In this document: positions 1-64,000 of the stretch, in pieces
Position numbering within the stretch: the first letter of the stretch is position 1
How the letters are laid out: each line of letters begins with the position of its first letter
Source of the DNA: Phallusia mammillata
Lineage: Eukaryota
Direction: 5' to 3'
Length of the DNA stretch: 64,000 bases
Assembly (NCBI GenBank): GCA_965637545.1
Contig: OZ281498.1
Location: 11,036,001-11,100,000, forward strand
Made by a program: the position numbers and the translations under genes
Notes under the pieces: generated by a model
What the model was told of the DNA's origin: nothing
The model's database searches: none
What the model saw: the letters and a program-made list of their open reading frames with translations, nothing else

Positions 1-522
1 CGGAATCGAATTTCATCTTTACTGAAATGTAAACTAGCAATAAAAGAATGTTGATTTGATTTAATTGTGATGTAGTCATTGTGTTATTGTGATGTAATAG
101 TTCAAAGCTCCCAGCATTGTTGTGAGACAATAACGCATTCTTGTCATGAAAGCGCATATGTTGATGATGACACAATGCGTTGTTTTATCAGTAAATGCCG
201 CAGTATTTCAGTATAGGGCCTGCTCATTGACGTTAGTTGTGTTATGACATTGAGACTGAGTCGACCGTTTCTTTTGGCATTTGATTAGGTTTTTATTTAG
301 TTAGGAAAGTTTTAAGTTTAAGTTTCACTGAAATATCTTGGATTTATTCGACAATACATGTTACAATCGTCAAGCTATTAAAATTTGTAAGTTGGATAAA
401 ATATAAAAAATAACCCTAATATTAGTTGTATGGTATTAAAAATCCTAAATATCGTATGGTTTGAGATCATGAATCAAATGATTTGTGACGTCATAAGCAA
501 CTTTGTTTCTTTTGTGACGTAG

Positions 523-606
523 GAATCGACGACAATCGTACGACGTCAACACTTCGCCATCGAGTAAGAAGAAATTTCTGCAAAAAGCGGCTGGATTTTT
601 TGACAG
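523..606 (+). CDS. Upstream internal coding exon (phase 2-2), NRRQSYDVNTSPSSKKKFLQKAAGFFD
   Basis: Acceptor tttgtgacgtAG ends at 522; donor AG|gtaacc at 607. The 84-nt exon is open in the phase-2 frame and is in frame with exon 6480. Confidence 0.6.
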
Positions 607-914
607 GTAACCTCAAGTTAAACTTTGTTGCTTGTGACCTTTAGTAACCCCGACACGCCTAACTCCAGGTCCAGACATGGGGCAATTCGTATTCGAATGC
701 ATTCGAATACAGGTTTTGCCACCTTCATGCTGTATTCGAATGATTTTGGCTTTCGTTCGATAGTGCATGAATACAATTCGAATAGTTGATGTTATCTTTT
801 GAACCAACAATTCATGAATACAAAAGCTTGAGTAAATTTATTCGAATACAATTCGAATTGTTCTAGGTTTTTGCCAACCTAAGAATTTGCAAATTCGAAT
901 ACACGATATTTTTT

Positions 915-1160
915 ACGAATACAATTCGAATTGTTGTCGGCCTTTGGCAACGTAACAATTCGTAAAATCGAATACATGACTACATTTGTACGAATACAAT
1001 TCGAATTGTTGTCAGCCTGTTTCTACGTAACAATTCGCAAAATCGAATACATGACTACATTTTTACGAATACAATTCGAATTGTTGTCAGTCTGTGGCAA
1101 CGTAAGATACGTAAAATCGAATACATGACTACATTTTTACGAATACAATGTGAATTGTCG
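915..1160. repeat. About 75-bp tandem repeat (3+ copies) in the left arm of the hAT element
   Basis: Unit acgaatacaattcgaattgttgtc...aatcgaatacatgactacattt starts at 915, 990, 1065 and 1139. Confidence 0.9.
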
Positions 1161-1681
1161 ATTACCTCCAGACTAGGAGTAGTCGAGATTCGAGAATATT
1201 TTGCTATATATTGTTGCCAAATAGATTCGAATACAATTCAAATTGGCAGTGAGTGACCTGATTTGACAAGTTTTTGATTATGTTACGAAACAATCACACA
1301 TAGAAGTTTAACTGTGACGTTACATAAATGGAATTGTGTTACAAAGCTTGCAACATTGGGTTCTTCTCAGCACATGACAGGTGTAGCGTGTTCATGAAGC
1401 AAACATCTCATGTAAATTTGGTTAAATTTATATTACGGAGACTTAAATCAGTCAAGCTGAGGTGGCAAACAAAGCTCGTTGGTTTACATTTTTACCAATA
1501 AATTTGCAATTCATAAACCCATGTTACATTTTGATCGAATACCTTTTAAGTTTCGGGGCGCTTTTATTTCTTTTATTTTCCGCAACTGCAAATATCCGAA
1601 TCGGTGCATTCGAATGCTATTCAATTGTTTGCTTCTTACTACAACTGAACAATTCGTGAATACAAATAACTAGAACTATTA

Positions 1682-2170
1682 ATTCGAATACAATTCGAAT
1701 TGCTACTTCTCAAAAATTACGAAGTATTCATGAATACGAATACACGCTTGGGGTTATTCGAATAGTATTCGAATTACACGTTGTTGTTTTTTGGTCAACT
1801 ATTCATGAATACTAATACTTGACACGTTTTATTCGAATACAATTCGAATTGCTGCCACCTTAATATTACAAAACAATTCGTGAATACGAATACTTGACTT
1901 GCATTATTCGAATACAATTCGAATTGTCGAACTTTAAAAAGTGCTTAGAATTCATGAATACGAATACATGCCTTGGTTTATTCGAATAGTATTCGAATTG
2001 CTTGTCGTTGTAGTTTGGTCAACAATTCATGAATACAAATACTTGACTCGTTTTATTCGAATACCATTCGAATTGCTGTCACTCAAAAATTACCAAAGTA
2101 TTCATGAATTCGAATACAGTCATGCAGGTATTCGTAAAGTATTCGAATACAGGACGCGTGTATTCGACCC
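1682..2170. repeat. About 75-bp degenerate tandem repeat (6-7 copies) in the right arm of the hAT element
   Basis: attcgaata(c/g) recurs at 1682, 1756, 1831, 1906, 1980 and 2055, each time followed by ttc(a/g)tgaatac. Confidence 0.85.
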
Positions 2171-4166
2171 CATGTCTGTCCAGGTCATTGACACCAGTGA
2201 GACAATATTGACATTCCGCTATTCGTGTGTGCTAACTGTCTGTAGTTAAATTGGTTCGAATATTTGACAATGCGACACTATTCTTACGTCACGATTAAAG
2301 TGTTGTTCGCAAATAAGTCAATATAGCCTGGTGGAATCCAACTGCAGTACATGACAAACTTAATTAAATTAATTGTAACAAATCCAAGAAAACATACAGA
2401 GTAACACATTTATGGCTACAATGGAACAAACAATAAAGCAGACATACACAGGGGAAACTTTTATTGATCTTTGCTGAGTTCACCGAATCCATATTAAGTT
2501 TATGAGACCAGTTCACACCAAAATTTAAGAGAAAGCGCGAACCTACGTCTCATCCGCTTTTCCCAGAATCAAAAAATATTCATGACTTATTATGTCACAA
2601 TGCATGAGCACACAACCCGCTGCCATAAAGCATTGTCGGCATGAAGGTTTCAAACAGATCAATCAAAAGTTTGAAAATGTTGCGTCTGTTTTTACAACTA
2701 TAAGAGGCAATTAAAAAAAATTTTCATTCAAAAATATTAATACACCTATTTTTTGGAGAGGTATGGAAAGTTTTAACCTGTTATTATACTACAGTTATTA
2801 TTTGGTTTTTATCTTCCATTTTGTATAAATTTGCTTTAGGAGGAAAAGTTTTTACTTATTTTAGCAGTTTTAAGGTAACTCCTTATAGATGGAATGTTTA
2901 CCGCAGTGTTTAATTAGGGGAAGTGAAATTCAACGCTACTTAACGCTCTCATTACCATGAAACAATAGCGATTGTTTTGTCACACCCCGAACTGTGACGT
3001 GTTGCGCCATCACCCATTCAACATGATATGACGATTTTCTTGTCGTTTTAACTTTTAGTGAAAGGAAACTACCAGCACTTTCCAATTGTTTTTTTTCCCC
3101 TGTCAAGAAGTTGGTGCACATTATGATCTACAAAACTTTTTGTGAAATAAGTGACCGCACGTTTTTGATACGTCATTAGTAGTGACGTCAACCCCCGTTC
3201 GTAATTAGTGTATGACGTATGACCAACGGTTTGTTGGTACAAGTTTGCAAATAAATACAATGATTAGTTCAAAACACCTCATATAATTAAAACGAAATAC
3301 GCAAACAGAAATAGGTCGTGTATTTTTCTTCCGCTCGCCCAGTTTGCACGACCTTCACTTGGGACGACAATTGATGTCACAATATCATGTAATTTATCCT
3401 GTCCTTTCCCGCCATTTATCTCAAGGGACCACAACCATGGCCTCGGTTTAAAATACGTCGCAGTGCATTATTGCTTCATAACCCTTGTGGTTTTGACGCC
3501 ATAATGTTCCCTTGTGACATCACAAAAATCGAGTGTTACTTGAAGCAAGGTCATGTACAGAAATTTATAAATTTGGACTAAATTGCTCACAGAGACAAAG
3601 TACTTGCAACAGTCCCGAATTTGTAAAAGTTTGCCCTTTTCTGCACCCTAGTGGACACTTGTAGGTTTGTAGTCATTTCCGGCATTTCATATAACTTGGT
3701 TTTCTGCTTAGCTTGTATCCTTTTCAAGAAATCATTGAGCAACAAAGTTTCTTCCCCAAAGTTTAGGAACCCTGAAAGTTTTCTTTTAACGATTGAAAAC
3801 TATCTCTCTACAGAAACTCTGGACACATGTTTAATCGTTGTCATTATTTTATACCTGTTCAATGTTTTCGAGGTTCATCTTCCAATATGCTTCTAAAATG
3901 GTTTTCAATTTTTGCAAACAAAACCAGGCATAAAAATTCTACTATTGCTTAAGTTACTTCTAGCTCTTTAGTATAAAACACTCTAACCGAAAAATTGGTG
4001 ACTTGTATGATGCCTTCAAAGAAGTTTATGGGATACCATAACATCAAGTCATCATGAATTGTGTTTAGATCTTAAAGGTGTCTGCCATTTTATTTATTTT
4101 CACAAACACACACGTGAATGAATGTGCATATACTCTGCCTGTTTGTATGAATCATCTATTGCTTCT

Positions 4167-4205
4167 TGTGCTGTGCTGTGCTGTGCTGTGCTGTGCTGTG
4201 CTGTG
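4167..4205. repeat. (CTGTG)n microsatellite
   Basis: About 8 consecutive ctgtg units. Confidence 0.95.
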
Positions 4206-5310
4206 ATGTTAGTACCCCGGGCTTCATGCAGAACGATTAGGATGTTTACATCATATTGTGTGGGCTTTGTGTTAAGCACAGTAAGCTATCCCAGCAAAGA
4301 TAGGCTTACTTTAGTTTTTAGTTGATTAAGGATCGTCTTAACCAGTTCAGGCCAATTAGTTTCTTTTTGGGAAGAAATTTTGTGATGTTGTTTTTTGCTT
4401 GACCTAATGATATTAGACATTCTTGTAAACGGTCTTAAAGTTAACTAGATATAGAACAGTAAAGTAGTAGTACTAGCTCAAAGGTCAGTGGTTTCCAATA
4501 CTGCAATGTTGGGGCCCACCGTAAAACAGTGGTCGTTTATTAGTGGTACTACATGCTAAACATATAGAAATGGAAGGGATTAAGTGGTAAACTTGTGACT
4601 GCTTTTTGTAACAAGTAAGATCAAATGGAATTCTACCATACACACCAGAGTTTTGTTACACAATCTATCTCAAACATAATGTTATTCCGGTTTCGAGATT
4701 TTGTGTCCCATTTTGGAATTTGTTTGTTGTTGTTTTACTAACACAAGGCCTAATGTTAAATGACAACGAGAATTTTTTTTGGCTAGTGGAGGTTTAATGC
4801 AGTCTAGTTAAATCTTTTTGAAAGTTTAGTTTTTTCTCCACTAATGCCACCACGATTACTGTAAACTTGGTAAGTTTGCAAAAGTCTGACAATGTCTTGC
4901 AAAAAAAAAAACATTTCCTTGGTAAACGCATACTGACTGTGGGGAGTAAACAGTAGAAAAGTTTTGCTGATAAATATGGAAGTAAGCTTGTCAGTATGTT
5001 AGTCACTACATGGTGCAATAAGCATCAGGCGAATCATTCCGCAGATGTCAGCAGGTCATTGTTCTTCTGGGTTCTGCATTACGTGGGTCCAGTTTCGAAT
5101 ATAGATTTAACGAAAGGTAATTTTTTGGAGCAAAATAAACCTACGGAGAAAATAAATCATGAATTTAACGTGTTTGATAGAGGATTATTACGCCGTTATC
5201 TGCTGTGGATTCAGAGATGTTCTGAACACATTAATCAGGATTTCAATTTAGTTTAGATTTTAGATAATTTCTTCCCTATTGTTTCTGCTGTGAAAGTCAC
5301 TTTACCTTAA

Positions 5311-6020
5311 ATGGCTGGTAGAAGGGCTTCCCACCGCTTTGGTCGTTCGTTTGACGATTCAACCCGAGTCGATTATGACGTCAACAATCTTGAAGCCGAA
5401 GTTTTCAGCCTAAAATCGAAACTCGAAAATCTCGAACAACAAACAATCGCAAGATTAGGAAACATCGAACAATCTCTCTCGCAACTCAAGAAAGGCGACG
5501 AAAGAAAGGTGTTACGTAAGCAACCAAGCACTACGTCATCAACTTCGTCATTCAGGGTCAACTTTGGGTCAGTCAGCGAGGCTGGTGACGTCACAGAATC
5601 GGATGAGGTCTCTATCGCTTCGGATTTTGGTCCCGGCGCAAGTTTTCTGCTAATCCAGGGCGTCGAGGTCGACAAGTCCTCGACTGAGGATCCGTTTGAG
5701 ACTGAGAAAATGTTGAAGATGTTTTTGCGCGAGTCTCTCGGGTTGAGTTGGGAAGAAATTAAAGCTTTGTCGATTGTGGATTGCTGGAGATTAAGCGGAC
5801 ATGGCGAACCGAAGCGAAAAGGTCGAAAAACGGCTCCTATTGTTGTTAGATTGGAACTGGCCTCTGACGCTGAGTTTATCAAGGAACGCGCTCCTGTTGC
5901 GAAAATTCAGGGTTACAATATCAGTGATTTGCCGTTAAACCAACGCGGCTCAATTAAAGAACACGAAACGACCCAAGGACGAAACAAGAAGCTTAAAAAG
6001 TTAAAAACCGAAAGCCTTGG
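5311..6020 (+). CDS. Large (alternative) first coding exon A: coiled coil + Ser-rich linker + LINE ORF1p-like RRM
   Basis: ATG at 5311, 236 intact codons, donor GG|gtcagt at 6021 (phase 2), in frame with exon 6480. Heptad-like segment at aa 24-61. The segment LLIQGVE...ETEKMLKMFLRESLGL...IVDCWRL...APIVVRL...DAEFIKERA...KIQGYNISDLP follows the non-LTR ORF1 RRM pattern. Confidence 0.85.
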
Positions 6021-6479
6021 GTCAGTTAATATCTTATATCTCCGACTGCACAGTCGTATCTTTAATGACTCTTTCAATGCACACTTTCTTCTTCATCCAA
6101 CGCATATCTTATAGGATTTAGTGCTTATATACTCATCAAAAAGAGTATTTAGGGGTTATGAAACGATTTTACTTCTATCTTGCTTTAATGAGCCAAATGT
6201 TCTTTTTTCAAACCGCCGTACCTCTATGGGCAGTTAGGATCCATGTTTGTTACGTCACAATCCGTTTGCACGTTACATATCAATAAGGACATTACCAGAA
6301 TTCAAATACAACTATTGTTCAATGGTAGGACCAGCCACATAACAGTTCTATCACAGTAAAGCTTTAATCCATTGCTTCCGTTCTATTATGAGTCACAAGG
6401 CAGGCGCATTGTGCGTCACAAGGCCTGTTGTTCGTTTTTTGCTCGATCCTAACATTGCTTTGTTCGATTGTATTGTCAG

Positions 6480-6562
6480 GAGCGACATCTTGCGACGACT
6501 CTCTCCTGATCGTAGGAAATCACCGAAGACAAGTACAGAAAATTTAAGTGAAACTGCTACTG
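6480..6562 (+). CDS. Coding exon (phase 2-1), SDILRRLSPDRRKSPKTSTENLSETAT
   Basis: Acceptor tgtattgtcAG, donor G|gtaaga; frame is continuous with both neighbours. Confidence 0.8.
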
Positions 6563-7098
6563 GTAAGAAAAAAGTATTAAATTTCTGTTGTAACATTTAT
6601 TGCTGTATTTTTATACAAGAACTTTGTTATGACTAAAACCGTGATATAATGTAACTATGTAACACCTTCATGGATGGGTTAGGCCCTCAGAAGACTCTTG
6701 AACGTTTATATTTTTGCTTTTACTTGCGGTGATAGCTTGTTACTAAACATGTGTAGGTTGCAAAGCGAGCGACAAAGCTGAAATTATTGTCAACTGTTGC
6801 CGGATTTTCATTCATTTAAGCGATGCAGTTTCTACTTGGAAAATCAAACTTTAGGATTGATTTAAATTCACCACTTAAAAGTTTGACCTGAAAAGTATTT
6901 TTATTGTCTTCTTTCCCTGTTTGTACTCTGCTAAGATTTTTACTTCATTTAAAATCTAAATATGAAAACTGTATTTTTTTCGTAGGCTCTCACGAATTTA
7001 GGAAAACCTTAATGCTAATGCTTGCATTCTGGATTGTGTACAACCAAAACGCTGTATTATTAAACGTGACGTATAAAACTTTCAACCTTTGTTTTCAG

Positions 7099-7237
7099 GT
7101 TCATCGTTAGACATGAACACGTCGGCAGATGGCGCTAGCACGTCGCCTGGTTCTCAGTCGCAATTTGTCCGCAACTTTTTGCGCAAAAGTTACCACTATG
7201 ACGCCCTTGAGGACAAAGCAGGAAGTCAGGACGAAAA
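7099..7237 (+). CDS. Coding exon (phase 1-2), SSLDMNTSADGASTSPGSQSQFVRNFLRKSYHYDALEDKAGSQDE
   Basis: Acceptor tttgttttcAG, donor AA|gtaaga; open frame. Confidence 0.85.
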
Positions 7238-7609
7238 GTAAGATAACAACATTTTTACGTCACAAACGAAAATATTAAAATTTACGTTATAATGTTGACA
7301 ATACATCAAGCAACTTTTACATCCCTAACTTAACAAGTAATAAAAATACAGCGACTGATTCAGTGTTTTGACTTCAAAATTTATTTACATTTTTTGTTTT
7401 GTCAATACCCTAATTATTGCTGTCTTTTAGTGTAGTTGTGGTATAACCTCAATCAGCACGCCATGGATAGAACAACCTGGTTATAGCACAAAGCATTTGG
7501 TAAAAAAGAAATATTGTTATCGTTGTTTTTATGTACTTCATATACCTCACTTAGTTTATCTGATGTGGGTAATTATGCCACAAACATTTTCAACCATTTC
7601 TATTTTCAG

Positions 7610-7732
7610 GGAAAAATCCTCTTCGAAAACCAAGTTCTCGCCTCGGAGGAGTTTGAAGCGCTTAAAAAAGAAACAGTCAGGAGCATCTTTGGCAGGAGGA
7701 GAGTTGAAGGAGCCGCAACCAACGCACACTCG
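7610..7732 (+). CDS. Coding exon (phase 2-2), basic segment EKSSSKTKFSPRRSLKRLKKKQSG...
   Basis: Acceptor tctattttcAG, donor CG|gtaagt; phase matches exons 7099 and 15098. Confidence 0.85.
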
Positions 7733-9278
7733 GTAAGTTAAAGTTTTGGGAGTCGGACTCACTAAAAGTGTTTGTACGAAAGCGTTGAATAATTGAAAAT
7801 TAAATTTAAATAATTTGAAAACTGCTCCAAAGCAACCAATCTAATCCATCACCTCAAAATCATAAAACACCGCGAAAAATTCATGTACATCAGTGGCTCT
7901 CCTCAACATCACTCTCCTACGTAAATGGAAAAGTTTCCCTTTCATAGCTGAATCAAAACGGTGCATAAGATTGCCGAGAAAACTAAAGCATGATACCATT
8001 GTGTGGTAAAGTCCTAATTGATTGACATTAAAGGTATTTCGTACAAAAATACGGATTTGTTTGCTATTGTCACCTTTGGAACGCTTTTGAACTTGACATT
8101 GTGACGCCATAGGACGTTTTTCTTTGGCCAATAAGATTCCTCGATTACTTTACCGACCTTATTGTTGACTTGATATTCATGAGACTTATTCTTCTTAAAA
8201 TACGTATGCATTTGCTATTGTTAACTTCGGACTTTGGAACGCATCTTTTAATCTCTTTAGCTCAACATTGTGACGTAATACGGCGTTTGTGTTAACAATA
8301 ACTGCGACGTTCTTGGTCACGGTGTCGCGAATATGAAATAGGCGAAGAAATGAACATCTATAGGGGAAAAATATTTGCAGAGATATCAGTGCCACTGTAT
8401 TATGTGGTCTTGCCGTATTTTGTGAATGTGTCCGATGTTTTCTGACAGTCTCATGATAAAGTTAAACTTATTTGGAAGAGATTGTTCCAGAAGTTTTAAG
8501 ATTGCAGTGTGCAAAAGGGGGTTACTTTAAGTTGCCTGACGATTAGATAAGATGTGGTACATTCGATAAATCAGTAGATTAGCTGTCCTAAATCAACTTA
8601 TTGGTGGATCCTTTCCTAAACGGTGATGCAAACTTCGTCTGTTATCATGGCAGTACGGCTTCATTTTTTGTGGTGGAAATTTGTTGCACTTGTAGACACC
8701 TAAATCCTTTAGGTATAAACACATTTTCATTTCCCATCGCTTACTGCGTCGACCCTTTGTGATTTCATAAACACTAACCACTACAAATAATTGACGGAAC
8801 TGACACATTGCTTCAATTACAATTCTTTCAAGCTGCAGCAACGATTCTTTCAAGATAAAAGGTCGTTTACCAATAAGGCTCTTTTATGAATAGCGTTTAG
8901 CTGTTGGGCTCTCCTCCCTTCGTCTTTGTTGTCGATCAGTTTCCGTTTTAAGACAATGCTGGGAAAGCCTGGGCGGTTATCTTAACCAGTCTTTCGGTTT
9001 ACTTATCTCCTTGTCAAAAGGTTAGAAGAGGTACCAGCCTTGTGTTGGAGGTTATGATTGTCAGCTGAAATGTGATTGTTTGTTTCTGCATCTATTGACT
9101 GTTGTGCTTGTATTACTATTGGGTTATATATTCCAAATGTTTTTTTGGCGCTTGAACTAGCTTTGCGGGCGAGTTTTCAACCATGAAGGTCATTTTTGAA
9201 AATATACATTTCAAGTAATAATCATAATACTTTAGCTCGAATCGCAGATTAATCTGCAAAAGTTTTAGTGGTTTAGTG

Positions 9279-9742
9279 CAGTGTTTCCCAACCTATCGGT
9301 CGCGACCCAAAGTTGGGTCGCCTGAACATTCTGTTGGGTCGCTTGTTTTCGAATATGAGCATCTACTTTTTGATTTCGCCTTGTAGCGTTATTTCTACAT
9401 ATATCCCAAGGCTTTAAATTGTTGCCCAACAATAATTTTATCACAACTTGTCATGATAATGGCTAAAACTGTCTGTGACGTCATAAACTAATGTGTTAAC
9501 TCAAAATTGAACGTTGTCTGGCTAATAATTCTTCGATTCAGCTCCAAGTCCTGGCTAAATGGAAATGTTTGGTCGGAAAAAACAACACTATTTGTTTGTT
9601 ATAAGGTTATTGATTTGCTAAACTTGCGTAGTAATTTTTTGAAAAGCTTTCCGAATTTACAGACAAAAATACAACTAAAGTAGCGTGTCCATGGGTCGCG
9701 AGAAACCACTAAATAAAATTTTGGTAAGTATTTGGGTCGCGT

Positions 9743-9765
<23 letters not shown>
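9279..9765. mobile_element. hAT (Charlie-like) MITE, 487 bp
   Basis: TIR CAGTGTTTCCCAACC / GGTTGGGAACCACTG, exact 8-bp TSD GTTTAGTG (9271-9278 and 9766-9773), subterminal GGGTCGC repeats. Confidence 0.9.
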
Positions 9766-9773
<8 letters not shown>

Positions 9774-12700
9774 TGTTGTAGCTTTTAAACCTGAATTTAT
9801 TTTTTAAACCATGACAAATGGTGTTGGATAACCTACGAAATTACTAAATGATTTATATTTATATGTAAAGCTGTCTTACAGTCTATTTAAGCTAAATCGA
9901 TAAAGAAATTCAGCGTCAACCACACTAAACCCGTTTCATGAAAATAGTAGCGGATTTTCGCAACACTAACCTGGCAAGATTGGCGGTATAAGTTATTCTC
10001 AACCCAATGCTTGTATTTCATCAGTTATTCGTGAGCTTTTGCGCTTAATTCGAGTCCTAAGGCGTTCTTTTGTTAGTATCTAGGGTTCTAAGAGGTTTTG
10101 TGTTTGCTTTGTTGGTTGTAAGTTAACCACCGAGGAGAAATTGCTTTGGACAATTTTAGAACAACTATGAGTCATACGAAATTAGGTTGTCAACTTGTCG
10201 GTTTACCACCGCACGTTTTTCGTGCGATTTTATACACATTAGTGTTTGATTCGGCGTTAAACGTTCATTATTATGTAATTTGATGTTGTGTCGCTTGGTA
10301 CAAAAAAGTCATTGCCCTCACAAAAATACAAGATGATGACAACATGGGACTATTAAATGTATTTGTAATTTTCTGTTGTTGTAGAAACCACAATATTTTT
10401 TCATAGACTTGGGCCTAGGTTCGGGATTAAATTCGAAAAAAAAACGGGTTATTTTTTGGGCCTGACTTCACACTCATTATTTTTGTCCTAATTTCATCAA
10501 ATTTTGGCCTAATCTGGACTTGGCTTGTACTTTTGTTTCTAGGCCCCTATTTCATATCCACTTTCAGTTTTGACCCATTTAGTGTTTTAAAAGTTGTCCC
10601 AATACATGTCAAAACACGTTTTAAAACACTACGTGAATAATCATAAGTGTTTGAAGATGCATTTTTTGCTGTGAGTTTTGTTTTCGATTGAGCTACTTTT
10701 TGAGGACGTGTTTAGTATTCTTTTGCATGTGAATAGTCTTATAAATACGTTTTTTGAATGAATTTTGATTGGGCATTGAATAGCTTTTTTCAACCTAACC
10801 TAGTTGAAATGAATTGCTGTTCAGTTGGGTTTTTGTTTGCTTCACAATATTTGCTACAAACAGCAAAAAATCGTTGGCTTTGACATCAATTTGATTCGTG
10901 TTCCGGTTCATACGCACAACGCGACATTTTTCGATAAAAAAATCAATTTTTGTTTCGCACAATAGACGAAGGTATAAAGACGTTTATCATTGGCTTCATC
11001 AGCGATGTCCTTATGTCCGTTATTTTCCCCTATTTTTGAAGGGTTAGGCTATTAGTGTATATGTTATTCATGAAAGAGTTGTAGGTTGTGTTGGATTGCT
11101 TTATAAAATGAAACTACTTGGAAAATAAAAACAGGTTTTAAAAATAAATTAATTAATAAAAAAATACTTTCTTTATACTTTTCAATAAAATTTATTCGCT
11201 AAGTTATATAAGCTGTCTGGTAGTTAAATGGTAAATAGTAATCATTACTTTTCCAAGTAATCTGAACGCCTTGTTTTCGCTGATATTCTCGCAATTGATA
11301 TGATTAATAGTTGTTGGCCAGCTTAGGCATAAAACGCCCATTTATGTTTGTTTATGTAACGACAAACATAAACAACAATGAATCTACCGTCAGCACGAAG
11401 CCCAAGTTAGCATTGTATTAAGGGTTATGCTTGGTAGTCGCCAACAAAATAACAACTAAGATGCTTTTGCTTCAACGGAAAACGGCCTTAATTACTCAAA
11501 AATGCAAGCGACTTGTTTTGATTTAGGTGTACTTAGCCCAAAACAGTTTTGTTAGAAGAAGCAATCGCCCAATTAAGGTGTTTTACAATAAACGGAAGGC
11601 TGCCTTTATCGTTTTGATTGAAGAAACGTATTTAGTTTATCAGAACGGATCTTACTCGGTTTAAACGCCTGCAGTTCGCTGTAAGGCGTGGAAGCTTCCA
11701 TAGAGTCTGGGTGATTGACAGGTCGAAGCACTTCCTGTCGGCTTCCCCGCGTTGATTAGCTGCATTATAGGCGTTTGATTGAAGTGGAAAGTTGATTTGC
11801 AAAACTGATAATTGCCGTTAAAGCCATTGTTCCCCCGCTGACAACGTTCTTTTTGCTTTTGATAAGCCTGGATTGTCAGTTTCATATAAAATTGTACACG
11901 TTGCATTAACAGGCAAGAGTTATTAGCAAATTGACAGGCAAGATAATAATGAATGCAAGTAAACGATTGTTTATGTGCTGCTGTTAATAACAACAGACGG
12001 GGTATTAATTTGATGTGATGAAAGAACCATGAAGGTTTTATTAGTTTCATAGCTTTTTATGTAACAAAATGTTATTTGACATTGTATTGGTTAAAACAGT
12101 AGTTTGTTTTGTAAAAAAATATCAAATAAGGGTAATTTGTGACGTTAGCATGTATTTGTTAATAGTATAGGTAGATTGTAATGTTTTACAATATGTCGAA
12201 AGTAAAAAAAATACATTGTGGATATTTCTTGAAAATAAGCGCGTCGTCTTTTTAAATGTTTAATACGGTTAATAAATAAAGCTTGCATAAATGCTGTTGC
12301 GGTTAAAGTTTATAAATTTAAAACAATCGCAACATAATGTATTACGACTGCGCCAATGAACATAACGCCATAATGTACACAACCAAAAATCGGATTTTGT
12401 CGAAATGTTGACAAGGAAATAACAATACCTGATACGAAGCATTAACATAAATTCTACTTCATTGGGGTATTCAAAGCTCTGTTTCTGAGTACTCAAGTCG
12501 GAAATTGTCACAATTTGAAACAAAATGTTTAAAATCGGTCATTGCGAAACCATTTCGTTGTTACGTCACAAATGGATTTTCACGGCAACAATTACATTGG
12601 AAGGTTGGACTACTCTACTTGTAAGCGATGTTGTTGCAACGTTAGCAAATAATCGAAAATGGATGAAAGAATGTGAGCATGTAATGCAATGGTTAAAAGC

Positions 12701-15097
12701 ATAGTTGTATTTTCAGTCCTAAACGAATTTGTTCAAATCGTAGCAACGTCGAAACGGCTAATTTGGTTATTTGGCAAGTTTACGGCTTAAAAATTGCGTC
12801 AGTTGTTTACTGTAAATGTAAGCTGTGTGGGTTCTAAAATTCTGATTACTCTTTGCTGTTCAATAGAAAACAAGACTTCTGTTCTTTAGTTTCGAAAAGA
12901 CATGTCGCAGAGGTAAAAGTGAGAAATAAGAGTTTCCACAACATTTTCTAACTTTTAACCCTGGACATTTTAGAGTATATTTGCTAAAAGTAGAGTGTTT
13001 TATAGATTAAAAAAACGAAATGTTTAGTGTAGCCTCAGTTCGAACTCTGCATTATTCTTATCAACACGCATCGCTAACCACAGGAGCGCTTGTCTAAAGA
13101 AGTAAAAGGCAAATGATGATTTTCCATGCTCCCAAATGGCATAAGCCACTCGGGCAGCACTTGGTTGACTCTAGGTTGGGCGATAGAGATTAAAATCAGA
13201 TTGCCACCAAGTTCACTGAGATGAACTAAATTCTTTACTTAATCTTATTACTTGTATTAAGTCACGCATGTTGTTAACAGTACATGCAAAGGCCGATTGA
13301 GTTGCAACAATAGTCAGGCAGTCTTTGTTATTGAGTTCTTATTTGGAGTAAACTTTGAGTTTTTCATGTTTGTGCATCAAAGCATGTTGGCCTTACAGAA
13401 ATCATTTTTAGCTTGAAAAAAGCAGAGTTGGTTAAAATGTTGACCAAGTGCGTGCATTATGAACTAACAATGGTTTTATTACATTACAAGCAGGTTTAAC
13501 TATTTAGAATAAATTTAGGCTTTGTTTTATCAAGCTAGCTGTGCCAGCAGGTTTGACTTTGCACTACTTTTGTACAGTGATGTAAATATCGAAGAATAAT
13601 GCCATTTGTATAAGTAAGAATAGGTAGAGAGTTGTAGATTCCCAACTAAATGTCTGTTCGACGTATTGTGCTTCAAGGGTAAAACTAGTTTTTAAAGTGC
13701 AATTGTTATTATATATTTTTTTCAGTCTTGCTCGTTTATAAGTTTGTGTGTGGCTATGTAGGGTATATTGCTTATGCATTGTGACTCATTGAACTAACAT
13801 TAAAAGCCTGCGGTCAGCAAATCCGGAAAGATGGCACATCAAAATATTCACCGCTCCAGTACTGACTCTTTGGTCCTTCTCGGCCGAGTTGCTCATTTCC
13901 GGAGATATAACATGTTTAGATTTAGACGCTTTCAGTAAGAAACAACTTTGCATATGTTTTAATCGTGCACTGTTAGTTAGTGTTAAATTTGTCACTAAGT
14001 TGCTGCAATTATGTTGATTAGTTGATATTTGTGCAAAAATGGGACACTACAAAAGTTATGCCATATGAATCACGCCTAAACAAGGGCACATTCTAAACAC
14101 TTGTTACGTCTCAAGCATAACAATTTCATGTTGTTTTCAAATACGTACTCAATACTTGACCTATAACGAATCAAGTTTTTATGACGTTCGTTCCGTGTCA
14201 ACTGTCAAGTGAACGTTATATGCCTGTAAGTGGCCGGATGAATAAGTCTAGAACTGGAATTAACATTTTCACGTGAATTTTATTTAAATCATCAGTCTCT
14301 TTACCTGATGTATCTAAATACAGTGTCTCATGATTTTTGTCATTTCTCAAACGGGTATGAGTTCAAAACGCAGCTCGGCTGCTTGTGCGTTCCTTCCCAA
14401 AACTTGTGCAAGGCTCTCAAAGGCTGCGATCAATTTCGAAAATTTTAACATGAACAAGCTTTACAAGGCAAAGTAGAAAGACATTTATTGAATGTTTTAC
14501 CAAAATTATGCTCCTAATAATTCAAAAAATTGTATCACTTTGATTTTACAACTTTTTGTATGTAGCTCTGTTTTTAGGTTATTGCTGCTTAATGCTCCTG
14601 AGAACAATCTTAAACTTATGCTTTTAAACACTCCAAAATCAAAAAAATTTCATCCCTCATCCGTCTTTATAATTTTTGCACATTTAATGACCTTATGCGA
14701 GTTGCGCGTTGAATTTGGTCCTGCATATCGATTGTGGGTTTCGCGTTAATGCACGTTAGACAATACAATACCCATTATTGCGCAACACGAACGGTTAGAT
14801 TCTTGAACGGCCGAATGTTTAAATTTAGATCAGAGGCTTGCAGGATTCAGCTGCTTCCTGTATTCATTGCATTTAAATATAATTTTCACCATTTAAATTT
14901 GAAAGGCTACTGTTTGATTTCTTTGGACCTTTTTTTAATTTATGTCCTTTAAAAGTCAAACTTACAAAAATATAGTTGTTGTTGTATTATTTTCTTGAAA
15001 TATACCTAGTTTGTTGTATTTATGTTACCATATATTTTTCGAAATGTACACTAACGCACATTCGATGACACTAACCTCTCCTTGCACTTACCCTCAG

Positions 15098-15226
15098 CTC
15101 ATCCAGTGACGGCGCATCATCGCAGAGTAAATGTCACGGATGTGGGTTTGTGGTCAACACCAGCTCGGAGCTGTACGTTTCGGTCAACTCCGTTCACTAC
15201 CACAAGGACTGCTTCAAATGTAGAAA
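15098..15226 (+). CDS. LIM domain exon 1 (CHGC-x19-HKDCFKCRK)
   Basis: Branch-like ctaac and pyrimidine tract ending ccctcAG; donor AA|gtaagt. Supplies the first five zinc ligands of a LIM domain. Confidence 0.9.
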
Positions 15227-18119
15227 GTAAGTCGATTTTGTAGTTATTCGACGTTTTTAACTCAACCAATTGACATACTTACTATCCTCGAGGAAGTCTT
15301 TTTTCTTAAAGTTTTATTTGCTTCTATGCTAGATCTAGCATAAAACTTTAAGAAAAAAGATTTACAAATGCTTGTTTGTGCGGAAAAATTTCAGTTGGTT
15401 AATGGATTTAGTGCAAAATAAGTAAATTTTTGATTCATATCTTAATGTAAGGTGTTGCGTGCTTTGTTTCTACACGTACATACTGCTATACTGAAAACGG
15501 AACCCTTGGTATTGCTTGAAACATCGAATACACATTTTTGTTCTTTCGTTAATGAACTTAACAAAATCAAGGTTTGTTTGGGATTTGAACCCGCGCCTGC
15601 TGAAGTATGTGAGGCAATTGGTCTGTAACTGAAACACACATTTCAGACATGCGATCAAACCTAGGTTCAGTGTTCCAGACAGTCTTGTATTTTAATCCAT
15701 ATTTCCGATACTGTTTGAAAACAAATTTCATGAATCTAAAGTCCAAACGTTTTATTCTTACCTCGAGTTAACGCCTTGGCTAAAATACTTGAGTCTATCA
15801 GTTTGCTTGTCCACAAGACGTCGCAATGGAGCACACTTCAGGTAAGTTCACTTGTAAGACCAAACAAAATCTCATCTGTACGCTCACTTCGAGTCTTTAG
15901 TTCGAACCCCATGAAAGACAATTCAAACACCAAAGACGAATGTATTTAAACTTTTTTAGTCTTCGTTCCTGTCTGTGTTGGATTGTTGCACATTTACGTA
16001 ACCTTTCTGTTTCCGTTTGGCCGATAACGATCTTTTTGATGTTACTATCCACGTGTTGTAGGTTGAAAATTTAGGAATGCTGAATCTTTCTTAAATCAAC
16101 TTGGGACACAATGTGTTCGGAAAAGTACTGCTATTTACATTTTGCACTGTTGCAACATCTGTTGTGTGTATTGTCAATAATAATTTATAATTCTGGGGCA
16201 TCTTACTGCAGAAGACATGTGCGTAATTACATGATTGTTGCATTGTCTGTCAGATTTATGCTAACGCCTTAGTTCAGATTTTGCTAAAATTTTGCCAAAG
16301 GTAAGTATGTCCTTCTGCGTGAATATGTAGAAGCAGACGTTCCGCTGAATAAGGTGCAGTGGCAAAGTGCGTGAAATGAAATGTAAGCCTCGGTCTTACT
16401 CGAGATTTTCTGCACCCTACACATTATGTCTATTTCGTTTTTCGTTTTTTTTTGGCCAAACACAACGTGTGTTTCAAACTGGGTATGTAGTTTGCAGTCT
16501 TACCTGCTTTGTCTTGTTAGATCATCACGTGTATTGTTTTGCAACGGGTCATTCGCGTATTTGTCTTCAGCAAACAGCACGGGACAGAAAAGTAAACAAT
16601 GTGCCGCTGCCGTTTGTAGCGAACGACTACTGCAAAACACATTTGCGGCGAAAGCTTAGAATTGTTCTGTATTGTAGTAAGTGGTAGCGTGGCATTTGTT
16701 ATGCTTATGATGCATACAGTCTTTGTTATGGTTAAGCTCGAAGTGGAAGGCTTTCCGATTCTTTATTTTTAATCTTTTGCACGTGATAAAAATCGCCTTT
16801 TGGGGGCAAATAACGCATTGACGTTGTAGTTGCTTGCATTATGTTGACTCAAAATGTCATATCTGTATCAGGTGTTTTTTGTTAAGTAAACTTTACAATT
16901 CGAATTTTCTGTTTTTTGACCCAAAGAATTTGATTTTGGGTTGACAAATTTGAAACGTTTACCAAATGTTCATTAAAAATGCCGCATTTTTGCGATTACT
17001 CGTATTTAAATGTTTTATTGTCCAACAGCTGCAACTATACTAGCGTAAACTGAAGATAGCTTTAAATTGAATTTACATCACTTCCAATTCATATACGTGT
17101 AAAGTGAGATGTCAAATGGATTCGGCTGAGAGAACAAATGCGTTTTGTCGGTTTAAATGCCGGCGCACTGAGCTAGTTTCTTAAAATATGACAGGAACCG
17201 TAGTGCTCAGGATATCGCATACTCTGTACAGTGGAAATGTACACAAAGATAGCTGCTGTTAAACTGATATTGGCTGTAGTTTGTACTGGTTTGTGTTTGT
17301 TAAGATGGAGTTTAGATGAAGTCACTTATAAAACGTTATGTAAACGCATTATAGGGCATTTTATAAAGTCAAAAATTAAACACAAGTTATAGAAACTTTA
17401 TGTAATTAAATGGCTTTGTAACCTTTGGATTTTGTATTGTCAGATTTTTAGATACTGTTCTCCATTAATAAGTAAAACGGCGTTTTTTCTTAACTTTGTA
17501 CAAATTGTATACAGATACGTTCTGCAGAGCGAAACAAAAACAAACATTGTGTTTCCGGCCTAAATTGTCAAAGTAGGCAACTTTTGTTTGAGATTTCTAT
17601 GTTGTTATGGTTGAAACAAAATTTTTTTTTCCGAAACATTGTATAACCAACGGGTGGTATTAAATACATTGGCAGAAAGTAAAGGCTTTAAAATCGGAAT
17701 TCTATTTTTACCCTATTTAATAAACCATGTCAACAGAAGTGTAAAGCGTAAACAGCCGAAATGAAGTAAAACAATTATAAGTTTGGCATTTTTTATTGGA
17801 ATTTTAATTCTTTTATTCTTAGAAAAACTGCCGATACCATTAGCTGATTAAGAACCATTTTTGGTAGAGTTTATACCACTGCGCATGGAATTGTTGTTTT
17901 ATGTTCGGAACTTGTCAGACTTCAATAAATAACATATGAGGTGCGCTTCGTTAAAACGTTATAGGACACTACGATTGTAGCGTTCCTTGCCACAACAGCA
18001 AACTAAAGTTAAGCAGATGCAAGTAAAAGCGACATTTCTAAGCTTATTGGTCGTGAACCAGTATCGTCTGGTGTCGTTATATGTTCAACATTTGTCACAG
18101 ACTTGCATGCTAAGACCGA

Positions 18120-18330
18120 CTGCCGCCTGCACGCGTGCATCATCACGTGACCTCCCCCACACCCGGTCCGCCGCCGGCTGGTCGATCACGTGATCGCGTT
18201 GCGTGGAAACCCAAACACACTGGAGGCGAATCTGATTTCCCGTGCGGCCACATTGCATGTTGAGGCACGTTCACATTGTCACGTAAGCACAACGTCACAA
18301 TGAAGCACATGGCCGTGCACGTGTGAAGTA
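18120..18330. promoter_or_regulatory. GC-rich intronic island with clustered E-boxes (TCACGTGA twice, CACGTG)
   Basis: TCACGTGA at 18143 and 18186; 12-bp palindromes TGCACGCGTGCA (18128) and GATCACGTGATC (18184); GC locally high against the flanks. Confidence 0.45.
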
Positions 18331-18529
18331 TGATGTTTATGTTTCACACTTTATTGGGGTGCTTGTTTTGCCGATTTATTGTGTTTCTTGGCGGCAAATA
18401 CGAACATTCCTGTGCAATCGGCGACGATTTGCGTACAATGACTCGAATATTTGTGTCATGTTCTTGAAAGAATACGCGTGTGTTTAACTTTTCCACTTTT
18501 TCTTAGTTTTGTTTGGTTTAAACTCTTGG

Positions 18530-18545
18530 TCGCTAGATGGCGCTG
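18530..18545 (+). promoter_or_regulatory. CTCF-like motif
   Basis: TCGCTAGATGGCGCTG resembles the CTCF core (CCASYAGRKGGCRS); motif match only. Confidence 0.35.
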
Positions 18546-21500
18546 CGAAGCTGGATTAGTAACTTTTTTACCCACTAAAGTTTGCGTTAAGACAAGCTTT
18601 GTATTTACGTAATGACAGTAATTTATAATTTCGGGCAAAGGCTTTTTTATTGAGTTATATGCCTGACAATCACTTAGCAAAGTGCGTCTTACTGGTCTTT
18701 ATATCTGAGCAATGGAAGGGATTTCTTCTATCGCCTTATTAAAAGAAATGTGGTCGAAGAATTGAATGATGTGTTTGACTTCAAATAGTGCTGGCGACTA
18801 CTGTAAATGTTAAAGGTCTCGTTGTCTTGTTTGCTCACTACATATGTAGGTGTATGTGCCATGTGCGTAACACTACTGAGATATGAAAAACAATACAGTT
18901 TTAGTGGTCAACCGTTTAATGTTTGAGTGAGGAATGTGTGAGTGATCAATTGGAACTTTGTTTTATCTTGGTGTTGCTAGAATATGGCTGATAGCTTTTT
19001 CCAGATTGCAGTCCTTAGATATGAAACAAGTTAGAACTCAGGCTCAGGCAACGAATGTACTTACAGTTGAGTTGAGATAACATTGCACCGGTTTAAAAAT
19101 ACCTAAAGAGACAATTCCATGAAGGTTTGTTAGTAAGAAAATGGGTCGAAATGATATTGATTGCGAGATAAATAAATAGAGTAGTTTGCAACTCCAATAT
19201 TTTGTGATAATGTGGAAACGACGTCTTGAAAGGATTCAGTGTTTCCCTTTCCATTCCACCTCCACTCCTCATCTATAGACAAAATGTTTTCCGTAAACAC
19301 TGGAAAATTAAGGGAGGCGGCATTTCCGTCAGTAAACAGACTAAGATGCGCAAAGCGGGTATAGAAGGTAAATTTTATGGAAATGAATTTTCCGTTCAGT
19401 TGGGCCATGTGATTCCCACAACGGATTTACTTTTGTCGTGATTGGATAGTCTTTGCTGACAAATGTATTGATGCCAACCTTTCGTAGAAATTAATCTGTA
19501 CTCTATATCTTAAACATAAATTGTTGATTAGCTTGAACTATAAATTGTAAAAATGATTTGCATATTGCGCTGTGTGTTTATCTAAGCTGCAACTTTTTTT
19601 CAATGGTTTATATTTAGCGGCATTTGTTCAAAGAGTATTTGCGAATCGTTAATCATTTCCTGTTTTGTTGTCAACGATTGTGCAGAGAAACTAAAATCAA
19701 TAAGGTTTTATTGAACCTTTTTGCCAAGCAAAAGCGTTTAGAGATTTTTGGAGCATTGATCATCAACCAACTGTCTGGTTTCAGGGCATATTGCTACTTT
19801 CATTTTCAGTGTTGAACGGCTGAAATGGTTGTGTGATTCTTGAAAGGCAATCAAGGGACGTGCATAAAGATACTGAAGTGGCAATATCTCTTTACAAGTA
19901 CCAGACTTATATAGACAACGTACCTCTTTGTAAACCTCAAATCGAAAACAACACTGGGTTCGAAATGAACACAAAATGGTTTAGCTTTCGGATATTTCGA
20001 CAGATTAACGCAGTCATGTCATAACATATTCTTACAACAATCTTATTAAAACGTGATATTAGGCATTTAATATTACCTAAACTTTGTCATAGCACGGTAT
20101 ACGAATGTAGCAATAGATTTGCACCAGCATTGCAACACGCTTATGCAATGCTGCAATACAAACGGAAGAGGAATTGACTAACGCAGAGCTTGTGTTGTTA
20201 CAAAACAATACATCTCTATGCGAGCTGCATCCTATTGCCAACTTTGTCCTTTGAATGACCCCGAAACTTAACCCCGCAAAACCGATCATATGTTTCACAT
20301 CCACTCGAGTTCTGTGCTTTCTACATGCGCCGAACCGTTGTGAACAGACTGGCTAGGAAATCGAACATCCTTTTCTATGCGAGGGCAACTAAATGGGCAA
20401 CAGTTCATGCAATGTGATGCTTTGCTTGGCGGAGGGGGTAATGTATAAAGTTCAAACCATCGATTACTGGAAATCTGCTAGGTTTATTAGAAAAAGCTCA
20501 AACATTTTGTGATTTCTGTTGCGATTTCATAGTGAAGAGTTTACCTCAGTAACATTATATTCGATAGTTATGCACATCTATTTAACATATGAAATTTGCA
20601 ATTGCGTATTTAGTTCCCAGTTTTTCCCGCTTTAGTTCCCTCCTTTAGCGTTTTGCCACTCTTACCAAATTTACCAATTTAAGCTAAAATCCAGCAATAT
20701 TTGTTTGTTGGAACGTTTGTTGTGCTTTATTGCGTATTTTTTTATTTATGTCCATTACATTACTGTGACAAACAGTAATAAATTTAAATAACATATGACA
20801 AAACCTTCATTTATTTCGATTCAATGGCGCTACTGAAGAAGTTTAAAAAAGTTAAAACGTTAAAAACTGTCCACTGTGACAAATGGTTCCACTTCTCTAT
20901 TTCCACATCGTTTCGAACATTTACGTCAATCGGTGTGACTCATTGCATGTGGTTGCAATTGTTGGCTGAAGTCAGCTTGTTGCTAAAACAAATCCCTTTT
21001 TAGCATGTAATGATAAGAATTTGGGGTAGAACGTGCCGACGGATGCCGTTGACCATCTCGTGGTTTGTTCAAATTCATTTTCTTACTCATTTTGGATTCT
21101 ACTTGTGGGATGTTTTCGATTTTCAGTCTATGTTTGAATGGCTAATAACATTGTTATTAGGGAAATAAGCTATTCCTGCGAGGCATAATGTACAAATAGA
21201 TATTGCTCTTCTAGCAATATTTATTATATTATATATTATTATTAAATAGCAATACAATGAAATCCCAAAGTGCCTAATCCGAGTAATGCCACTCTTATGG
21301 ACATGACCTCGCAATTGGACAGATAATGATTCGTTATGACGTAGTGGTTTGGGGGACTCTAATTGGTTAAATGTTTTGCGACTGTGAATTGATAGGAAAC
21401 CTGGCAGGAAAGCGACTAAAGTCAATGGACTTTTCGAGTTTCGCGTCTACATCCCGGCTAGTTTACCGAAAACGTTTACCAGAGAGTTTGTTAGATGCTT

Positions 21501-24089
21501 ACGTGTTTTCAAATAAATTGTGTGATATTGAATCAGTCAACTTTGAGTCGGAAGCGCATAGAGTAATAAAGAGGTGCTTTATGATCTGATTTTCTGGGTG
21601 TTCTTTGCAGCGCGATTATGCGGAAAAACAATTTTACAGGATACGAATTCTTTGCCTGACTTGTAATTATGTTTTCTTTGTCTGAGTAAATGTAAGTTCT
21701 AATGTTGATAGTATATTTCAAAAAATATTTTTCGAGCAAAAAATGGCACTTTAAATCTCAATGATACGAGTGCTGTTGGATTTTGGCAAAAACAATTCAT
21801 TACGTTATTCCTCTAACATGGTGGTCGTCCATTAGTCACTTTTATTTCAAACCTAATCCTGACTCCCTTGTGTAAAGAGTTGTTGATTGACGTGTAAAGC
21901 TTCATCAGGAGTTTTTTGTTAAAAGTTGTTGAATGATTCCGGCTTCAGTCCCCTTGGCAACAGAATGAATTAATATTGATTATCACACGATAATAAGTAT
22001 AATGGAGAAGACGTTAGTACTGGTAGTCGTACAGACATGAGTTTTATTTCTTGTGGGCGAGCAAGCGAAAATTGAAAGCTAACTATTGAAGTAAATATAA
22101 AAAGTGGTAAACATTTATACTTATCAGTGCATCAGTATTAAAACGTCTCAAAAACATAATTTTGTTCTTTGTTGTTGGATAAGGTTGATAATATATCTAC
22201 ATTGGAATCATTGTACGTTTGTGGGAATACATTTATCATGTGTGTATATTTCAATAATTTTTTTGGAAATGATAAAACAACTAAGTATCAGGTAGACCCT
22301 GTAATCTTATATACCTGGGTTAATGGTTTGATTTCTTTACCTACCAATTTACCACTCACAATAGTAACCTAATACTTTGATTGTTATCATAGCAGATAGG
22401 TTGTGAAATAGTATGACTCTTCATGGAAAGGCTGTAGCTAGTGTAAAATTGTCTTAGTAATCCGAACCTGGGAATAACATGGTTAATAGTTTTAGACAAG
22501 CAATAGTTTTTTGGTTGTAATACAGTTTTAGAGGCTTTTAAAGGTACATTTGGGCCAAATATTACATACTTTACCAGATATGTTATACATGAACTTTGTC
22601 AAAGTATATTATAGAACAAAGATAAACCCCATTTTATTGAACGAAAGTGTCAAGAGTTTGTGTTAACCTGTCATCAACAAGTACGATGTTTTTCCACGGT
22701 ACCTTGTTACCTTATTAAACTTTGTTGCGTCACAAACACATTTCTATCTGTCTGTCGCAAATAGGATGTGGCAACCGCTAACATGACGTTTGTGATGTCT
22801 CACCGGAAATAAGCACGTGATCTCAGGGGTTAATATTTCGCGCTGAACGTTTGGCGCCAAAATTCACTGAAGCTAAAAGTAAACTGGGTCGGCGGGGTCA
22901 GCGCCTATGTAATTTCTAAAGTTGCTCTGTTATAGAGCTCCTACGTAGAAGCGTTTGCACGATAGAAGTTATGTAAAATGTGTCATACTTCTAGGAACTG
23001 CTTGCAACCCGTCCATAGAAGTCACATGTTTTAATAGAAATCATATGACGGACCTTTAGATGTGATTAGTTGTTTCAGCGAAAATTTTGATAGCTTGTTA
23101 ATTAAGTGACTTTATTTCGCAAGTTACTGGGTCTAAAGGTTGGTTGGTGGTGTAACATGGGTGATGTTATGACTCGTCTGTATAAACAGGGCACAAAAAT
23201 AATTTCAACATTTCACGGAAAACAGACGGAATCTAAATTTCTCTTCGCAATAATTTTAGAAAGTCGACCCGTTTCGTTTCAAACTTTTTTAAACTCTCGA
23301 AAACATTTGTATGGACCTAAATCCAGGGATTTAACAAAACTTGCGAAAATATTTGTGAAATGGTATTGATTGCTGTTATCGATTTAACACCCTGCTATGC
23401 ATGCTGGAAAAACAAGTGATTACTCTTTATACTCTAGACCTGCACTCTGAAAAAGAGATTATGAGATGTTTTTTTATACATTTGTTGTTAATTTTGTTCA
23501 ACTGAAAGTGACAATAGCGAATGTAGGATCATCCGATGACCCCTGCTATAACTGACTTGTGTTTTTTCTGCTTAGAAAACATACACTGTTTCTGAAACAA
23601 TACTATTCTCTTACGCCACATATGGATAAAACCACAAGTATAACGCGGCTATAACTACCAACAAGAAGGTGTAATTAAGATTTATCCCGTATTTGATGCT
23701 TTTCATTTTCAAGTTGTTTTCAATTTACCTGTACACACCTGTAGAAAACTTAATTAGCTGTAAGCAACTCAACAACACACGTAGGTTGAAAGCTTGAGCG
23801 CTGCGTCAAACTTGTGTGGGTAGCCCAGCTATAAAACGGGCCACTTGTAAACAATTAAACCGTTCCAAAACTTCACAGGCAAGATAATTATCGCCCTGTG
23901 ATGTCATAATTACATATTATGACGCGACAATCAACGATCTTCGAATGCACATGATACGAAATTAACTTCGGTGCTTTTCGTGTTAGGTATGCGAGAACTT
24001 GAAAAAAAAACGTTTTAGGCTGTATATCAAGAATGTAGATTTTATGTTTTGCTTTGCGTTGGCATAGTCGGTCGTTGGATGCTTTAGAA

Positions 24090-24313
24090 CAGAGGTCGGC
24101 AACCTTTTTTGCACTGCGGAACGTTTTTGAAACTGAAATTTTATCTCGGACTGGCCTTGAAAAAAAAAAACTACGAATATATAGCAATAAAGACGCTTAA
24201 ATTAGATTATCTTCCCCGGAATGCACGGGGAAAACGTTTCAAAGCATTTAACCTGAAAATTATACGGCCCGGCGGTAACGAACTTTTTGCGGATTGGCGG
24301 TTGCCAACCACTG
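24090..24313. mobile_element. hAT (Charlie-like) MITE, 224 bp
   Basis: Imperfect TIR CAGAGGTCGGCAACC / GGTTGCCAACCACTG; 8-bp TSD CTTTAGAA / CTTTAGGA (1 mismatch). Confidence 0.8.
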
Positions 24314-27300
24314 CTTTAGGACAATAGTTACTAACCTTTTATTATCGTTACCCTGAAAACAACCTAATGAATTTTATTTACCCCCTTTCAAAAACACCAA
24401 AATTACCAATTATGATATCACAAAATATTACATCACAAATTAAAAAAAAATGGTTATAGAATAACCCTGTAAAAGTATCAAATAGCCCAATTGGGCATAA
24501 TTACCAGGTTAAGGATCAATGCTTTACAAACTATCCGCGTATGCATTGGTTCCTGATGTGCCACAAAGTATTTTTTCTGATGCGTCATGATTCGTGACAC
24601 GTCATAATTTATCTTGTTTTTCCGGAGGCGGAGATGTTCTGCGCTGATTTGCAAGTTTTTCACGCGATTCGTGTCACTTGGTTAAAATGCCGAAGCAGAA
24701 CGTGATAAACCTTAACTTCCGTGCAATCTTTTAGTTTAAAACGCATTTTGCCCCAATGCCTTTTTCGGGAATCCGGACATTTTAAACTTAAAGCTAAAAA
24801 TAACCTACGTCCAGCAGTTCCAAAACGAACACGATTTCTTGGGCGAATCAAGTCACTCGCAAAGTTTCTCTCCCTACAAGTTGTGGTTTACGAACATCAT
24901 AAGCTTGATGACTTTTCTTATTTTCATGGGCACATGTTTGTAGCATTATGTGTTATTATTTTTAATCGAAACGATTATTTCAAATCAGTAACTTATCTGC
25001 AACTTTGTGCAACTTTGTGCCCCTCAGACAAGGTTGGAGTTGTTTTCCACGTGTTTATGAGTCGTTTGGGTCAAACGCTTGTACTTTTCCTTATATGGCG
25101 TTGTTTCAGTCAGCACAATTTCCCTTGAAACGAAACTTTTTGCACAAATTGTTCTTTGCTATGACGAAACGAAACTTTTGAAAGCGTGACGTCATTTCGT
25201 GCTGAAACTTCCGCGTTTGCGTGACGTTACAGGGTAGAGTTCGTTGTTTCACGAAAAGAGTTCGTGTGTTGTTTTTGTTTTGGTGGGATTTGGCACTTGA
25301 CTTCAGAAATTTTAAAGCAAAATTTTCGAGCCACAAGTCAGGTCATGGGTTCAAATCACGTCCAAAATGTTGCATTTCCTTAAAGCCAGAAGTCAAAATA
25401 AACGTTGCGAAATGTAACTATGTTATATCAGTTATATGTTTCACACAAACGTGCACCCATAAAAAAATTTGAACCACCAAAAACTTTAAAAATTTAACCC
25501 ACTTCGTGCAAATGCTTGTAGATGACGGTTATGAATTAGTATCTCTTGGGCCTGTCTGTGAACCATAGACACCCGCAACAAAATGAAACGAAAATTAAGG
25601 GGTTAATCGGATGTAGATTTGAACATGCTCTAATGTAAAAGCAAGCCACTACAAGGGAATGATTCAACATGTATGTTTCACTAAACACATCGCTGCAACT
25701 TGAGCATATTCCTTTCCATTTCATTTCGACTAAAGTTAAGTGGCCCTGGTGCTAGAAGTAAAAACTTTGTTAGTTTTTGCTTTCGTATTGACCACGAAAC
25801 TCACTTTTTTTCTGTTTGTACGTAACCTCGCTTTCATTGAACATTTTTCGAAACCTTGTTTAAAATCTGCATAAATTAAAAATACAATATAGAAAGCATA
25901 ACCCATTCAAGTTTGATAATGACGGAAGATATGAAACCTGCTATAGTTCATGCTAGGCTGTGAAGACGGGTATGTCTATATTGGGACTACCAACCATTCT
26001 TTGCCGTATACTTCGTAGTCAAATAACATAGACGTGTAATTGAAATTACTGAGTTCCACATTATGGGTGGTGATTCGAATTTCAGGCATTGTTAAATTTT
26101 TGTGGCCAATTGAAATGTATTGAGAAAGGCAGTTGTGAATTTAACCTTATACTTACAGGTTGATTGCTTGTTTTGGTATTTTAGTTTCTTATATTGGATA
26201 TTGCGACATTAGGAAAGTGTAGTAATTTCCAAAGAAACGTGAATTGCAATGTATTCTTCGAATTTCGCAAATTAAAGATTAGAATGGTGTTGAAGTTAAT
26301 ATTGAGTTGAGTTTTAAAACTGTTGTTTTGTAATAGCAATTATGTAGCGCAGTCTATTTGAAAGCTAACAAAATAATTCTCACTTACAAATATGCTCACC
26401 ACACCATCTGCAACAAATTAACCCCTTCGATTCGAACACACAAACTCGTTTCCACATCTGATGTCAATTAACAGTTCGATAAAACACGGCAGACAGCTTG
26501 AAAGCGCTAAAATTATCTCCCGTCGCTTCTCGGGGGAGAACTCGTTCATCAAACATCCGTGGCAAATTTGTCACGTGGTTTGTGGAGCCACTAAGGCGCC
26601 GTCACGCTTAACTGAGCACAACCCTTAATGCAGTTTTACTTTTTTTCCCGTGAAAGTCGATGGTAACTTGGTAAGATTGTCTACTTTTTAGGGGGAGGTG
26701 TTATAGTTTCGGTAATGGCTCTGTCTGTTTGTGTGATTTCAAAACGCTAGAAACAGTGTTGAAAGTTAGCTTGGTTATAAACAACTTTTTAGATAGTTTG
26801 CATGTAAGAACCTTTTTGCACTGAAAATAACTAATCGATAGATGAAAGAACGACTGTAACAGAAAATAATTTTGGCAGGTTCTGCTTGGGAAAAAACTTG
26901 TTTGGTAGCGAATACTTTATCGTTTATATTTATTTTACCCTTTTAATCGCTTTCTTATGATGCTCGCAGACCATTTATGTTTTTATGAGGACAGATTAGG
27001 TTTAGTATGTATTGGTTGCCGCATAAGGATTGTCTGCAGCATTGGCGCTTTGCAAACAACACCGCTAATCGTGGTATATTTGTAGAAATTATCAACGTCA
27101 CTTTTGACCCCGCTTGTGTCATCTGCCGAGGAATTCGAATTTAGAAAATAATGTGAAAATTATCGATCGAAATTTATTTATAAAACATAGAGAGAGAACG
27201 AGAGCAAAACGTAGATACTCTCTAGTTCTAGATCTCATATTTCACAGTAGGTGTTTTCTTATTTTGTTTTTATCTCTGGTCGCCAATTTGCCACATTGTC

Positions 27301-30300
27301 CAACAAAAACGTAAGGATCGAAAAAGGGTTGGTTTGGTGGGAATGTGTACAAAGGTACATGTCATAGAAACGAACAAACGCACAGTTTCATGGATAATTT
27401 TTGCGTGGTACGATAATTTTTGCGTGAATCTTTTTTAAATGCCCAACGCTGAATCGTTTCGAAACTCAAGCATCTTCATTGCCGGTCACATCATAGTTTC
27501 ATTAGTGAGTCTTGCAGTAGCCTAAGTGTTTTATGTAATATGATGATAATTAAGATTCAGTAATTCATACAGAAAGTGATTTGACAGTTTTTTTTAATAC
27601 CGGTAAAAAGTTTGCTAGAACACCATATACAGCACTGTTTCTAAGTCTTGTGAGGATATGTTGGTTAAATTTTGTAGTTAAAGGCCACATTCTTTCCGGC
27701 ATGGTGCGCTTGAAATGCAGTGCGCTTGAAATTAAAACATGCCGCCTTTGACGTACATTTGTACCGCAATATTCTTTACAGCAGTTATATTATCTGTTTC
27801 CGCTTTGGTTTATTGGTAATATATATGATTCTGTCCCATTTAAACTTGTGGTCGAGGTAACTGTTTTCTTAGCATTTTTATTAGTCGCAAATGCATTGTT
27901 GACCAAAGGGGATGAAATGTGTGCAAACTAAATATAGAGACAAACCCACACACTCACACCAGAGCAGGACGTTTCGGGCTACAGACAGGTCAAACATGGC
28001 GTAGTTTGTCCGTAAACGTGCTCAGGTAAAGGTTAAGATCACCTAAATACGTCGAAACGTCAGTCAACCGTCTGCACCCTTGCGTATAGGGACAGTAACA
28101 TTTGTGTGATCTGGACGAAGTGAGGTGATTCAATCAATTGCGATTCTCCCGTCGGCAATTTGCGCCTTACTCCGTACCTACTGCGTCCGAAAGCGTGCCA
28201 ACTGTCGCCTTTGATTACCCGAGATATTGATCCTTACCCGCTCGGGATTTTGTTGCCACCGATTCAATGACTTGTTTATTGATTCAAAGGGGTTTGAGTT
28301 GGTTTGCGGTTTTTAGCAGAAGTTTGCGAGGTTGTTGCATGAGGTTTGTCAGGCAAAGTTTGCGCGTTTAAGATAAAATTTAGTCAAAAAACAAAACTGA
28401 CAGAGCACATATGTGTAACTTAGCAATGTCGATATTTCAACAATCGTTGTTGTTGTATTTCGTGTACACCGTGTTTGAAACCTTTGCATTTCAGTGAATT
28501 CTCTTGATCGACTTCGTGTGTCAAGTAACGTATATACTGCGTTGTTTGTTGGACCCAAACGTTATGTGGTCGCTTCAGGTTCCATCAAACCATAAAAAGG
28601 ATCATAACGCAGCTATTAAGTGACATATACCATGTCGGTACACAGCTTATAAGCTTGGCATTCCTTCAAAGCAAATGGTAGCCAAATATTAGCATGAAAG
28701 TTGGTTGTTTTCGGTCGGTGATAAAAAATCGTGGGACAAAAACGAAAATCGATAACCATGACTAGACTTTTCATATAAAACGTGAGGGGCATAACAGATG
28801 GATGAAGCTATAACGAACAAACTTTATGTAATGTTTTAGGTTATGTATAGGACAAAGGTGTTTTATGAACAAAATCGAAGTGAACACTGAAAGATAGTTG
28901 TAAGTCATTTAGGATGAAAACGCAAATCTCATACCTTTGTGAATGGAAATGCGTATAGCGAATACATTCTAATGCAGACGCTTCAGCAATCGCTGTGGTC
29001 ATGATTAGTACAAAATGCTAATAAGTTGCATTTTTAATTAGGACACCTTTAAAGTCAGTTGGATAAATATAGGCAAAGTAAATACCTATAACTCTTTATA
29101 TAAATATAAAGAGTTATAGGTGTTTATTGGCATTTGGTAAACATTCCTTGTTAAATTAACGCAATGTAATTTGATCCCATACGAAAAGGTAACATGTTGG
29201 TATATGCTGCTAGTTTCCTGTGTAACACGGACCTTTAGTAAGTTGTGGTTTACAGTGGATGGCCTTGTGGTCGCATATGAGTGGGTTAGGAAACCAGAAT
29301 ACAATGAAGCCACCTTTAAATGTAGAATAAGGAGCTGATGGTGGTTTAAATACCTTCACAGTAAGTGTTGGTATGATACAACCTTTATCGGTGACCATTT
29401 CTAAATGCTACTTTGATGAAAATAGTTTTTACTGAAATAACTTTTTTCAAGTTTATGTGTAAAGTCCACTTTAAAGCTAAACATACAATTCTTGAAGGGG
29501 TTTATAAGAATTGAAAAAATTGTAGGTTTACCTTGTTTTACCCATTTCCAATAAAATCAACCTACAATTGAACTTTGCTTTTCTGAGTTATAAACCGATT
29601 TAAAATTGGCCCGAATGTATTCATAACGATAAAGACATACCATAATCGTATAGTCAAATACTCCATATATTTGTTATCATTTTAGTCCATTGTGATCAAA
29701 GCTTTACACTAATGGTTCTACCCAAACCTTTAGCACTTAGTCAAGCAGAATCAACCTTAACCCCTGAACAATAGAGACTCGTTACATTTAAACCTTTATG
29801 TTTCTTCGACGCCTGTTTGTGATTGGTGTCATCTATTTCCCATTGAGATGTGCAAATAGTATCAAGTACCATATCGGCGGGTAAATATTGACTTAGATAT
29901 ATTCGCATCCTTAACCCGATGTTTGAAACATTTTATTTCAAATTGCCCGTTCTATCTGCGGTCTGCGTGAAGCGGTCTTTCCGTCGTTACAGTGACTCAC
30001 TGGTTGTGTTTTGATGGCGGTCCGACGTATTTTTTGATGTGACACATGAATTTATTGACAAAAATACGCTATGATGTTGTTTGTGTGTACGCCGGCACAA
30101 ACCATCAGAAGTTGAGGTTACCACACATACTTCCTGTTTTGTTGCTACTTTGAGAGTTAAACGCTGAATAGATGTAATGTTTAGGGTCAGTTTGTGAATT
30201 TTGCTCAGTTGTGATTGGAGTAAATGGTCGTGCTCATAATATCTCTTCAACTTGTAAACGTAAAACTGGAAGCAAAAGGTAACATCTCTAGTACAGCTGA

Positions 30301-32955
30301 AACAATATCAGAAATGCGTAATCACCAAAAGCGTAGTTAAGTCAGGCGAAATTAGGTTGATTGTTAAATAAAGAACATACGTATATCTTCAAGTCGTTTA
30401 TCTTTCTTTAAAATTGAAATGTAGGACGTATCCGGTGTTTTATGGAACACATAACTAAAGAGACAAACTACAGTTGGTTAGTTTGTTCAAGTCACCCCTT
30501 GTTTCATAGTTGATTGATTTCACGTAGTAGGGCAACCAGTGTGGTTTTCATATAAATATCCTGTTAAGCTTGAGGTCATATAACCGTGAACTCGCTGCTC
30601 AATTAAGCGCTACAACAGCACTAGCGTAACCAAAATGCACTGCCTCGTATGCTTTCAGACCAGAAAAACGTGATCATTTGGGGCTTTGCTGATGCCTGAT
30701 GGTAGGTTTGGTGTTGATTTAAAGGTCATTAGCTTATCTATAATGCGCCTGGAAATTCCATTTTACAGATTTCTGTGTGTTTAAAAGGGTGTTTTTTTGC
30801 TCATGGAAGAACCGGTATTCGGTAGAAAATTCAATTTCAGTGGCAATTATGTAAGCATCAATAAACACCGCTACGTGAAGGAAATATTTGTTTGTTTTAA
30901 ACTTGCTGTAAAATACTGAGTTACATTCAAAATGTTACGTTTTTAAACCTTGTTTCATAACTTTAGTGTTACACAACAAATGTTGTAATTGACTTTGTTT
31001 CATAACGAACAAGTATATAAAGTACCTAAAGGTGTTAAGGCGCATTTTATACTGTATGAAAAAAGGCCTTCTGGTCTCAACCGAAAGCTGATATGTACTA
31101 GTTTACAAAGTTTGCGACCCGTACGAGTAGTTTTTTAGTAATAAGAAATTTAGAGGTAGCTCTTAAAACCTGCAGGGACCTTAAACATATGCAACATAAA
31201 TGTATACAGCATTATCGGCGTCTAATCAGGACTGAATTGCCCGCAAAATAGGTTTGAGTTCAAGCTGCTTCGTGCAAATAACATACGCGCGGTGGTGGCA
31301 GACCAATTCGGGTTAAATTGAACCACAAACGCCTAGGCTAAATTAAAAACACAGCCACAGCAGTCTGGGTAGTAGACTGTGTTATGGCATGGCTCTGCCC
31401 GAGTGGGGAAAAAAGATCCGGAAAAATTAAAGCCGTGCGTTTCACTGGTGTGTAGCATGTGCGCGTGGTGGCTGGTGTAGTAGTAACTCGACACCGCTGT
31501 TCAGTTTGGCAAGGGTCTGCGCAGTTTAGATATAAGCCGGTTAATCTGCAGTACAGAATTTGTTTTACGCTGAAATACTACTTCCAGTGTGTGTTGTTGT
31601 GTTTTAGTCAAAGTGGTTAGATTTGTTGTGGTCAAATATTTCAAAGCAGAAATGGCTTTTATTGTGGTGGTACTTTGTCTTTTTTGTCAAGAAATGACAA
31701 TAAATGGGTGAACAGTTTTGATCATCAAGGATGATGCAATAGCTTGCTTAAATGAGTCTGGCTTAAATGCATGTAAACAGCTGTTTTACCGAATAGTTTA
31801 TCGTACATGTGAGTTGACTTGTCAAATAATGAAAGGTGCCGTCAGTTTGTAAGCGGAATAATGTTAGTTTTTGAAAAAATACCAAACCTTAATGTTTTGT
31901 GTTATTTTGGGGAATCATTATACATTATGTCAAAGGTTAGTTTCCAAAATAGTTCAGATTTTTATAACTTGCAGTCAAACAGAAACTATAAGGGCAAAAT
32001 GCCAATATACATTGTTGAACATGTTTTGTACGCTTCGAGACTAGGCAATACCAGTTTTTAATTTAAAACTCGGACTCGCATTTCGCGAAGATATTTCTAA
32101 TTTCGTTGAGCGACGCAGTTTTACGATGCCTCGCATTCTTAACGCATTTTGCCCTGAGCAATCCGCTCCATAGTTTACGGTCGATGTAATTGTGGGTTTG
32201 TTGGAACAACAGCGGCTCCTATGACTGACAAGAGGTAACTATAGTTCGTAGGTGACTCGCAGGCTTATCGGCTGCTGTAGAAAAGGTTAACAACCGAAAT
32301 CCGGTTTCTTTTAATGTGTTTGTAAACAAAGACTAAGCGGGCGTGCCAATAGCGCTAATCTTTTGTCGGGGATTTAAGTTTTCAGTCTATTGTTTCTGCC
32401 GTTCAGCTTAAATTGGACAGCAATGCGCGGTCAGTTGTGAAAAAGTATAAACCACTGATTTAAGCGGGATTCTAAGTCCACAGCTAAGTTCATTCTACCA
32501 CAGTGAAGTAAAAAATTTACTACAATATTGCTTCGTTTTTTCGCTACAGGTAACTTTTTTTACAAAAGGTAGCTTTAAACAACTTTTATTTTGTTAGACA
32601 ATTGGCTACATGAGCTAGTTTGGTAACCTGCATCAAGTGTGCATCCAATTCAGGTATTCTTTGTTAGTGGAAAACACAATACTACAAGGGTGTTTAAAGT
32701 AAAGACAGTAAAGTTTCTAGTGCAAAAAAATTAAATAATTTTTGACCCAATACAAAACGCTTGTGCTTGCTTTTCTAAACTAAATAATTAATTGCCAATT
32801 TTTGGTTGAAAACGTCGTGTTGTTAGCTTATAACTTTGTATGAAAACACAGAGTCGTGTAACTCAAATCCAATGTATGAACACGTGTTAAAATATTGATG
32901 AAGCTTTCTGCGACCTGCTGTTATAAGGTTCTTGTCAATGTCTTTAATTCCGGAT

Positions 32956-32968
32956 GTTGCTTAGCAAC
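32956..32968. promoter_or_regulatory. RFX X-box-like palindrome
   Basis: GTTGCTTAGCAAC, upstream of the putative promoter of exon B. Confidence 0.4.
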
Positions 32969-33329
32969 AGGTTAACCTTTCCTCTGTGATGTAATAACCT
33001 TCCCTCTGTGACGTAGGAATGCTGGATTTTGTATGGGAATTTCCGTACAATCGAATACCGTATCAGTTGCACCAGGAGACCATTTGAAATTGTAACGTAT
33101 GCCCGCTATAGGTCAATTTGGCAATACTGAATATAAAAAATGCACGTTTATTAGAACTCACCAAAATACCAAAATCAACGTTTTGCAAAATTAAGCAAAG
33201 TAGATGGATATAAAACTACAAACATAAAGTATTTTTGATTTTATGGTCGCAATGTAGGGGCTTACCCGCGGAGCGTTATATACCAATCGCGTCCATTCAA
33301 ACTTCATTTGTTCAGCTGAACCCCGAAGC

Positions 33330-33554
33330 ACATGACGTCACAATTAGCATTGTTCCGTCACAGCACGCATGGTGACGCAACGATAGGGGAGATGTTGGTG
33401 GAGTGGTGGTTGCGGCCATCTATTGCGTGTTCAAATTTCCGGTCAGCTGTTTCAGCTTACTGATCGACTGAGGCTTGGGAATTTGAGTTAGAACATTTCC
33501 TTGTTGACGTGTAGCGGGATATATTTTGTTATTTTTTGTGCTGCAGCATGTAAG
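33330..33554 (+). promoter_or_regulatory. Putative internal promoter / 5'UTR exon for isoform B
   Basis: TGACGTCA at 33333, GC-richer patch, candidate donors at 33550 (gtaagg) and 33555 (gtacag), followed by acceptors at 33752-33839. Confidence 0.4.
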
Positions 33555-33927
33555 GTACAGGGGGTTTTGTGCAGTTAAGGTACCTCAAGACAGTTTTTAG
33601 ATTAGTTTAAGCAGATTTTTGTTTCACATGAAATTGTACAAGTTTGTTTTGCGATGTTTAAAGGTTTAAAGTAGTTTAAATCTCTAACGTGTTGTTGATG
33701 TTATGATCAAATTGATGACAAAAAAAGTATAATACAGTTTATCAATTTTTAGCATTTCTTTCTTTTTAGCATTTTCAGGAAAAGTTTGTTAAATTGTGGA
33801 AGTCAGCACTTCTGAAAATTAGTGTTGTTCATTTTGCAGCCAACTAAAAACGTAAAGTGTAAAATTCAGTTTTCAATTGGATTATGTAATACAAAGTGCA
33901 CGTCATAGTTTAGTTTGTGACATCACA

Positions 33928-34901
33928 ATGAACCGGTCAACAGCATCTCTTCCATCAGCGTCTATCCTCAAGAGCAGTTCCATGTTCTTTGAGGCGGGCA
34001 AGGAGCAAGATGCTCTCTCCACCGATTCTGGTTTCTCTTCTGAACAAATCTTCACCACGTGCTACGAGAACCCATGGACGCCCCGATTTCCCCCCACACG
34101 CCGGAACCGCTTAAACTTGAACAATCGACCTCTGACCCCGTTGAAGGTCAAATCCGTCGGCGCGTTTGGAGTCGAGAAAACCAAAGCCTTTCCGATTTTC
34201 TCTGATATTCCGAACGATGACGCGCATATGAACGGGCGCTCCCCCCATTTGGCGGTGACGAGAAGTCATTCGAATGATTGTGACGTCAGAACGTCGCGAG
34301 TTGCACCGACCCCCGTCCGCCCGATGTCGCTAGTGGTCAACCCAGTCGTGTTAGAACCAATGGAAGATTCCAGTCGGCTAATCACGTCAACTACAAAAAC
34401 ACGGGATTCCTCCACCGTCGTGCGGAAAACAAAACCCGATAGCGATGACGTCAGCAGCATGACGTCATCCCCTTTGGAGTCTGGATCTTCGGATTATCCG
34501 GATCAAAATTCTGAATCGGAACATCAGGAGACGCCTGTGAAGGTGGTGATGAGGCAGAAGCGCGGTTTACCGGAGGAAGCGGAGGTTAAGAAGAGTCGAA
34601 GGCGTTCTCTACCAAATGTCTTCGGCTTAAAAAGGAACTCTTTGTCCGGTTTAAGTATTTTCAAGAACGTTTTCCACATCTCCCGTTCATCAAGCATTGA
34701 TAAAGAGGAGCAAGTCGCGTCCTCCGAGAGGAGGCAGTCTCTTCCCGAGCATCAAATCGTGGAAGAGCTCTTCCGCAAACCGGGATCACGGAAAACGAGA
34801 AAAGTATCATCTGCATCTTCTGCATCTTCCACATCAAGTTCGTCTTCTTTCGGAAGCAAATTTCGATCCACTGAAAGACGGAAGGTTTTTGGCAAGAAAA
34901 G
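33928..34901 (+). CDS. Alternative first coding exon B (324 aa, Ser/Arg-rich, predicted disordered)
   Basis: Long GC-richer ORF with first ATG at 33928; donor AG|gtattt at 34902 in phase 2, in frame with exon 45586; upstream acceptor ttttgcAG at 33839. Confidence 0.75.
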
Positions 34902-36255
34902 GTATTTTTTATGCTCTTGTTTTTGTGACTCAACGTGATTGTGTGAGTTAATTTAGTGGGATGTTACTTCAGGTGTAGAGTTAATAGGATTTGCTATTTA
35001 GGAGACATTTTTAAGGGACTGTTGGTGTTTATTGAAGTCGCTTGATGTATCTTTTAGATTTGTAACGAAGCTTGAAGAGAGATTTGCTTTGATTTTTTCG
35101 TCCCAATTAAGTCATGTACGTAACTTAAAGATTTGTGTGTGTCTTCCGCTGTTAGCCTAATATGTAGAGAAGCTTATTGGCTTTTAGATAAACTAATTCA
35201 TATTTCTTAGCTATTTGACATTTTTTGACAACAATTTTCGTTTTTGTGATACAAATGTATCAGATGTAAATTAGGCATATTCTCCTAAACCTAAAGTCAC
35301 AATACGAGAATTACACACTTGTGCATCAAAAACAAAACCCACAGTTGCTAATAAGCAATAATCCGCAACTTTTAACTTTTTCCCGCCTAATACGTTGTCG
35401 TACAAATAACGCGCAAATATGTTTTCCCTAAACGTCACCTAATCGGATTAGCGCACCGCAAAATATCCGTCAGTAGGTTGAAATCGGTACGACCAGGTTA
35501 CTCATACTATAGACTGCGGCCACCTAATTCAATTTGTTCACTTGGCTGTTGTATCAGCACAACCTCAAGTTGACTGCAAACAACAGTTTTTTCTCCTTAA
35601 TCGCATTTCGTAAACAGATTAATACTTTGCCTTTCCCACATCAAAGAAATTGAAGTTTTTGAAGATTCTTTTTTCATAAGCACCAAAATCGAATTTACAA
35701 ATTTACGGTTTGCTGTATTAGACTTGGAATTTTTTGTTTGGTTAAAACCAACAGCGTTTGTAAAGTGCGGTTGGACACTGAGCTGCTGTTACTTTGTATG
35801 GCTAGCGCCACTTAGTGGTATAGAATTAACTATTTTTGTACACGATGAGGCGCTAAATGCACAAAATGTTTTTAGCGGGTTTGGGCTTTTCAAACTTAAT
35901 TCGTTTTGTCACTCAAATCGAGTTTGAATCAGAAACGCCAATCGATCACATTACTGATATATATATATCTGTTTTGTTTGGTTTTTGACTTTTGTTATTG
36001 TTTCCAAAACGTAATTGTGCCAAGAAAGTTCTTGTGACCATTCTGATAAAATATTCGGTTTACATTTTTATTCGGTTGTCAATGTGAGATCAGCATGTAG
36101 TAATGCTTGTGTTAAAAAGCTATTCCAAACCTCAAAGAACTTTTTCAGACAAAAGTCACACTCTATAATCACGTCAACCAGATGCCTTATTACGCAATAG
36201 GAAGCGCATTGTTATGTCACCACCAGCTGTCAGACGCTGACTTCGCTCAGTTGTG

Positions 36256-36287
36256 GGGTCAGAGTTCGCGTCACGGGTTAAAGGTCA
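36256..36287 (+). promoter_or_regulatory. Two adjacent DR1-type nuclear receptor elements
   Basis: GGGTCA-g-AGTTCG (36256-36268) and GGGTTA-a-AGGTCA (36275-36287). Confidence 0.3.
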
Positions 36288-39200
36288 CATTTAGTAAGGT
36301 TCAATCGCATTAGCTATCTGTCGCAGATAAACGTCTGATCTCTGCAGGCGAAGTGGGTTAAATATTTCACGCCTAGAAGCTGAACTCTTTGACAAATTCT
36401 GAGGATTTCGGTTTTATTTGTCAAAAATATGTCAGGAAGTTGTTAAAGTGTTTCGGTTTATTGTTTGCTTTTAATGTCGATTTTTTGCGTTTTTAAAGAT
36501 ACACCGAGATGTATAAGATACACATGAAAATTTGAATTTGGGCAGACAAATTTTGACCGTTGCGTTGTAAAAACATTGGAACGCTGGTTGTAAACTGGTT
36601 TTGGTTTCCGACCGTTATAACCTATAGAGCTGTTGCAGAATTTAATTAACTTGTTGTCAAACTTATTAACAGCTGAAATACAGACCCCCACGACTGTGGT
36701 AAAATCATCAAAGAAATTCATTACAAACGTATTGTACTAAAGATATTTGACCAATTACAAGATGTTTAAATATACCAAGAAGCATTTCAAGGCTCTTAAA
36801 CGAACTTGATAAGACAAGTATGATTTTTCCCTGCATAAGTTTATTGGGATTTTTTTCTTTTTCCATGCTGCTTTTTAGGTCCGTGTCTAGTATTTATAAG
36901 TATCACATGTATTGAACAGGGTAAATTGAAAAATAGGTGTCTTGTGATTTCATATTTTCTTGTCTGCGAAGTTGTAATGTATTTGGGTCAGATTTCTTTA
37001 GAACTTTGAAATATTTCATTCAGCCAACTGACCTTATTGGCTGAAACTCTTTCGATGACGTGTTTACCTCACGCTCAACCCCTTGCCTGAAATTCCTCTC
37101 GCTTTTTGGTGAATCGACACTTTAATCGCGTGAAACACCGATATTACACACGCACGTGTTGCGTCTACCTTGTGACGTCATAGACGTTTCGGGGCTTGGT
37201 CACGTGATCGCGACGCGCCAACAATCGGCGGACATTATGCCGTCACACAAGCGCGGAACTGCCGTTAGATAAAATGCAAACGGAAAAGTTGTTTTGCTTA
37301 AATCAGGAGTACATTTAAGTGGCTAAAGAACTTTCAATTTTTAGTTAGGTTTCGATTATGTCTGAAACCAAATAAATTACTGTGTTCAGTGAAAGTGGTT
37401 CTTGTCGAATGCTTCGAGTAAAAAAAAATTGTAAGGTTGGGAATGCTTATGTCGTGAGACATCTATGTTGTCACTTGTCATCATCAGTGAAATGCACGCT
37501 GCAAAACATTGCTTTCGACTTAGTAAGGGTTTCTTTAGCATCATTTGAATGTTCCTTGACAAGCTTGAGGCAGAGATAAGGTTTGTTTTGAAAGACTCAA
37601 GATTTGCTGACCCTTGCAGGTCTACTTCCTATAGTTACACGCGTCTACGGTACTTTTCAAACGGTTAAAGATTACATGAGATGCGGTTTTGACAATCTGT
37701 TCTGCTGCTTCTTGCGGTTTACATGCGAAACAGATGAGGATGGTGTAAGCCTCAAATTGCTGCTTGTATTTGACTTGAAAAGATTTGAAATACTAAATAA
37801 ACGCTTTTTTTGGCTTGTGGTAAACGTAGGTGTTGTATAACAGACAGGCCGGAAATTTCCAATGTTCCATGAGCCAAATAAAGTAAGTCCAATTAGGAAA
37901 AAAGGAAAATAAATTGTCACAAAGTTGTAAACTTTTTAATGCATGACGATTATTAAAAATGCACCAATGCCTTCTTGTATTGGGAAATTTGTAATTTAGC
38001 TGGTTTTGAGGTCTTGTGAACAGCTGAAAGCCTGTTTCCGTTTTTTTATCTATGTTTTACCCCTGTGAAAAACTCCCAATTAACCGCAGGTTATTGGGCT
38101 TGATCCAATTTCCACGCTTCCACATAAACAACATACACTTCCTTACCTGGAGAATTGTTCACATCGATTGAAACACTTTGCACACGAGAAGTTGATAAAT
38201 TACTTATTTTTTCCAATCGTAATTATCCTGTTCCGTTTCTGAGTTCCGTTTTAATTTTTGGATTTTAAAATTTTCCTGTGTCATGTAGTCGCTCCAATCA
38301 CTATAAACCCGAATGACCGAATCATTGTGATTTGACGTCACAATGCTATAGCGTGCGACGCCTTGTTTGTGATTGGCCCCGCGCGATTCCGCTGCCCCCC
38401 CTGTGTTACGTCATAAACGCCCTGTATCCCGCGCAGAACAGGAAGTCCCGCGAATGATCAATACACGAATACTGTATGAAGTGACGGTTTGTGATGTCAT
38501 AAATGCGACAGTTCGCGCGTTTTTTTCGTGGAAGAGCTTCAAGATTTACGCGGTATCTGAATTTATGGTGGACTTATATGAGAAGGCTGTCTAACTTGAC
38601 ATAAATGTGAGTTAGATTTATATGCAGTTTCATTGGCAGGTATATTTGCTTGAGGTGTGGTAAAGCAATTCGTTTTAGTTTTTGTCTGCGCAATCTTATG
38701 TATTGATATTGGGTTTTAATATTTTAAAGCGTTGGAAAAGTTTTCTGTCTTATTCGTGGTAAAAAGTTGTGTTGTTTTAAATAGGTTAAAAAGTTAGTCA
38801 TAGTTGTCATGTAGAGAGTTTAAGTTGTTTTTTTACAAAACGAAAGGTCAAGCTTGGATTCCGAGCTAAAACAATTTCGATTCAGTTGCATCAATTCTTT
38901 GACTTCCAATTACTTGATGTCCTGTTGAGAGGTTCAGGCAAATCGCTTGGATGCCTTGTGTCATTTGGGCTCGAGGATAATCTCGGCAGCGTCGTATTGT
39001 CTGATCCGTTTCATCGTAAATCTAACAAACTTACGTTAGGGAGGATATGCAAGGTTAACAAGTCGTTTGTTGCGTCATCACATGTCATAAACAAAATTGT
39101 GACGATTGAAACAAGCCCAAGGGCTACATAAGCAGTTGGTGTAGTACTATAGGGAATGTTTTTGTAGCCAACCATCTAGTAGTCAAAGGGGGCGTTTGCC

Positions 39201-42200
39201 ACTTAGCTTTGTTTAGTGAAACGCATCGTTTTGTGAACATTTGCAAACTAGCTTCTTTGAATCAAAATGAACGAATGTTAACATAGAATTGGCGTAGTTA
39301 AGGGTTTATGGCCTAATCGTTCTTTACATAATCAGTAGAGTCTTCAAAAACTTGTGGATTGGTGGATTTAAAACCAAAAGTTGTGGATTGTACAAATTGC
39401 GTTAGAGAGGTTATGCCAGGTTAAAATTCCTACGATAAATCATCACTTTCATGTTTAGAACTCTTCGAGGGAAAACATTCACCCTTGGGCAATTGTATAT
39501 TTTTGTGCCGATCAATTTTCCGCTGTGGTTTATTGATTCAAATTTCAAGTAAAGCGTCATTATTTTGCGCAAGGTATTCGCCTCAATTCGCCTTTAAAAC
39601 TGAAGTTTTTTGGTTTCTTGTATGCTAATGCAATCTTAATGGGGAAATATTAGCTACTTTTTTTCAGAATTTTAGCGTTATTGTTGTTCTGTTCTTTTCA
39701 AATAATGTGTGTGGTAAGATTAGAACGAACTAATAGTCTCAATACTTTGTTGTTTGAAATAGCTCTTTGAAATATAGCAAAAGTGATTGTAGGGATTAGT
39801 CTGCAGAAATTTGATCACGTTAAAAATTCTTGCCTGACACCAAAGTAGAAATGTCACCAATTTAGAAGTAACTCGATTCAAGATCAAAGCTTTGGCCTGG
39901 CAGCAATTTGAACTCTGTTTAACCTTGACATTCTTTGTGACGCCATAATAAGATCAGTTAAATTGAATTGTTGTTGCCTTTCCATTAAGTAAAGCGGATT
40001 TGCCAGCTGCTGCTAGTTGACATAAACTTAGTTACTGTTTTATGACTTTGTATGTTAAATTAAACATAAAGGATATGTTTTTTTTAAAGTGAGGACCTTT
40101 TAGTATTTCGATTTTGACTTGGTTTTGGGCGTTACATTATCAAAGTTGGGGTTAGATGTGCTTCAGTCTGTTTAGTTTTATAAATATAGAAGAGCAAAGC
40201 TTCATTGTTTAAGTTTTATTTTAGCTGCAGTGAGGTTTGTTACCAGTTCTTTCTCGTCGGTTAGAAGTTTTTCTGCAACATGTCCATTAGCCTATGAGCA
40301 AACCCATAATAGCTAATGCAGTTCGCCAAATAAAAACATGTTTTAGACTAAATACAAATCAGCTAAAAGCGATGTTGTGACGAAATTATTAGGGTTATAT
40401 TTGTTCACTAACATTACAACTCAAATCGTGATGCTAATAATTGGACAACAAAACCTATGAGTATGACTGTTGTCCAACAAAGTATCATGTAATCCAGAAT
40501 TCAGCTTAATATGGGCGTAAGTTTATCTTGTTAAGTTCTAAAATGACCAACACATAATGGCGTTGACTCATCAAAAAGATGGTGTAGAATATTTTCTGAC
40601 TAACGCTATTTTTATAGACTTTATTGGCGCAAGAGGACCCTTATTAACCCTTATAGTGAACAGCTGACCATGTTTCTCCTGATTGCGACCTTATATCTTT
40701 ACCGGTAAAAGTTTTGTGACTCAATCAACGATTACATCATGAATGGGACTGTATACATAAGAATAATAGACTATCACGCTAAGAACAGAGCTGAAGTTAC
40801 GATACAGTTAATATACCAAAGGGGAATTTCTGGAGGCTATAAGTGTCAGAAAACTATGTCAAGATATGCCTATCAAAACAACATGTTTCAAAATGGATCA
40901 AAGAACATCGCCAATAATACTTGGTTATTGAATTGGCTTTGTAAACCTTTAAGCAGTAAAACCAGTGGACGTTACAACGCTCAATAAAAAATCACTCAGT
41001 TCTAATTGTAAGTAACACATATTTTGCTTGTCAGCTCCCTAATCAAGTAGAAAAAATATTTATAAATTTAGGAATAAAACGTTGTTTTTCTACTCATTTT
41101 GATTGTTGATGCGTTTAAAAATATCATCGGGTAATGAGAACCGTCGCATTGATTAGCCCGAAAACTCCAACGTTACGGATAAAACCCACGATTACGCATC
41201 AATGACGTCATCCGTAGACAAGATGAGGTGAAAGAAGCGAAATTGAAAACTTCCTGTCTTGCTGTGAAGCAAATGACATAGCGTCGCGGTGTATGGCGCT
41301 GTGAATTTATTTGCATTTAAATGGTTGTAAACTCACTTTGAAGTGGGTAGTCAGTTTGTCGTTGTTTCAGTAGTCATAAATTGTAGAATTGTGTTGGAGG
41401 GTTTTGACCTTTCTTGTGTGAAAAAATATCATTTTTGGATGTTGACATATATATTTTGCGAGTAAAAAGATTATATGTTCAAATATGAACTAGTTATCCA
41501 TTCAATAAGCATATAGTTTGTTTTCTGCGGAAATATCCTATTCTTACTCAAAAAGGCTTTATTAGGCAATTTATTGTTGTTTCAAACTCATATCGATGCC
41601 ACCTGCCTTCTCTCGTTTGTCTGACGTGAAGAGAAAGGCACTGAATCACGTGACACGTTGGCGGTAAGCTCATTTAACCGTGACGACGTAATCTCACTAC
41701 AAGACACGAGACGAGAGATTAGTTGTATAGTTGATGCAGTTGGTTCACATCACAATTACTGTCTATGTCTGAACAATATGCGATTGTTTTTGGCTATTAT
41801 GGCTATTGTGATGTCAGAAAGATGACAAGAGTTGTAGAAGGCGTGGTTTGTTTTGTTTTGTTTGTGTGTTGAACAGAAGTGTCTTCCAGGATAAACGTGG
41901 ATAATCATTAACCAGCAAAAAGGCTGTAAATTGCAAGACTTAGTGTGACAGCACGTGACTAGGTTTTACACAGATGTTTTGAACTGTAGTCATCTTGTAA
42001 TAATTATAAAGTTCTAAAAAATCTCGCCATTATCAATGAAGTAATCGCATTGCTAAAGTACGAAGGTAAATTGTTTTCAAGTTAAACATGGTACAAAACG
42101 AATGTGCCTCTTTTAATATAAACCAGGACAAAGAATTGAAAGTAGTATTAAAAAGATCCGAATATTGGACCTTTTATAGATAAACCGAAGACCTTAACTC

Positions 42201-45200
42201 CAGAATTAAGCCGAACAAATCTAGTTTGGTTGTACATTCAGCGCACGAAGAAGTTACAACCGCATTACAAATTCAAAATCACCTGTTAAGCTGACTCGAT
42301 ATTTGTGAATTCTTGTGAGAAAGGCTTCTTTTCAGCGTGGCCGGCGGTGTCAAGTGTTGGCAGTGGGCCATATGCTTTCCTGCCATCCCAGCACAAGTTA
42401 TGGGTGGTAACTAGGCCAGATGGAAGAACTTGTAAGCTTGTACCGCTGAGAATAGTGTCCAAGATATTGTGTTACAATTGCAGGAAGTTGCCATGGTGTG
42501 CTGACATACTTTGTTGTCTGCGGGAATCGCGTTTTAATAACTGATAGTAGCTTGTGAAGTTTGTGCAGTCAGATAAACTCGTTTTCAACTTAATTTGTTG
42601 TTTTAATTTGTCGTTAAAGTCGGTTTAAACTTGATTGGTTTCTAATAATGTGGCCATACAAACTATAAACTTGGTTTTGTGCTTGTATGTCTAAATTTGC
42701 CTCAAATTGTAACACAGGCAAAACAACTTGCTATCTTGTAAATTCAATGCTGATTTTTTGACTGTAGTTAAGCTATTATAAAGGGCGGCTTGTTAAAACA
42801 TGTCTAGTGAGTTTATATTTAAATGCGAGGGAGAAATTCTTTAGCGGTTCAAAGCAAATAGTTTTAAACTTACTAATGCGCGGATTTTGGCAGGGAAACT
42901 TCACGCGGCAGGGTCAGGTCTAAATCGGGGTTATTTGTGTCAGAAAATAATCGTTCAAATTTGCATCTTGATTGTCGCAGACAGAAAAGTCGTTCCGAGT
43001 GCCAGAACAGTGTTTCAACCTAAATCATTCTTTTACGCATGACGGTTTAAGTAAAATCCAATTAAAACCGGCACGTTCCTGCAGTCGGGCATCCACGGGC
43101 CTAGTAACCCGCTCAATGCAGCAGTTGATGTATAAGTTTGATGTGATCGATAATGCATGTTTCCTGTGTCATGAGTCGCCTTTTCACAGGCCCTGCTCCC
43201 CCGAGGGATTTTCACGTCTCCAATAGCCGTACAAGTAATATCGATTATTGTCGTGATCTGTGCTGCCCCTGGTTCGGTATTTTTAGAAGGAACCACTGAC
43301 AGTTTATGACCTTACGACCGACTGGTAATAATTGCATTCTACTCTCATTATCAAACGCGTATGTTAATGCAAATAAAAGGTGATTACGTGTTTAGGCTGT
43401 GGGTTTACGAACGATCAATCGTATTTCGATTAGCAGATTAGAATATAGTTTATGAATGGTCAATTATAAACAGCTTAACTCCTGTTCATAACCCAGTCGA
43501 CTAAATGCTGAATTCGCGACAAAGTTACATACTAAACCTACAAAACTCTTTCCAACAGTTTATTACTTTTTTACATGCTAGGATGTAACCAATATGAATA
43601 TTTTAAACCTTCTCACCAATTAGTTTTCGCTTGATTTTTATACAGCGACAGGTTATGTACGTTTCAACACACCTGACTAATCAATACGTTTAAAAGGGGA
43701 CAGAAAATGTAAAGCAGGTCTACGAAATAGTAAAAGGTTGTTTCTGGGGGGATTATGTCTGTGATGTTTCCTATAATTGCGACAAAAATATGAGAAGGTT
43801 TTCTTTTTTTTTGCGACAGGTTCCCTAATGAACATAACGCGTAAAAATCGTCTAGACATATGCATATGCATTCAACTTTTTTGTTTTTTACAAAAATTCA
43901 GGCACCAATAATTTCGTTGAACCCTCAGAAAATTTCGAAGTAAACCTATTTGAAATCTGGCAAAAGCAAATCCGATACTGTCGTTTTATGGTATTCGATA
44001 AAATGTCATATTGCATTTTGATTTGGATTCTATAATTGCGAAACTCTGTATAACAAACATACAATCAACAAGTTTCATGCCCATTTAATACAGTAACATT
44101 TCGCCATCTGTGTGACCGGGAGTTACCCAGGTTCTATTGCTGTGCGACTGGTGACAATGAATTTCGATTGCATCCTTTGTCTCGAGATTGTGACGTCACA
44201 GTGCTTGTTGCAACTGTTAAGTGTAAATGGATTTTTTGCACCAAAAGTCGAAACGCTGCCAGTAATTGTTTGTTTAGAAATATTCGCTGCTATGACGCAA
44301 CAAACGATTTATTATAAATGCCACGTACATAGGTTTTACCACAGAAACTAAATTTGCAGTTGGTTTGTTTGTCAAGAAAGAGAAACACTTGTCTTTATTA
44401 TGTCACACGCGACAAACCGGTACGCACACAGGTCGTGTCAATATTTGTCCGGAAAGTAGGATTAGCTTTGCTCGTATTGGATCTCAAAGCAGGTGTTAAG
44501 GGTTGTAAACTGTTTATCACTATGTGTTTAGTGTGTTGTATAAATGTCTTCCTAGTTACAGCAGTCATAAAACACAAGCGTTTGGAAACTTTACAATGAT
44601 TCATGATTGAGGTGTGGCTAAACGTTTTTCATGGGCGCTGACATTTCATCAACAGCAAGAAAAACAAGCAAATTATTGAGTATATCGCTCTAGCAGATGT
44701 TAAGCTTTCAGTTACAAGTTGACTCTTTAAATTGCTATATAAGTTGTATGAATTGTAGACAGTATTTTCTCAAAGGCCTTAACAAAACTATTGTTGTCAC
44801 TAGTAAGGCAATTAATCACAAAATAACGCAAGATTGTTTAATGTGTGAGTTTTATGTTACTTTAAAGGCAATTTTGTTAGCAAAATGCTATTTAGTCAGT
44901 CTGTTTCATGGCAAAGTTTTTTGTTTAATGTTGCCAGTTTACCGATAATTTTGCCCTGTACTAAACGTTTATGAATCAAAATTTAAATGCAAAAACAAGA
45001 CTTCCTTTAAATGTAATAGAAACCAGCATCTACATACGAACCAGACCGAACTAACGTACAAAGGAGGCACTTATTTCACGACTTATCCCCACTAACCTGC
45101 CGCGCGGGTTTTGCGCACTTTCTGAATCACAGTTATGACGTCATAGTCGCGTGGACTTCGTCAATCGTGCAGCGATTGTGAGGTCACAGATACACTTGTG

Positions 45201-45354
45201 TGTGAGCGCGGTACGCGGTTTCTTTACGAACCAGCCCATCATCCTTTTGTTTGTTTTCGCAGGATTGTAATTTGTTGTTATAAGTGATTTCGAGTTTCAG
45301 GTAGTGCGTTTAAAACTGCAAAACGTGAGCGAGTTTAAAAAATATTGTGATAAA

Positions 45355-45425
45355 ATGCCCGAAAGGAAATGGTTGGATACGATGCGCCCTCCAGCGTTAA
45401 GAATTAAAAAATCGCGGGCCGACAG
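45355..45425 (+). CDS. Alternative first coding exon C, MPERKWLDTMRPPALRIKKSRAD
   Basis: ATG in aaaATG context; strong donor AG|gtaagg, phase 2, 160 bp upstream of exon 45586; upstream acceptor ttttcgcAG at 45262 and TGACGTCA at 45136. Confidence 0.7.
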
Positions 45426-45585
45426 GTAAGGTTTAAATTGACCTATCAAAGTTCTGCATTTCAACACGTGGCCTTATTGCATTACCAAGGGTTTCGTTTT
45501 CAATGTTTTCCTGTAGAATATTATATTTGTGTTTCAACCTGTTGCAAATTATAGATTTTAATTTTTGTGTTTTTCTGTATTTTAG

Positions 45586-45618
45586 GTGTGATGCTCCACT
45601 AACACTGAAAACGGCTCG
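45586..45618 (+). CDS. LIM domain microexon (33 nt), CDAPLTLKTA
   Basis: Long T-rich acceptor ending tttAG, donor CG|gtaagt, phase 2-2; supplies the sixth LIM ligand with the correct C-x2-C spacing. Confidence 0.85.
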
Positions 45619-48574
45619 GTAAGTTTTTATTTTATTTATTTGTTGTTAAAATTACCTAACAAGTTTTCCCAAATGCAAAACCCGTTGAATTCCCTCATGT
45701 AATTAACCAATTAGGCTGGGTTTAGACATTAACCATAACTTAATCAGTACCACAAATAACACAATTAGACTAGGCAATTTGCATACAAGTCAACGCAACG
45801 TGTTCAGTAACACCTGAATGCTGAGCTCTTCCTTTGACCTTCAAATGAACTTCTGCTACTGTGCTGAAAAGTGACGATGATTGTCTTCTAGTTGTTTTGT
45901 TGCGGGCTTATCAGCAATTGCACCTTTCTCCTTTCTGCCCTCAACAAGTGGGTGCTTTCTCACGCCACAATGTGCATTGTTACATCACAGTGCAAGTGCA
46001 GGCGACTGCCAGCTGGTGTGTTGTTGGCAGTGGACAGAAAAATATGAAGAGGAACTTTGTTTGATATTTCATAATTGGATACCAGAGCAGTAGAAACCAT
46101 AAAAAATTTAACCGAAAGGTTTGATTAGACTCAGGTGTCAAAAACCAGAGATTTTTTTAAAAAAATATGTTCTAATCATTCTGCAAATTTGGGACTTACA
46201 GTGAAGCAAGAAAAAACAAGTGCGTGTAAATGTTGTTGATAAGTGCTGGCAGGGTTGAAGATGCATCCGCATTTACCCAACAAGCGCTGATTTCGAAATG
46301 TAAAATGAATACTACATTTTGTTCGTGTGGTCTGGTATGCTCCTAACTGTTCCAAAATACCATCGAACCGATAACGGGCAAAGTGTAATTTAAAACGACC
46401 CGTTTTTGTTTGCGTCTCATCGATTCAATGCAGAATAAGTGCACTTGACGCACGAACGAGCACGCATCGAGACGTGAAAGGTCATTTTAGTTCATTTAGA
46501 AACAGACAGGCGCCTTGATAAGTGACATACGGCATCTTCGTGAATTACAGCAGCCCTCCTTCTTCTACCAACATTGTGCCCCTTCTGCTTTGAGAGTAAA
46601 AACGCCTAAACAATTATCAGTGCACCTCAGAGCCATGAGAGTGAGATTTCCAATGCTTTGTTGTTTTTGCGTAGGACCTAAAGGTAACTTTGGGCACATT
46701 AAGTTAACTATCAAGCTGCCCATCGCAGAGTCCGTCAGATTTCTAGATTTTCACTGTGGATTTGAACTGTAGATTAAAGTCTACGTGTTACATGAAGTAC
46801 GTTCAATGCGGTTGTAATTTTCTCGATGAAAAATAGCCCAAATTGAATATTGGTATTTCGAGAGGCTCGTTTAGTTGAAATGACCCTTCGACGCTCTGCA
46901 AAGATTATAAGCTTGCGAAATTGCGTTGCATACAATTGTGACATTGCGTAGGCACTTTCGTGCAAACGAATTGCATCAGCAGTCAGTCGTATGCGCTGTG
47001 CTAAGCCATTGCAATGTTGCAATTCTTCATAGTAGACCCATAAACAGACTACAAAGTTTGGGACTCGATTAATTTCCAGGTATCTGTCAGTGTTATACAT
47101 GTTTAAAGCAGAACTAAAGTGCTGTATTAAAAGCAAGCTTCATAGTCAGTAAAATTTTGGACAACGTTGCATCGGAAACTACAGGCGAAGACATATTAAT
47201 TTTTGATCATCCTGAAGCGCTGAAAAATTCTTTATGAAAGCATTTTGGAAAGAGTCATGAAGTTAGCAACGTACAAGTTAAAAAACACCACACACTGGCA
47301 ATTGTTACATCTTGAAACGACAAGGTTTAGTATACGAGCATACTCGGTCTACTGCAAAACCTCTTCAATGCGACAGGCGCGTTATAACAAGCAATTGACG
47401 TGTTATGTTCGGGTCGCATAGATTTACGTGTGATGTCTCTTTCGTCGACCACTTGTTGATAAAGTTCTGGCGTCACACGAGTGAATAGGCACGTTCTGTT
47501 GGATGTGTACACAGCGGTCCCTCTGCTCCATGCGTTGAATTGCTCTCGCGAGCCACTTCCCCGTAACTCCCAACAGTTGCTCACTATCTCATGGGAGATT
47601 CTGATAAGTGCGTTGTATAGTTCAGCTAAAGAGCACACTCCCAATTTCAAATACAAGGAATTTTGATCACAGTTAGTTAAAGCAAAGCAGTTTTTCAAAG
47701 GAATTATGTGCAGTCAGATGAAATGATTGCTTGACCGGTTGAAGCTAGTTCGGAACCTGTTTCAAACATCTTGTAAAGACTTCACGGTCAGGAATTATCA
47801 GACAGTGTAGAGATCGTTGTTATGTTGATTTATATTGAAAACTTTTTCAGAAGTTGTACTGCATTTACGAAATCGAAACCAGATCAAAGTAATAATAATA
47901 AAAATTGTGAATAATTGAATTCGTGTGCTGGTTAAATCTTTTGAACTTACGGTTTAAAACTTGCTTAGAAACATGATCAAGCGCTCTTGTTGCCAAATCA
48001 GATCTCAGTTAGCAACGGCAACTCGCCCTGTAGCTATGAACTTTACAGCTTTGGCGGTAAGCATATACAGTTACAGGTTAAAACGTTGATCCAATTTCGT
48101 TTGTAAAGTTAAGTGACAATGACATATGGCAAACGCTACGCTTGTCATATGCCAGAGATGTATCTTGTTTGCGTATAATACGGACTCACATACGCCAAGC
48201 TTAAGGAAACTAGTTACTTGTGATGGAACCGTGGTTTATAATTTACATACTCCTTAGTTTATCGCGGAGGTTTTTTGGGGAGTGTAAGGAAATGCGCTAA
48301 AAATTAGATTACAGTTGAACTTAATATTCAGATGACGGAAAATTGCTGTAAGACCTGAGAATAGACTGGATAACTTGGAGTAACAAAGTCTATTTTATTC
48401 GTTTTCCGAAAGTTTAAAATATTACAAGAAAGGTGGGCAAAATGACATAAGACGTGTATGGATTAGCGACCATCTAAATGATGTTTTCTTATTCTTGTAC
48501 AACTTACTGAAACCAAAATATTGACTTTTGATTTTGATTTTTGTCGAACTCTGAATTTAGACGCAAAGTGAGCT

Positions 48575-48587
48575 GTTGCTAAGTAAC
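48575..48587. promoter_or_regulatory. RFX X-box-like element
   Basis: GTTGCTAAGTAAC, ending 47 bp before the ATG of exon D. Confidence 0.4.
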
Positions 48588-48633
48588 AGAAGCGTTAAAC
48601 TTGTAAACTTCAATTCTCGAACGAAAGAAACCC

Positions 48634-48989
48634 ATGAAAACTTTCCGAAGATTGTCGGTGCGTCATAGTGCTGATGACGTCATCGATCAAAGAAAACAGG
48701 ATGCGCCGGTTCCAGGCCGTTTGTCCCTGAAGGCCGAACTGCGAGCGTCTTTCTCGTCTCTGCCGAGCGCCAAAGGTCTGCAGCGTCGCCGGGCAGCTAC
48801 GGAAATATTGCGACCTCCGAAATCAAGCCCAGATTCGAACCGTCGCTGGTCGCCCATTAGTGGATTACTAGCGACATCGAGTGGCAATAGTTTTTGGACA
48901 CCTTCACCCCCTAGGCGGCGACTTGGCATGAAAAAGCGAAGACACCCGAGTGATGCAGCTACGAGTACAAAATGCGACTCAGATTCAAG
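48634..48989 (+). CDS. Alternative first coding exon D (118 aa, basic and Ser-rich)
   Basis: ATG-initiated GC-rich ORF MKTFRRLSVRHS...; donor AG|gtatta at 48990, phase 2, in frame with exons 58031 and 58850. Confidence 0.7.
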
Positions 48990-51900
48990 GTATTAAGTAG
49001 GAAGTGTGTTTATGTTTATTTACTGTCCAAATGTCCATGCTAGCAGTCATTAGAGCATACCTTTTGTACTTTATTGAATGTGAAAAAAAACCTAGCTAAA
49101 AATGGCGCACAAAGTTACCTTTAGCTCCTTTGCTTTCATAGCTTAAAGAAACATTGAAAGCACTTGTGTTAAACAAACGTGCAAATATATGAAAACTTTT
49201 CTGCAAAAAGGTAGAAGAGTAATTCGACAACAAGCAGCAGTACATTCAACTTGGTTTAAGCAATGTACACCGCACATATATTTAAGTTCATATCCTTCAA
49301 GAAAACAAACAACAAAAATAAACGTGAGCTTAGAGGCCCAGCTGGGCATTACAGCGTTATTCGTTTGCAATGGTAAAACCTACCCTAAAACAAACATGGC
49401 TGGTTGAAATCGGCGACATCAAACAACCCAATAGCAAATGTGTGTGCTAACTTGTTTCATGCCCGGATGGTTTGTTGCGTTAGTAGCGCATCAAGTGGCA
49501 AAGATGTAAAACACCGTGGCCGTACATTTACAAACAGTCCCTGCCTAATGAATCTGCACTTCTTGTTCAGGTGTATTATGTGGTCTTTAAACGGATCCCT
49601 TCAGTTTAAAGCAGCGGTTTTGAATCAGGGTTTTGCAATTATAACCTAATTACTAGCAATTGCTATATTGTATTCTGCACAAAGTTTCAAGGCAGATGTA
49701 AATGCAACCAAATGCAGATAAAGCAAGAAGTTTTGAACTAGAAAGAGAAATGTCCTCGTGAAATACAGTCTTGTTTTTCTTCAAATTTCTAGGCTTGTTA
49801 GTCACAGTGGTGGTACAAAAAAAAACTAAGTAGAGAAATTCAGATCACAGAGTCAAACAGTTTTACCACAAAGTCAAACAGTTTTCAACAGTTCCACTGC
49901 CGCATTATTTCCTGATGGCGTTGGCTCGTGTTGCGGAAGTACTTGAAAGCTATGAGCACTTGTGACCGATTTTATTTTTCTGTTGATTTCGTAATCTGCA
50001 GGCAACAGACTTTTGTTCTTCGAATAATTTAGTTCCTCAGTCCGGACGGGAAATAAAAAGGAAGCACCTGCATTCAGCTTTGATGTGAAAGCGCCCTTTA
50101 TGCAGTTCAACTGTTTTTGTAGCGAAAGTTGAAATTTTTGAAGCGCTAGGCCACGGGGTGAATGTGTGGCGTTTTGTTACATGAGATTTGGTCTGTATTC
50201 GGATTGGTAATTGGCAATTTAGGATCTCATCAAACGTCGTTGAAGCCTTCTATCCCAGTAGAAAGTTTCTGCATCTTACGAAACGTCCTCGAAACGATGT
50301 CAGTTCTTGTCAAAAGATGTCATTCACAACGGGAGTATCTGGGTTTTCTATGCTGGATGGATCGTGGAAACCTAAGGAATGAATAAACATTCCAAGTCGG
50401 ATAAAAAACATCGCAGAAAACGGCTTTCAAAACAATGTCGAGGATTAACGTAGGCCACTGTCACGAGCATTAGTGAAGCTATTTTTCGTCTAGTTTTTAA
50501 CCTTCCTTGATATTCATCCATTTCTCGGTAAAGCAAGGTTTACTGATCGCACGTATTTTTCGGTGTTGTTGCTGCAAACAACAACAACAGGCAGTTGAGG
50601 CTATGACTTGATTGATGTGAATAGCAACTTCCCGCTAGGATGACAGGGTGCGTATCATATTAATGCAGCAAACTGCACGTTTTGCCTCATCCTTAACTTT
50701 GTGTTAGAAGAGGCGAATAAAGAAAGTCTATTGTCTCAAAGGAGCTAATGTTCTCAACTTGTGTTTTAACAACGGCATCGTGTTCTTATCCGTTGCCAAA
50801 AACAAAGCTTTTTAATGTCAAAATTAAATGGGAGGCCTCTAGGACATTGTTTTTAACGTAAGACAAGGTTGAATTGGTTTTAGAACTGTAACTCGTTCTA
50901 TAAGAGGTTAAGTTAAACTCTTCTCTTCCAGTTTGTAGGCGTTTCCCAAGGATGACGTACCGAGGTGTTCGTAGGACAATGCTTGCGTCTGTAATTAGCT
51001 TATGTTTTTTGGATGTCTTGATGTGAAATGACGTGAATAGCTAGAGTTGAGCTTTATCTCATTGAGTTCTACAGCTTTGGTGTAATAGAAATAAGGCGAA
51101 ATGTTTTAAGTTTAGTTGATAAGTGTTGAAAATCGAAGTAATCTTTTGACAATAATGAAGGCTGAAAGCTGCTGAAAAAGCATCAGCTGTTTACACGTTT
51201 CTCTTTCAAAATAGTGCAGTACGGGCAATTGAGCGTTTATTTATTTATTTTTAATGCAAAGCGACTTGTATCTGCTGCTCCTACCTGAAGGAAATTTCAG
51301 TTTAAAAATCAATTGATCGATAAAACACGAGTTAAAGAGAGTACCCATTGCATGTTCCCTTGCGTCGCCTAGTGATGTGAGTTCATCTGCTTAACATCGA
51401 TCTGCAACCGTTAAACCGATTTTTTGCAATTTCAAGTAATTGGCTTTTAAGCGGGATTTAATGGTGCTGGAATTAGGGAAACAATTTTAAAAATCTCTGT
51501 CATATAGCTACGCTTCGGACGTGGCCAGCAGTACACATATCTACTCTCCAAAATCTCATCTCGATTTTAAGCAGCCTAGCCCCACTTGTATGACGTCATG
51601 TGCTAATCGATGCGCTCCAATGCTCTTTGGTCAGGTGAACTCCATCGATCTGCTCGTGATGCCATGTTCTGGTCGCTGATTGCGACGTCTTTTCAAAAAT
51701 TGTATTTTCCCAGGGCGTTGCAACAATCATTGCATGATTAACATAAAGTGTGTTATAGTGGCTATGGACCAATCAATATTGGCCGGCACCAAACACCAAC
51801 TGAAAAGCAGATAGCATTCTGCGTGCTCGTGGGATTATTGAGTCAGTTTGTGCGTTTGCTTCATTGTGTGTTTCAAGTTATGCGAGTATGGTTAAGTGTT

Positions 51901-52566
51901 TTCAAGTTCGGGATTGGTAGCAGTTGGACAAAGGGCAATCAGTAAACTTTGTCACTAATTGGTGGCTCATTTTTATTTACGTATTATTCAGACAGAACAG
52001 TAATATTTAATATTTTTTTTCTAAATTTTAAGTTTTACATTACAAAAAAGTTTCAAAACTTGTTAAGAGACAATGTACTAGCAAAAGGCAAGTAAAATGA
52101 ACGATTTGTTTAGTTTTCTGTCGTAGGGCCGTGAATAATGGTTTAGCACCGCAATGAGTTAAGGCGTTTAGCATTTAATCCAGCTTTTTTAAAGATTTAT
52201 ACAGAAATTACTCCCATCTATGTAAAAACACATTGGACAATAAGCAGCCATTTGCGTATGCGCACGCAGCACAATAAATCGAACACCCTCTGCGTGCATT
52301 TCGAAACTGTTGACCATATAACGCGTTTGCATGTTTACAAAATCAATTCTAAGTCCGATCTTGGCATTAATGAGTCAGTGAATAGATTCAACGACACCTC
52401 ATGATTCACCCATGTCGCAAATTTAAAGCAGAATAATATGTCAATGACGCATGAGTTGTTCTTTATTCGTTGCTGGTGCGCTTTAAAGGCAGTTTGCAGG
52501 TTTAATATTGTTGTTGTTTGTTCGGCTATGGGAGTTAATCCTTTTGAAAATAAACTTTATTGCGAT

Positions 52567-52710
52567 GGTATTCCCCAGGGTTCCATCCTAACCCCATTTA
52601 ATGCCTTGCTTGTGCGTAAGCAGAAAACTTTATAGAAGCTGTTGTTATTTTAACAGCTGCATTATCAGTGTGGAGTTTTAGGAAACGGCGCGCCAGTTTT
52701 ATTATATGCA
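52567..52710 (+). mobile_element. Possible decayed non-LTR retrotransposon RT fragment
   Basis: One frame reads GIPQGSILTP...(two stops)...GVLGNGAPVLLYA, resembling LINE RT motifs G(V/I)PQGSxLxP and LLYADD at plausible spacing; the catalytic DD is absent. Confidence 0.35.
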
Positions 52711-53547
52711 CTGAACCGTATTTAACCGTGAGGTTTTGCAGAATGTTTTTGTACGCTTTTTAGTCTGGATTTAATTGAATTTTTACAACTTAGCTACACA
52801 TAATTGAAAATACAACATTTATCAAAAATCGTCCCCTTTTTAGTGCGCATTTTGGCAAGTCCGTTTTCGTAAATAGCTTTTAACATGGTCACGTGCAAAT
52901 ATTGAAAGTATTAAAATATGCATGACATGTGTGGCACTGAGTAGTTCAAGTAACAGATAGAATACATCACCAGCAGATGGTGTTTGACGATTGCTGAAAG
53001 CACTTGAGAGAACGTGTAGCGCTGAACAACGCTGGTGGATGTGTGTATTGATTTTACCGCGTAAATTATGCCAAGTTACCTCGATTTTAGACAATCAGTT
53101 CCCTACCTACCTAACCGATGTCCGTTATTCACCTGATGTCACCACACAGCAGAACGTCCCGTTTTTTCTCGGTCTATTCATCACACTCGTTTAGCGAAAA
53201 AGGCCAGCCACAGCTCTGTTGATGTTACACCATTTAGTTGGTGTCGTTTAAGTTGAAGCAGTGCAACAACTATTGGCTGTGATGCAATTTAGTGCTGGCT
53301 GTTCAGGAGTTGGCTATTTTACACTGGTTGTTCGCTCAAGAAGGAATTTGGAAACACTTGCATTACGGAAACATTTTATTTTAACCACATCTTATGTGAA
53401 ATTTTATGACGAAATATTGCAACTATTGTATCACAAACCCTCTCTTTCTTTGTTTACAAGTTTTTATCCTCAGTGAACTTGAGCAGTTAGGTTTCAGAAA
53501 ACAAATTTTGCAATCAATTCGAACCACAACAAAAGCTTGCAGGCATT

Positions 53548-53642
53548 ATGATGTCATACCGCGATCCTTCGTACCTCGCAGCCTCTCTCTCATCCGACGA
53601 AGATGACGATGACGTCATCTACCTTCCGGCGCTGACAGCAAG
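53548..53642 (+). CDS. Alternative first coding exon E, MMSYRDPSYLAASLSSDEDDDDVIYLPALTA
   Basis: ATG at 53548, perfect donor AG|gtaagt at 53643, phase 2, open frame. Confidence 0.7.
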
Positions 53643-56600
53643 GTAAGTGACGTTACAGGGCGAAACAGCGTGTGATGGCGACTGTATGATTGTGTGTGTG
53701 TTTGTATGTTTTAGTGTGTACCGTTATGGTCGTGAGACCTTCTACAACAGGTTGTTTAAACACCTGAGGCTTGAAGGCGTGCAGTTGCAAGTTTCAATAG
53801 ACCACATGCTTCCTGAGCAAATGTCCCAATGGTGATGTGTGTATTGCTTTTTCCGGCCTTGATTTTGTGTATTGCTTCGTAGATAAATCATGATCCAGTT
53901 CGCAATTGATACTTAACAAGGCGCCAAAACTGGCAGCGCTAGGCATTAAACATCCAAAAGTGGACAATATAAATTGAACTATTGCCCAACCGCGCAGCTG
54001 CTGAATAAAAAAAATCACCATTTTAAAATCTGCCATTTCTCCATGACGTAACAAAGCGCCGGCGCCGCATGCTTTAAAATCGATTCGACACTGAATTTTG
54101 TACGTGCACAAATCGACTACGTTCAAAGCACAATATTTCGTCACAATGAGTGTTCACGCGTCGTGTTATGAGGTCATTTTGTTTGATTGAAAGCCAGTTC
54201 ACGGATGGAAGTTGTTTGTGCGCGTATTTGTGCAAAAGGAAGCTGATAGTGTTCCGCAGTTATATTTCCTTCTCGGGAACATCCCATGCTAGCTGCTGTC
54301 AGTTCGCACCTGAACGATTTATAACCTGACCGGTACAAAAAACATCATTAAGCGTTTAGTTAATTTATATCCAAATCTCTACCAAGTTACAGTATTTTAT
54401 TGCAAACATTTAACCACTACTGCTTTTGTTATATGCTGGAAAAGCAATTCGACATTTACAACAAAATCACTGTTGTAATAATGTTTAAAACAAGCAGTTA
54501 CCCTACCCCTGCGCCTTTTACTCGTAACTTTCAAAATTTTATAAAAAAAATAAATTAATGTGGGAAAAAATATGTGTTGTGCATCATATTTGGTCACCCC
54601 TTATCGAAATGTCACACAGGTGGTCAATTAATCGTTTGGTGGTGCCATGACTTGAAAAAATCTAACACTCAGCCACATGTGGCGCTGAAGAGCCCTACTC
54701 GAATACGTCCATTGTTCACCTACATAGTTGTGATTGTGACGTATGAGTTGAATGTGCAGAGGCGATGGTGTGTTCCGCGTTGGCTTTTATTTCCGACTAG
54801 TTTTAAAAAAAACTATTTAGACATCCAGTCTCGCCACTGTAAACAGTTTTAACAGTTATTTGAAGAACCCAGGCTAGCAACAAAGTTTCTTTTGACTTAA
54901 GTAAAGAAAAAGAACGCGTTTATTGTCACGTCGCAGTCTTCTATTGTGTAAAGCAGCTTCAAACAACATTTTATATTCAAATGTGGCGGAAAGCAACATA
55001 AGAAGTGGTAGACTGTGACGTTATACCCAGCCGTTACGTCACAATGCGATGTGACTTCCTTCCGCTAACACATTCGAGTAGCACGATGTGATTTTTTGTC
55101 ACATTATGACAGCAGTCACGGTTAAAACTGAGAGCATAGTTTATTTTGTTTTGTGCACAGTTGTGGTGATCAATCAAAAGAAAGTACTAAAGTTAGTGAA
55201 GATTTTGTTGGTCAAAGATGATTTTGAAACATGTTAAAAATTATTGGTTTTATTTCAAAAGTTCTTAAAGTTTTTCTTCAAAGCCAACTTAACCATTATG
55301 ATGGAAAACTAAACTCAAATTAAAATCTACATCTTCGTGACGTATCTTCAGTATCAGTGTGAAGAAAGAGGTTTGAAAAATTATCGCAAAAATGTTAAGA
55401 ATGAGCATTCTGTGAGAGGCATGTAAAATTCCAATTTAAATTGCCCATACGTTTTTGTGTACCCCAATATCGACAATAGTTATTAAATCGCCCCATGCGC
55501 CTTATTAAAATCACGTCATGAACGGACATAAGGGGCAAAGGAAGGTTTTAATTTCCCTCGCGATTTTCTTGTTTGGTCGCTCGCCTTACCTGCGCCTTTT
55601 TCGCGCTATGGTGTCAAACTACGCACCTCAGCGGGCTGTGACATCACACTGTGCATTGTGACGTAACAAAAGTGCCCATAGTCACGCATCTGGGAGCGTG
55701 TAGAATAGAAAGGTACCGAGATTAAAGTGTTGCCTTTTGGAAAATGTCGCAAATTTAGTGTTTTTTTTAGGTTTGTTAAAGAGGTTTAATGTTATATAGA
55801 TGCAAATTTGCTAAATAAGAGAATAAAAAAGCTGCAGAAACTAAACTTTTTGATGCAAGGCCCCATCAAGATCAAAGCGAATCCGCCAAACGTCAGTTAA
55901 ACAAAATTAATTCTGCAAATTGAAATTAATTTTGAATCGACCATATTATCGAAGCTTATTTAATGCAAACAGATTTACGTTGAACCTTTATGTCCCTGTT
56001 TGACCCCTTGCAATCTCTTTGATGAAACCATCCCGCTAAGACTGTTCAGGCCCTTTTTTCTTATTTGCCCTTCTTGGCCCTCACGCCGCAAGCAATACCA
56101 AACACATGAACTTTTGCTCGTCAATAATTGACTTCTAGTATAGTTTATTTACGTTTCCCAACGCCGAGCAAATGTATGTTCGATCTTGTTTGCTCTAAGT
56201 GTTCACGTGAGACTCGTGTTTTCCAAGAAACTTGTGTTATTTTTGCCCAGACCCCCGATAAGGAAGTTTGAAAAAGTGGGATTGGTTCGTACCAGGACAG
56301 TTTTGCTTAAAAGCTGAGATTACCCGGTAGACAGTTTTAGAAACAAGGAAATAGGTTGGTTCAGAAATTTTCAATTTGGTGTTTTTGCTGTAAACAGGCA
56401 GACAGCTTAAAAATAGTAAGGAAAGTAAAGACATGAGTGTCAAGAAATTACTAGTGACACATACAGAAAATGTAAAAAAAATATATAGAAAACTTTGCAG
56501 TGATTAATGAAAGGCTATTTTATTTGATTAGTAGTTTTTGTTATGACCTAAAAGCTGGTTTAGAAACTTGCAAGACCGTTAGTTGTTGTTTTAAGTGCAT

Positions 56601-58030
56601 CAGACTGGTAACAGCTTTGGCGCTAATCAATAGTAGGAAACAACCGTGTTTGTCAATAGTAGATTCTTCCAATGTATTTTCTCTGCTAAATTTAGCAATT
56701 ACAGTCCCAAACAACAAAACAGCACCTAATTATATTTGACAATTCCCTTTGTTACGTCATAATTCGCCTATAGACTCATTGAGAATTCGCAACAATGGTT
56801 GTAACAATTCAATACCGGACGGGGGGCCTGTACTCAAGCACGTGCTTTATATTCCAGCTTAATCCGATACTGCAAATGTTTCGGCGCGACGTGTTGGTTT
56901 AGCTCGCTTGTGTATTTTGTAATCTGACCCCCAACTTATGTTATATGTAGGCTTTAACAAATTTAATCATGCTTACAGTACCTACGCCTCATAATCGTGG
57001 TCAAAACTTTCTTGTGTTTTCTTTTTGCGATTGAACATTTTTGGGTAAAAAAATACTGATGAATGGTTTTGTAGTCAATACCCACAAAAAAGGACGAAAT
57101 ATAAACCACAAGTAAACATCACCTATTGGCGTCTTTTGTAAAGTTAAGTTGGTTTGGAAAGTCAAACAAAAGTTAACGTACTTTGTCTGGTAACCTTTCC
57201 CGCTGTCACACTTGGTACGTCACTACGTTGGCTTTGTGACGTCACATTGAAAAAATATTTGTCTTGGACAACAACTTGAATGGTATAAGGGCTTTATTCA
57301 AAATTACTGTGCAAAATGCTTGATAGATTATTAAAACGCTTTTGCTTTTATGTTGATCAATAACATCGCGGAACATGCAACCGTTTCCGCATAATAAACA
57401 GTATGACGTCACAAACGCTAAATTGTGCCGCAATTGGTTATCGACCGATGAAATGTCGGTTTATTGCATGTCGCCGCATTCGTGCCAGCAAATTAATTCC
57501 AAAGTCATAATCTGAACAACAATCAGCTTCAGCTTATCGACCGGGAAAAGCAAAAGCTTAAAGCTAAAACATTCTAGGTTTACCCGGCCTGGAATTGTTT
57601 TTTGTTGTTATTAAATTCCCGTTGGTCGGTATGACTAAGGACACCTGGTGCGTTATAATCCGTCCATTCGTTATGACATCACAATAGATCCATTGTGATT
57701 CGATACACAAAGTGGAATGCGTTTTTTCTGTTAAGATGTTTTTGGAAAAAAGAATAGTCGTTTAAGTAAAGTTTGGTGAAAAACGTTTTTTACCGGCCCA
57801 GCATTCGTGTCAAATAAATTGGTCGAAGCATTTGTACTATATTCTGTGATACATAAAGTGTTCGCTGTGCGTTTTGCTTAATGATGTTGAAAATGCAGGT
57901 TTTTGAGTAACACATGAGTTATGTTTAGGAAAAAGTGTGAATGGTTTGGTGTATGAGTGCATAAAGGGTGTGTGTCAGAAGCTGTTTCGCCCTGTCACAT
58001 AAAACAACCCAACCATTGATGGTTGTTCAG

Positions 58031-58498
58031 TGCCGGAGCAGAAGACCAGGAAGATATCCCTTTTCCATTCTCTCCGACCATTCATTGGCCGATTCCAAGC
58101 GCAAAATCACGAAAGCTTGTGTCTCGGGCGAGCACAGAAAGCCTTGGAAATTTTTCTGCCCCTTCTGGTGAGAGCGAAGCAGCTTTCCACTTCCATCAGA
58201 GTCATGGAGTTCGCAGGATTCGAAGTCTAGGACCCGGAGATAAAACGCAAGTGGGTCGTCTCCGTCAAAGACGCGCGGCGGTCTCAGCAGCGACCTCTAT
58301 CGACCAGCCTGGTGTGAATGAATCGACTCTTGAAGAGGGAATAGCGATAGATCAGTTTGGAATGCCGATGAAGAAGAACACGATGCGGATAACCGCTCGA
58401 TTCATAGGTTCCCTGCAGAAGCATTCGGCGCAAAAGTCAAAGGCTGAGAGGGTGGCAAAGGCTGCTGCACTTGCTACTTACCTGAGCAACCCTAGAAG
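58031..58498 (+). CDS. Alternative coding exon F (468 nt, phase 2-2)
   Basis: 159-codon ORF preceded by an in-frame stop at 58017. Acceptor ttgttcAG ends at 58030; donor AG|gtagcg at 58499; in frame with exon 58850. First in-frame ATG only at 58362. Confidence 0.6.
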
Positions 58499-58849
58499 GT
58501 AGCGACCAAAAATGAGGTTTTGTTAACCACAAGTTGGCGCCCGTGCGCATTGGAAAGGTTATAGGTCTTATAGATAGCAAAATCACTTGTCTGAAAAGTC
58601 ATACTACCTTTCACAAATGTCTAGGTGTTGAATGACAACACATTGTTGAAAAAAAAACAGTCTTGTAAAACCATTTAAAATTGTCTGAGGGTTATTTCAC
58701 ACTACACACTCATACAAAATAATTTATACTTTGGAACACAATGTGTGTTCACTTCGATCCTTCAACGGGTTTTGCATTAAACTTGTCAGTTACGTTTGAT
58801 TGTGGTTTACGTATTTCTGAACTAATATCTCAAACATTTACTTCTACAG

Positions 58850-58910
58850 CAAAGAGTCGGATGGCGGTGTTTTATGCGACCCTTGTTCTGATGACGCCTC
58901 CAATGACAAG
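58850..58910 (+). CDS. LIM domain exon 3, KESDGGVLCDPCSDDASNDK
   Basis: Acceptor cttctacAG, donor AG|gtaagt, phase 2-0; supplies the final C-x2-C. Confidence 0.88.
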
Positions 58911-59471
58911 GTAAGTTATATCTGGCAAAATTTTGTTATTGTAGCTATGTTTTTGTTGCTGAATAGAGTGTGTGCTTGCTACTGTCTTGCTGTAACATCT
59001 GGATACAGTCGGGAAAAAAAAACAGTGATAAAAACCATTGTGTATGAAAAGCCCAACAACTTTCATAAAATCTTTTGTTGTTCTGTTTGTATTTTCGACT
59101 GTAGACAGTACAACAAACAGTATTTTAGTTTAGCTGTTTAACTGTAGTGGCCTTGTCATGCGAGTGTAGTCAACCTTAGTGTGTTTGTGTGTGCGTGTGT
59201 TGGATTGTCGAGTGCCACACATGATTTCTATGTTTCAATCCACACGCCGATTCGTGTAATCGTCGACCTTAGCGGAACCCGCTGACACATATAATTTGTT
59301 GCATGCGCCGATTCGATATGAGTTATCACAACCACATGTTACTTTTGCCATCAACCAACACCCAACCCTCTCTCACTCGTCGCCACAGCGTATTATGACG
59401 TCAAGAGTCGATTTGTCCTCCATGTGTTTGTTTTTTGTGCTTGTATTTCTACTTGTTGTGTCTTGTTGTAG

Positions 59472-59507
59472 GCCGATGACCTTATCGCCATGCTCGAAAA
59501 AATGCAG
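59472..59507 (+). CDS. RAP1GAP: GoLoco motif exon 1, ADDLIAMLEKMQ
   Basis: Acceptor tcttgttgtAG, donor AG|gtaaga; matches human Rap1GAP DLFEMIEKMQ. Confidence 0.92.
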
Positions 59508-59531
59508 GTAAGAATTTCTAGCAAACGCGTG

Positions 59532-59582
59532 TGACCTCGGGTGACCCCGATGACGCGCATACAGTATGACCTCGGGTGACCC
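59532..59582 (-). promoter_or_regulatory. Two identical DR4-type nuclear receptor elements
   Basis: TGACCT-cggg-TGACCC at 59532-59547 and 59567-59582 (GGGTCA-n4-AGGTCA on the minus strand). Confidence 0.45.
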
Positions 59583-61365
59583 CTGGGTGGTAGAGTCTTC
59601 CACGTCTGGTGGTCGACACTAAAAAATAGAATGTATAAAAAAGATAACATGGATTTTGTCATGTTCACAACTTAAACGCCAAGAACGCGTTAACGTGCAT
59701 GTGTAAAGCCTAAAAGATTTCTTAAACCCAAAAGTTTCGCATGAATTTCCTGAGTAAATGAGCATGTATTCCTAAATCGATTCTGCGCTGTCAAAATTCA
59801 CTAAAGGCATTGATCTAAACACTTGAGCAACAGCATAGGTTTAAAAAATAGTGTTATAATCTTAATGATCGCTAGGAAATCAATATTATCAATCTATCTA
59901 GTCTCATCAATGTGGCAAGCAGTCGATTTAAGTAGCACAAAAAACGCACTCTCCGCAGTTTTGTTTTTACATGAAGATGCTGTTAAACAACTTGAACAAA
60001 AAAAAGCACAGGTAAAACTGAAGAAAAGGTAAAAATGTGATTTGTACAGTGACAAAAATAAGCCTACAGGTTTTGAGTGAAATCAGTGCATTTAGTCTTG
60101 AATTTTTGTGAGAAGTATACGTTGATAAACATAAACCGCATCTGTCCCTTGAAAAGAATAATTGTTCTTGCCATTAACCTCTGGAATATAGAAACATCTT
60201 TCAAGGAATAGAATCAGTTGAAACGTGCAGAAGTTGTATTTGAATTAGATAACATTGTCAGTTCCTTATTCAAATAGAATCAAGTAAGCTTTGTCTGATA
60301 CACAGTTAAGGTTAGAAATACTGTTACAATTTTCTGTGCCTTCTTTGATCTGGCCTTGCAGAAATTTTCCATTCAACATATCACTTACGATTAATAGCAA
60401 TCTTAAAATGGATGGAGAAATAATTTTACGTTCCTTTCAATGCCTCTCGTTAACGCACACTGAGGTATTCAGGGGAGAAATATACATTTTTTCTGGTAAT
60501 TAAACAACCACCGGCCATAATCAATAAATTCAAGCACTCACAACACATCACATCAGCCTCTTGGGTCCGTTTCTCGCAAAACGCCCACATTTCGGCCTTT
60601 GTTGATCTATTTTTAACTGGTTATGTGTTTGTGGAGCTCCCCGCCGCACAGCTGGTCCATGTTTTTCTAAGTGTGGGCAACTGTACGGTTTCTTACCTCA
60701 AATCCAATTGCTAAGCAATGTATGTGAAGCAATCTGAAGATTACAAAGCAGTTAGTAGCAAAGCGTTATAGTTCAGCACAGTATTGGTGTTGCTACACAG
60801 TCTGCTTGCGGTTTGTCGAATCAATTTCTTTAGGGACGCAAATGGTTTACGAGATATACGCTTCGGGTTTATCGCTGTATCAGTTCTTGTCAGGCTTTTC
60901 ACATCGAACGAGCGGTTGATTTTGATTCAGTGCAGGTTTTTTGCTACGCTGTGAATGTCTTTCGACTTTAGTGCAAAGGAGTAGTGTTCTACAATATTGT
61001 ATAATGTTGTACGATTCTAAGCTATAGACAAACCTGTTGTTTAGAATTTGACAGCAAGAGAGCCACCTAAAGGAGTAACTATTTCAGGGACTAGTAAAGG
61101 CGTCAGATTAAAAAGGTGCGATTTTGATCGATGTAGAGCATTTTCTTAGGTACAGTTGTTTTTTATTGTTAGTCGGTTAAATCACAACCAGATAGAAGAC
61201 AAACAGTGGCAGTGTTTGTTTTTATTCCAATCTTAACAGTTGCTGACTATGACGTAACAATCAACACAACGGATGTTTCATCTTGGTCATCGCGTAGTGG
61301 GCAGCTCTTGACCGCTAACTTCCTCTCTATGCGGAAGCAACCCCTTTGTTATCGCACCTCGCGTT

Positions 61366-61392
61366 ATGACGTCACAGTTCAACTCCCGCGAC
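61366..61392 (+). CDS. Candidate short alternative first exon G, MTSQFNSRD
   Basis: ATG overlapping TGACGTCA, donor AC|gtgagc in phase 0, in frame with exon 62658; lies in a GC-richer promoter-like patch. Confidence 0.35.
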
Positions 61393-62581
61393 GTGAGCAA
61401 ACGAGGAAAGACGAGGCCAACAAACAAATGAGGAATGTGTGAATTTTCGACGGGAGTTCAGAGACGTTAGTTATTTGGTGGAGTCAAAATTTGCCCCTTT
61501 CTTTTCTCACGTTAACTTTTCACGTTTGTCGATTCTCCTGGAACTAGAAGTTCACCTTTCGTGATGGTTTGCGCTGTTAGATCACGCGTTACAGGTTCCA
61601 AACAGGGAGTGAAGCTACTGCGCCTGTAGTACAGCACTTTGCCATTAAGTATGCTCATAAGGGGGAAATTATTATACGTATTCTATTGATGTTTACTTGA
61701 AAGATATTGTACTGTTATAGAACTGTTTTAACAGACACCTAGTCAGAAATGACTGTAAGACATTATACAGCTGTAGTTATACTGGATTGCCAGATAGCAT
61801 TTTATAGTGACGGTGAAAATTGACACAGTCAGTAGGTACAAATGGTGACCATACAAGCTTGAGATTTTGTCAACAGTTGTGTTGTTATATTTGTGTTTGT
61901 AATAGGCAGCAGTAATTGTAGGAAAGTAGGGACATTTTCGGAAACATGAAATGCGGAGAGTGCGCAAATATTCAAGAAGTTTTCGTTCCGCAGTCAAATA
62001 CCCAAATACGGTGAGATACTTCAAATAACAGAACATAATTTAAAATGGAGACCGAGAAATAAGGGTAAATAAAGGAATACTCCTTTTAAGATAGCACAAG
62101 TTGTCAAACTTGAAAACGTTACCGAATTTCCCACTCCAAAATACCTATTTATCAATGGCCTCAACGTAATATGGTAGTAGCTTGGTTGGCCTAAAGTTGC
62201 AATACCTTGGAAATGTCAAATTATTGATTTTGTTGAATGGTCGTTAGATTTGACGTAGCTTTGATTTCCTTCCCCATAAATCGAGCTCATGAAACAGCAA
62301 TTCAAACAAGTTTGTGGAATAGTCAGTTTTACTTCTGTGGCAGAGTATATCAACTTTACGAACACCATAAACCATTACGTTTTCTTCCGTTTATTTAGGC
62401 TAACCCACTCAGTACCGTTTTTCAAATATAAGACGACATTTGTCGAAACCAGGGAAAGAGCCATTATATTAAAACTTCACAAAACAACTTTGAAGATCAA
62501 TACAGTTTAGAAATCGGTTTCAAACGTTTTCGTAAAGATACATTTTTATAATTGTCATACGTCATCACATTGACGTGTCCA

Positions 62582-62595
62582 ATCTCCATGGAAAC
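62582..62595. promoter_or_regulatory. RFX X-box-like element
   Basis: ATCTCCATGGAAAC fits RTHNYYWTRRNRAC; next to TGACGTCA (62600) and a YY1-like AACATGGCG. Confidence 0.4.
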
Positions 62596-62657
62596 GTGTT
62601 GACGTCAACATGGCGCCGTGCGGTTGTTGATAGTTTGTGTTTTCGTGTTTTTCAAAG

Positions 62658-62720
62658 GCGACACGCATGGATGAGCAGCGCTGTTCTCTTCGACTTCCTG
62701 TCCCCACCAACGACAACCAG
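62658..62720 (+). CDS. RAP1GAP: GoLoco motif exon 2, ATRMDEQRCSLRLPVPTNDNQ
   Basis: Acceptor ttttcaAAG, donor AG|gtctgt, phase 0-0; RMDEQRCS is identical to human Rap1GAP. Confidence 0.92.
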
Positions 62721-62756
62721 GTCTGTCTTTACCCCGGTTTACCCCCATTTACGGGC

Positions 62757-62767
62757 GGGAAATTCCC
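62757..62767. promoter_or_regulatory. NF-kappaB-type site
   Basis: GGGAAATTCCC, 37 bp into the intron after exon 62658; motif match only. Confidence 0.25.
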
Positions 62768-63368
62768 TAAGCGACCCCTAACCCAGTCGCATATTTTTAT
62801 TATCTAACGTCATTAGGTTATGACGTCACATTGACGTCAGATTCTATTCTATGGCTCGGTTCGAATTTCGATTTAATATCCTCTTTTTCTTTTCATGAAA
62901 TTTGCCTTTTTACTAACTCGAAATAATGAATTTGAGTTTTAAAAAAACAAATTAATCAAATTGATCGAAATTGACCACAGTAACAATCGACAGTTGTTGT
63001 TTCAATTCACTCTGAAACAACGAGATAATAATTTGTTTTGTTTATTTTTGCTGCATGAAGTTTTCTAGCTGAGCGTAGTTGTGTGTGTTTGTTTTTTGTG
63101 TAGTTGTTGCTGCGTGTGATTTCCACGCTTTTTATACGAAAATCACTGTGCTGCTGTCGTTGTGTGATTGTACGATGTCGCTTGTTGCGATATTAACTTA
63201 AAATTTACTAAATTTTAAGTTCGTTTTAAAGCAATGTATAAAAGCGAGTTCCTTATGAAACCAGTCGAAATATCATAAACAGTGTTTGAGTTTAAAAATT
63301 CCGCACAATTTTATTTTGCGAAACACTACTATTAGAACAGCCCCATAACCCCTAAATTACCCCTACAG

Positions 63369-63602
63369 CCTGACGCTCCAACCCCACTGTATCCATCAAT
63401 CAACGAGGTGCTGCGCAACGGAGCCCCCTACGCCCAGGTTATTCCCCCTCCGCATGGGGGATACTGGGCTCAGGGATTTCACCCCGACTCTCCCCACCTC
63501 CGTGTCGACCCCGATGAGCTCCAGTGCGTCGTCGGCTCCTACGTCAGCCATATCCACAAAGATGACGTCACTACGGCTTATCGCGAGCATTTTGTTGGAA
63601 AG
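63369..63602 (+). CDS. RAP1GAP: Rap1GAP exon, start of the conserved dimerization/catalytic region
   Basis: Acceptor ccctacAG, donor AG|gtaaat; PDAPTPLYPSINEVLRNGAPYAQVIPPPHGGYWAQG...AYREHFVGK aligns with Rap1GAP YPSVHEVL...GGYWIEG...IYRKHFLGK. Confidence 0.95.
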
Positions 63603-63751
63603 GTAAATATATCTGAAAATGGAGTCATAAAACGTAGTTTGCCGTAACAAGAATAAACTGAAAGTAAACTGTAGTGCTCTGTCCCAGACAAATGCTAGGG
63701 GTGCTTTTGTACCCCCAGTGTACCATATCATCTTCAAACTACCGCTTAGTG

Positions 63752-63830
63752 CAGGGTTCACCAAACTTTTTTCACTGCGGGCCGGATAAGTTTCATAATA
63801 ATTCGCGCGGGCCGGACAGTTTACATGCCC
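63752..63830 (+). mobile_element. Left end of a hAT (Charlie-like) MITE; right end not found
   Basis: CAGGGTTCACCAAACTTTTTTCACTGCGGGCCGG resembles the left end of the 24090 element; repeated GCGGGCCGGA; preceded by GCTTAGTG. Confidence 0.5.
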
Positions 63831-64000
63831 CAGCGCAGTCTTTGCGAACTTAGCCCGCAAGGCGACTTTGATAGGGGCGCCAAGATATGCTCTTTCTATA
63901 ATCCCATTAAAATCTGGTCTCATCTTACAAGCAACGCTTGTATATTACGTCACAAGTGACCAAAGAAAGCAATTGTTTGCGCACAATTAACACTTTTAGT

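Follow-up and report, generated by a model that had tools for sequence, protein, structure and literature searches.

Whether the 5' part of a LINE retrotransposon has become an alternative beginning of a small-GTPase regulator is the question raised by an open reading frame in Phallusia mammillata. The stretch of DNA analysed here (the window) comprises 64,000 nucleotides of this ascidian (contig OZ281498.1, positions 11,036,001 to 11,100,000, assembly GCA_965637545.1), and a sequence-only reading of it had proposed that a domesticated LINE ORF1p, with a coiled coil and an RRM, is spliced there onto Rap1GAP. The explanation favoured by the follow-up analysis, with a probability of roughly 0.7, is that exon 5311-6020 is an ancient, single-copy, LINE ORF1-derived alternative first coding exon of ascidian Rap1GAP, spliced in frame to exon 2.

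The open reading frame is intact, as had been claimed: it occupies 5311..6114 on the forward strand (267 codons), and an in-frame TAA stands immediately 5' of the ATG. The exon ends at 6020 with G/GTCAGT, leaving over two bases of a codon, and a frame read past this donor runs through 31 further codons to a stop at 6112-6114. The parts of the exon and its neighbours are collected in Table 1. In the 36 nucleotides before the ATG (5275-5310), a pyrimidine-rich tract followed by AG, about 14 nt upstream of the start codon, resembles a 3' splice site; this AG, near position 5295, might receive a spliced leader by trans-splicing or serve as the cis acceptor of an upstream exon that is non-coding.

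Table 1. Positions within the window of the candidate ORF1p-derived exon, its parts and the neighbouring exons
Feature	Position	Strand	Basis and remarks
Upstream exon, 3' end	523..606	+	contig loose end equals 570-599 (X1, X4); donor GT at 607; start at 523 guessed from an acceptor-like tAG at 520-522
Putative ORF1p-derived first coding exon	5311..6020	+	236 codons plus 2 nt; TAA-ATG start; phase-2 donor GG/GT
Coiled-coil helix, aa 15-67	5353..5511	+	AF2 helix, pLDDT 79-95; conserved RLGNIE (RhxxhE-like) in alignment A1
Disordered Ser/Thr-rich linker, aa 68-108	5512..5634	+	pLDDT 32-57; poorly conserved in A1
ORF1p-type non-canonical RRM, aa 109-209	5635..5937	+	AF2 model, structure searches, profile match
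Basic tail, KKLKK-type, up to splice donor	5938..6020	+	pLDDT <50; basic stretch, then Gly in all homologs
Predicted intron, GT..AG, 459 nt	6021..6479	+	donor and acceptor phases conserved in eight taxa; its splicing not seen in the RNA contigs
Shared exon 2 (SDILRRLSPDRRKSPKTS...)	6480..6562	+	RNA joints 606->6480 and 6562->7099; conserved in seven taxa
Exon 3	7099..7237	+	RNA joints; open in frame; conserved in related loci
Exon 4	7610..7732	+	RNA joints; conserved in related loci
LIM exon, first half of LIM domain, end approximate	15098..15227	+	contig loose end after 7732 equals 15098-15127

Transcription was followed in four sequencing runs over 4400-10399, in the form of contigs and not of raw reads; two of them (X2 and X3) are DNA, with even depth, and two (X1 and X4) are RNA, with exon-only coverage and GT..AG joints. 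The RNA contigs of both X1 and X4 represent a canonical isoform that skips the ORF1p-like exon (606->6480-6562->7099-7237->7610-7732->15098), which thus lies inside a 5.9-kb intron, 607-6479, of the observed transcripts. The exon is itself transcribed, weakly, in one run: X1 holds low-depth contigs at 5363-5659 and 5644-5832, with the neighbouring intron uncovered and a single difference from the genome (5790 A>G, synonymous in an Arg codon), and X4 shows zero coverage of it. The LIM exon matches the Pfam LIM domain with E 0.0015, which is below the cut-off because only half a domain is encoded.

On the 5' side, the spliced contigs extend a further 1.25-1.3 kb beyond the 606->6480 joint. The exon ending at 606, if coding, ends in phase 2, as expected of interchangeable 5' exons, and contains no ATG in that frame; homologs of it were not found in related loci, and nothing obvious in the way of upstream coding exons appeared in the 10 kb before the window. 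Two TGACGT(CA) sites resembling cAMP-response elements are present at 486-493 and 514-519. Within the intron 607-6479, AT-rich tandem repeat arrays occupy 829-1158 and 1648-2118, with a unit of about 75 bp and higher-order units of 149 bp and 224 bp, and they account for the repetitive 'IRIQFELLS' pseudo-ORFs. Further downstream, 9279-9765 is a very high-copy dispersed repeat that occurs in the RNA runs as well; its word depth in the DNA runs ranges from tens of thousands up to about 190,000, compared with 90-340 in the flanks.

A separate short transcript or nested gene inside the 5.9-kb intron, composed of the ORF exon, exon 2 and a few more exons or reading through to 6112-6114, would explain the locus with no RapGAP protein containing the exon, and it is unlikely, though the most probable of the alternatives. 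In its favour, the observed transcripts skip the exon, no 6020->6480 joint is seen in the RNA contigs of X1 and X4, the frame continues to a stop past the donor, and no database protein links the exon to RapGAP. Seven homolog clusters were recovered among 1.84 billion representatives (30-38% identity, E 1e-30 to 9e-4, 214-316 aa, all open), all of them exon-sized ORF calls on genomic contigs, with no named protein and no longer fusion among them. A word-indexed protein search with the exon had returned nothing, so that the exhaustive search of representatives was needed.

The genomic DNA around these homologs speaks for splicing. The homolog ORF calls run through the splice donor and their homology ends at a conserved Gly that follows a stretch resembling KKLKK; beyond it, the tails of the eight taxa are unrelated and of differing length while GG/GT is invariant (8 of 8 loci, at the homologous position), which argues against read-through. 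The phase-2 donor after 6020 noted earlier is thus real and shared with seven other taxa. Moreover, an exon 2 homolog lies on the same strand, 0.2-0.7 kb 3' of the donor, in all seven foreign loci, and exons 3 and/or 4 come next in six of them, the seventh (L022) being a 2.8-kb contig too short to reach that far. In the six loci where the exon 2 motif was located, the acceptor is ag/N, so that GG+N encodes Gly, followed by SDLLRRLSPD(R/Q)RKSPKTS. Exon 2 is 44-73% identical in protein across seven taxa and its DNA differences are largely synonymous, including AGC/TCT serine codons; therefore, exon 2 encodes protein in exactly the frame that the phase-2 donor imposes. The splicing of exon 2 to exons 3, 4 and the LIM exon likewise counts against a short transcript. 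The conserved donor, the matching acceptor phase and the linkage in eight taxa together point to a join from 6020 to 6480. Of the earlier claim of an in-frame join, the phase relationship with a conserved coding exon has stood, whereas the RNA contigs contain only the form that skips the exon.

The presumed host gene is indicated by exons beyond the window. Exon matches to Rap_GAP (PF02145) lie at C5:11101320-11102990 (+), 1.3-3 kb past the window end and on the same strand as the ORF exon, and the best PDB matches of these exons are Rap1GAP structures (1srq and 3brw, E 3e-15 and 1e-18). Between them and the LIM exon, GoLoco is represented by a weak half-motif only (window 62661-62690), and a PDB search with window 63336-63644 gave no match. 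From strand and order, we infer that the transcript containing exons 2, 3, 4 and the LIM exon reaches the RapGAP exons.

The nature of the encoded domain is established by structural and profile evidence: it is of the LINE ORF1p type. An exhaustive VIA-align search of 48,161 PDB chains with the AF2 model of the RRM gave Z >= 8 only for three human LINE-1 ORF1p entries, namely 2w7a (Z 9.4, 94 aligned residues, rmsd 4.5), 2ldy (9.2) and 2yko (8.5), aligning model residues 109-209 with ORF1p 154-253; the best chain other than ORF1p reached Z 7.4 and ordinary RRMs at most 7.0. The AlphaFold and Foldseek check suggested by the sequence-only reading gave the same answer, as human L1 ORF1p takes the first three places among 350,542 PDB chains (E 7e-4 to 1.5e-3), with the reservation that even 7e-4 is marginal and that generic ferredoxin-like folds follow close behind. 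After residue 209, the model contains no C-terminal domain, and the disordered basic tail up to the donor occupies its place.

Comparison of profiles leads to the same family. With hhalign, the RRM profile of the exon family (A2) matches that of a LINE ORF1 family of the same genome (A3) with a probability of 95.6% and E 1.1e-8; the score is 57.1, against 19.1 for the best of 100 column shuffles of A3 and 11.1 for the reversed alignment. The full-length profile alignment is collinear through the coiled coil, and BLASTP between exon and LINE ORF1 yields 30% identity over 82 residues (E 1e-5 for a single comparison). The motif correspondences that had been listed from the letters are recovered against a true LINE ORF1, since LLIQGVE pairs with NLLFHGIP, ETEKMLKMFLRESLGL with QTEHVLRTFITEKLQY, the CWRL stretch with the IHRL stretch, and APIVVRL with APIVIKF.

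The Pfam check proposed for the same domain, in contrast, failed: at E <= 10, neither the exon nor any of the eight family members matched PF02994 (Transposase_22), and the gathering score was not reached. Even the LINE ORF1 family of this genome has a best E of 0.0076 with PF02994, below the cut-off, with matches in 4 of 13 members. When the exon was compared by sequence with Pfam and PDB, only coiled-coil noise came back, and a PDB profile search with A2 yielded a spurious repeat match. Searches of the ESM Atlas are to be taken as leads only: feature scores stayed below 0.9 and a PF02994 cluster came no higher than rank 15, and the fold search gave TM 0.35-0.41 to unnamed eukaryotic proteins of 246-322 aa. 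ORF1p-type exons such as this one evade Pfam-based screens; the present one was recognised only by structure and by profile-profile comparison.

The LINE family used as a yardstick came to light through weak matches of exon residues 110-214 within the genome (27-30% identity, E 0.4-6). Its ORF1 encodes 244 aa, and after it come endonuclease (PF03372) and reverse transcriptase (PF00078, E 5e-39) sequences. The family numbers at least 20 copies of ORF1, of which five are intact and 98-100% identical. The AlphaFold2 model of this ORF1 contains a coiled coil (25-96), an RRM (100-196) and a C-terminal domain (200-236) formed by a helix (200-218) and two strands. In a control search, it matches the human L1 ORF1p trimer 2yko with Z 13.2 over 172 residues and the RRM 2w7a with Z 10.7; therefore, it is an L1-type ORF1p and a good yardstick. 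The exon model has the same order of elements, down to the short helix that follows alpha-1 and the splitting of alpha-2.

Several observations concern this LINE family in its own right. The named protein nearest to it comes from Phallusia mammillata. Copies of the element lie at L004:1372-2785 (-) and L005:146-1938 (+), and an intact ORF1 copy, 98% identical, lies at G000:C5:11226492-11227223 (-), about 126 kb past the window end. A copy adjoins a C2H2 zinc-finger ORF at one site and a retroviral-type integrase fragment at another, and both upstream ORFs share their final 25 residues, which are the LINE 5' leader read through. Apparent fusions of ORF1 with zinc fingers in this genome are thus possible artefacts of such read-through and should be checked.

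An ordinary host RRM or other ferredoxin-like domain, whose likeness to ORF1p is convergent or too remote to imply descent from a transposon, is a quite improbable explanation. The missing PF02994 match, the identity of only 15-18% to human ORF1p and the many RRMs at Z 6-7 speak for it. Against it, two structure searches, independent of each other, both place ORF1p in the top three positions and separate it by a gap from other RRMs, the profile match to LINE ORF1 is far above the shuffles, and the order of coiled coil and RRM is shared in a collinear alignment; moreover, the exon family is confined to seven clusters among the representatives searched, while LINE ORF1 is widespread.

The derivation of the exon from a LINE ORF1 being preferred, its age can be considered. 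The eight exon sequences are mutually only 23-46% identical; therefore, the capture is older than deep splits among these taxa, and the reading frame has been kept open. Pairs of exons are saturated for dN/dS, the closest ones being 46% identical or else identical. A search of the 240-Mb genome found the exon as a single copy, which departs from the pattern of a young insertion, and no ORF2 remnant, either endonuclease or reverse transcriptase, was found anywhere in the window. The exon is single copy, old and conserved, and therefore domesticated rather than recently inserted; on these points, namely copy number, the lack of ORF2 and domestication, the sequence-only reading was right. A recent or decaying LINE fragment, open by chance and without host function, is already contradicted by the available evidence and deserves hardly any credence: an active LINE family with a similar ORF1 does exist in the genome, but the exon is single copy and only 27-30% identical to the ORF1 copies of that family, lacks an ORF2 remnant, and, in eight taxa whose protein sequences differ by 54-77%, remains open at the same place beside exon 2.

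The coiled coil had been placed at aa 24-61, ahead of the RRM, and the AF2 helix that covers this span is somewhat longer. Its RLGNIE, of the RhxxhE type, is kept in nearly all homologs and corresponds to RLTSIE in the LINE ORF1. The RhxxhE motif favours trimeric coiled coils and is present in L1 ORF1p too. A model of three copies of residues 12-70 is parallel and in register, with a score of 0.74 against 0.47 for the best control; the runs shared at least 91% of contacts, and the partner pLDDT was 81 or higher. When the mark used for self-association was calibrated, with two copies and not with three, 21 of 30 proteins known as same-chain pairs attained it, as against 0 of 23 proteins solved as single chains. 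The modelling thus supports a self-associating coiled coil and fits a trimer and a dimer alike. It had been suggested that the exon could add trimerisation or RNA binding to one GAP isoform; self-association has found support, whereas RNA binding of the ORF1p kind is doubtful in a protein that lacks the C-terminal domain.

In the proposed mechanism, the 5' part of a LINE ORF1 would have been captured, with the N-terminal region, coiled coil and RRM kept and the C-terminal domain and ORF2 lost. The exon would start translation itself, and its phase-2 donor would join exon 2 at 6480 in frame and, onward, exons 3 and 4, the LIM exon and presumably the GoLoco and RapGAP exons. The product would be a minor isoform in which the GAP domain is preceded by a parallel, self-associating coiled coil, probably a trimer like that of ORF1p, and by an RRM of the ORF1p type. 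The likeliest effect would be oligomerisation of the GAP, or a new partner or location.

Co-option of ORF1p is rare, the known cases being L1TD1 and four vertebrate fusion isoforms. L1TD1 is a mammalian gene that stands alone rather than an exon joined to a different gene; it derives from L1 ORF1 and has duplicated ORF1p-like modules, the C-terminal domain included. It resembles the present case in that an ORF1p-derived coiled coil and RRM have been retained by the host. Human LINE-1 ORF1p (2w7a, 2ldy, 2yko) and the LINE of this genome (L002, L005) share with the exon a coiled coil followed by a non-canonical RRM, the order of elements and the RhxxhE-like motifs, whereas the exon is single copy, lacks the C-terminal domain and ORF2, and is 15-18% and 27-30% identical to them, respectively.

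L1TD1, the precedent that had been named, is not the only one. ORF1p-derived alternative first or last coding exons have been described in MYL4 ('Lyosin'), RFX5, NUP42 and USP4 (Kitao, Ichiyanagi and Nakagawa 2025; PMC12129022), in a screen of vertebrate RefSeq proteins only, the latter three as L1-RFX5 (in catfish), NUP42-L1 and USP4-L1. Lyosin results from an L1 ORF1-derived alternative first coding exon of MYL4 that contains the N-terminal region, coiled coil and RRM without the C-terminal domain, and its purifying selection dates from before the split of Sauropsida (PMC12129022). According to these authors, native RNA binding is probably lost together with the C-terminal domain, while oligomerisation through the coiled coil may persist; a fusion to a GTPase regulator was not found in that paper (PMC12129022). 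Their argument carries over to the present exon.

Lyosin and L1-RFX5 are like exon 5311-6020 in being alternative first coding exons from a LINE ORF1 with the same retained regions and the same missing domain, a canonical GT donor, clade-wide conservation and a canonical isoform without the exon. They splice to ordinary host exons, whereas the corresponding joint here is predicted and absent from the RNA contigs. The present exon also differs in its host, Rap1GAP, in its lineage, ascidians rather than vertebrates, in the disordered linker of about 40 residues between coiled coil and RRM, and in a sequence too diverged for PF02994. Thus, what is new is the host gene, a Rap1 GTPase-activating protein, the ascidian lineage and a divergence beyond the reach of Pfam; the kind of fusion itself has already been published.

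A broader reading goes further and is tentative: the exon may be the first non-vertebrate case of an ORF1p-derived exon fusion, old enough for ascidian lineages with copies only 23-46% identical to share it, in which a Rap1GAP isoform is oligomerised, perhaps trimerised, and steered by the RRM to RNA, RNP granules or LINE particles. If true, Rap1 signalling would be linked to RNA or retrotransposon biology. A conserved ascidian Rap1GAP case would show that capture of a LINE 5' end as a first coding exon arose independently outside vertebrates, and, because ascidian embryos can be manipulated in the laboratory, it would be tractable for asking what an ORF1p module does on a signalling enzyme.

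What the first reader, a model, noticed from the sequence alone, without database searches (positions are those of the whole stretch)
15098..63602. LIM-GoLoco-RapGAP domain architecture
Three exons give a LIM domain with exact spacing: C-x2-C-x19-H-x2-C-x2-C-x2-C-x18-C-x2-C. It sits about ten residues before a canonical GoLoco motif (DDLIAMLEKMQATRMDEQR) and the Rap1GAP region. Human Rap1GAP and Rap1GAP2 have no LIM domain. A LIM domain could tether a G-alpha-i/o-binding Rap inactivator to adhesions or actin.
Basis: partly seen in the sequence, partly recalled or inferred. Interest (0 to 1): 0.72.

Follow-up and report, generated by a model that had tools for sequence, protein, structure and literature searches.

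The report
LIM-bearing Rap1GAP isoform, sea squirt
This is the front half of the sea-squirt (Phallusia mammillata) Rap1GAP gene, and some of its transcripts really do add a zinc-binding LIM domain before the G-protein-binding GoLoco motif; the arrangement is old and shared with molluscs and annelids, and it already sits in databases, although I found no paper on it.

Summary
Confirmed, but not new to the databases. The window holds the 5' half of the Phallusia mammillata Rap1GAP gene.

- **LIM domain.** Exons 15098-15226, 45586-45618 (a 33-nt micro-exon) and 58850-58910 (the exon ends at 58910) encode one complete LIM domain. It scores 35.6 bits in Pfam and has all eight zinc ligands.
- **GoLoco and beyond.** Eight residues later comes a GoLoco motif (33.5 bits) split over 59472-59507 and 62658-62720, then the Rap1GAP N-terminal region (63369-63602). 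The catalytic Rap-GAP domain lies beyond the window.
- **Splicing.** Transcript-like contigs from three studies show micro-exon->58850->59472->62658->63369. The 15226->45586 joint rests on deposited proteins only. The deposited P. mammillata protein CAB3265433.1 (1257 aa) has LIM, GoLoco, Rap-GAP_dimer and Rap_GAP. It equals the spliced translation except for one residue.
- **Relatives.** The same architecture occurs in Ciona, Styela, Clavelina, Owenia (annelid), Haliotis, Babylonia and cephalopods. In Owenia the LIM is cut at the same two codon positions and phases, with the same 33-nt micro-exon. The fusion therefore predates the protostome-deuterostome split.
- **Isoforms.** Internal first exons bypass the LIM, and the GoLoco exons can be skipped.
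- **Function.** A docking role for the LIM is inferred, not tested.

Two earlier notes of this scan (s1-388471, s1-388458) concern the same window, not other DNA.

The parts
523..606 (+). Shared upstream coding exon of the long isoform A. The first ~350 residues of P0169 lie 5' of the window.
   Evidence: P0169 residues ~351-378 map here; AG acceptor, GTAACC donor.
5311..6020 (+). Alternative first coding exon C (starts MAGRR...). It splices in phase to exon 6480-6562 and so leads into the LIM isoform.
   Evidence: Open frame from an ATG with a GTCAGT donor. 36% identical over 248 aa to the N-terminus of Ciona isoform X3, which carries LIM+GoLoco+Rap_GAP. No Pfam hit.
6480..6562 (+). Shared coding exon (SDILRRLSPDRRKSPK...).
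   Evidence: Exact match to P0169 residues 378-406.
7099..7237 (+). Shared coding exon.
   Evidence: Exact match to P0169 residues 407-452.
7610..7732 (+). Shared coding exon that precedes the LIM exon.
   Evidence: Exact match to P0169 residues 453-493; its phase fits 15098.
15098..15226 (+). LIM exon 1: first zinc finger (C, C, H, C) plus the first Cys of the second finger.
   Evidence: Contiguous with E2 in P0169 and in Ciona, Styela and Clavelina proteins.
33928..34901 (+). Alternative first coding exon B. It splices to the micro-exon and bypasses LIM exon 1.
   Evidence: Deposited P. mammillata protein P0020 (CAB3265435.1), residues 1-325, maps at 100% identity. The homologous exon sits at the same place in Ciona (L002 19637-20686).
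45586..45618 (+). LIM micro-exon, 33 nt (CDAPLTLKTA plus split codons); carries the sixth zinc ligand.
   Evidence: Its sequence is the loose end joined to 58850 in 4 runs. The same 33-nt exon with the same phases is in Owenia and Ciona.
58020..58498 (+). Alternative exon D, joined to 58850. Its 5' limit is not determined; the open frame starts at 58020.
   Evidence: Joint 58498->58850 with GT..AG in runs X9 and X1; the frame is open into E3.
58850..58910 (+). LIM exon 3: the last two zinc ligands (C-x2-C) and an 8-residue linker.
   Evidence: Joint 58910->59472 in all 4 runs.
59472..59507 (+). GoLoco exon, first half (ADDLIAMLEKMQ).
61907..62010 (+). Alternative exon E, joined to 62658. It gives a product with only the second half of the GoLoco and no LIM.
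   Evidence: Joint 62010->62658 in run X9; a frame with Met is open into E5.
62658..62720 (+). GoLoco exon, second half (ATRMDEQRC...), with the D/E-Q-R arginine.
   Evidence: Joints on both sides in all 4 runs.
63369..63602 (+). Rap1GAP N-terminal conserved region (...PPPHGGYW...YREHFVGK). The next exon (EHVNLYAYDE...) is beyond the window.
   Evidence: The loose end behind 63603 continues into Rap1GAP sequence. Matches P0169 residues 600-682.

Best explanation
Shown. The window holds the 5' half of the single Rap1GAP-type gene of the ascidian Phallusia mammillata. Transcripts that start at the distal first exons (A, upstream of the window, or C, 5311-6020) run through three small exons that together encode one complete LIM domain. 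They then run through two exons that encode a full GoLoco motif, and on into the Rap1GAP dimerisation and catalytic domains. Transcripts that start at internal first exons lying inside the LIM-splitting introns or downstream (B 33928-34901, D ...58498, E ...62010) lack a complete LIM. Exon E also removes half of the GoLoco, and the two GoLoco exons can be skipped in frame. The layout, including a 33-nt micro-exon inside the LIM, is shared with Ciona and with the annelid Owenia, so the LIM-Rap1GAP fusion is ancestral to protostomes and deuterostomes. Inferred. The catalytic domain inactivates Rap1/2 through the conserved Asn thumb. The full GoLoco binds GDP-bound G-alpha-i/o, as in mammalian Rap1GAP1b. 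The LIM is an isoform-specific zinc-dependent docking module that adds a second, partner-dependent address for where Rap is switched off. Promoter choice decides whether that address is present.
For: - **Exons, phases and splice sites:**
- **Domain scores:** Pfam LIM and GoLoco are above their curated cut-offs.
- **Fold:** the AlphaFold model has pLDDT 84-90 over the LIM, and all 50 listed Foldseek PDB hits are LIM domains or LIM-containing proteins.
- **RNA:** joints E3->E4->E5->E6 and the E2 loose end at 58850 appear in 4 runs from 3 studies. The alternative joints 58498->58850, 62010->62658 and 58910->63369 are also seen.
- **Deposited proteins of the same species:** P0169 has LIM 505-560, GoLoco 569-590, Rap-GAP_dimer 669-775 and Rap_GAP 796-975. 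It equals the spliced translation but for one residue. P0020 maps 100% to 33928-34902 and then to E2 and E3.
- **Orthologues with the same domains:** Ciona X3, Styela X2, Owenia, Haliotis, Octopus and a cephalopod contig carry all three domains by Pfam. Clavelina X3 carries LIM, half a GoLoco and Rap_GAP; Babylonia carries LIM and Rap_GAP with a sub-threshold GoLoco.
- **Conservation:** seven zinc ligands, the eighth as C or H, and the GoLoco R-D-QR residues are invariant in 9 sequences.
- **Introns:** identical positions and phases and the 33-nt micro-exon in Owenia. The same exon order, including the internal first exon B, in Ciona.
- **LIM orthology:** with the ascidian LIM as query, the lophotrochozoan Rap1GAP LIMs outrank all but one of the other LIMs retrieved. 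The exception, Batillaria P0147, is probably a truncated model of the same gene.
- **Catalytic core:** matches human Rap1GAP 1SRQ at E 1e-111 with RKRHIGND conserved.
- **GoLoco isoform logic in mammals:** PMC12329598.
Against: - No binding partner, localisation or zinc binding was tested, so the LIM function is inference from what LIM domains generally do.
- The E1->E2 joint was not seen directly in reads. The single read-laying run covered 58400-64000, and the contigs' upstream parts were not shown. This joint rests on the deposited P0169 and on orthologues.
- The runs are only guessed to be RNA. The exon-only coverage and GT..AG joints argue that they are.
- A single LIM is not enough for the tension-sensing actin binding known for multi-LIM proteins (established knowledge).
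- The catalytic domain is outside the window.
Confidence: 0.85

Rival explanations
1. The LIM is an intramolecular regulator rather than an address. It folds back on the adjacent GoLoco or on the GAP or dimerisation domain and gates G-alpha binding or GAP activity. Promoter choice then yields regulated and constitutive forms.
For: The LIM sits only 8 residues from the GoLoco, and this close spacing (8-33 residues) is kept across phyla. The least derived copy (Owenia) is nearest in sequence to the MICAL1 LIM; MICAL1's full-length autoinhibited structure appears among the fold matches.
Against: The model of the 146-residue LIM-GoLoco segment gives low confidence outside the LIM core and has a pTM of only 0.38. 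No interdomain model was made. The linker length between LIM and GoLoco varies from 8 to about 33 residues.
Confidence: 0.2
2. The LIM exons are an evolutionary leftover carried by some transcripts, with no function of their own.
For: Most first exons mapped in the window (B, D and E of A-E) bypass the LIM. From established knowledge, human RAP1GAP and RAP1GAP2 do without it.
Against: All zinc ligands and several non-ligand residues are invariant between tunicates, annelid and molluscs. The micro-exon and its phases are preserved. This is the signature of purifying selection over more than 500 million years.
Confidence: 0.04
3. The LIM exons belong to another gene or are a chance pattern, and the join to Rap1GAP is a reading or annotation artefact.
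For: The introns are very long (30 kb and 13 kb), and E1->E2 was not seen directly in reads here.
Against: The E2->E3->E4 joints are seen in 4 runs. The deposited same-species protein matches. The same join is annotated in at least eight other genera. Pfam and fold results confirm the domain.
Confidence: 0.01

Closest known systems
Mammalian Rap1GAP1b / Rap1GAPII (full GoLoco + Rap-GAP)
   Same: The N-terminal GoLoco motif carries the D/E-Q-R arginine. The conserved ...GGYW... region, the dimerisation domain and the catalytic domain with RKRHIGND are present (E 1e-111 to 1SRQ). Alternative 5' exons give full or truncated GoLoco forms, as described for Rap1GAP1a and 1b (PMC12329598).
   Different: A complete LIM domain lies 8 residues upstream of the GoLoco, and there are long isoform-specific N-terminal extensions. 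Human RAP1GAP and RAP1GAP2 have no LIM; this rests on established knowledge and was not re-tested here.
Automatically annotated invertebrate Rap1GAPs: Ciona LOC100183188, Styela LOC120327908, Clavelina LOC143449350, Owenia CAH1774913/4, Haliotis 'rap1 GTPase-activating protein 1-like', Octopus LOC106883520, Babylonia LOC143287560
   Same: They share the LIM-GoLoco-Rap-GAP_dimer-Rap_GAP order. In Owenia and Ciona the LIM intron positions and the 33-nt micro-exon are also the same.
   Different: The last zinc ligand is His in lophotrochozoans and Cys in ascidians. The cephalopod form has two GoLoco motifs. The GoLoco is one exon in Owenia but two in ascidians.
Capsaspora PXN-like protein with four LIM domains and a Rap-GAP domain (Koch et al. 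2012, PMC3305314)
   Same: LIM and Rap-GAP domains sit in one polypeptide.
   Different: It has four paxillin-type LIMs and no GoLoco is reported. It is a different lineage and presumably an independent fusion. It was not compared by sequence here.
Single-LIM cytoskeletal proteins (EPLIN/LIMA1, MICAL1) and FHL/CRP LIMs
   Same: These are the best solved-structure matches to the Rap1GAP LIM. Owenia matches MICAL1 at 36.9 bits and EPLIN at 33.5. Phallusia matches FHL at 33.2, LMO4 at 29.1 and CRP at 25.6. The fold matches have rmsd of about 2 A.
   Different: There is no consistent subclass assignment, and the flanking actin-binding or CH domains are absent. Similarity is at the level of the generic LIM fold.

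Membership tests
LIM domain (Pfam PF00412) | Eight zinc ligands with spacing C-x2-C-x16-23-H-x2-C-x2-C-x2-C-x16-21-C-x2-(C/H/D) | tested here: met
   C-x2-C-x19-H-x2-C-x2-C-x2-C-x18-C-x2-C in the spliced translation. The ligands are invariant in 9 orthologues, with the last as C or H.
LIM domain (Pfam PF00412) | Profile score above the curated cut-off | tested here: met
   35.6 bits against a cut-off of 22.9; 29.5 bits in full-length P0169.
LIM domain (Pfam PF00412) | Double zinc-finger LIM fold | tested here: met
   The model has pLDDT 84-90 over residues 11-50. All 50 listed Foldseek PDB hits are LIM domains or LIM-containing proteins, with rmsd 1.7-3 A over 54-68 columns for the better-fitting hits.
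LIM domain (Pfam PF00412) | Binds two zinc ions | not testable with these tools
   Needs metal analysis of the purified domain.
GoLoco / GPR motif (Pfam PF02188) | Profile score above the cut-off over the whole 22-residue motif | tested here: met
   33.5 bits against a cut-off of 25.1, profile positions 1-22.
GoLoco / GPR motif (Pfam PF02188) | Conserved D/E-Q-R triad whose Arg contacts GDP | tested here: met
   ...RMDEQR... in E5; R, D, Q and R are invariant in 9 orthologues. The role of the Arg is taken from PMC12329598.
GoLoco / GPR motif (Pfam PF02188) | Binds GDP-bound G-alpha-i/o and slows GDP release | not testable with these tools
   Needs a binding or GDI assay.
Rap1GAP family | Rap_GAP catalytic domain (PF02145) preceded by Rap-GAP_dimer (PF21022) | tested here: met
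   In the deposited same-gene protein P0169: 212.2 and 96.5 bits. These domains lie outside the window. Inside the window only E6 and the read-through EHVNLYAYDE at 63603 link to them.
Rap1GAP family | Catalytic Asn ('Asn thumb', human N290) in the RKRHIGND helix | tested here: met
   RKRHIGND aligns identically to 1SRQ. Chain index 216 plus the construct offset of 74 gives 290. The identity of N290 as the catalytic residue is established knowledge (Daumke et al. 2004), not tested here.
Rap1GAP family | GAP activity on Rap1/Rap2 | not testable with these tools
   Needs a GTPase assay.

The most novel reading that the evidence does not exclude
The ancestral bilaterian Rap1GAP was a LIM-GoLoco-RapGAP protein. 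Its LIM is split by introns that house internal promoters. This forms an ancient, conserved switch that turns a LIM-dependent address on or off (and, separately, G-alpha-GDP versus G-alpha-GTP recognition). Vertebrates lost the LIM arm of that switch. The LIM would then define an uncharacterised partner or compartment for G-alpha-i/o-controlled Rap inactivation in most marine invertebrates.
Probability: 0.35. Interest if true: 0.5.

Novelty: new variant of a known kind. Interest (0 to 1): 0.33.

Why it matters
Rap1GAP is the textbook link from G-alpha-i/o to Rap and so to adhesion and ERK dynamics. All mechanistic work uses mammalian forms, which lack a LIM. This report shows three things. A LIM-bearing form is conserved from tunicates to annelids and molluscs. 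Its 33-nt micro-exon is preserved. Promoter choice inside the LIM-splitting introns decides whether the domain is made. Together these give a concrete handle for experiments: compare LIM-plus and LIM-minus isoforms in Ciona or Phallusia embryos, where mRNA injection and electroporation are routine. The evolutionary point is modest (an ancestral domain lost in vertebrates). It is not a new kind of system, and the sequences are already public under uninformative automatic names.

Tried and rejected
1. **Separate gene or chance pattern.** I considered that the LIM exons belong to another gene or arose by chance. This is rejected by the RNA joints, the deposited same-species protein and the orthologues.
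2. **Direct read evidence for E1->E2.** This was not obtainable. Contigs X10 and X13 run about 1.8 kb upstream of E3, which fits either isoform A or isoform B.
3. **Exact look-ups.** P0169, P0054 and P0159 were not on record in the look-up of encoding contigs. The Haliotis, Babylonia and Octopus genes were too long to fetch. Intron conservation was therefore tested only in Owenia and Ciona.
4. **Taxonomic distribution.** The word-indexed searches gave few candidates (73, 472 and 161), and only the top 150 representatives were listed. Presence or absence in amphioxus, echinoderms, hemichordates, arthropods and cnidarians was not settled. Absence from the lists means nothing.
5. **LIM subclass.** The assignment was inconclusive and differed between the Phallusia and Owenia copies.
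6. **Pfam misses.** E6 alone, exon C (5311-6021) and exon B gave no family. The 'LINE ORF1p-like' reading of 5311-6020 in note s1-388458 thus gets no Pfam support, though Pfam is not an exhaustive test.
7. **Literature.** Four full-text searches found no paper on a LIM-containing Rap1GAP. The only LIM plus Rap-GAP combination mentioned is the Capsaspora protein.
Full report
**What is in the sequence.**
Reading the claimed places and splicing them by script gives six + strand exons.

| Exon | Coordinates | Length |
|---|---|---|
| E1 | 15098-15226 | 129 nt |
| E2 | 45586-45618 | 33 nt |
| E3 | 58850-58910 | 61 nt |
| E4 | 59472-59507 | 36 nt |
| E5 | 62658-62720 | 63 nt |
| E6 | 63369-63602 | 234 nt |

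- Each exon follows an AG. Each is followed by GTAAGT, GTAAGA or GTAAAT, except E5, which is followed by GTCTGT.
- The phases fit throughout and give a 185-residue open translation.
- E3 ends at 58910; the GT donor begins at 58911.
- Eight residues after the last Cys the GoLoco motif starts. It is split after ...LEKMQ between E4 and E5.
- Pfam scores the spliced piece at 35.6 bits for LIM (cut-off 22.9) and 33.5 bits for GoLoco (cut-off 25.1).
- An AlphaFold model built on nine orthologues has pLDDT 84-90 over the LIM core. All 50 listed Foldseek hits in the PDB are LIM domains or LIM-containing proteins.
- E6 alone has no Pfam family. It is the conserved Rap1GAP stretch upstream of the dimerisation domain. 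The catalytic domain is not in the window.

**Is it spliced that way?**
Four runs were laid on 58400-64000. They come from three studies and are kept as contigs. Exon-only coverage in three of them (X1 also covers introns) and GT..AG joints in all four mark them as transcript-like.
- All four show 58910->59472, 59507->62658 and 62720->63369.
- In all four, the letters lying before 58850 are the E2 sequence, so E2->E3 is also shown.
- Behind 63603 the contigs continue with letters that read EHVNLYAYDE.
- E1->E2 could not be seen this way. It is supplied by a deposited protein of the same species, P0169 (CAB3265433.1 / UniRef A0A6F9DR11, 'Rap1 GTPase-activating protein 1', Phallusia mammillata, 1257 aa).
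- P0169 contains the whole E1-E6 translation with one Ser/Thr difference.
- P0169 has LIM 505-560, GoLoco 569-590, Rap-GAP_dimer 669-775 and Rap_GAP 796-975.
- Its catalytic part matches human Rap1GAP (PDB 1SRQ) at E 1e-111, with RKRHIGND identical, including the position of the catalytic Asn 290. The role of that Asn is established knowledge.

**Organism.**
A second deposited P. mammillata protein, P0020 (CAB3265435.1), maps at 100% identity over 325 residues to 33928-34902. The window is therefore P. mammillata.

**Gene layout and isoforms.**
- P0169 maps to further upstream exons at 523-606, 6480-6562, 7099-7237 and 7610-7732, which lead in phase into E1. Its first ~350 residues lie 5' of the window (first exon set A).
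- An alternative first exon C (5311-6020) has the same phase. It is 36% identical to the N-terminus of Ciona isoform X3, which carries LIM+GoLoco+Rap_GAP.
- Exon B (33928-34901) lies inside the 30-kb intron between E1 and E2 and joins E2 (P0020). The product keeps only three of the eight ligands.
- The contigs add a joint 58498->58850 (exon D). Its product keeps only the final C-x2-C.
- They add a joint 62010->62658 (exon E). Its product has no LIM and only the second half of the GoLoco.
- They add a joint 58910->63369, which skips E4+E5 (99 nt, in frame, no GoLoco).
- LIM and GoLoco are thus independent optional modules, set by promoter choice and cassette skipping.
- This parallels mammalian Rap1GAP1a and 1b. 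There the full GoLoco form binds G-alpha-o-GDP and the truncated form binds G-alpha-o-GTP (PMC12329598).

**Relatives.**
- A search of 1.84 billion representative proteins with the LIM-GoLoco piece was followed by three word-indexed searches.
- These found the architecture in Ciona intestinalis (X3; X2 has LIM but no GoLoco) and Styela clava (X1-X6 cluster).
- In Clavelina lepadiformis, isoform X3 has LIM plus half a GoLoco.
- They also found it in the annelid Owenia fusiformis and in Haliotis (four species, a 44-member cluster).
- Babylonia areolata (LIM and Rap_GAP, with a GoLoco below the Pfam cut-off), Octopus bimaculoides and a cephalopod cluster named RAP1GAP in Sepia also carry it.
- In a nine-sequence alignment the first seven ligands are invariant. 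The eighth is C in ascidians and H in lophotrochozoans. The GoLoco R, D, Q and R are invariant.
- With the ascidian LIM alone as query, the lophotrochozoan Rap1GAP LIMs outrank all but one of the other LIMs retrieved. The exception, Batillaria P0147, is probably a truncated model of the same gene.
- In the Owenia gene (L001) the LIM is interrupted at the same two codon positions and phases, with a 33-nt micro-exon just as in Phallusia.
- In Ciona (L002) the whole order is the same: A exons, C exon, shared exons, LIM exon 1, B exon, micro-exon, LIM exon 3, two GoLoco exons, E6.
- The fusion therefore arose once, before protostomes and deuterostomes split. From established knowledge, human RAP1GAP and RAP1GAP2 lack it, which implies loss.

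**Function.**
- Shown: the domains, their conservation and the isoform logic.
- Inferred: the catalytic domain switches off Rap, the full GoLoco binds GDP-bound G-alpha-i/o, and the LIM is a protein-docking module present only in distal-promoter isoforms.
The LIM is single. Its nearest solved relatives differ between the Phallusia copy (FHL, LMO4, CRP) and the Owenia copy (MICAL1, EPLIN).
- A rival is an intramolecular regulatory role next to the GoLoco.

**Novelty.**
- Four full-text searches found no paper on a LIM-containing Rap1GAP.
- The LIM-family survey of Koch et al. 2012 mentions only a Capsaspora protein with four paxillin-type LIMs and a Rap-GAP domain.
- The architecture is nonetheless already in public databases for this very protein and for at least eight other genera, with Pfam domains precomputed.
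- I rate it an uncharacterised variant of a known kind, of modest interest.

Noticed in passing
window 5311-6020: Alternative first coding exon (237 aa, coiled-coil-like start). It is conserved as the N-terminus of Ciona isoform X3 (36% over 248 aa). It has no Pfam family at E<=0.01, so the 'LINE ORF1p' reading of note s1-388458 gets no profile support here.
   Followed up: partly
window 33928-34901: Large internal first exon (325 aa, Ser-rich, no Pfam hit) inside the LIM-splitting intron. It is conserved at the same place in Ciona (L002 19637-20686). Its products keep a three-ligand LIM remnant.
   Followed up: yes
window 58911-59138: The deposited protein P0020 (CAB3265435.1) reads through the E3 donor into the intron (…NDK then VSYIWQNF…). 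It is an intron-retained or unspliced transcript model, not a true C-terminus.
   Followed up: partly
window 58890-58905: The window reads DDASNDK, whereas the deposited proteins read DDATNDK (P0169) and DDSTNDK (P0020). These are allelic differences in the LIM-GoLoco linker.
   Followed up: no
window 58910->63369 (joint): In-frame skipping of both GoLoco exons in run X1. Ciona has matching products (H2XLV4, isoforms X2 and X5) with LIM or a LIM remnant but no GoLoco.
   Followed up: partly
window 880-2250: Repeated peptide-like frames (…IRIQFELLS…KIEYMTTF…) in several frames suggest a tandem or interspersed repeat in the intron after exon 523-606.
   Followed up: no
L001 60057-60893 (Owenia): A separately called 279-aa gene with no Pfam hit lies inside the intron between the LIM micro-exon and LIM exon 3. 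It may be a transposon ORF or an internal first exon like those of ascidians.
   Followed up: no
P0160 (cephalopod transcript contig): The cephalopod Rap1GAP has a LIM followed by two GoLoco-like motifs (…LIEMLERMQCDRIDDQRC… and …FLETLMQCQGRRLDEQRC…) before the RapGAP domains.
   Followed up: no
window 58400-64000, run X1: Run X1 covers most of the introns at low depth besides the spliced joints. It looks like total or nascent RNA, or carries DNA, and differs from the window at five intronic sites.
   Followed up: no

What the first reader, a model, noticed from the sequence alone, without database searches (positions are those of the whole stretch)
15227..58849. N-terminal swapping array built inside a split LIM domain
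The LIM domain is cut by two phase-2 introns of 30,359 and 13,231 bp. Exons B (33928) and C (45355) lie in the first intron; D (48634), E (53548) and F (58031) lie in the second. All five are unrelated in sequence, yet every one ends in a phase-2 donor in frame with the next LIM exon. B and C isoforms would keep three of the eight zinc ligands; D, E and F isoforms would keep two. Only upstream promoters would give an intact LIM. This resembles a variable-first-exon / constant-region array where promoter choice sets localisation and regulation of one GAP.
Basis: inference. Interest (0 to 1): 0.8.

Follow-up and report, generated by a model that had tools for sequence, protein, structure and literature searches.

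The report
Alternative N-terminal exons inside split LIM
A sea-squirt Rap1GAP gene really does carry five alternative N-terminal coding exons inside the two long introns that cut its LIM domain. The layout is conserved across ascidians, but it is a tidy case of ordinary alternative 5' exon use, not a new kind of system.

Summary
The window holds about 70% of a roughly 91-kb Phallusia mammillata Rap1GAP gene with LIM, GoLoco and RapGAP domains. Its LIM domain is coded by 15098-15226, 45586-45618 and 58850-58910, split by phase-2 introns of 30,359 and 13,231 bp.

- **B:** a Phallusia cDNA-derived protein joins B to the micro-exon and then to LIM3.
- **E and F:** RNA-run contigs show E 53642>58031 F and F 58498>58850 LIM3.
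- **F:** it is an internal 2-2 exon without its own ATG. It is also used as a 5' exon after spliced-leader trans-splicing at 57929.
- **C and D:** no RNA evidence here. Both sit in the same order in Ciona and Clavelina, with ATG, open frame and phase-2 donor kept.
- **Conservation:** B, C, D and F are the only protein-level conserved islands an unbiased scan found in these introns. E was found by direct search.

Upstream starts give the intact LIM. Further alternative first exons lie outside the LIM (5311, a candidate at 61951), so the array is gene-wide. Promoter choice and any effect on localisation remain inference. RefSeq already models the LIM and B-type isoforms. The scan also noted this same stretch as s1-388489, not on other DNA.

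The parts
15098..15226 (+). LIM exon A. It codes zinc ligands 1-5 (C-x2-C-x19-H-x2-C-x2-C) and has a phase-2 donor AA|GTAAGT.
   Evidence: Sequence read. Matches P0017 residues 494-536 at 100%. Orthologous exons lie in Ciona L004 20613-20762 and Clavelina L005 19298-19426.
15227..45585 (+). First LIM-splitting intron, 30,359 bp, phase 2. It holds exons B and C.
33928..34901 (+). Exon B: an alternative first coding exon of 324 codons plus 2 nt, Ser/Arg-rich, with donor AAAAG|GTATTT in phase 2.
   Evidence: UniRef A0A6F9DRA6 (P0001) is 100% identical over B and continues into the micro-exon and LIM3. B-type isoforms are modelled in Ciona (X4, X5) and Clavelina (X5, X6), E 1e-46 to 1e-48. Styela X7-X9 also lack the LIM and join a long Ser-rich N-terminus to the micro-exon, but BLAST found no similarity to B.
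45355..45425 (+). Exon C: an alternative first coding exon, ATG plus 71 nt (MPERKWLDTMRPP...), with donor CAG|GTAAGG in phase 2, 160 nt upstream of the micro-exon.
   Evidence: No RNA evidence here. It is conserved just upstream of the micro-exon in Ciona (L004 33464-33534, E 2.8e-5) and Clavelina (L005 31411-31481, E 5e-6). ATG, length (71 nt) and GTAAG phase-2 donor are identical in all three. A Styela-like Logan transcript (L007/P0141) joins a short first exon directly to the micro-exon.
45586..45618 (+). Constitutive 33-nt LIM micro-exon (CDAPLTLKTA plus a split Arg). It carries zinc ligand 6 and is phase 2 on both sides.
   Evidence: Present in P0001 and P0017. Its letters appear as the loose end before 58850 in all four runs.
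45619..58849 (+). Second LIM-splitting intron, 13,231 bp, phase 2. It holds exons D, E and F.
48634..48989 (+). Exon D: an alternative first coding exon of 118 codons plus 2 nt, with donor TCAAG|GTATTA in phase 2. Its conserved core is WSPISGLLATS..G..WTPSPPRRR.G.
   Evidence: No RNA evidence here. Syntenic orthologues lie in Ciona (L004 35318-35691, E 4e-15) and Clavelina (L005 32728-33059, E 9.5e-15), each with an ATG and a phase-2 donor near the end of the ORF.
53548..53642 (+). Exon E: an alternative first coding exon of 31 codons plus 2 nt, with an acidic DDDDVIYLPALT motif and donor AAG|GTAAGT in phase 2. It splices to F.
   Evidence: Joint 53642>58031 (GT..AG) in run X1. Conserved with ATG and phase-2 GTAAGT/GTAGGT donor in Ciona, Clavelina and contig L006. 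An E+F-type transcript protein, P0022, exists in the L006 organism.
57927..58030 (+). Spliced-leader trans-splice acceptor (AG at 57927-57928) and the 5' extension of F (57929-58030) used when F is the 5'-most exon.
   Evidence: In X5 the loose letters before 57927 end in ATTCTATTTGAATA, which together with the genomic AG gives the 16-nt ascidian spliced leader (PMC1488885). The leader plus GT occurs 3179 times in this genome against 0 for the control. X6 and X9 contigs run from 57897/57898 through F to LIM3.
58031..58498 (+). Exon F: a 468-nt symmetric (phase 2-2) internal exon with no ATG of its own. Conserved motifs are RLR.RR.AVS and a C-terminal KNT.RITARFIGSLQKHS...AAALAT.L helix-like stretch.
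   Evidence: Joint 58498>58850 in X1, X6 and X9, from three studies. Orthologues in Clavelina (E 5e-24) and L006, and in the older Ciona models P0014 and P0016, where it sits between the micro-exon and LIM3.
58850..58910 (+). LIM exon 3 (KESDGGVLCDPCSDDASNDK). It carries zinc ligands 7-8, with a phase-2 acceptor and a phase-0 donor.
59472..59507 (+). GoLoco exon 1 (ADDLIAMLEKMQ). It is optional: LIM3 joins either this exon or 63369.
   Evidence: Loose ends behind 58910/58911, pattern match, sequence.
61951..62010 (+). Candidate further alternative first exon 'G' (MRRVRKYSRSFRSAVKYPNT). Its phase-0 donor is in frame with GoLoco exon 2.
   Evidence: Conserved island with Ciona L004 at about 42780-42834. 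The frame was checked. There is no RNA evidence.
62658..62720 (+). GoLoco exon 2 (ATRMDEQRCSLRLPVPTNDNQ).
63369..63602 (+). First exon of the conserved Rap1GAP core (PDAPTPLYPSINEVL...HFVGK). The Rap_GAP domain follows 1.3-3 kb past the window end.
5311..6039 (+). Upstream alternative first coding exon (coiled-coil-like ORF) that leads into the intact LIM. It lies outside the finding's range but belongs to the same array. Its 3' end was not fixed here: 6039 is the end of the conserved match, not a mapped donor.
   Evidence: Orthologous N-termini in Ciona isoform X3 (P0015), Clavelina X4 (P0148) and Styela X6 (P0137).

Best explanation
The locus is the Rap1GAP gene of the ascidian Phallusia mammillata. 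It spans about 91 kb and codes an optional LIM, an optional GoLoco motif and the RapGAP core.

Its 5' half carries a series of mutually exclusive N-terminal coding exons. Starts far upstream (C5:11015333) or at window 5311 read through exon A, the 33-nt micro-exon and LIM3, and give an intact LIM domain.

Five further exons lie in the two phase-2 introns that cut the LIM. B and C each have their own ATG and splice to the micro-exon. D and E each have their own ATG. E splices to F, and F splices to LIM3. D is expected to splice to LIM3 or F. F is also used as the 5'-most exon after spliced-leader trans-splicing at 57929.

Both LIM introns are phase 2, so every inserted exon must end in phase 2 (and F must also begin in phase 2) to keep the frame. 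That is what is seen, and it is conserved.

The result is a family of proteins with one catalytic core and either a LIM domain or one of several unrelated, motif-rich and probably disordered N-termini. A non-functional LIM remnant (three or two cysteines) is carried along because those exons are constitutive.

Shown: exon structure, the junctions for A, B, E and F, and conservation of all five exons. Inferred: the C and D junctions, separate promoters, and that the N-termini set where and when Rap1 is switched off.
For: - Identity of the gene: Rap_GAP exons lie 1.3-3 kb past the window end, and there is no RhoGAP nearby. P0017, a Phallusia mammillata protein, maps exon by exon at 95-100% for most exons. 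Pfam finds LIM at 505-560 (29.5 bits), GoLoco, Rap-GAP_dimer and Rap_GAP (212 bits).
- B isoform: P0001 reads B, then the micro-exon, then LIM3, and has no Pfam LIM.
- RNA-run contigs from three studies: joints 53642>58031 (X1) and 58498>58850 (X1, X6, X9), micro-exon letters before 58850 in all four runs, and the spliced leader at 57927.
- Conservation: the order A-B-C-micro-D-E-F-LIM3 recurs in the genomic loci of Ciona (L004) and Clavelina (L005), with ATGs, open frames and phase-2 donors kept. Micro-E-F-LIM3 recurs in a fourth, AT-rich tunicate-like contig (L006).
- An unbiased scan of all open fragments of the window against L004 and L005 finds only B, C, D and F as conserved islands inside the two introns. 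E is too short for that scan and was found by direct search.
- RefSeq models in Ciona, Clavelina and Styela hold both LIM isoforms and LIM-less isoforms that start inside the first LIM intron (B-type in Ciona and Clavelina).
Against: - No RNA junction was seen for C>45586 or for D>58850/58031.
- The E>F joint rests on one contig in one run (X1). That run also covers introns.
- Contigs cannot show transcript starts, so separate promoters are unproven. The only clear 5' end is a trans-spliced one.
- P0001 reads on into the intron after 58910, so that record may be an incompletely processed RNA.
- The current Ciona assembly holds only the last 17 codons of F.
- No functional data exist for any N-terminus.
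Confidence: 0.8

Rival explanations
1. C and D are conserved for another reason and are not N-terminal exons of the Rap1GAP. They could be small independent ORFs, parts of another transcript, or regulatory elements that happen to be open.
For: Neither junction was seen in RNA, and no database protein starts with C or D. The pattern of a short ATG-ORF plus a phase-2 donor occurs by chance at about the observed rate.
Against: - In three species both keep an ATG, an open frame and a phase-2 donor.
- C has exactly the same length and a GTAAG donor, and lies within about 350 nt upstream of the micro-exon, in all three.
- Conservation is at the amino-acid level in one frame (D: E 4e-15 and 9.5e-15).
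- A Styela-like transcript joins a short first exon to the micro-exon.
Confidence: 0.1
2. B-F are cassette or poison exons included in transcripts from the upstream promoters. On this reading they interrupt or end the LIM reading frame and are not alternative first exons.
For: - F is an internal exon with an acceptor. Older Ciona models place it between the micro-exon and LIM3, which splits the LIM (P0014, P0016).
- No transcript start was mapped for B-E.
Against: - B, C, D and E each begin with a conserved ATG.
- P0001 and the RefSeq B-type models start at B's ATG.
- P0022 starts at E's ATG.
- F is seen with a spliced leader at its 5' end.
Confidence: 0.08
3. The ORFs are chance open frames in long introns, or are single-exon genes read to their own stops.
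For: Several ORFs of 90-135 aa elsewhere in the window look like noise.
Against: - Junctions for B, E and F end exactly at the predicted donors.
- All five are conserved in order across ascidian orders.
Confidence: 0.02

Closest known systems
Vertebrate RAP1GAP / RAP1GAP2 (GoLoco plus RapGAP, many N-terminal isoforms)
   Same: The catalytic core and dimer domain are 48-51% identical over the best-aligned core, and the GoLoco motif is optional. There is one catalytic region with many alternative N-termini: 32 distinct N-terminal 12-mers among 106 mostly vertebrate protein clusters.
   Different: No LIM domain was seen in any listed vertebrate protein. None of the ascidian exons B-F or G matches a vertebrate N-terminus.
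Orthologous ascidian loci already in RefSeq: Ciona intestinalis LOC100183188, Clavelina lepadiformis LOC143449350, Styela clava LOC120327908
   Same: It is the same gene, with the same LIM-GoLoco-RapGAP architecture. LIM isoforms and LIM-less isoforms starting inside the first LIM intron are modelled as X1-X9. The exon order is the same.
   Different: The entries are named 'uncharacterized protein'. C-, D- and E-first isoforms are not among the models found. Two full-text searches found no paper on this architecture.
Variable-first-exon / constant-region arrays (clustered protocadherins, UGT1A)
   Same: Several alternative 5' coding exons, each with its own start codon, are spliced to shared downstream exons.
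   Different: - The variable exons are not paralogues.
- They use three different acceptors (45586, 58031, 58850).
- One of them, F, is internal and trans-spliced.
- A promoter for each exon is not shown.
LIMK2 isoforms (from my memory, not checked here): alternative first exons that leave a truncated first LIM domain
   Same: An alternative 5' exon enters within a LIM domain, so one isoform has a whole LIM and another has a partial one.
   Different: That case has two alternatives, not five or more. It is a kinase, not a GAP, and has no trans-splicing.
Ascidian spliced-leader trans-splicing (Satou et al. 2006, PMC1488885)
   Same: The canonical 16-nt leader ATTCTATTTGAATAAG is joined at an AG acceptor 102 nt upstream of F's cis-acceptor.
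   Different: Here the trans-splice site lies deep inside a gene and creates an N-terminally different isoform. It does not simply cap the gene's first exon.

Membership tests
LIM domain (PF00412) | Match to the Pfam LIM model above its gathering score. | tested here: met
   P0017 residues 505-560 score 29.5 bits against a cut-off of 22.9. P0001 (the B isoform) has no match. Ciona P0014, with F inserted, scores only 20.2 bits for the first 40 positions.
LIM domain (PF00412) | Eight zinc ligands spaced C-x2-C-x16-23-H-x2-C-x2-C-x2-C-x16-21-C-x2-C/H/D. | tested here: met
   The spliced A + micro-exon + LIM3 sequence reads C-x2-C-x19-H-x2-C-x2-C-x2-C-x18-C-x2-C. The regex matches every LIM isoform and no B-, E- or F-type isoform.
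LIM domain (PF00412) | Binds two zinc ions and folds as two zinc fingers. | not testable with these tools
   Needs protein chemistry.
Rap1GAP family | Rap_GAP catalytic domain plus the Rap-GAP dimerisation domain. | tested here: met
   PF02145 at 212 bits and PF21022 at 96.5 bits in P0017. The exons lie at C5:11101320-11102990.
Rap1GAP family | The catalytic asparagine in the RKRHIGND stretch. Its role is from my memory of the Rap1GAP structure work. | tested here: met
   P0017 reads LQRKRHIGNDIVAIVF. GAP activity itself was not tested.
Rap1GAP family | GoLoco motif N-terminal to the catalytic region. | tested here: met
   PF02188 at 29.5 bits against a cut-off of 25.1, residues 569-590. RNA contigs show that it can be skipped.
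Gene with alternative 5' coding exons on a constant region | Mutually exclusive first coding exons joined in frame to shared downstream exons in RNA. | tested here: met
   The A-type (P0017), B-type (P0001), E>F>LIM3 and leader-F>LIM3 forms were all seen. For C and D there is conservation only.
Gene with alternative 5' coding exons on a constant region | Each alternative exon has its own promoter or transcription start. | tested here: inconclusive
   Only contigs were available. One 5' end carries the spliced leader at 57929. Two contigs from different studies end at 57897/57898. There are no CAGE data.
Protocadherin / UGT1A-type variable-exon cluster | The variable exons are tandem paralogues. 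| tested here: not met
   All pairwise BLASTP E-values among B, C, D, E, F, G and the 5311 exon are above 1.
Protocadherin / UGT1A-type variable-exon cluster | All variable exons join one common constant acceptor. | tested here: not met
   Three acceptors are in use: 45586, 58031 and 58850.
Spliced-leader trans-spliced mRNA (ascidian) | The 16-nt leader at the mRNA 5' end is joined at a genomic AG. | tested here: met
   One contig in X5 shows it. The leader sequence is in PMC1488885, and there are 3179 leader+GT copies in this genome.

The most novel reading that the evidence does not exclude
Choice among the N-termini might be made not only by internal promoters but by alternative spliced-leader trans-splicing of long primary transcripts. 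Internal acceptors ahead of B, C, D, E and F would then act as a post-transcriptional LIM on/off switch for a Rap1 GAP, kept since the ascidian ancestor. One such internal acceptor, at 57929, is seen here.
Probability: 0.2. Interest if true: 0.5.

Novelty: new member of a known kind. Interest (0 to 1): 0.35.

Why it matters
It gives a checked, exon-level map of how one ascidian Rap1GAP gene produces at least seven or eight N-terminal forms, with or without a LIM domain.

It also shows that three first exons (C, D, E), and possibly a further one (G), are conserved across ascidian orders but missing from the current RefSeq models that the searches returned. That is useful for annotation. It also helps anyone studying Rap1 control in Ciona or Phallusia embryos, where exon-specific probes or knock-downs could separate the isoforms.

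As biology it is an instance of a common theme: alternative 5' exons on a constant catalytic core, also typical of vertebrate RAP1GAP. The LIM-splitting position is best explained by those two introns being the longest ones available. The phase-2 rule is then simply the frame constraint.

Tried and rejected
- **RhoGAP:** none lies near the window. The GAP is a Rap1GAP.
- **Pfam on B, D, F and the 5311 exon:** no domain found.
- **The look-up of encoding contigs:** P0001 and P0012 are not on record. The Styela locus is too long, so no DNA was returned.
- **Rfam on the whole window:** no hit, so the transcribed piece at 56090-56401 stays unexplained.
- **Literature:** no paper found on a LIM-Rap1GAP or on this array.
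- **LIM plus RapGAP outside tunicates:** none found, but the search is limited to shared exact words.
- **Homology of B-G to vertebrate RAP1GAP N-termini:** none.
- **C or D in the AT-rich contig L006:** none found.
- **D>LIM3 or D>F junction:** not seen among the loose ends of the four runs. Contigs drop rare forms, so this is no evidence of absence.
- **Clavelina B exon:** it ends so as to rebuild C-x2-C with the micro-exon. This is not conserved in Ciona, Phallusia or Styela, so I reject it as a general 'half-LIM completion' idea.

Full report
**What is there.** The window is G000:C5:11036001-11100000. The genome is that of the ascidian Phallusia mammillata. Two UniRef proteins of that species map onto the window exon by exon, at 95-100% identity for most exons. 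No RhoGAP lies nearby. Rap_GAP exons lie 1.3-3 kb past the window end. The gene runs from C5:11015333 to about C5:11106725, roughly 91 kb. Its longest known product, P0017 (1257 aa), carries LIM (505-560, 29.5 bits), GoLoco, Rap-GAP_dimer and Rap_GAP (212 bits).

**The observation.** Read directly, the LIM domain is coded by three exons.
- Exon A, 15098-15226, carries five zinc ligands and has a phase-2 donor.
- A 33-nt micro-exon, 45586-45618, carries one Cys and is phase 2 on both sides.
- LIM3, 58850-58910, carries two Cys.

B (ATG 33928, donor after 34901), C (45355-45425), D (48634-48989) and E (53548-53642) each start with ATG and end in a phase-2 GT donor. F (58031-58498) is different. 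It has no ATG, it is preceded by an acceptor (ttgttcag|), and it is a 468-nt exon in phase 2 on both sides. The five are unrelated to each other. The pattern alone is not beyond chance for the short exons. ATG-ORFs of 20 or more codons ending in a phase-2 GTRAG donor number 7 in these introns, against 5.9 in shuffles. Other evidence was therefore needed.

**RNA and cDNA evidence.**
- P0001 (UniRef A0A6F9DRA6, 432 aa) is 100% identical to B. It continues ...GKKR|CDAPLTLKTAR|KESDGGVLCDPC..., so B>45586 and 45618>58850 exist in a cDNA-derived record. It carries a few polymorphisms relative to this assembly and reads on into the intron after 58910.
- P0017 shows the A>micro-exon>LIM3>GoLoco chain.
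- I laid Logan contigs of four runs from three studies on 53400-59000. The joint 53642>58031 (GT..AG) is in X1. The joint 58498>58850 is in X1, X6 and X9. Micro-exon letters form the loose end before 58850 in all four runs.
- Two continuations follow LIM3: to 59472 (GoLoco exon 1) or straight to 63369, which skips the GoLoco exons.
- In X5 the F contig starts at 57927, preceded by letters ending in ATTCTATTTGAATA. With the genomic AG this is the 16-nt ascidian spliced leader (PMC1488885). The leader plus GT occurs 3179 times in this genome and the reversed control 0 times.
- So F is also a 5' exon made by trans-splicing at 57929. In F's frame a stop lies at 58017-58019. Translation of that form would have to start at the conserved internal Met of ..MPMKKNTMRITARF.., which is inference.
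- C and D lie outside the stretch laid, and no D-derived loose end was seen.

**Conservation.** A search with a constant exon, and then with the constant region of the Ciona protein, found the orthologues: Ciona intestinalis LOC100183188, Clavelina lepadiformis LOC143449350 and Styela clava LOC120327908. Each has RefSeq isoforms with a LIM and without one.

I fetched the genomic loci of Ciona (L004) and Clavelina (L005). The Phallusia exon peptides find the following, in the same order:

| Exon | Ciona L004 | Clavelina L005 |
|---|---|---|
| A | 20613 | 19298 |
| B | 29440 | 26097 |
| C | 33464 (E 2.8e-5) | 31411 (E 5e-6) |
| micro-exon | 33811 | 31651 |
| D | 35318 (E 4e-15) | 32728 (E 9.5e-15) |
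| E | 37464 | 34890 |
| F | ends at 41158 | 38249 |
| LIM3 | 41444 | 38840 |

C is ATG plus 71 nt up to a GTAAG phase-2 donor in all three species. D keeps an ATG and a phase-2 donor near the end of its ORF. E keeps an ATG, the DDDDV(I/V)YLPA(L/V)T motif and a phase-2 GTAAGT donor. F keeps phase-2 borders.

A 23%-GC metagenome contig of an unidentified tunicate-like organism (L006) shows micro-exon, E, F, LIM3 and GoLoco in order. A transcript-derived protein of that organism (P0022) starts at E and runs E>F>LIM3. A Styela-like Logan transcript (L007) joins a short first exon directly to the micro-exon.

In an unbiased scan of every open fragment of the window against L004 and L005, the only conserved islands inside the two LIM introns are B, C, D and F. 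E is too short for that scan and was found by direct search. Introns of these distant ascidians do not otherwise align. So C and D are very probably coding exons, although their junctions were not seen.

**How it most likely works.** Because both LIM introns are phase 2, any exon that enters there must end in phase 2 to keep the frame of the constant part. That is the whole of the 'every one ends in a phase-2 donor' regularity.
- Upstream starts give the LIM form. These are the far-upstream exon 1 and the 5311 exon, which is the N-terminus of Ciona X3, Clavelina X4 and Styela X6.
- B and C replace everything up to ligand 5. D and E(+F) replace everything up to ligand 6.
- The leftover cysteines are carried along because the micro-exon and LIM3 are constitutive. 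No Pfam LIM is left.
- The alternative N-termini are Ser/Arg/Pro-rich with short conserved motifs. This fits docking or phosphorylation sites, but it is inference.
- Whether each has its own promoter is open. One 5' end is trans-spliced, and two contigs from different studies end at 57897/57898, which hints at a nearby start. Contigs cannot prove starts.

The array is not confined to the LIM. Besides the upstream starts, a conserved island at 61951-62010 reads ATG plus 20 codons (MRRVRKYSRSFRSAVKYPNT). It has a phase-0 GTGAGA donor in frame with GoLoco exon 2 (62658-62720), and the same holds in Ciona. Older Ciona models also use F as a cassette between the micro-exon and LIM3 (P0014, P0016). 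No such junction was seen in Phallusia.

**Comparison with what is known.** Vertebrate RAP1GAP proteins share the core (48-51% identity over the best-aligned core) and also come with many N-termini: 32 distinct N-terminal 12-mers among 106 mostly vertebrate clusters. They have no LIM and no homology to B-G. LIM plus RapGAP was found only in tunicates, within the limits of word-based searches.

The array differs from protocadherin or UGT1A clusters. The exons are not paralogues and they use three acceptors. Two full-text searches found no paper on this architecture. RefSeq already models the LIM and B-type isoforms under 'uncharacterized protein' names.

**Verdict.** It is a well-conserved but ordinary kind of gene organisation.

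Noticed in passing
window 61951-62010: A candidate further alternative first exon: ATG plus 20 codons (MRRVRKYSRSFRSAVKYPNT) with a phase-0 GTGAGA donor, in frame with GoLoco exon 2 at 62658. It is conserved in Ciona (L004 at about 42780-42834). Its basic RxxS-rich start recalls the RKRSFTF-type N-termini of vertebrate RAP1GAP isoforms, but no significant match was found.
   Followed up: partly
window 56090-56401: A transcribed piece in runs X1, X5 and X6, lying in the intron between E and F. In X6, letters like the end of a template-switch oligo precede 56154, which suggests a capped 5' end. It has no joint to any exon, no Rfam match and no obvious ORF.
   Followed up: partly
window 57927-58030: An internal spliced-leader acceptor lies 102 nt upstream of F's cis-acceptor. 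The extension holds out-of-frame ATGs (for example 58019), so the leader-F mRNA would carry short upstream ORFs.
   Followed up: partly
window 58910 to 59472 or 63369: The two GoLoco exons (59472-59507, 62658-62720) are skipped in some transcripts. Isoform pairs with and without GoLoco are also modelled in Ciona, Clavelina and Styela.
   Followed up: partly
window 5311-6039: The ORF that another note called ORF1p-like is a conserved alternative first coding exon. It forms the N-terminus of Ciona X3, Clavelina X4 and Styela X6. Pfam gives no domain for it, and the LINE ORF1p idea was not tested here.
   Followed up: partly
L004 40900-41160 (Ciona intestinalis AP043567.1): This Ciona assembly holds only the last 17 codons of exon F, although older Ciona RefSeq models (P0014, P0016) contain the whole exon. 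There are no N runs. This is either a strain deletion or an assembly error.
   Followed up: partly
L005 about 27000 (Clavelina B exon end): The Clavelina B exon ends ..NCYK, so that with the micro-exon it rebuilds a C-x2-C pair. This is not so in Phallusia, Ciona or Styela.
   Followed up: no
G000:C3:11108338-11147465: A tandem array of spliced-leader RNA genes with a 553-bp period. The genome holds 3179 exact copies of the leader plus GT.
   Followed up: no
L006 (ENA ERZ17174903 contig, 23% GC): An unidentified, very AT-rich eukaryote in a metagenome carries the same micro-exon, E, F, LIM3, GoLoco layout. Its LIM-type (P0023) and E+F-type (P0022) proteins come from JGI contigs of about 3 kb.
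   Followed up: partly
window 58911-59138: The cDNA-derived record P0001 reads through the LIM3 donor into the intron and ends there. This is either a retained intron or an alternative 3' end giving a 432-aa product without a GAP domain.
   Followed up: no
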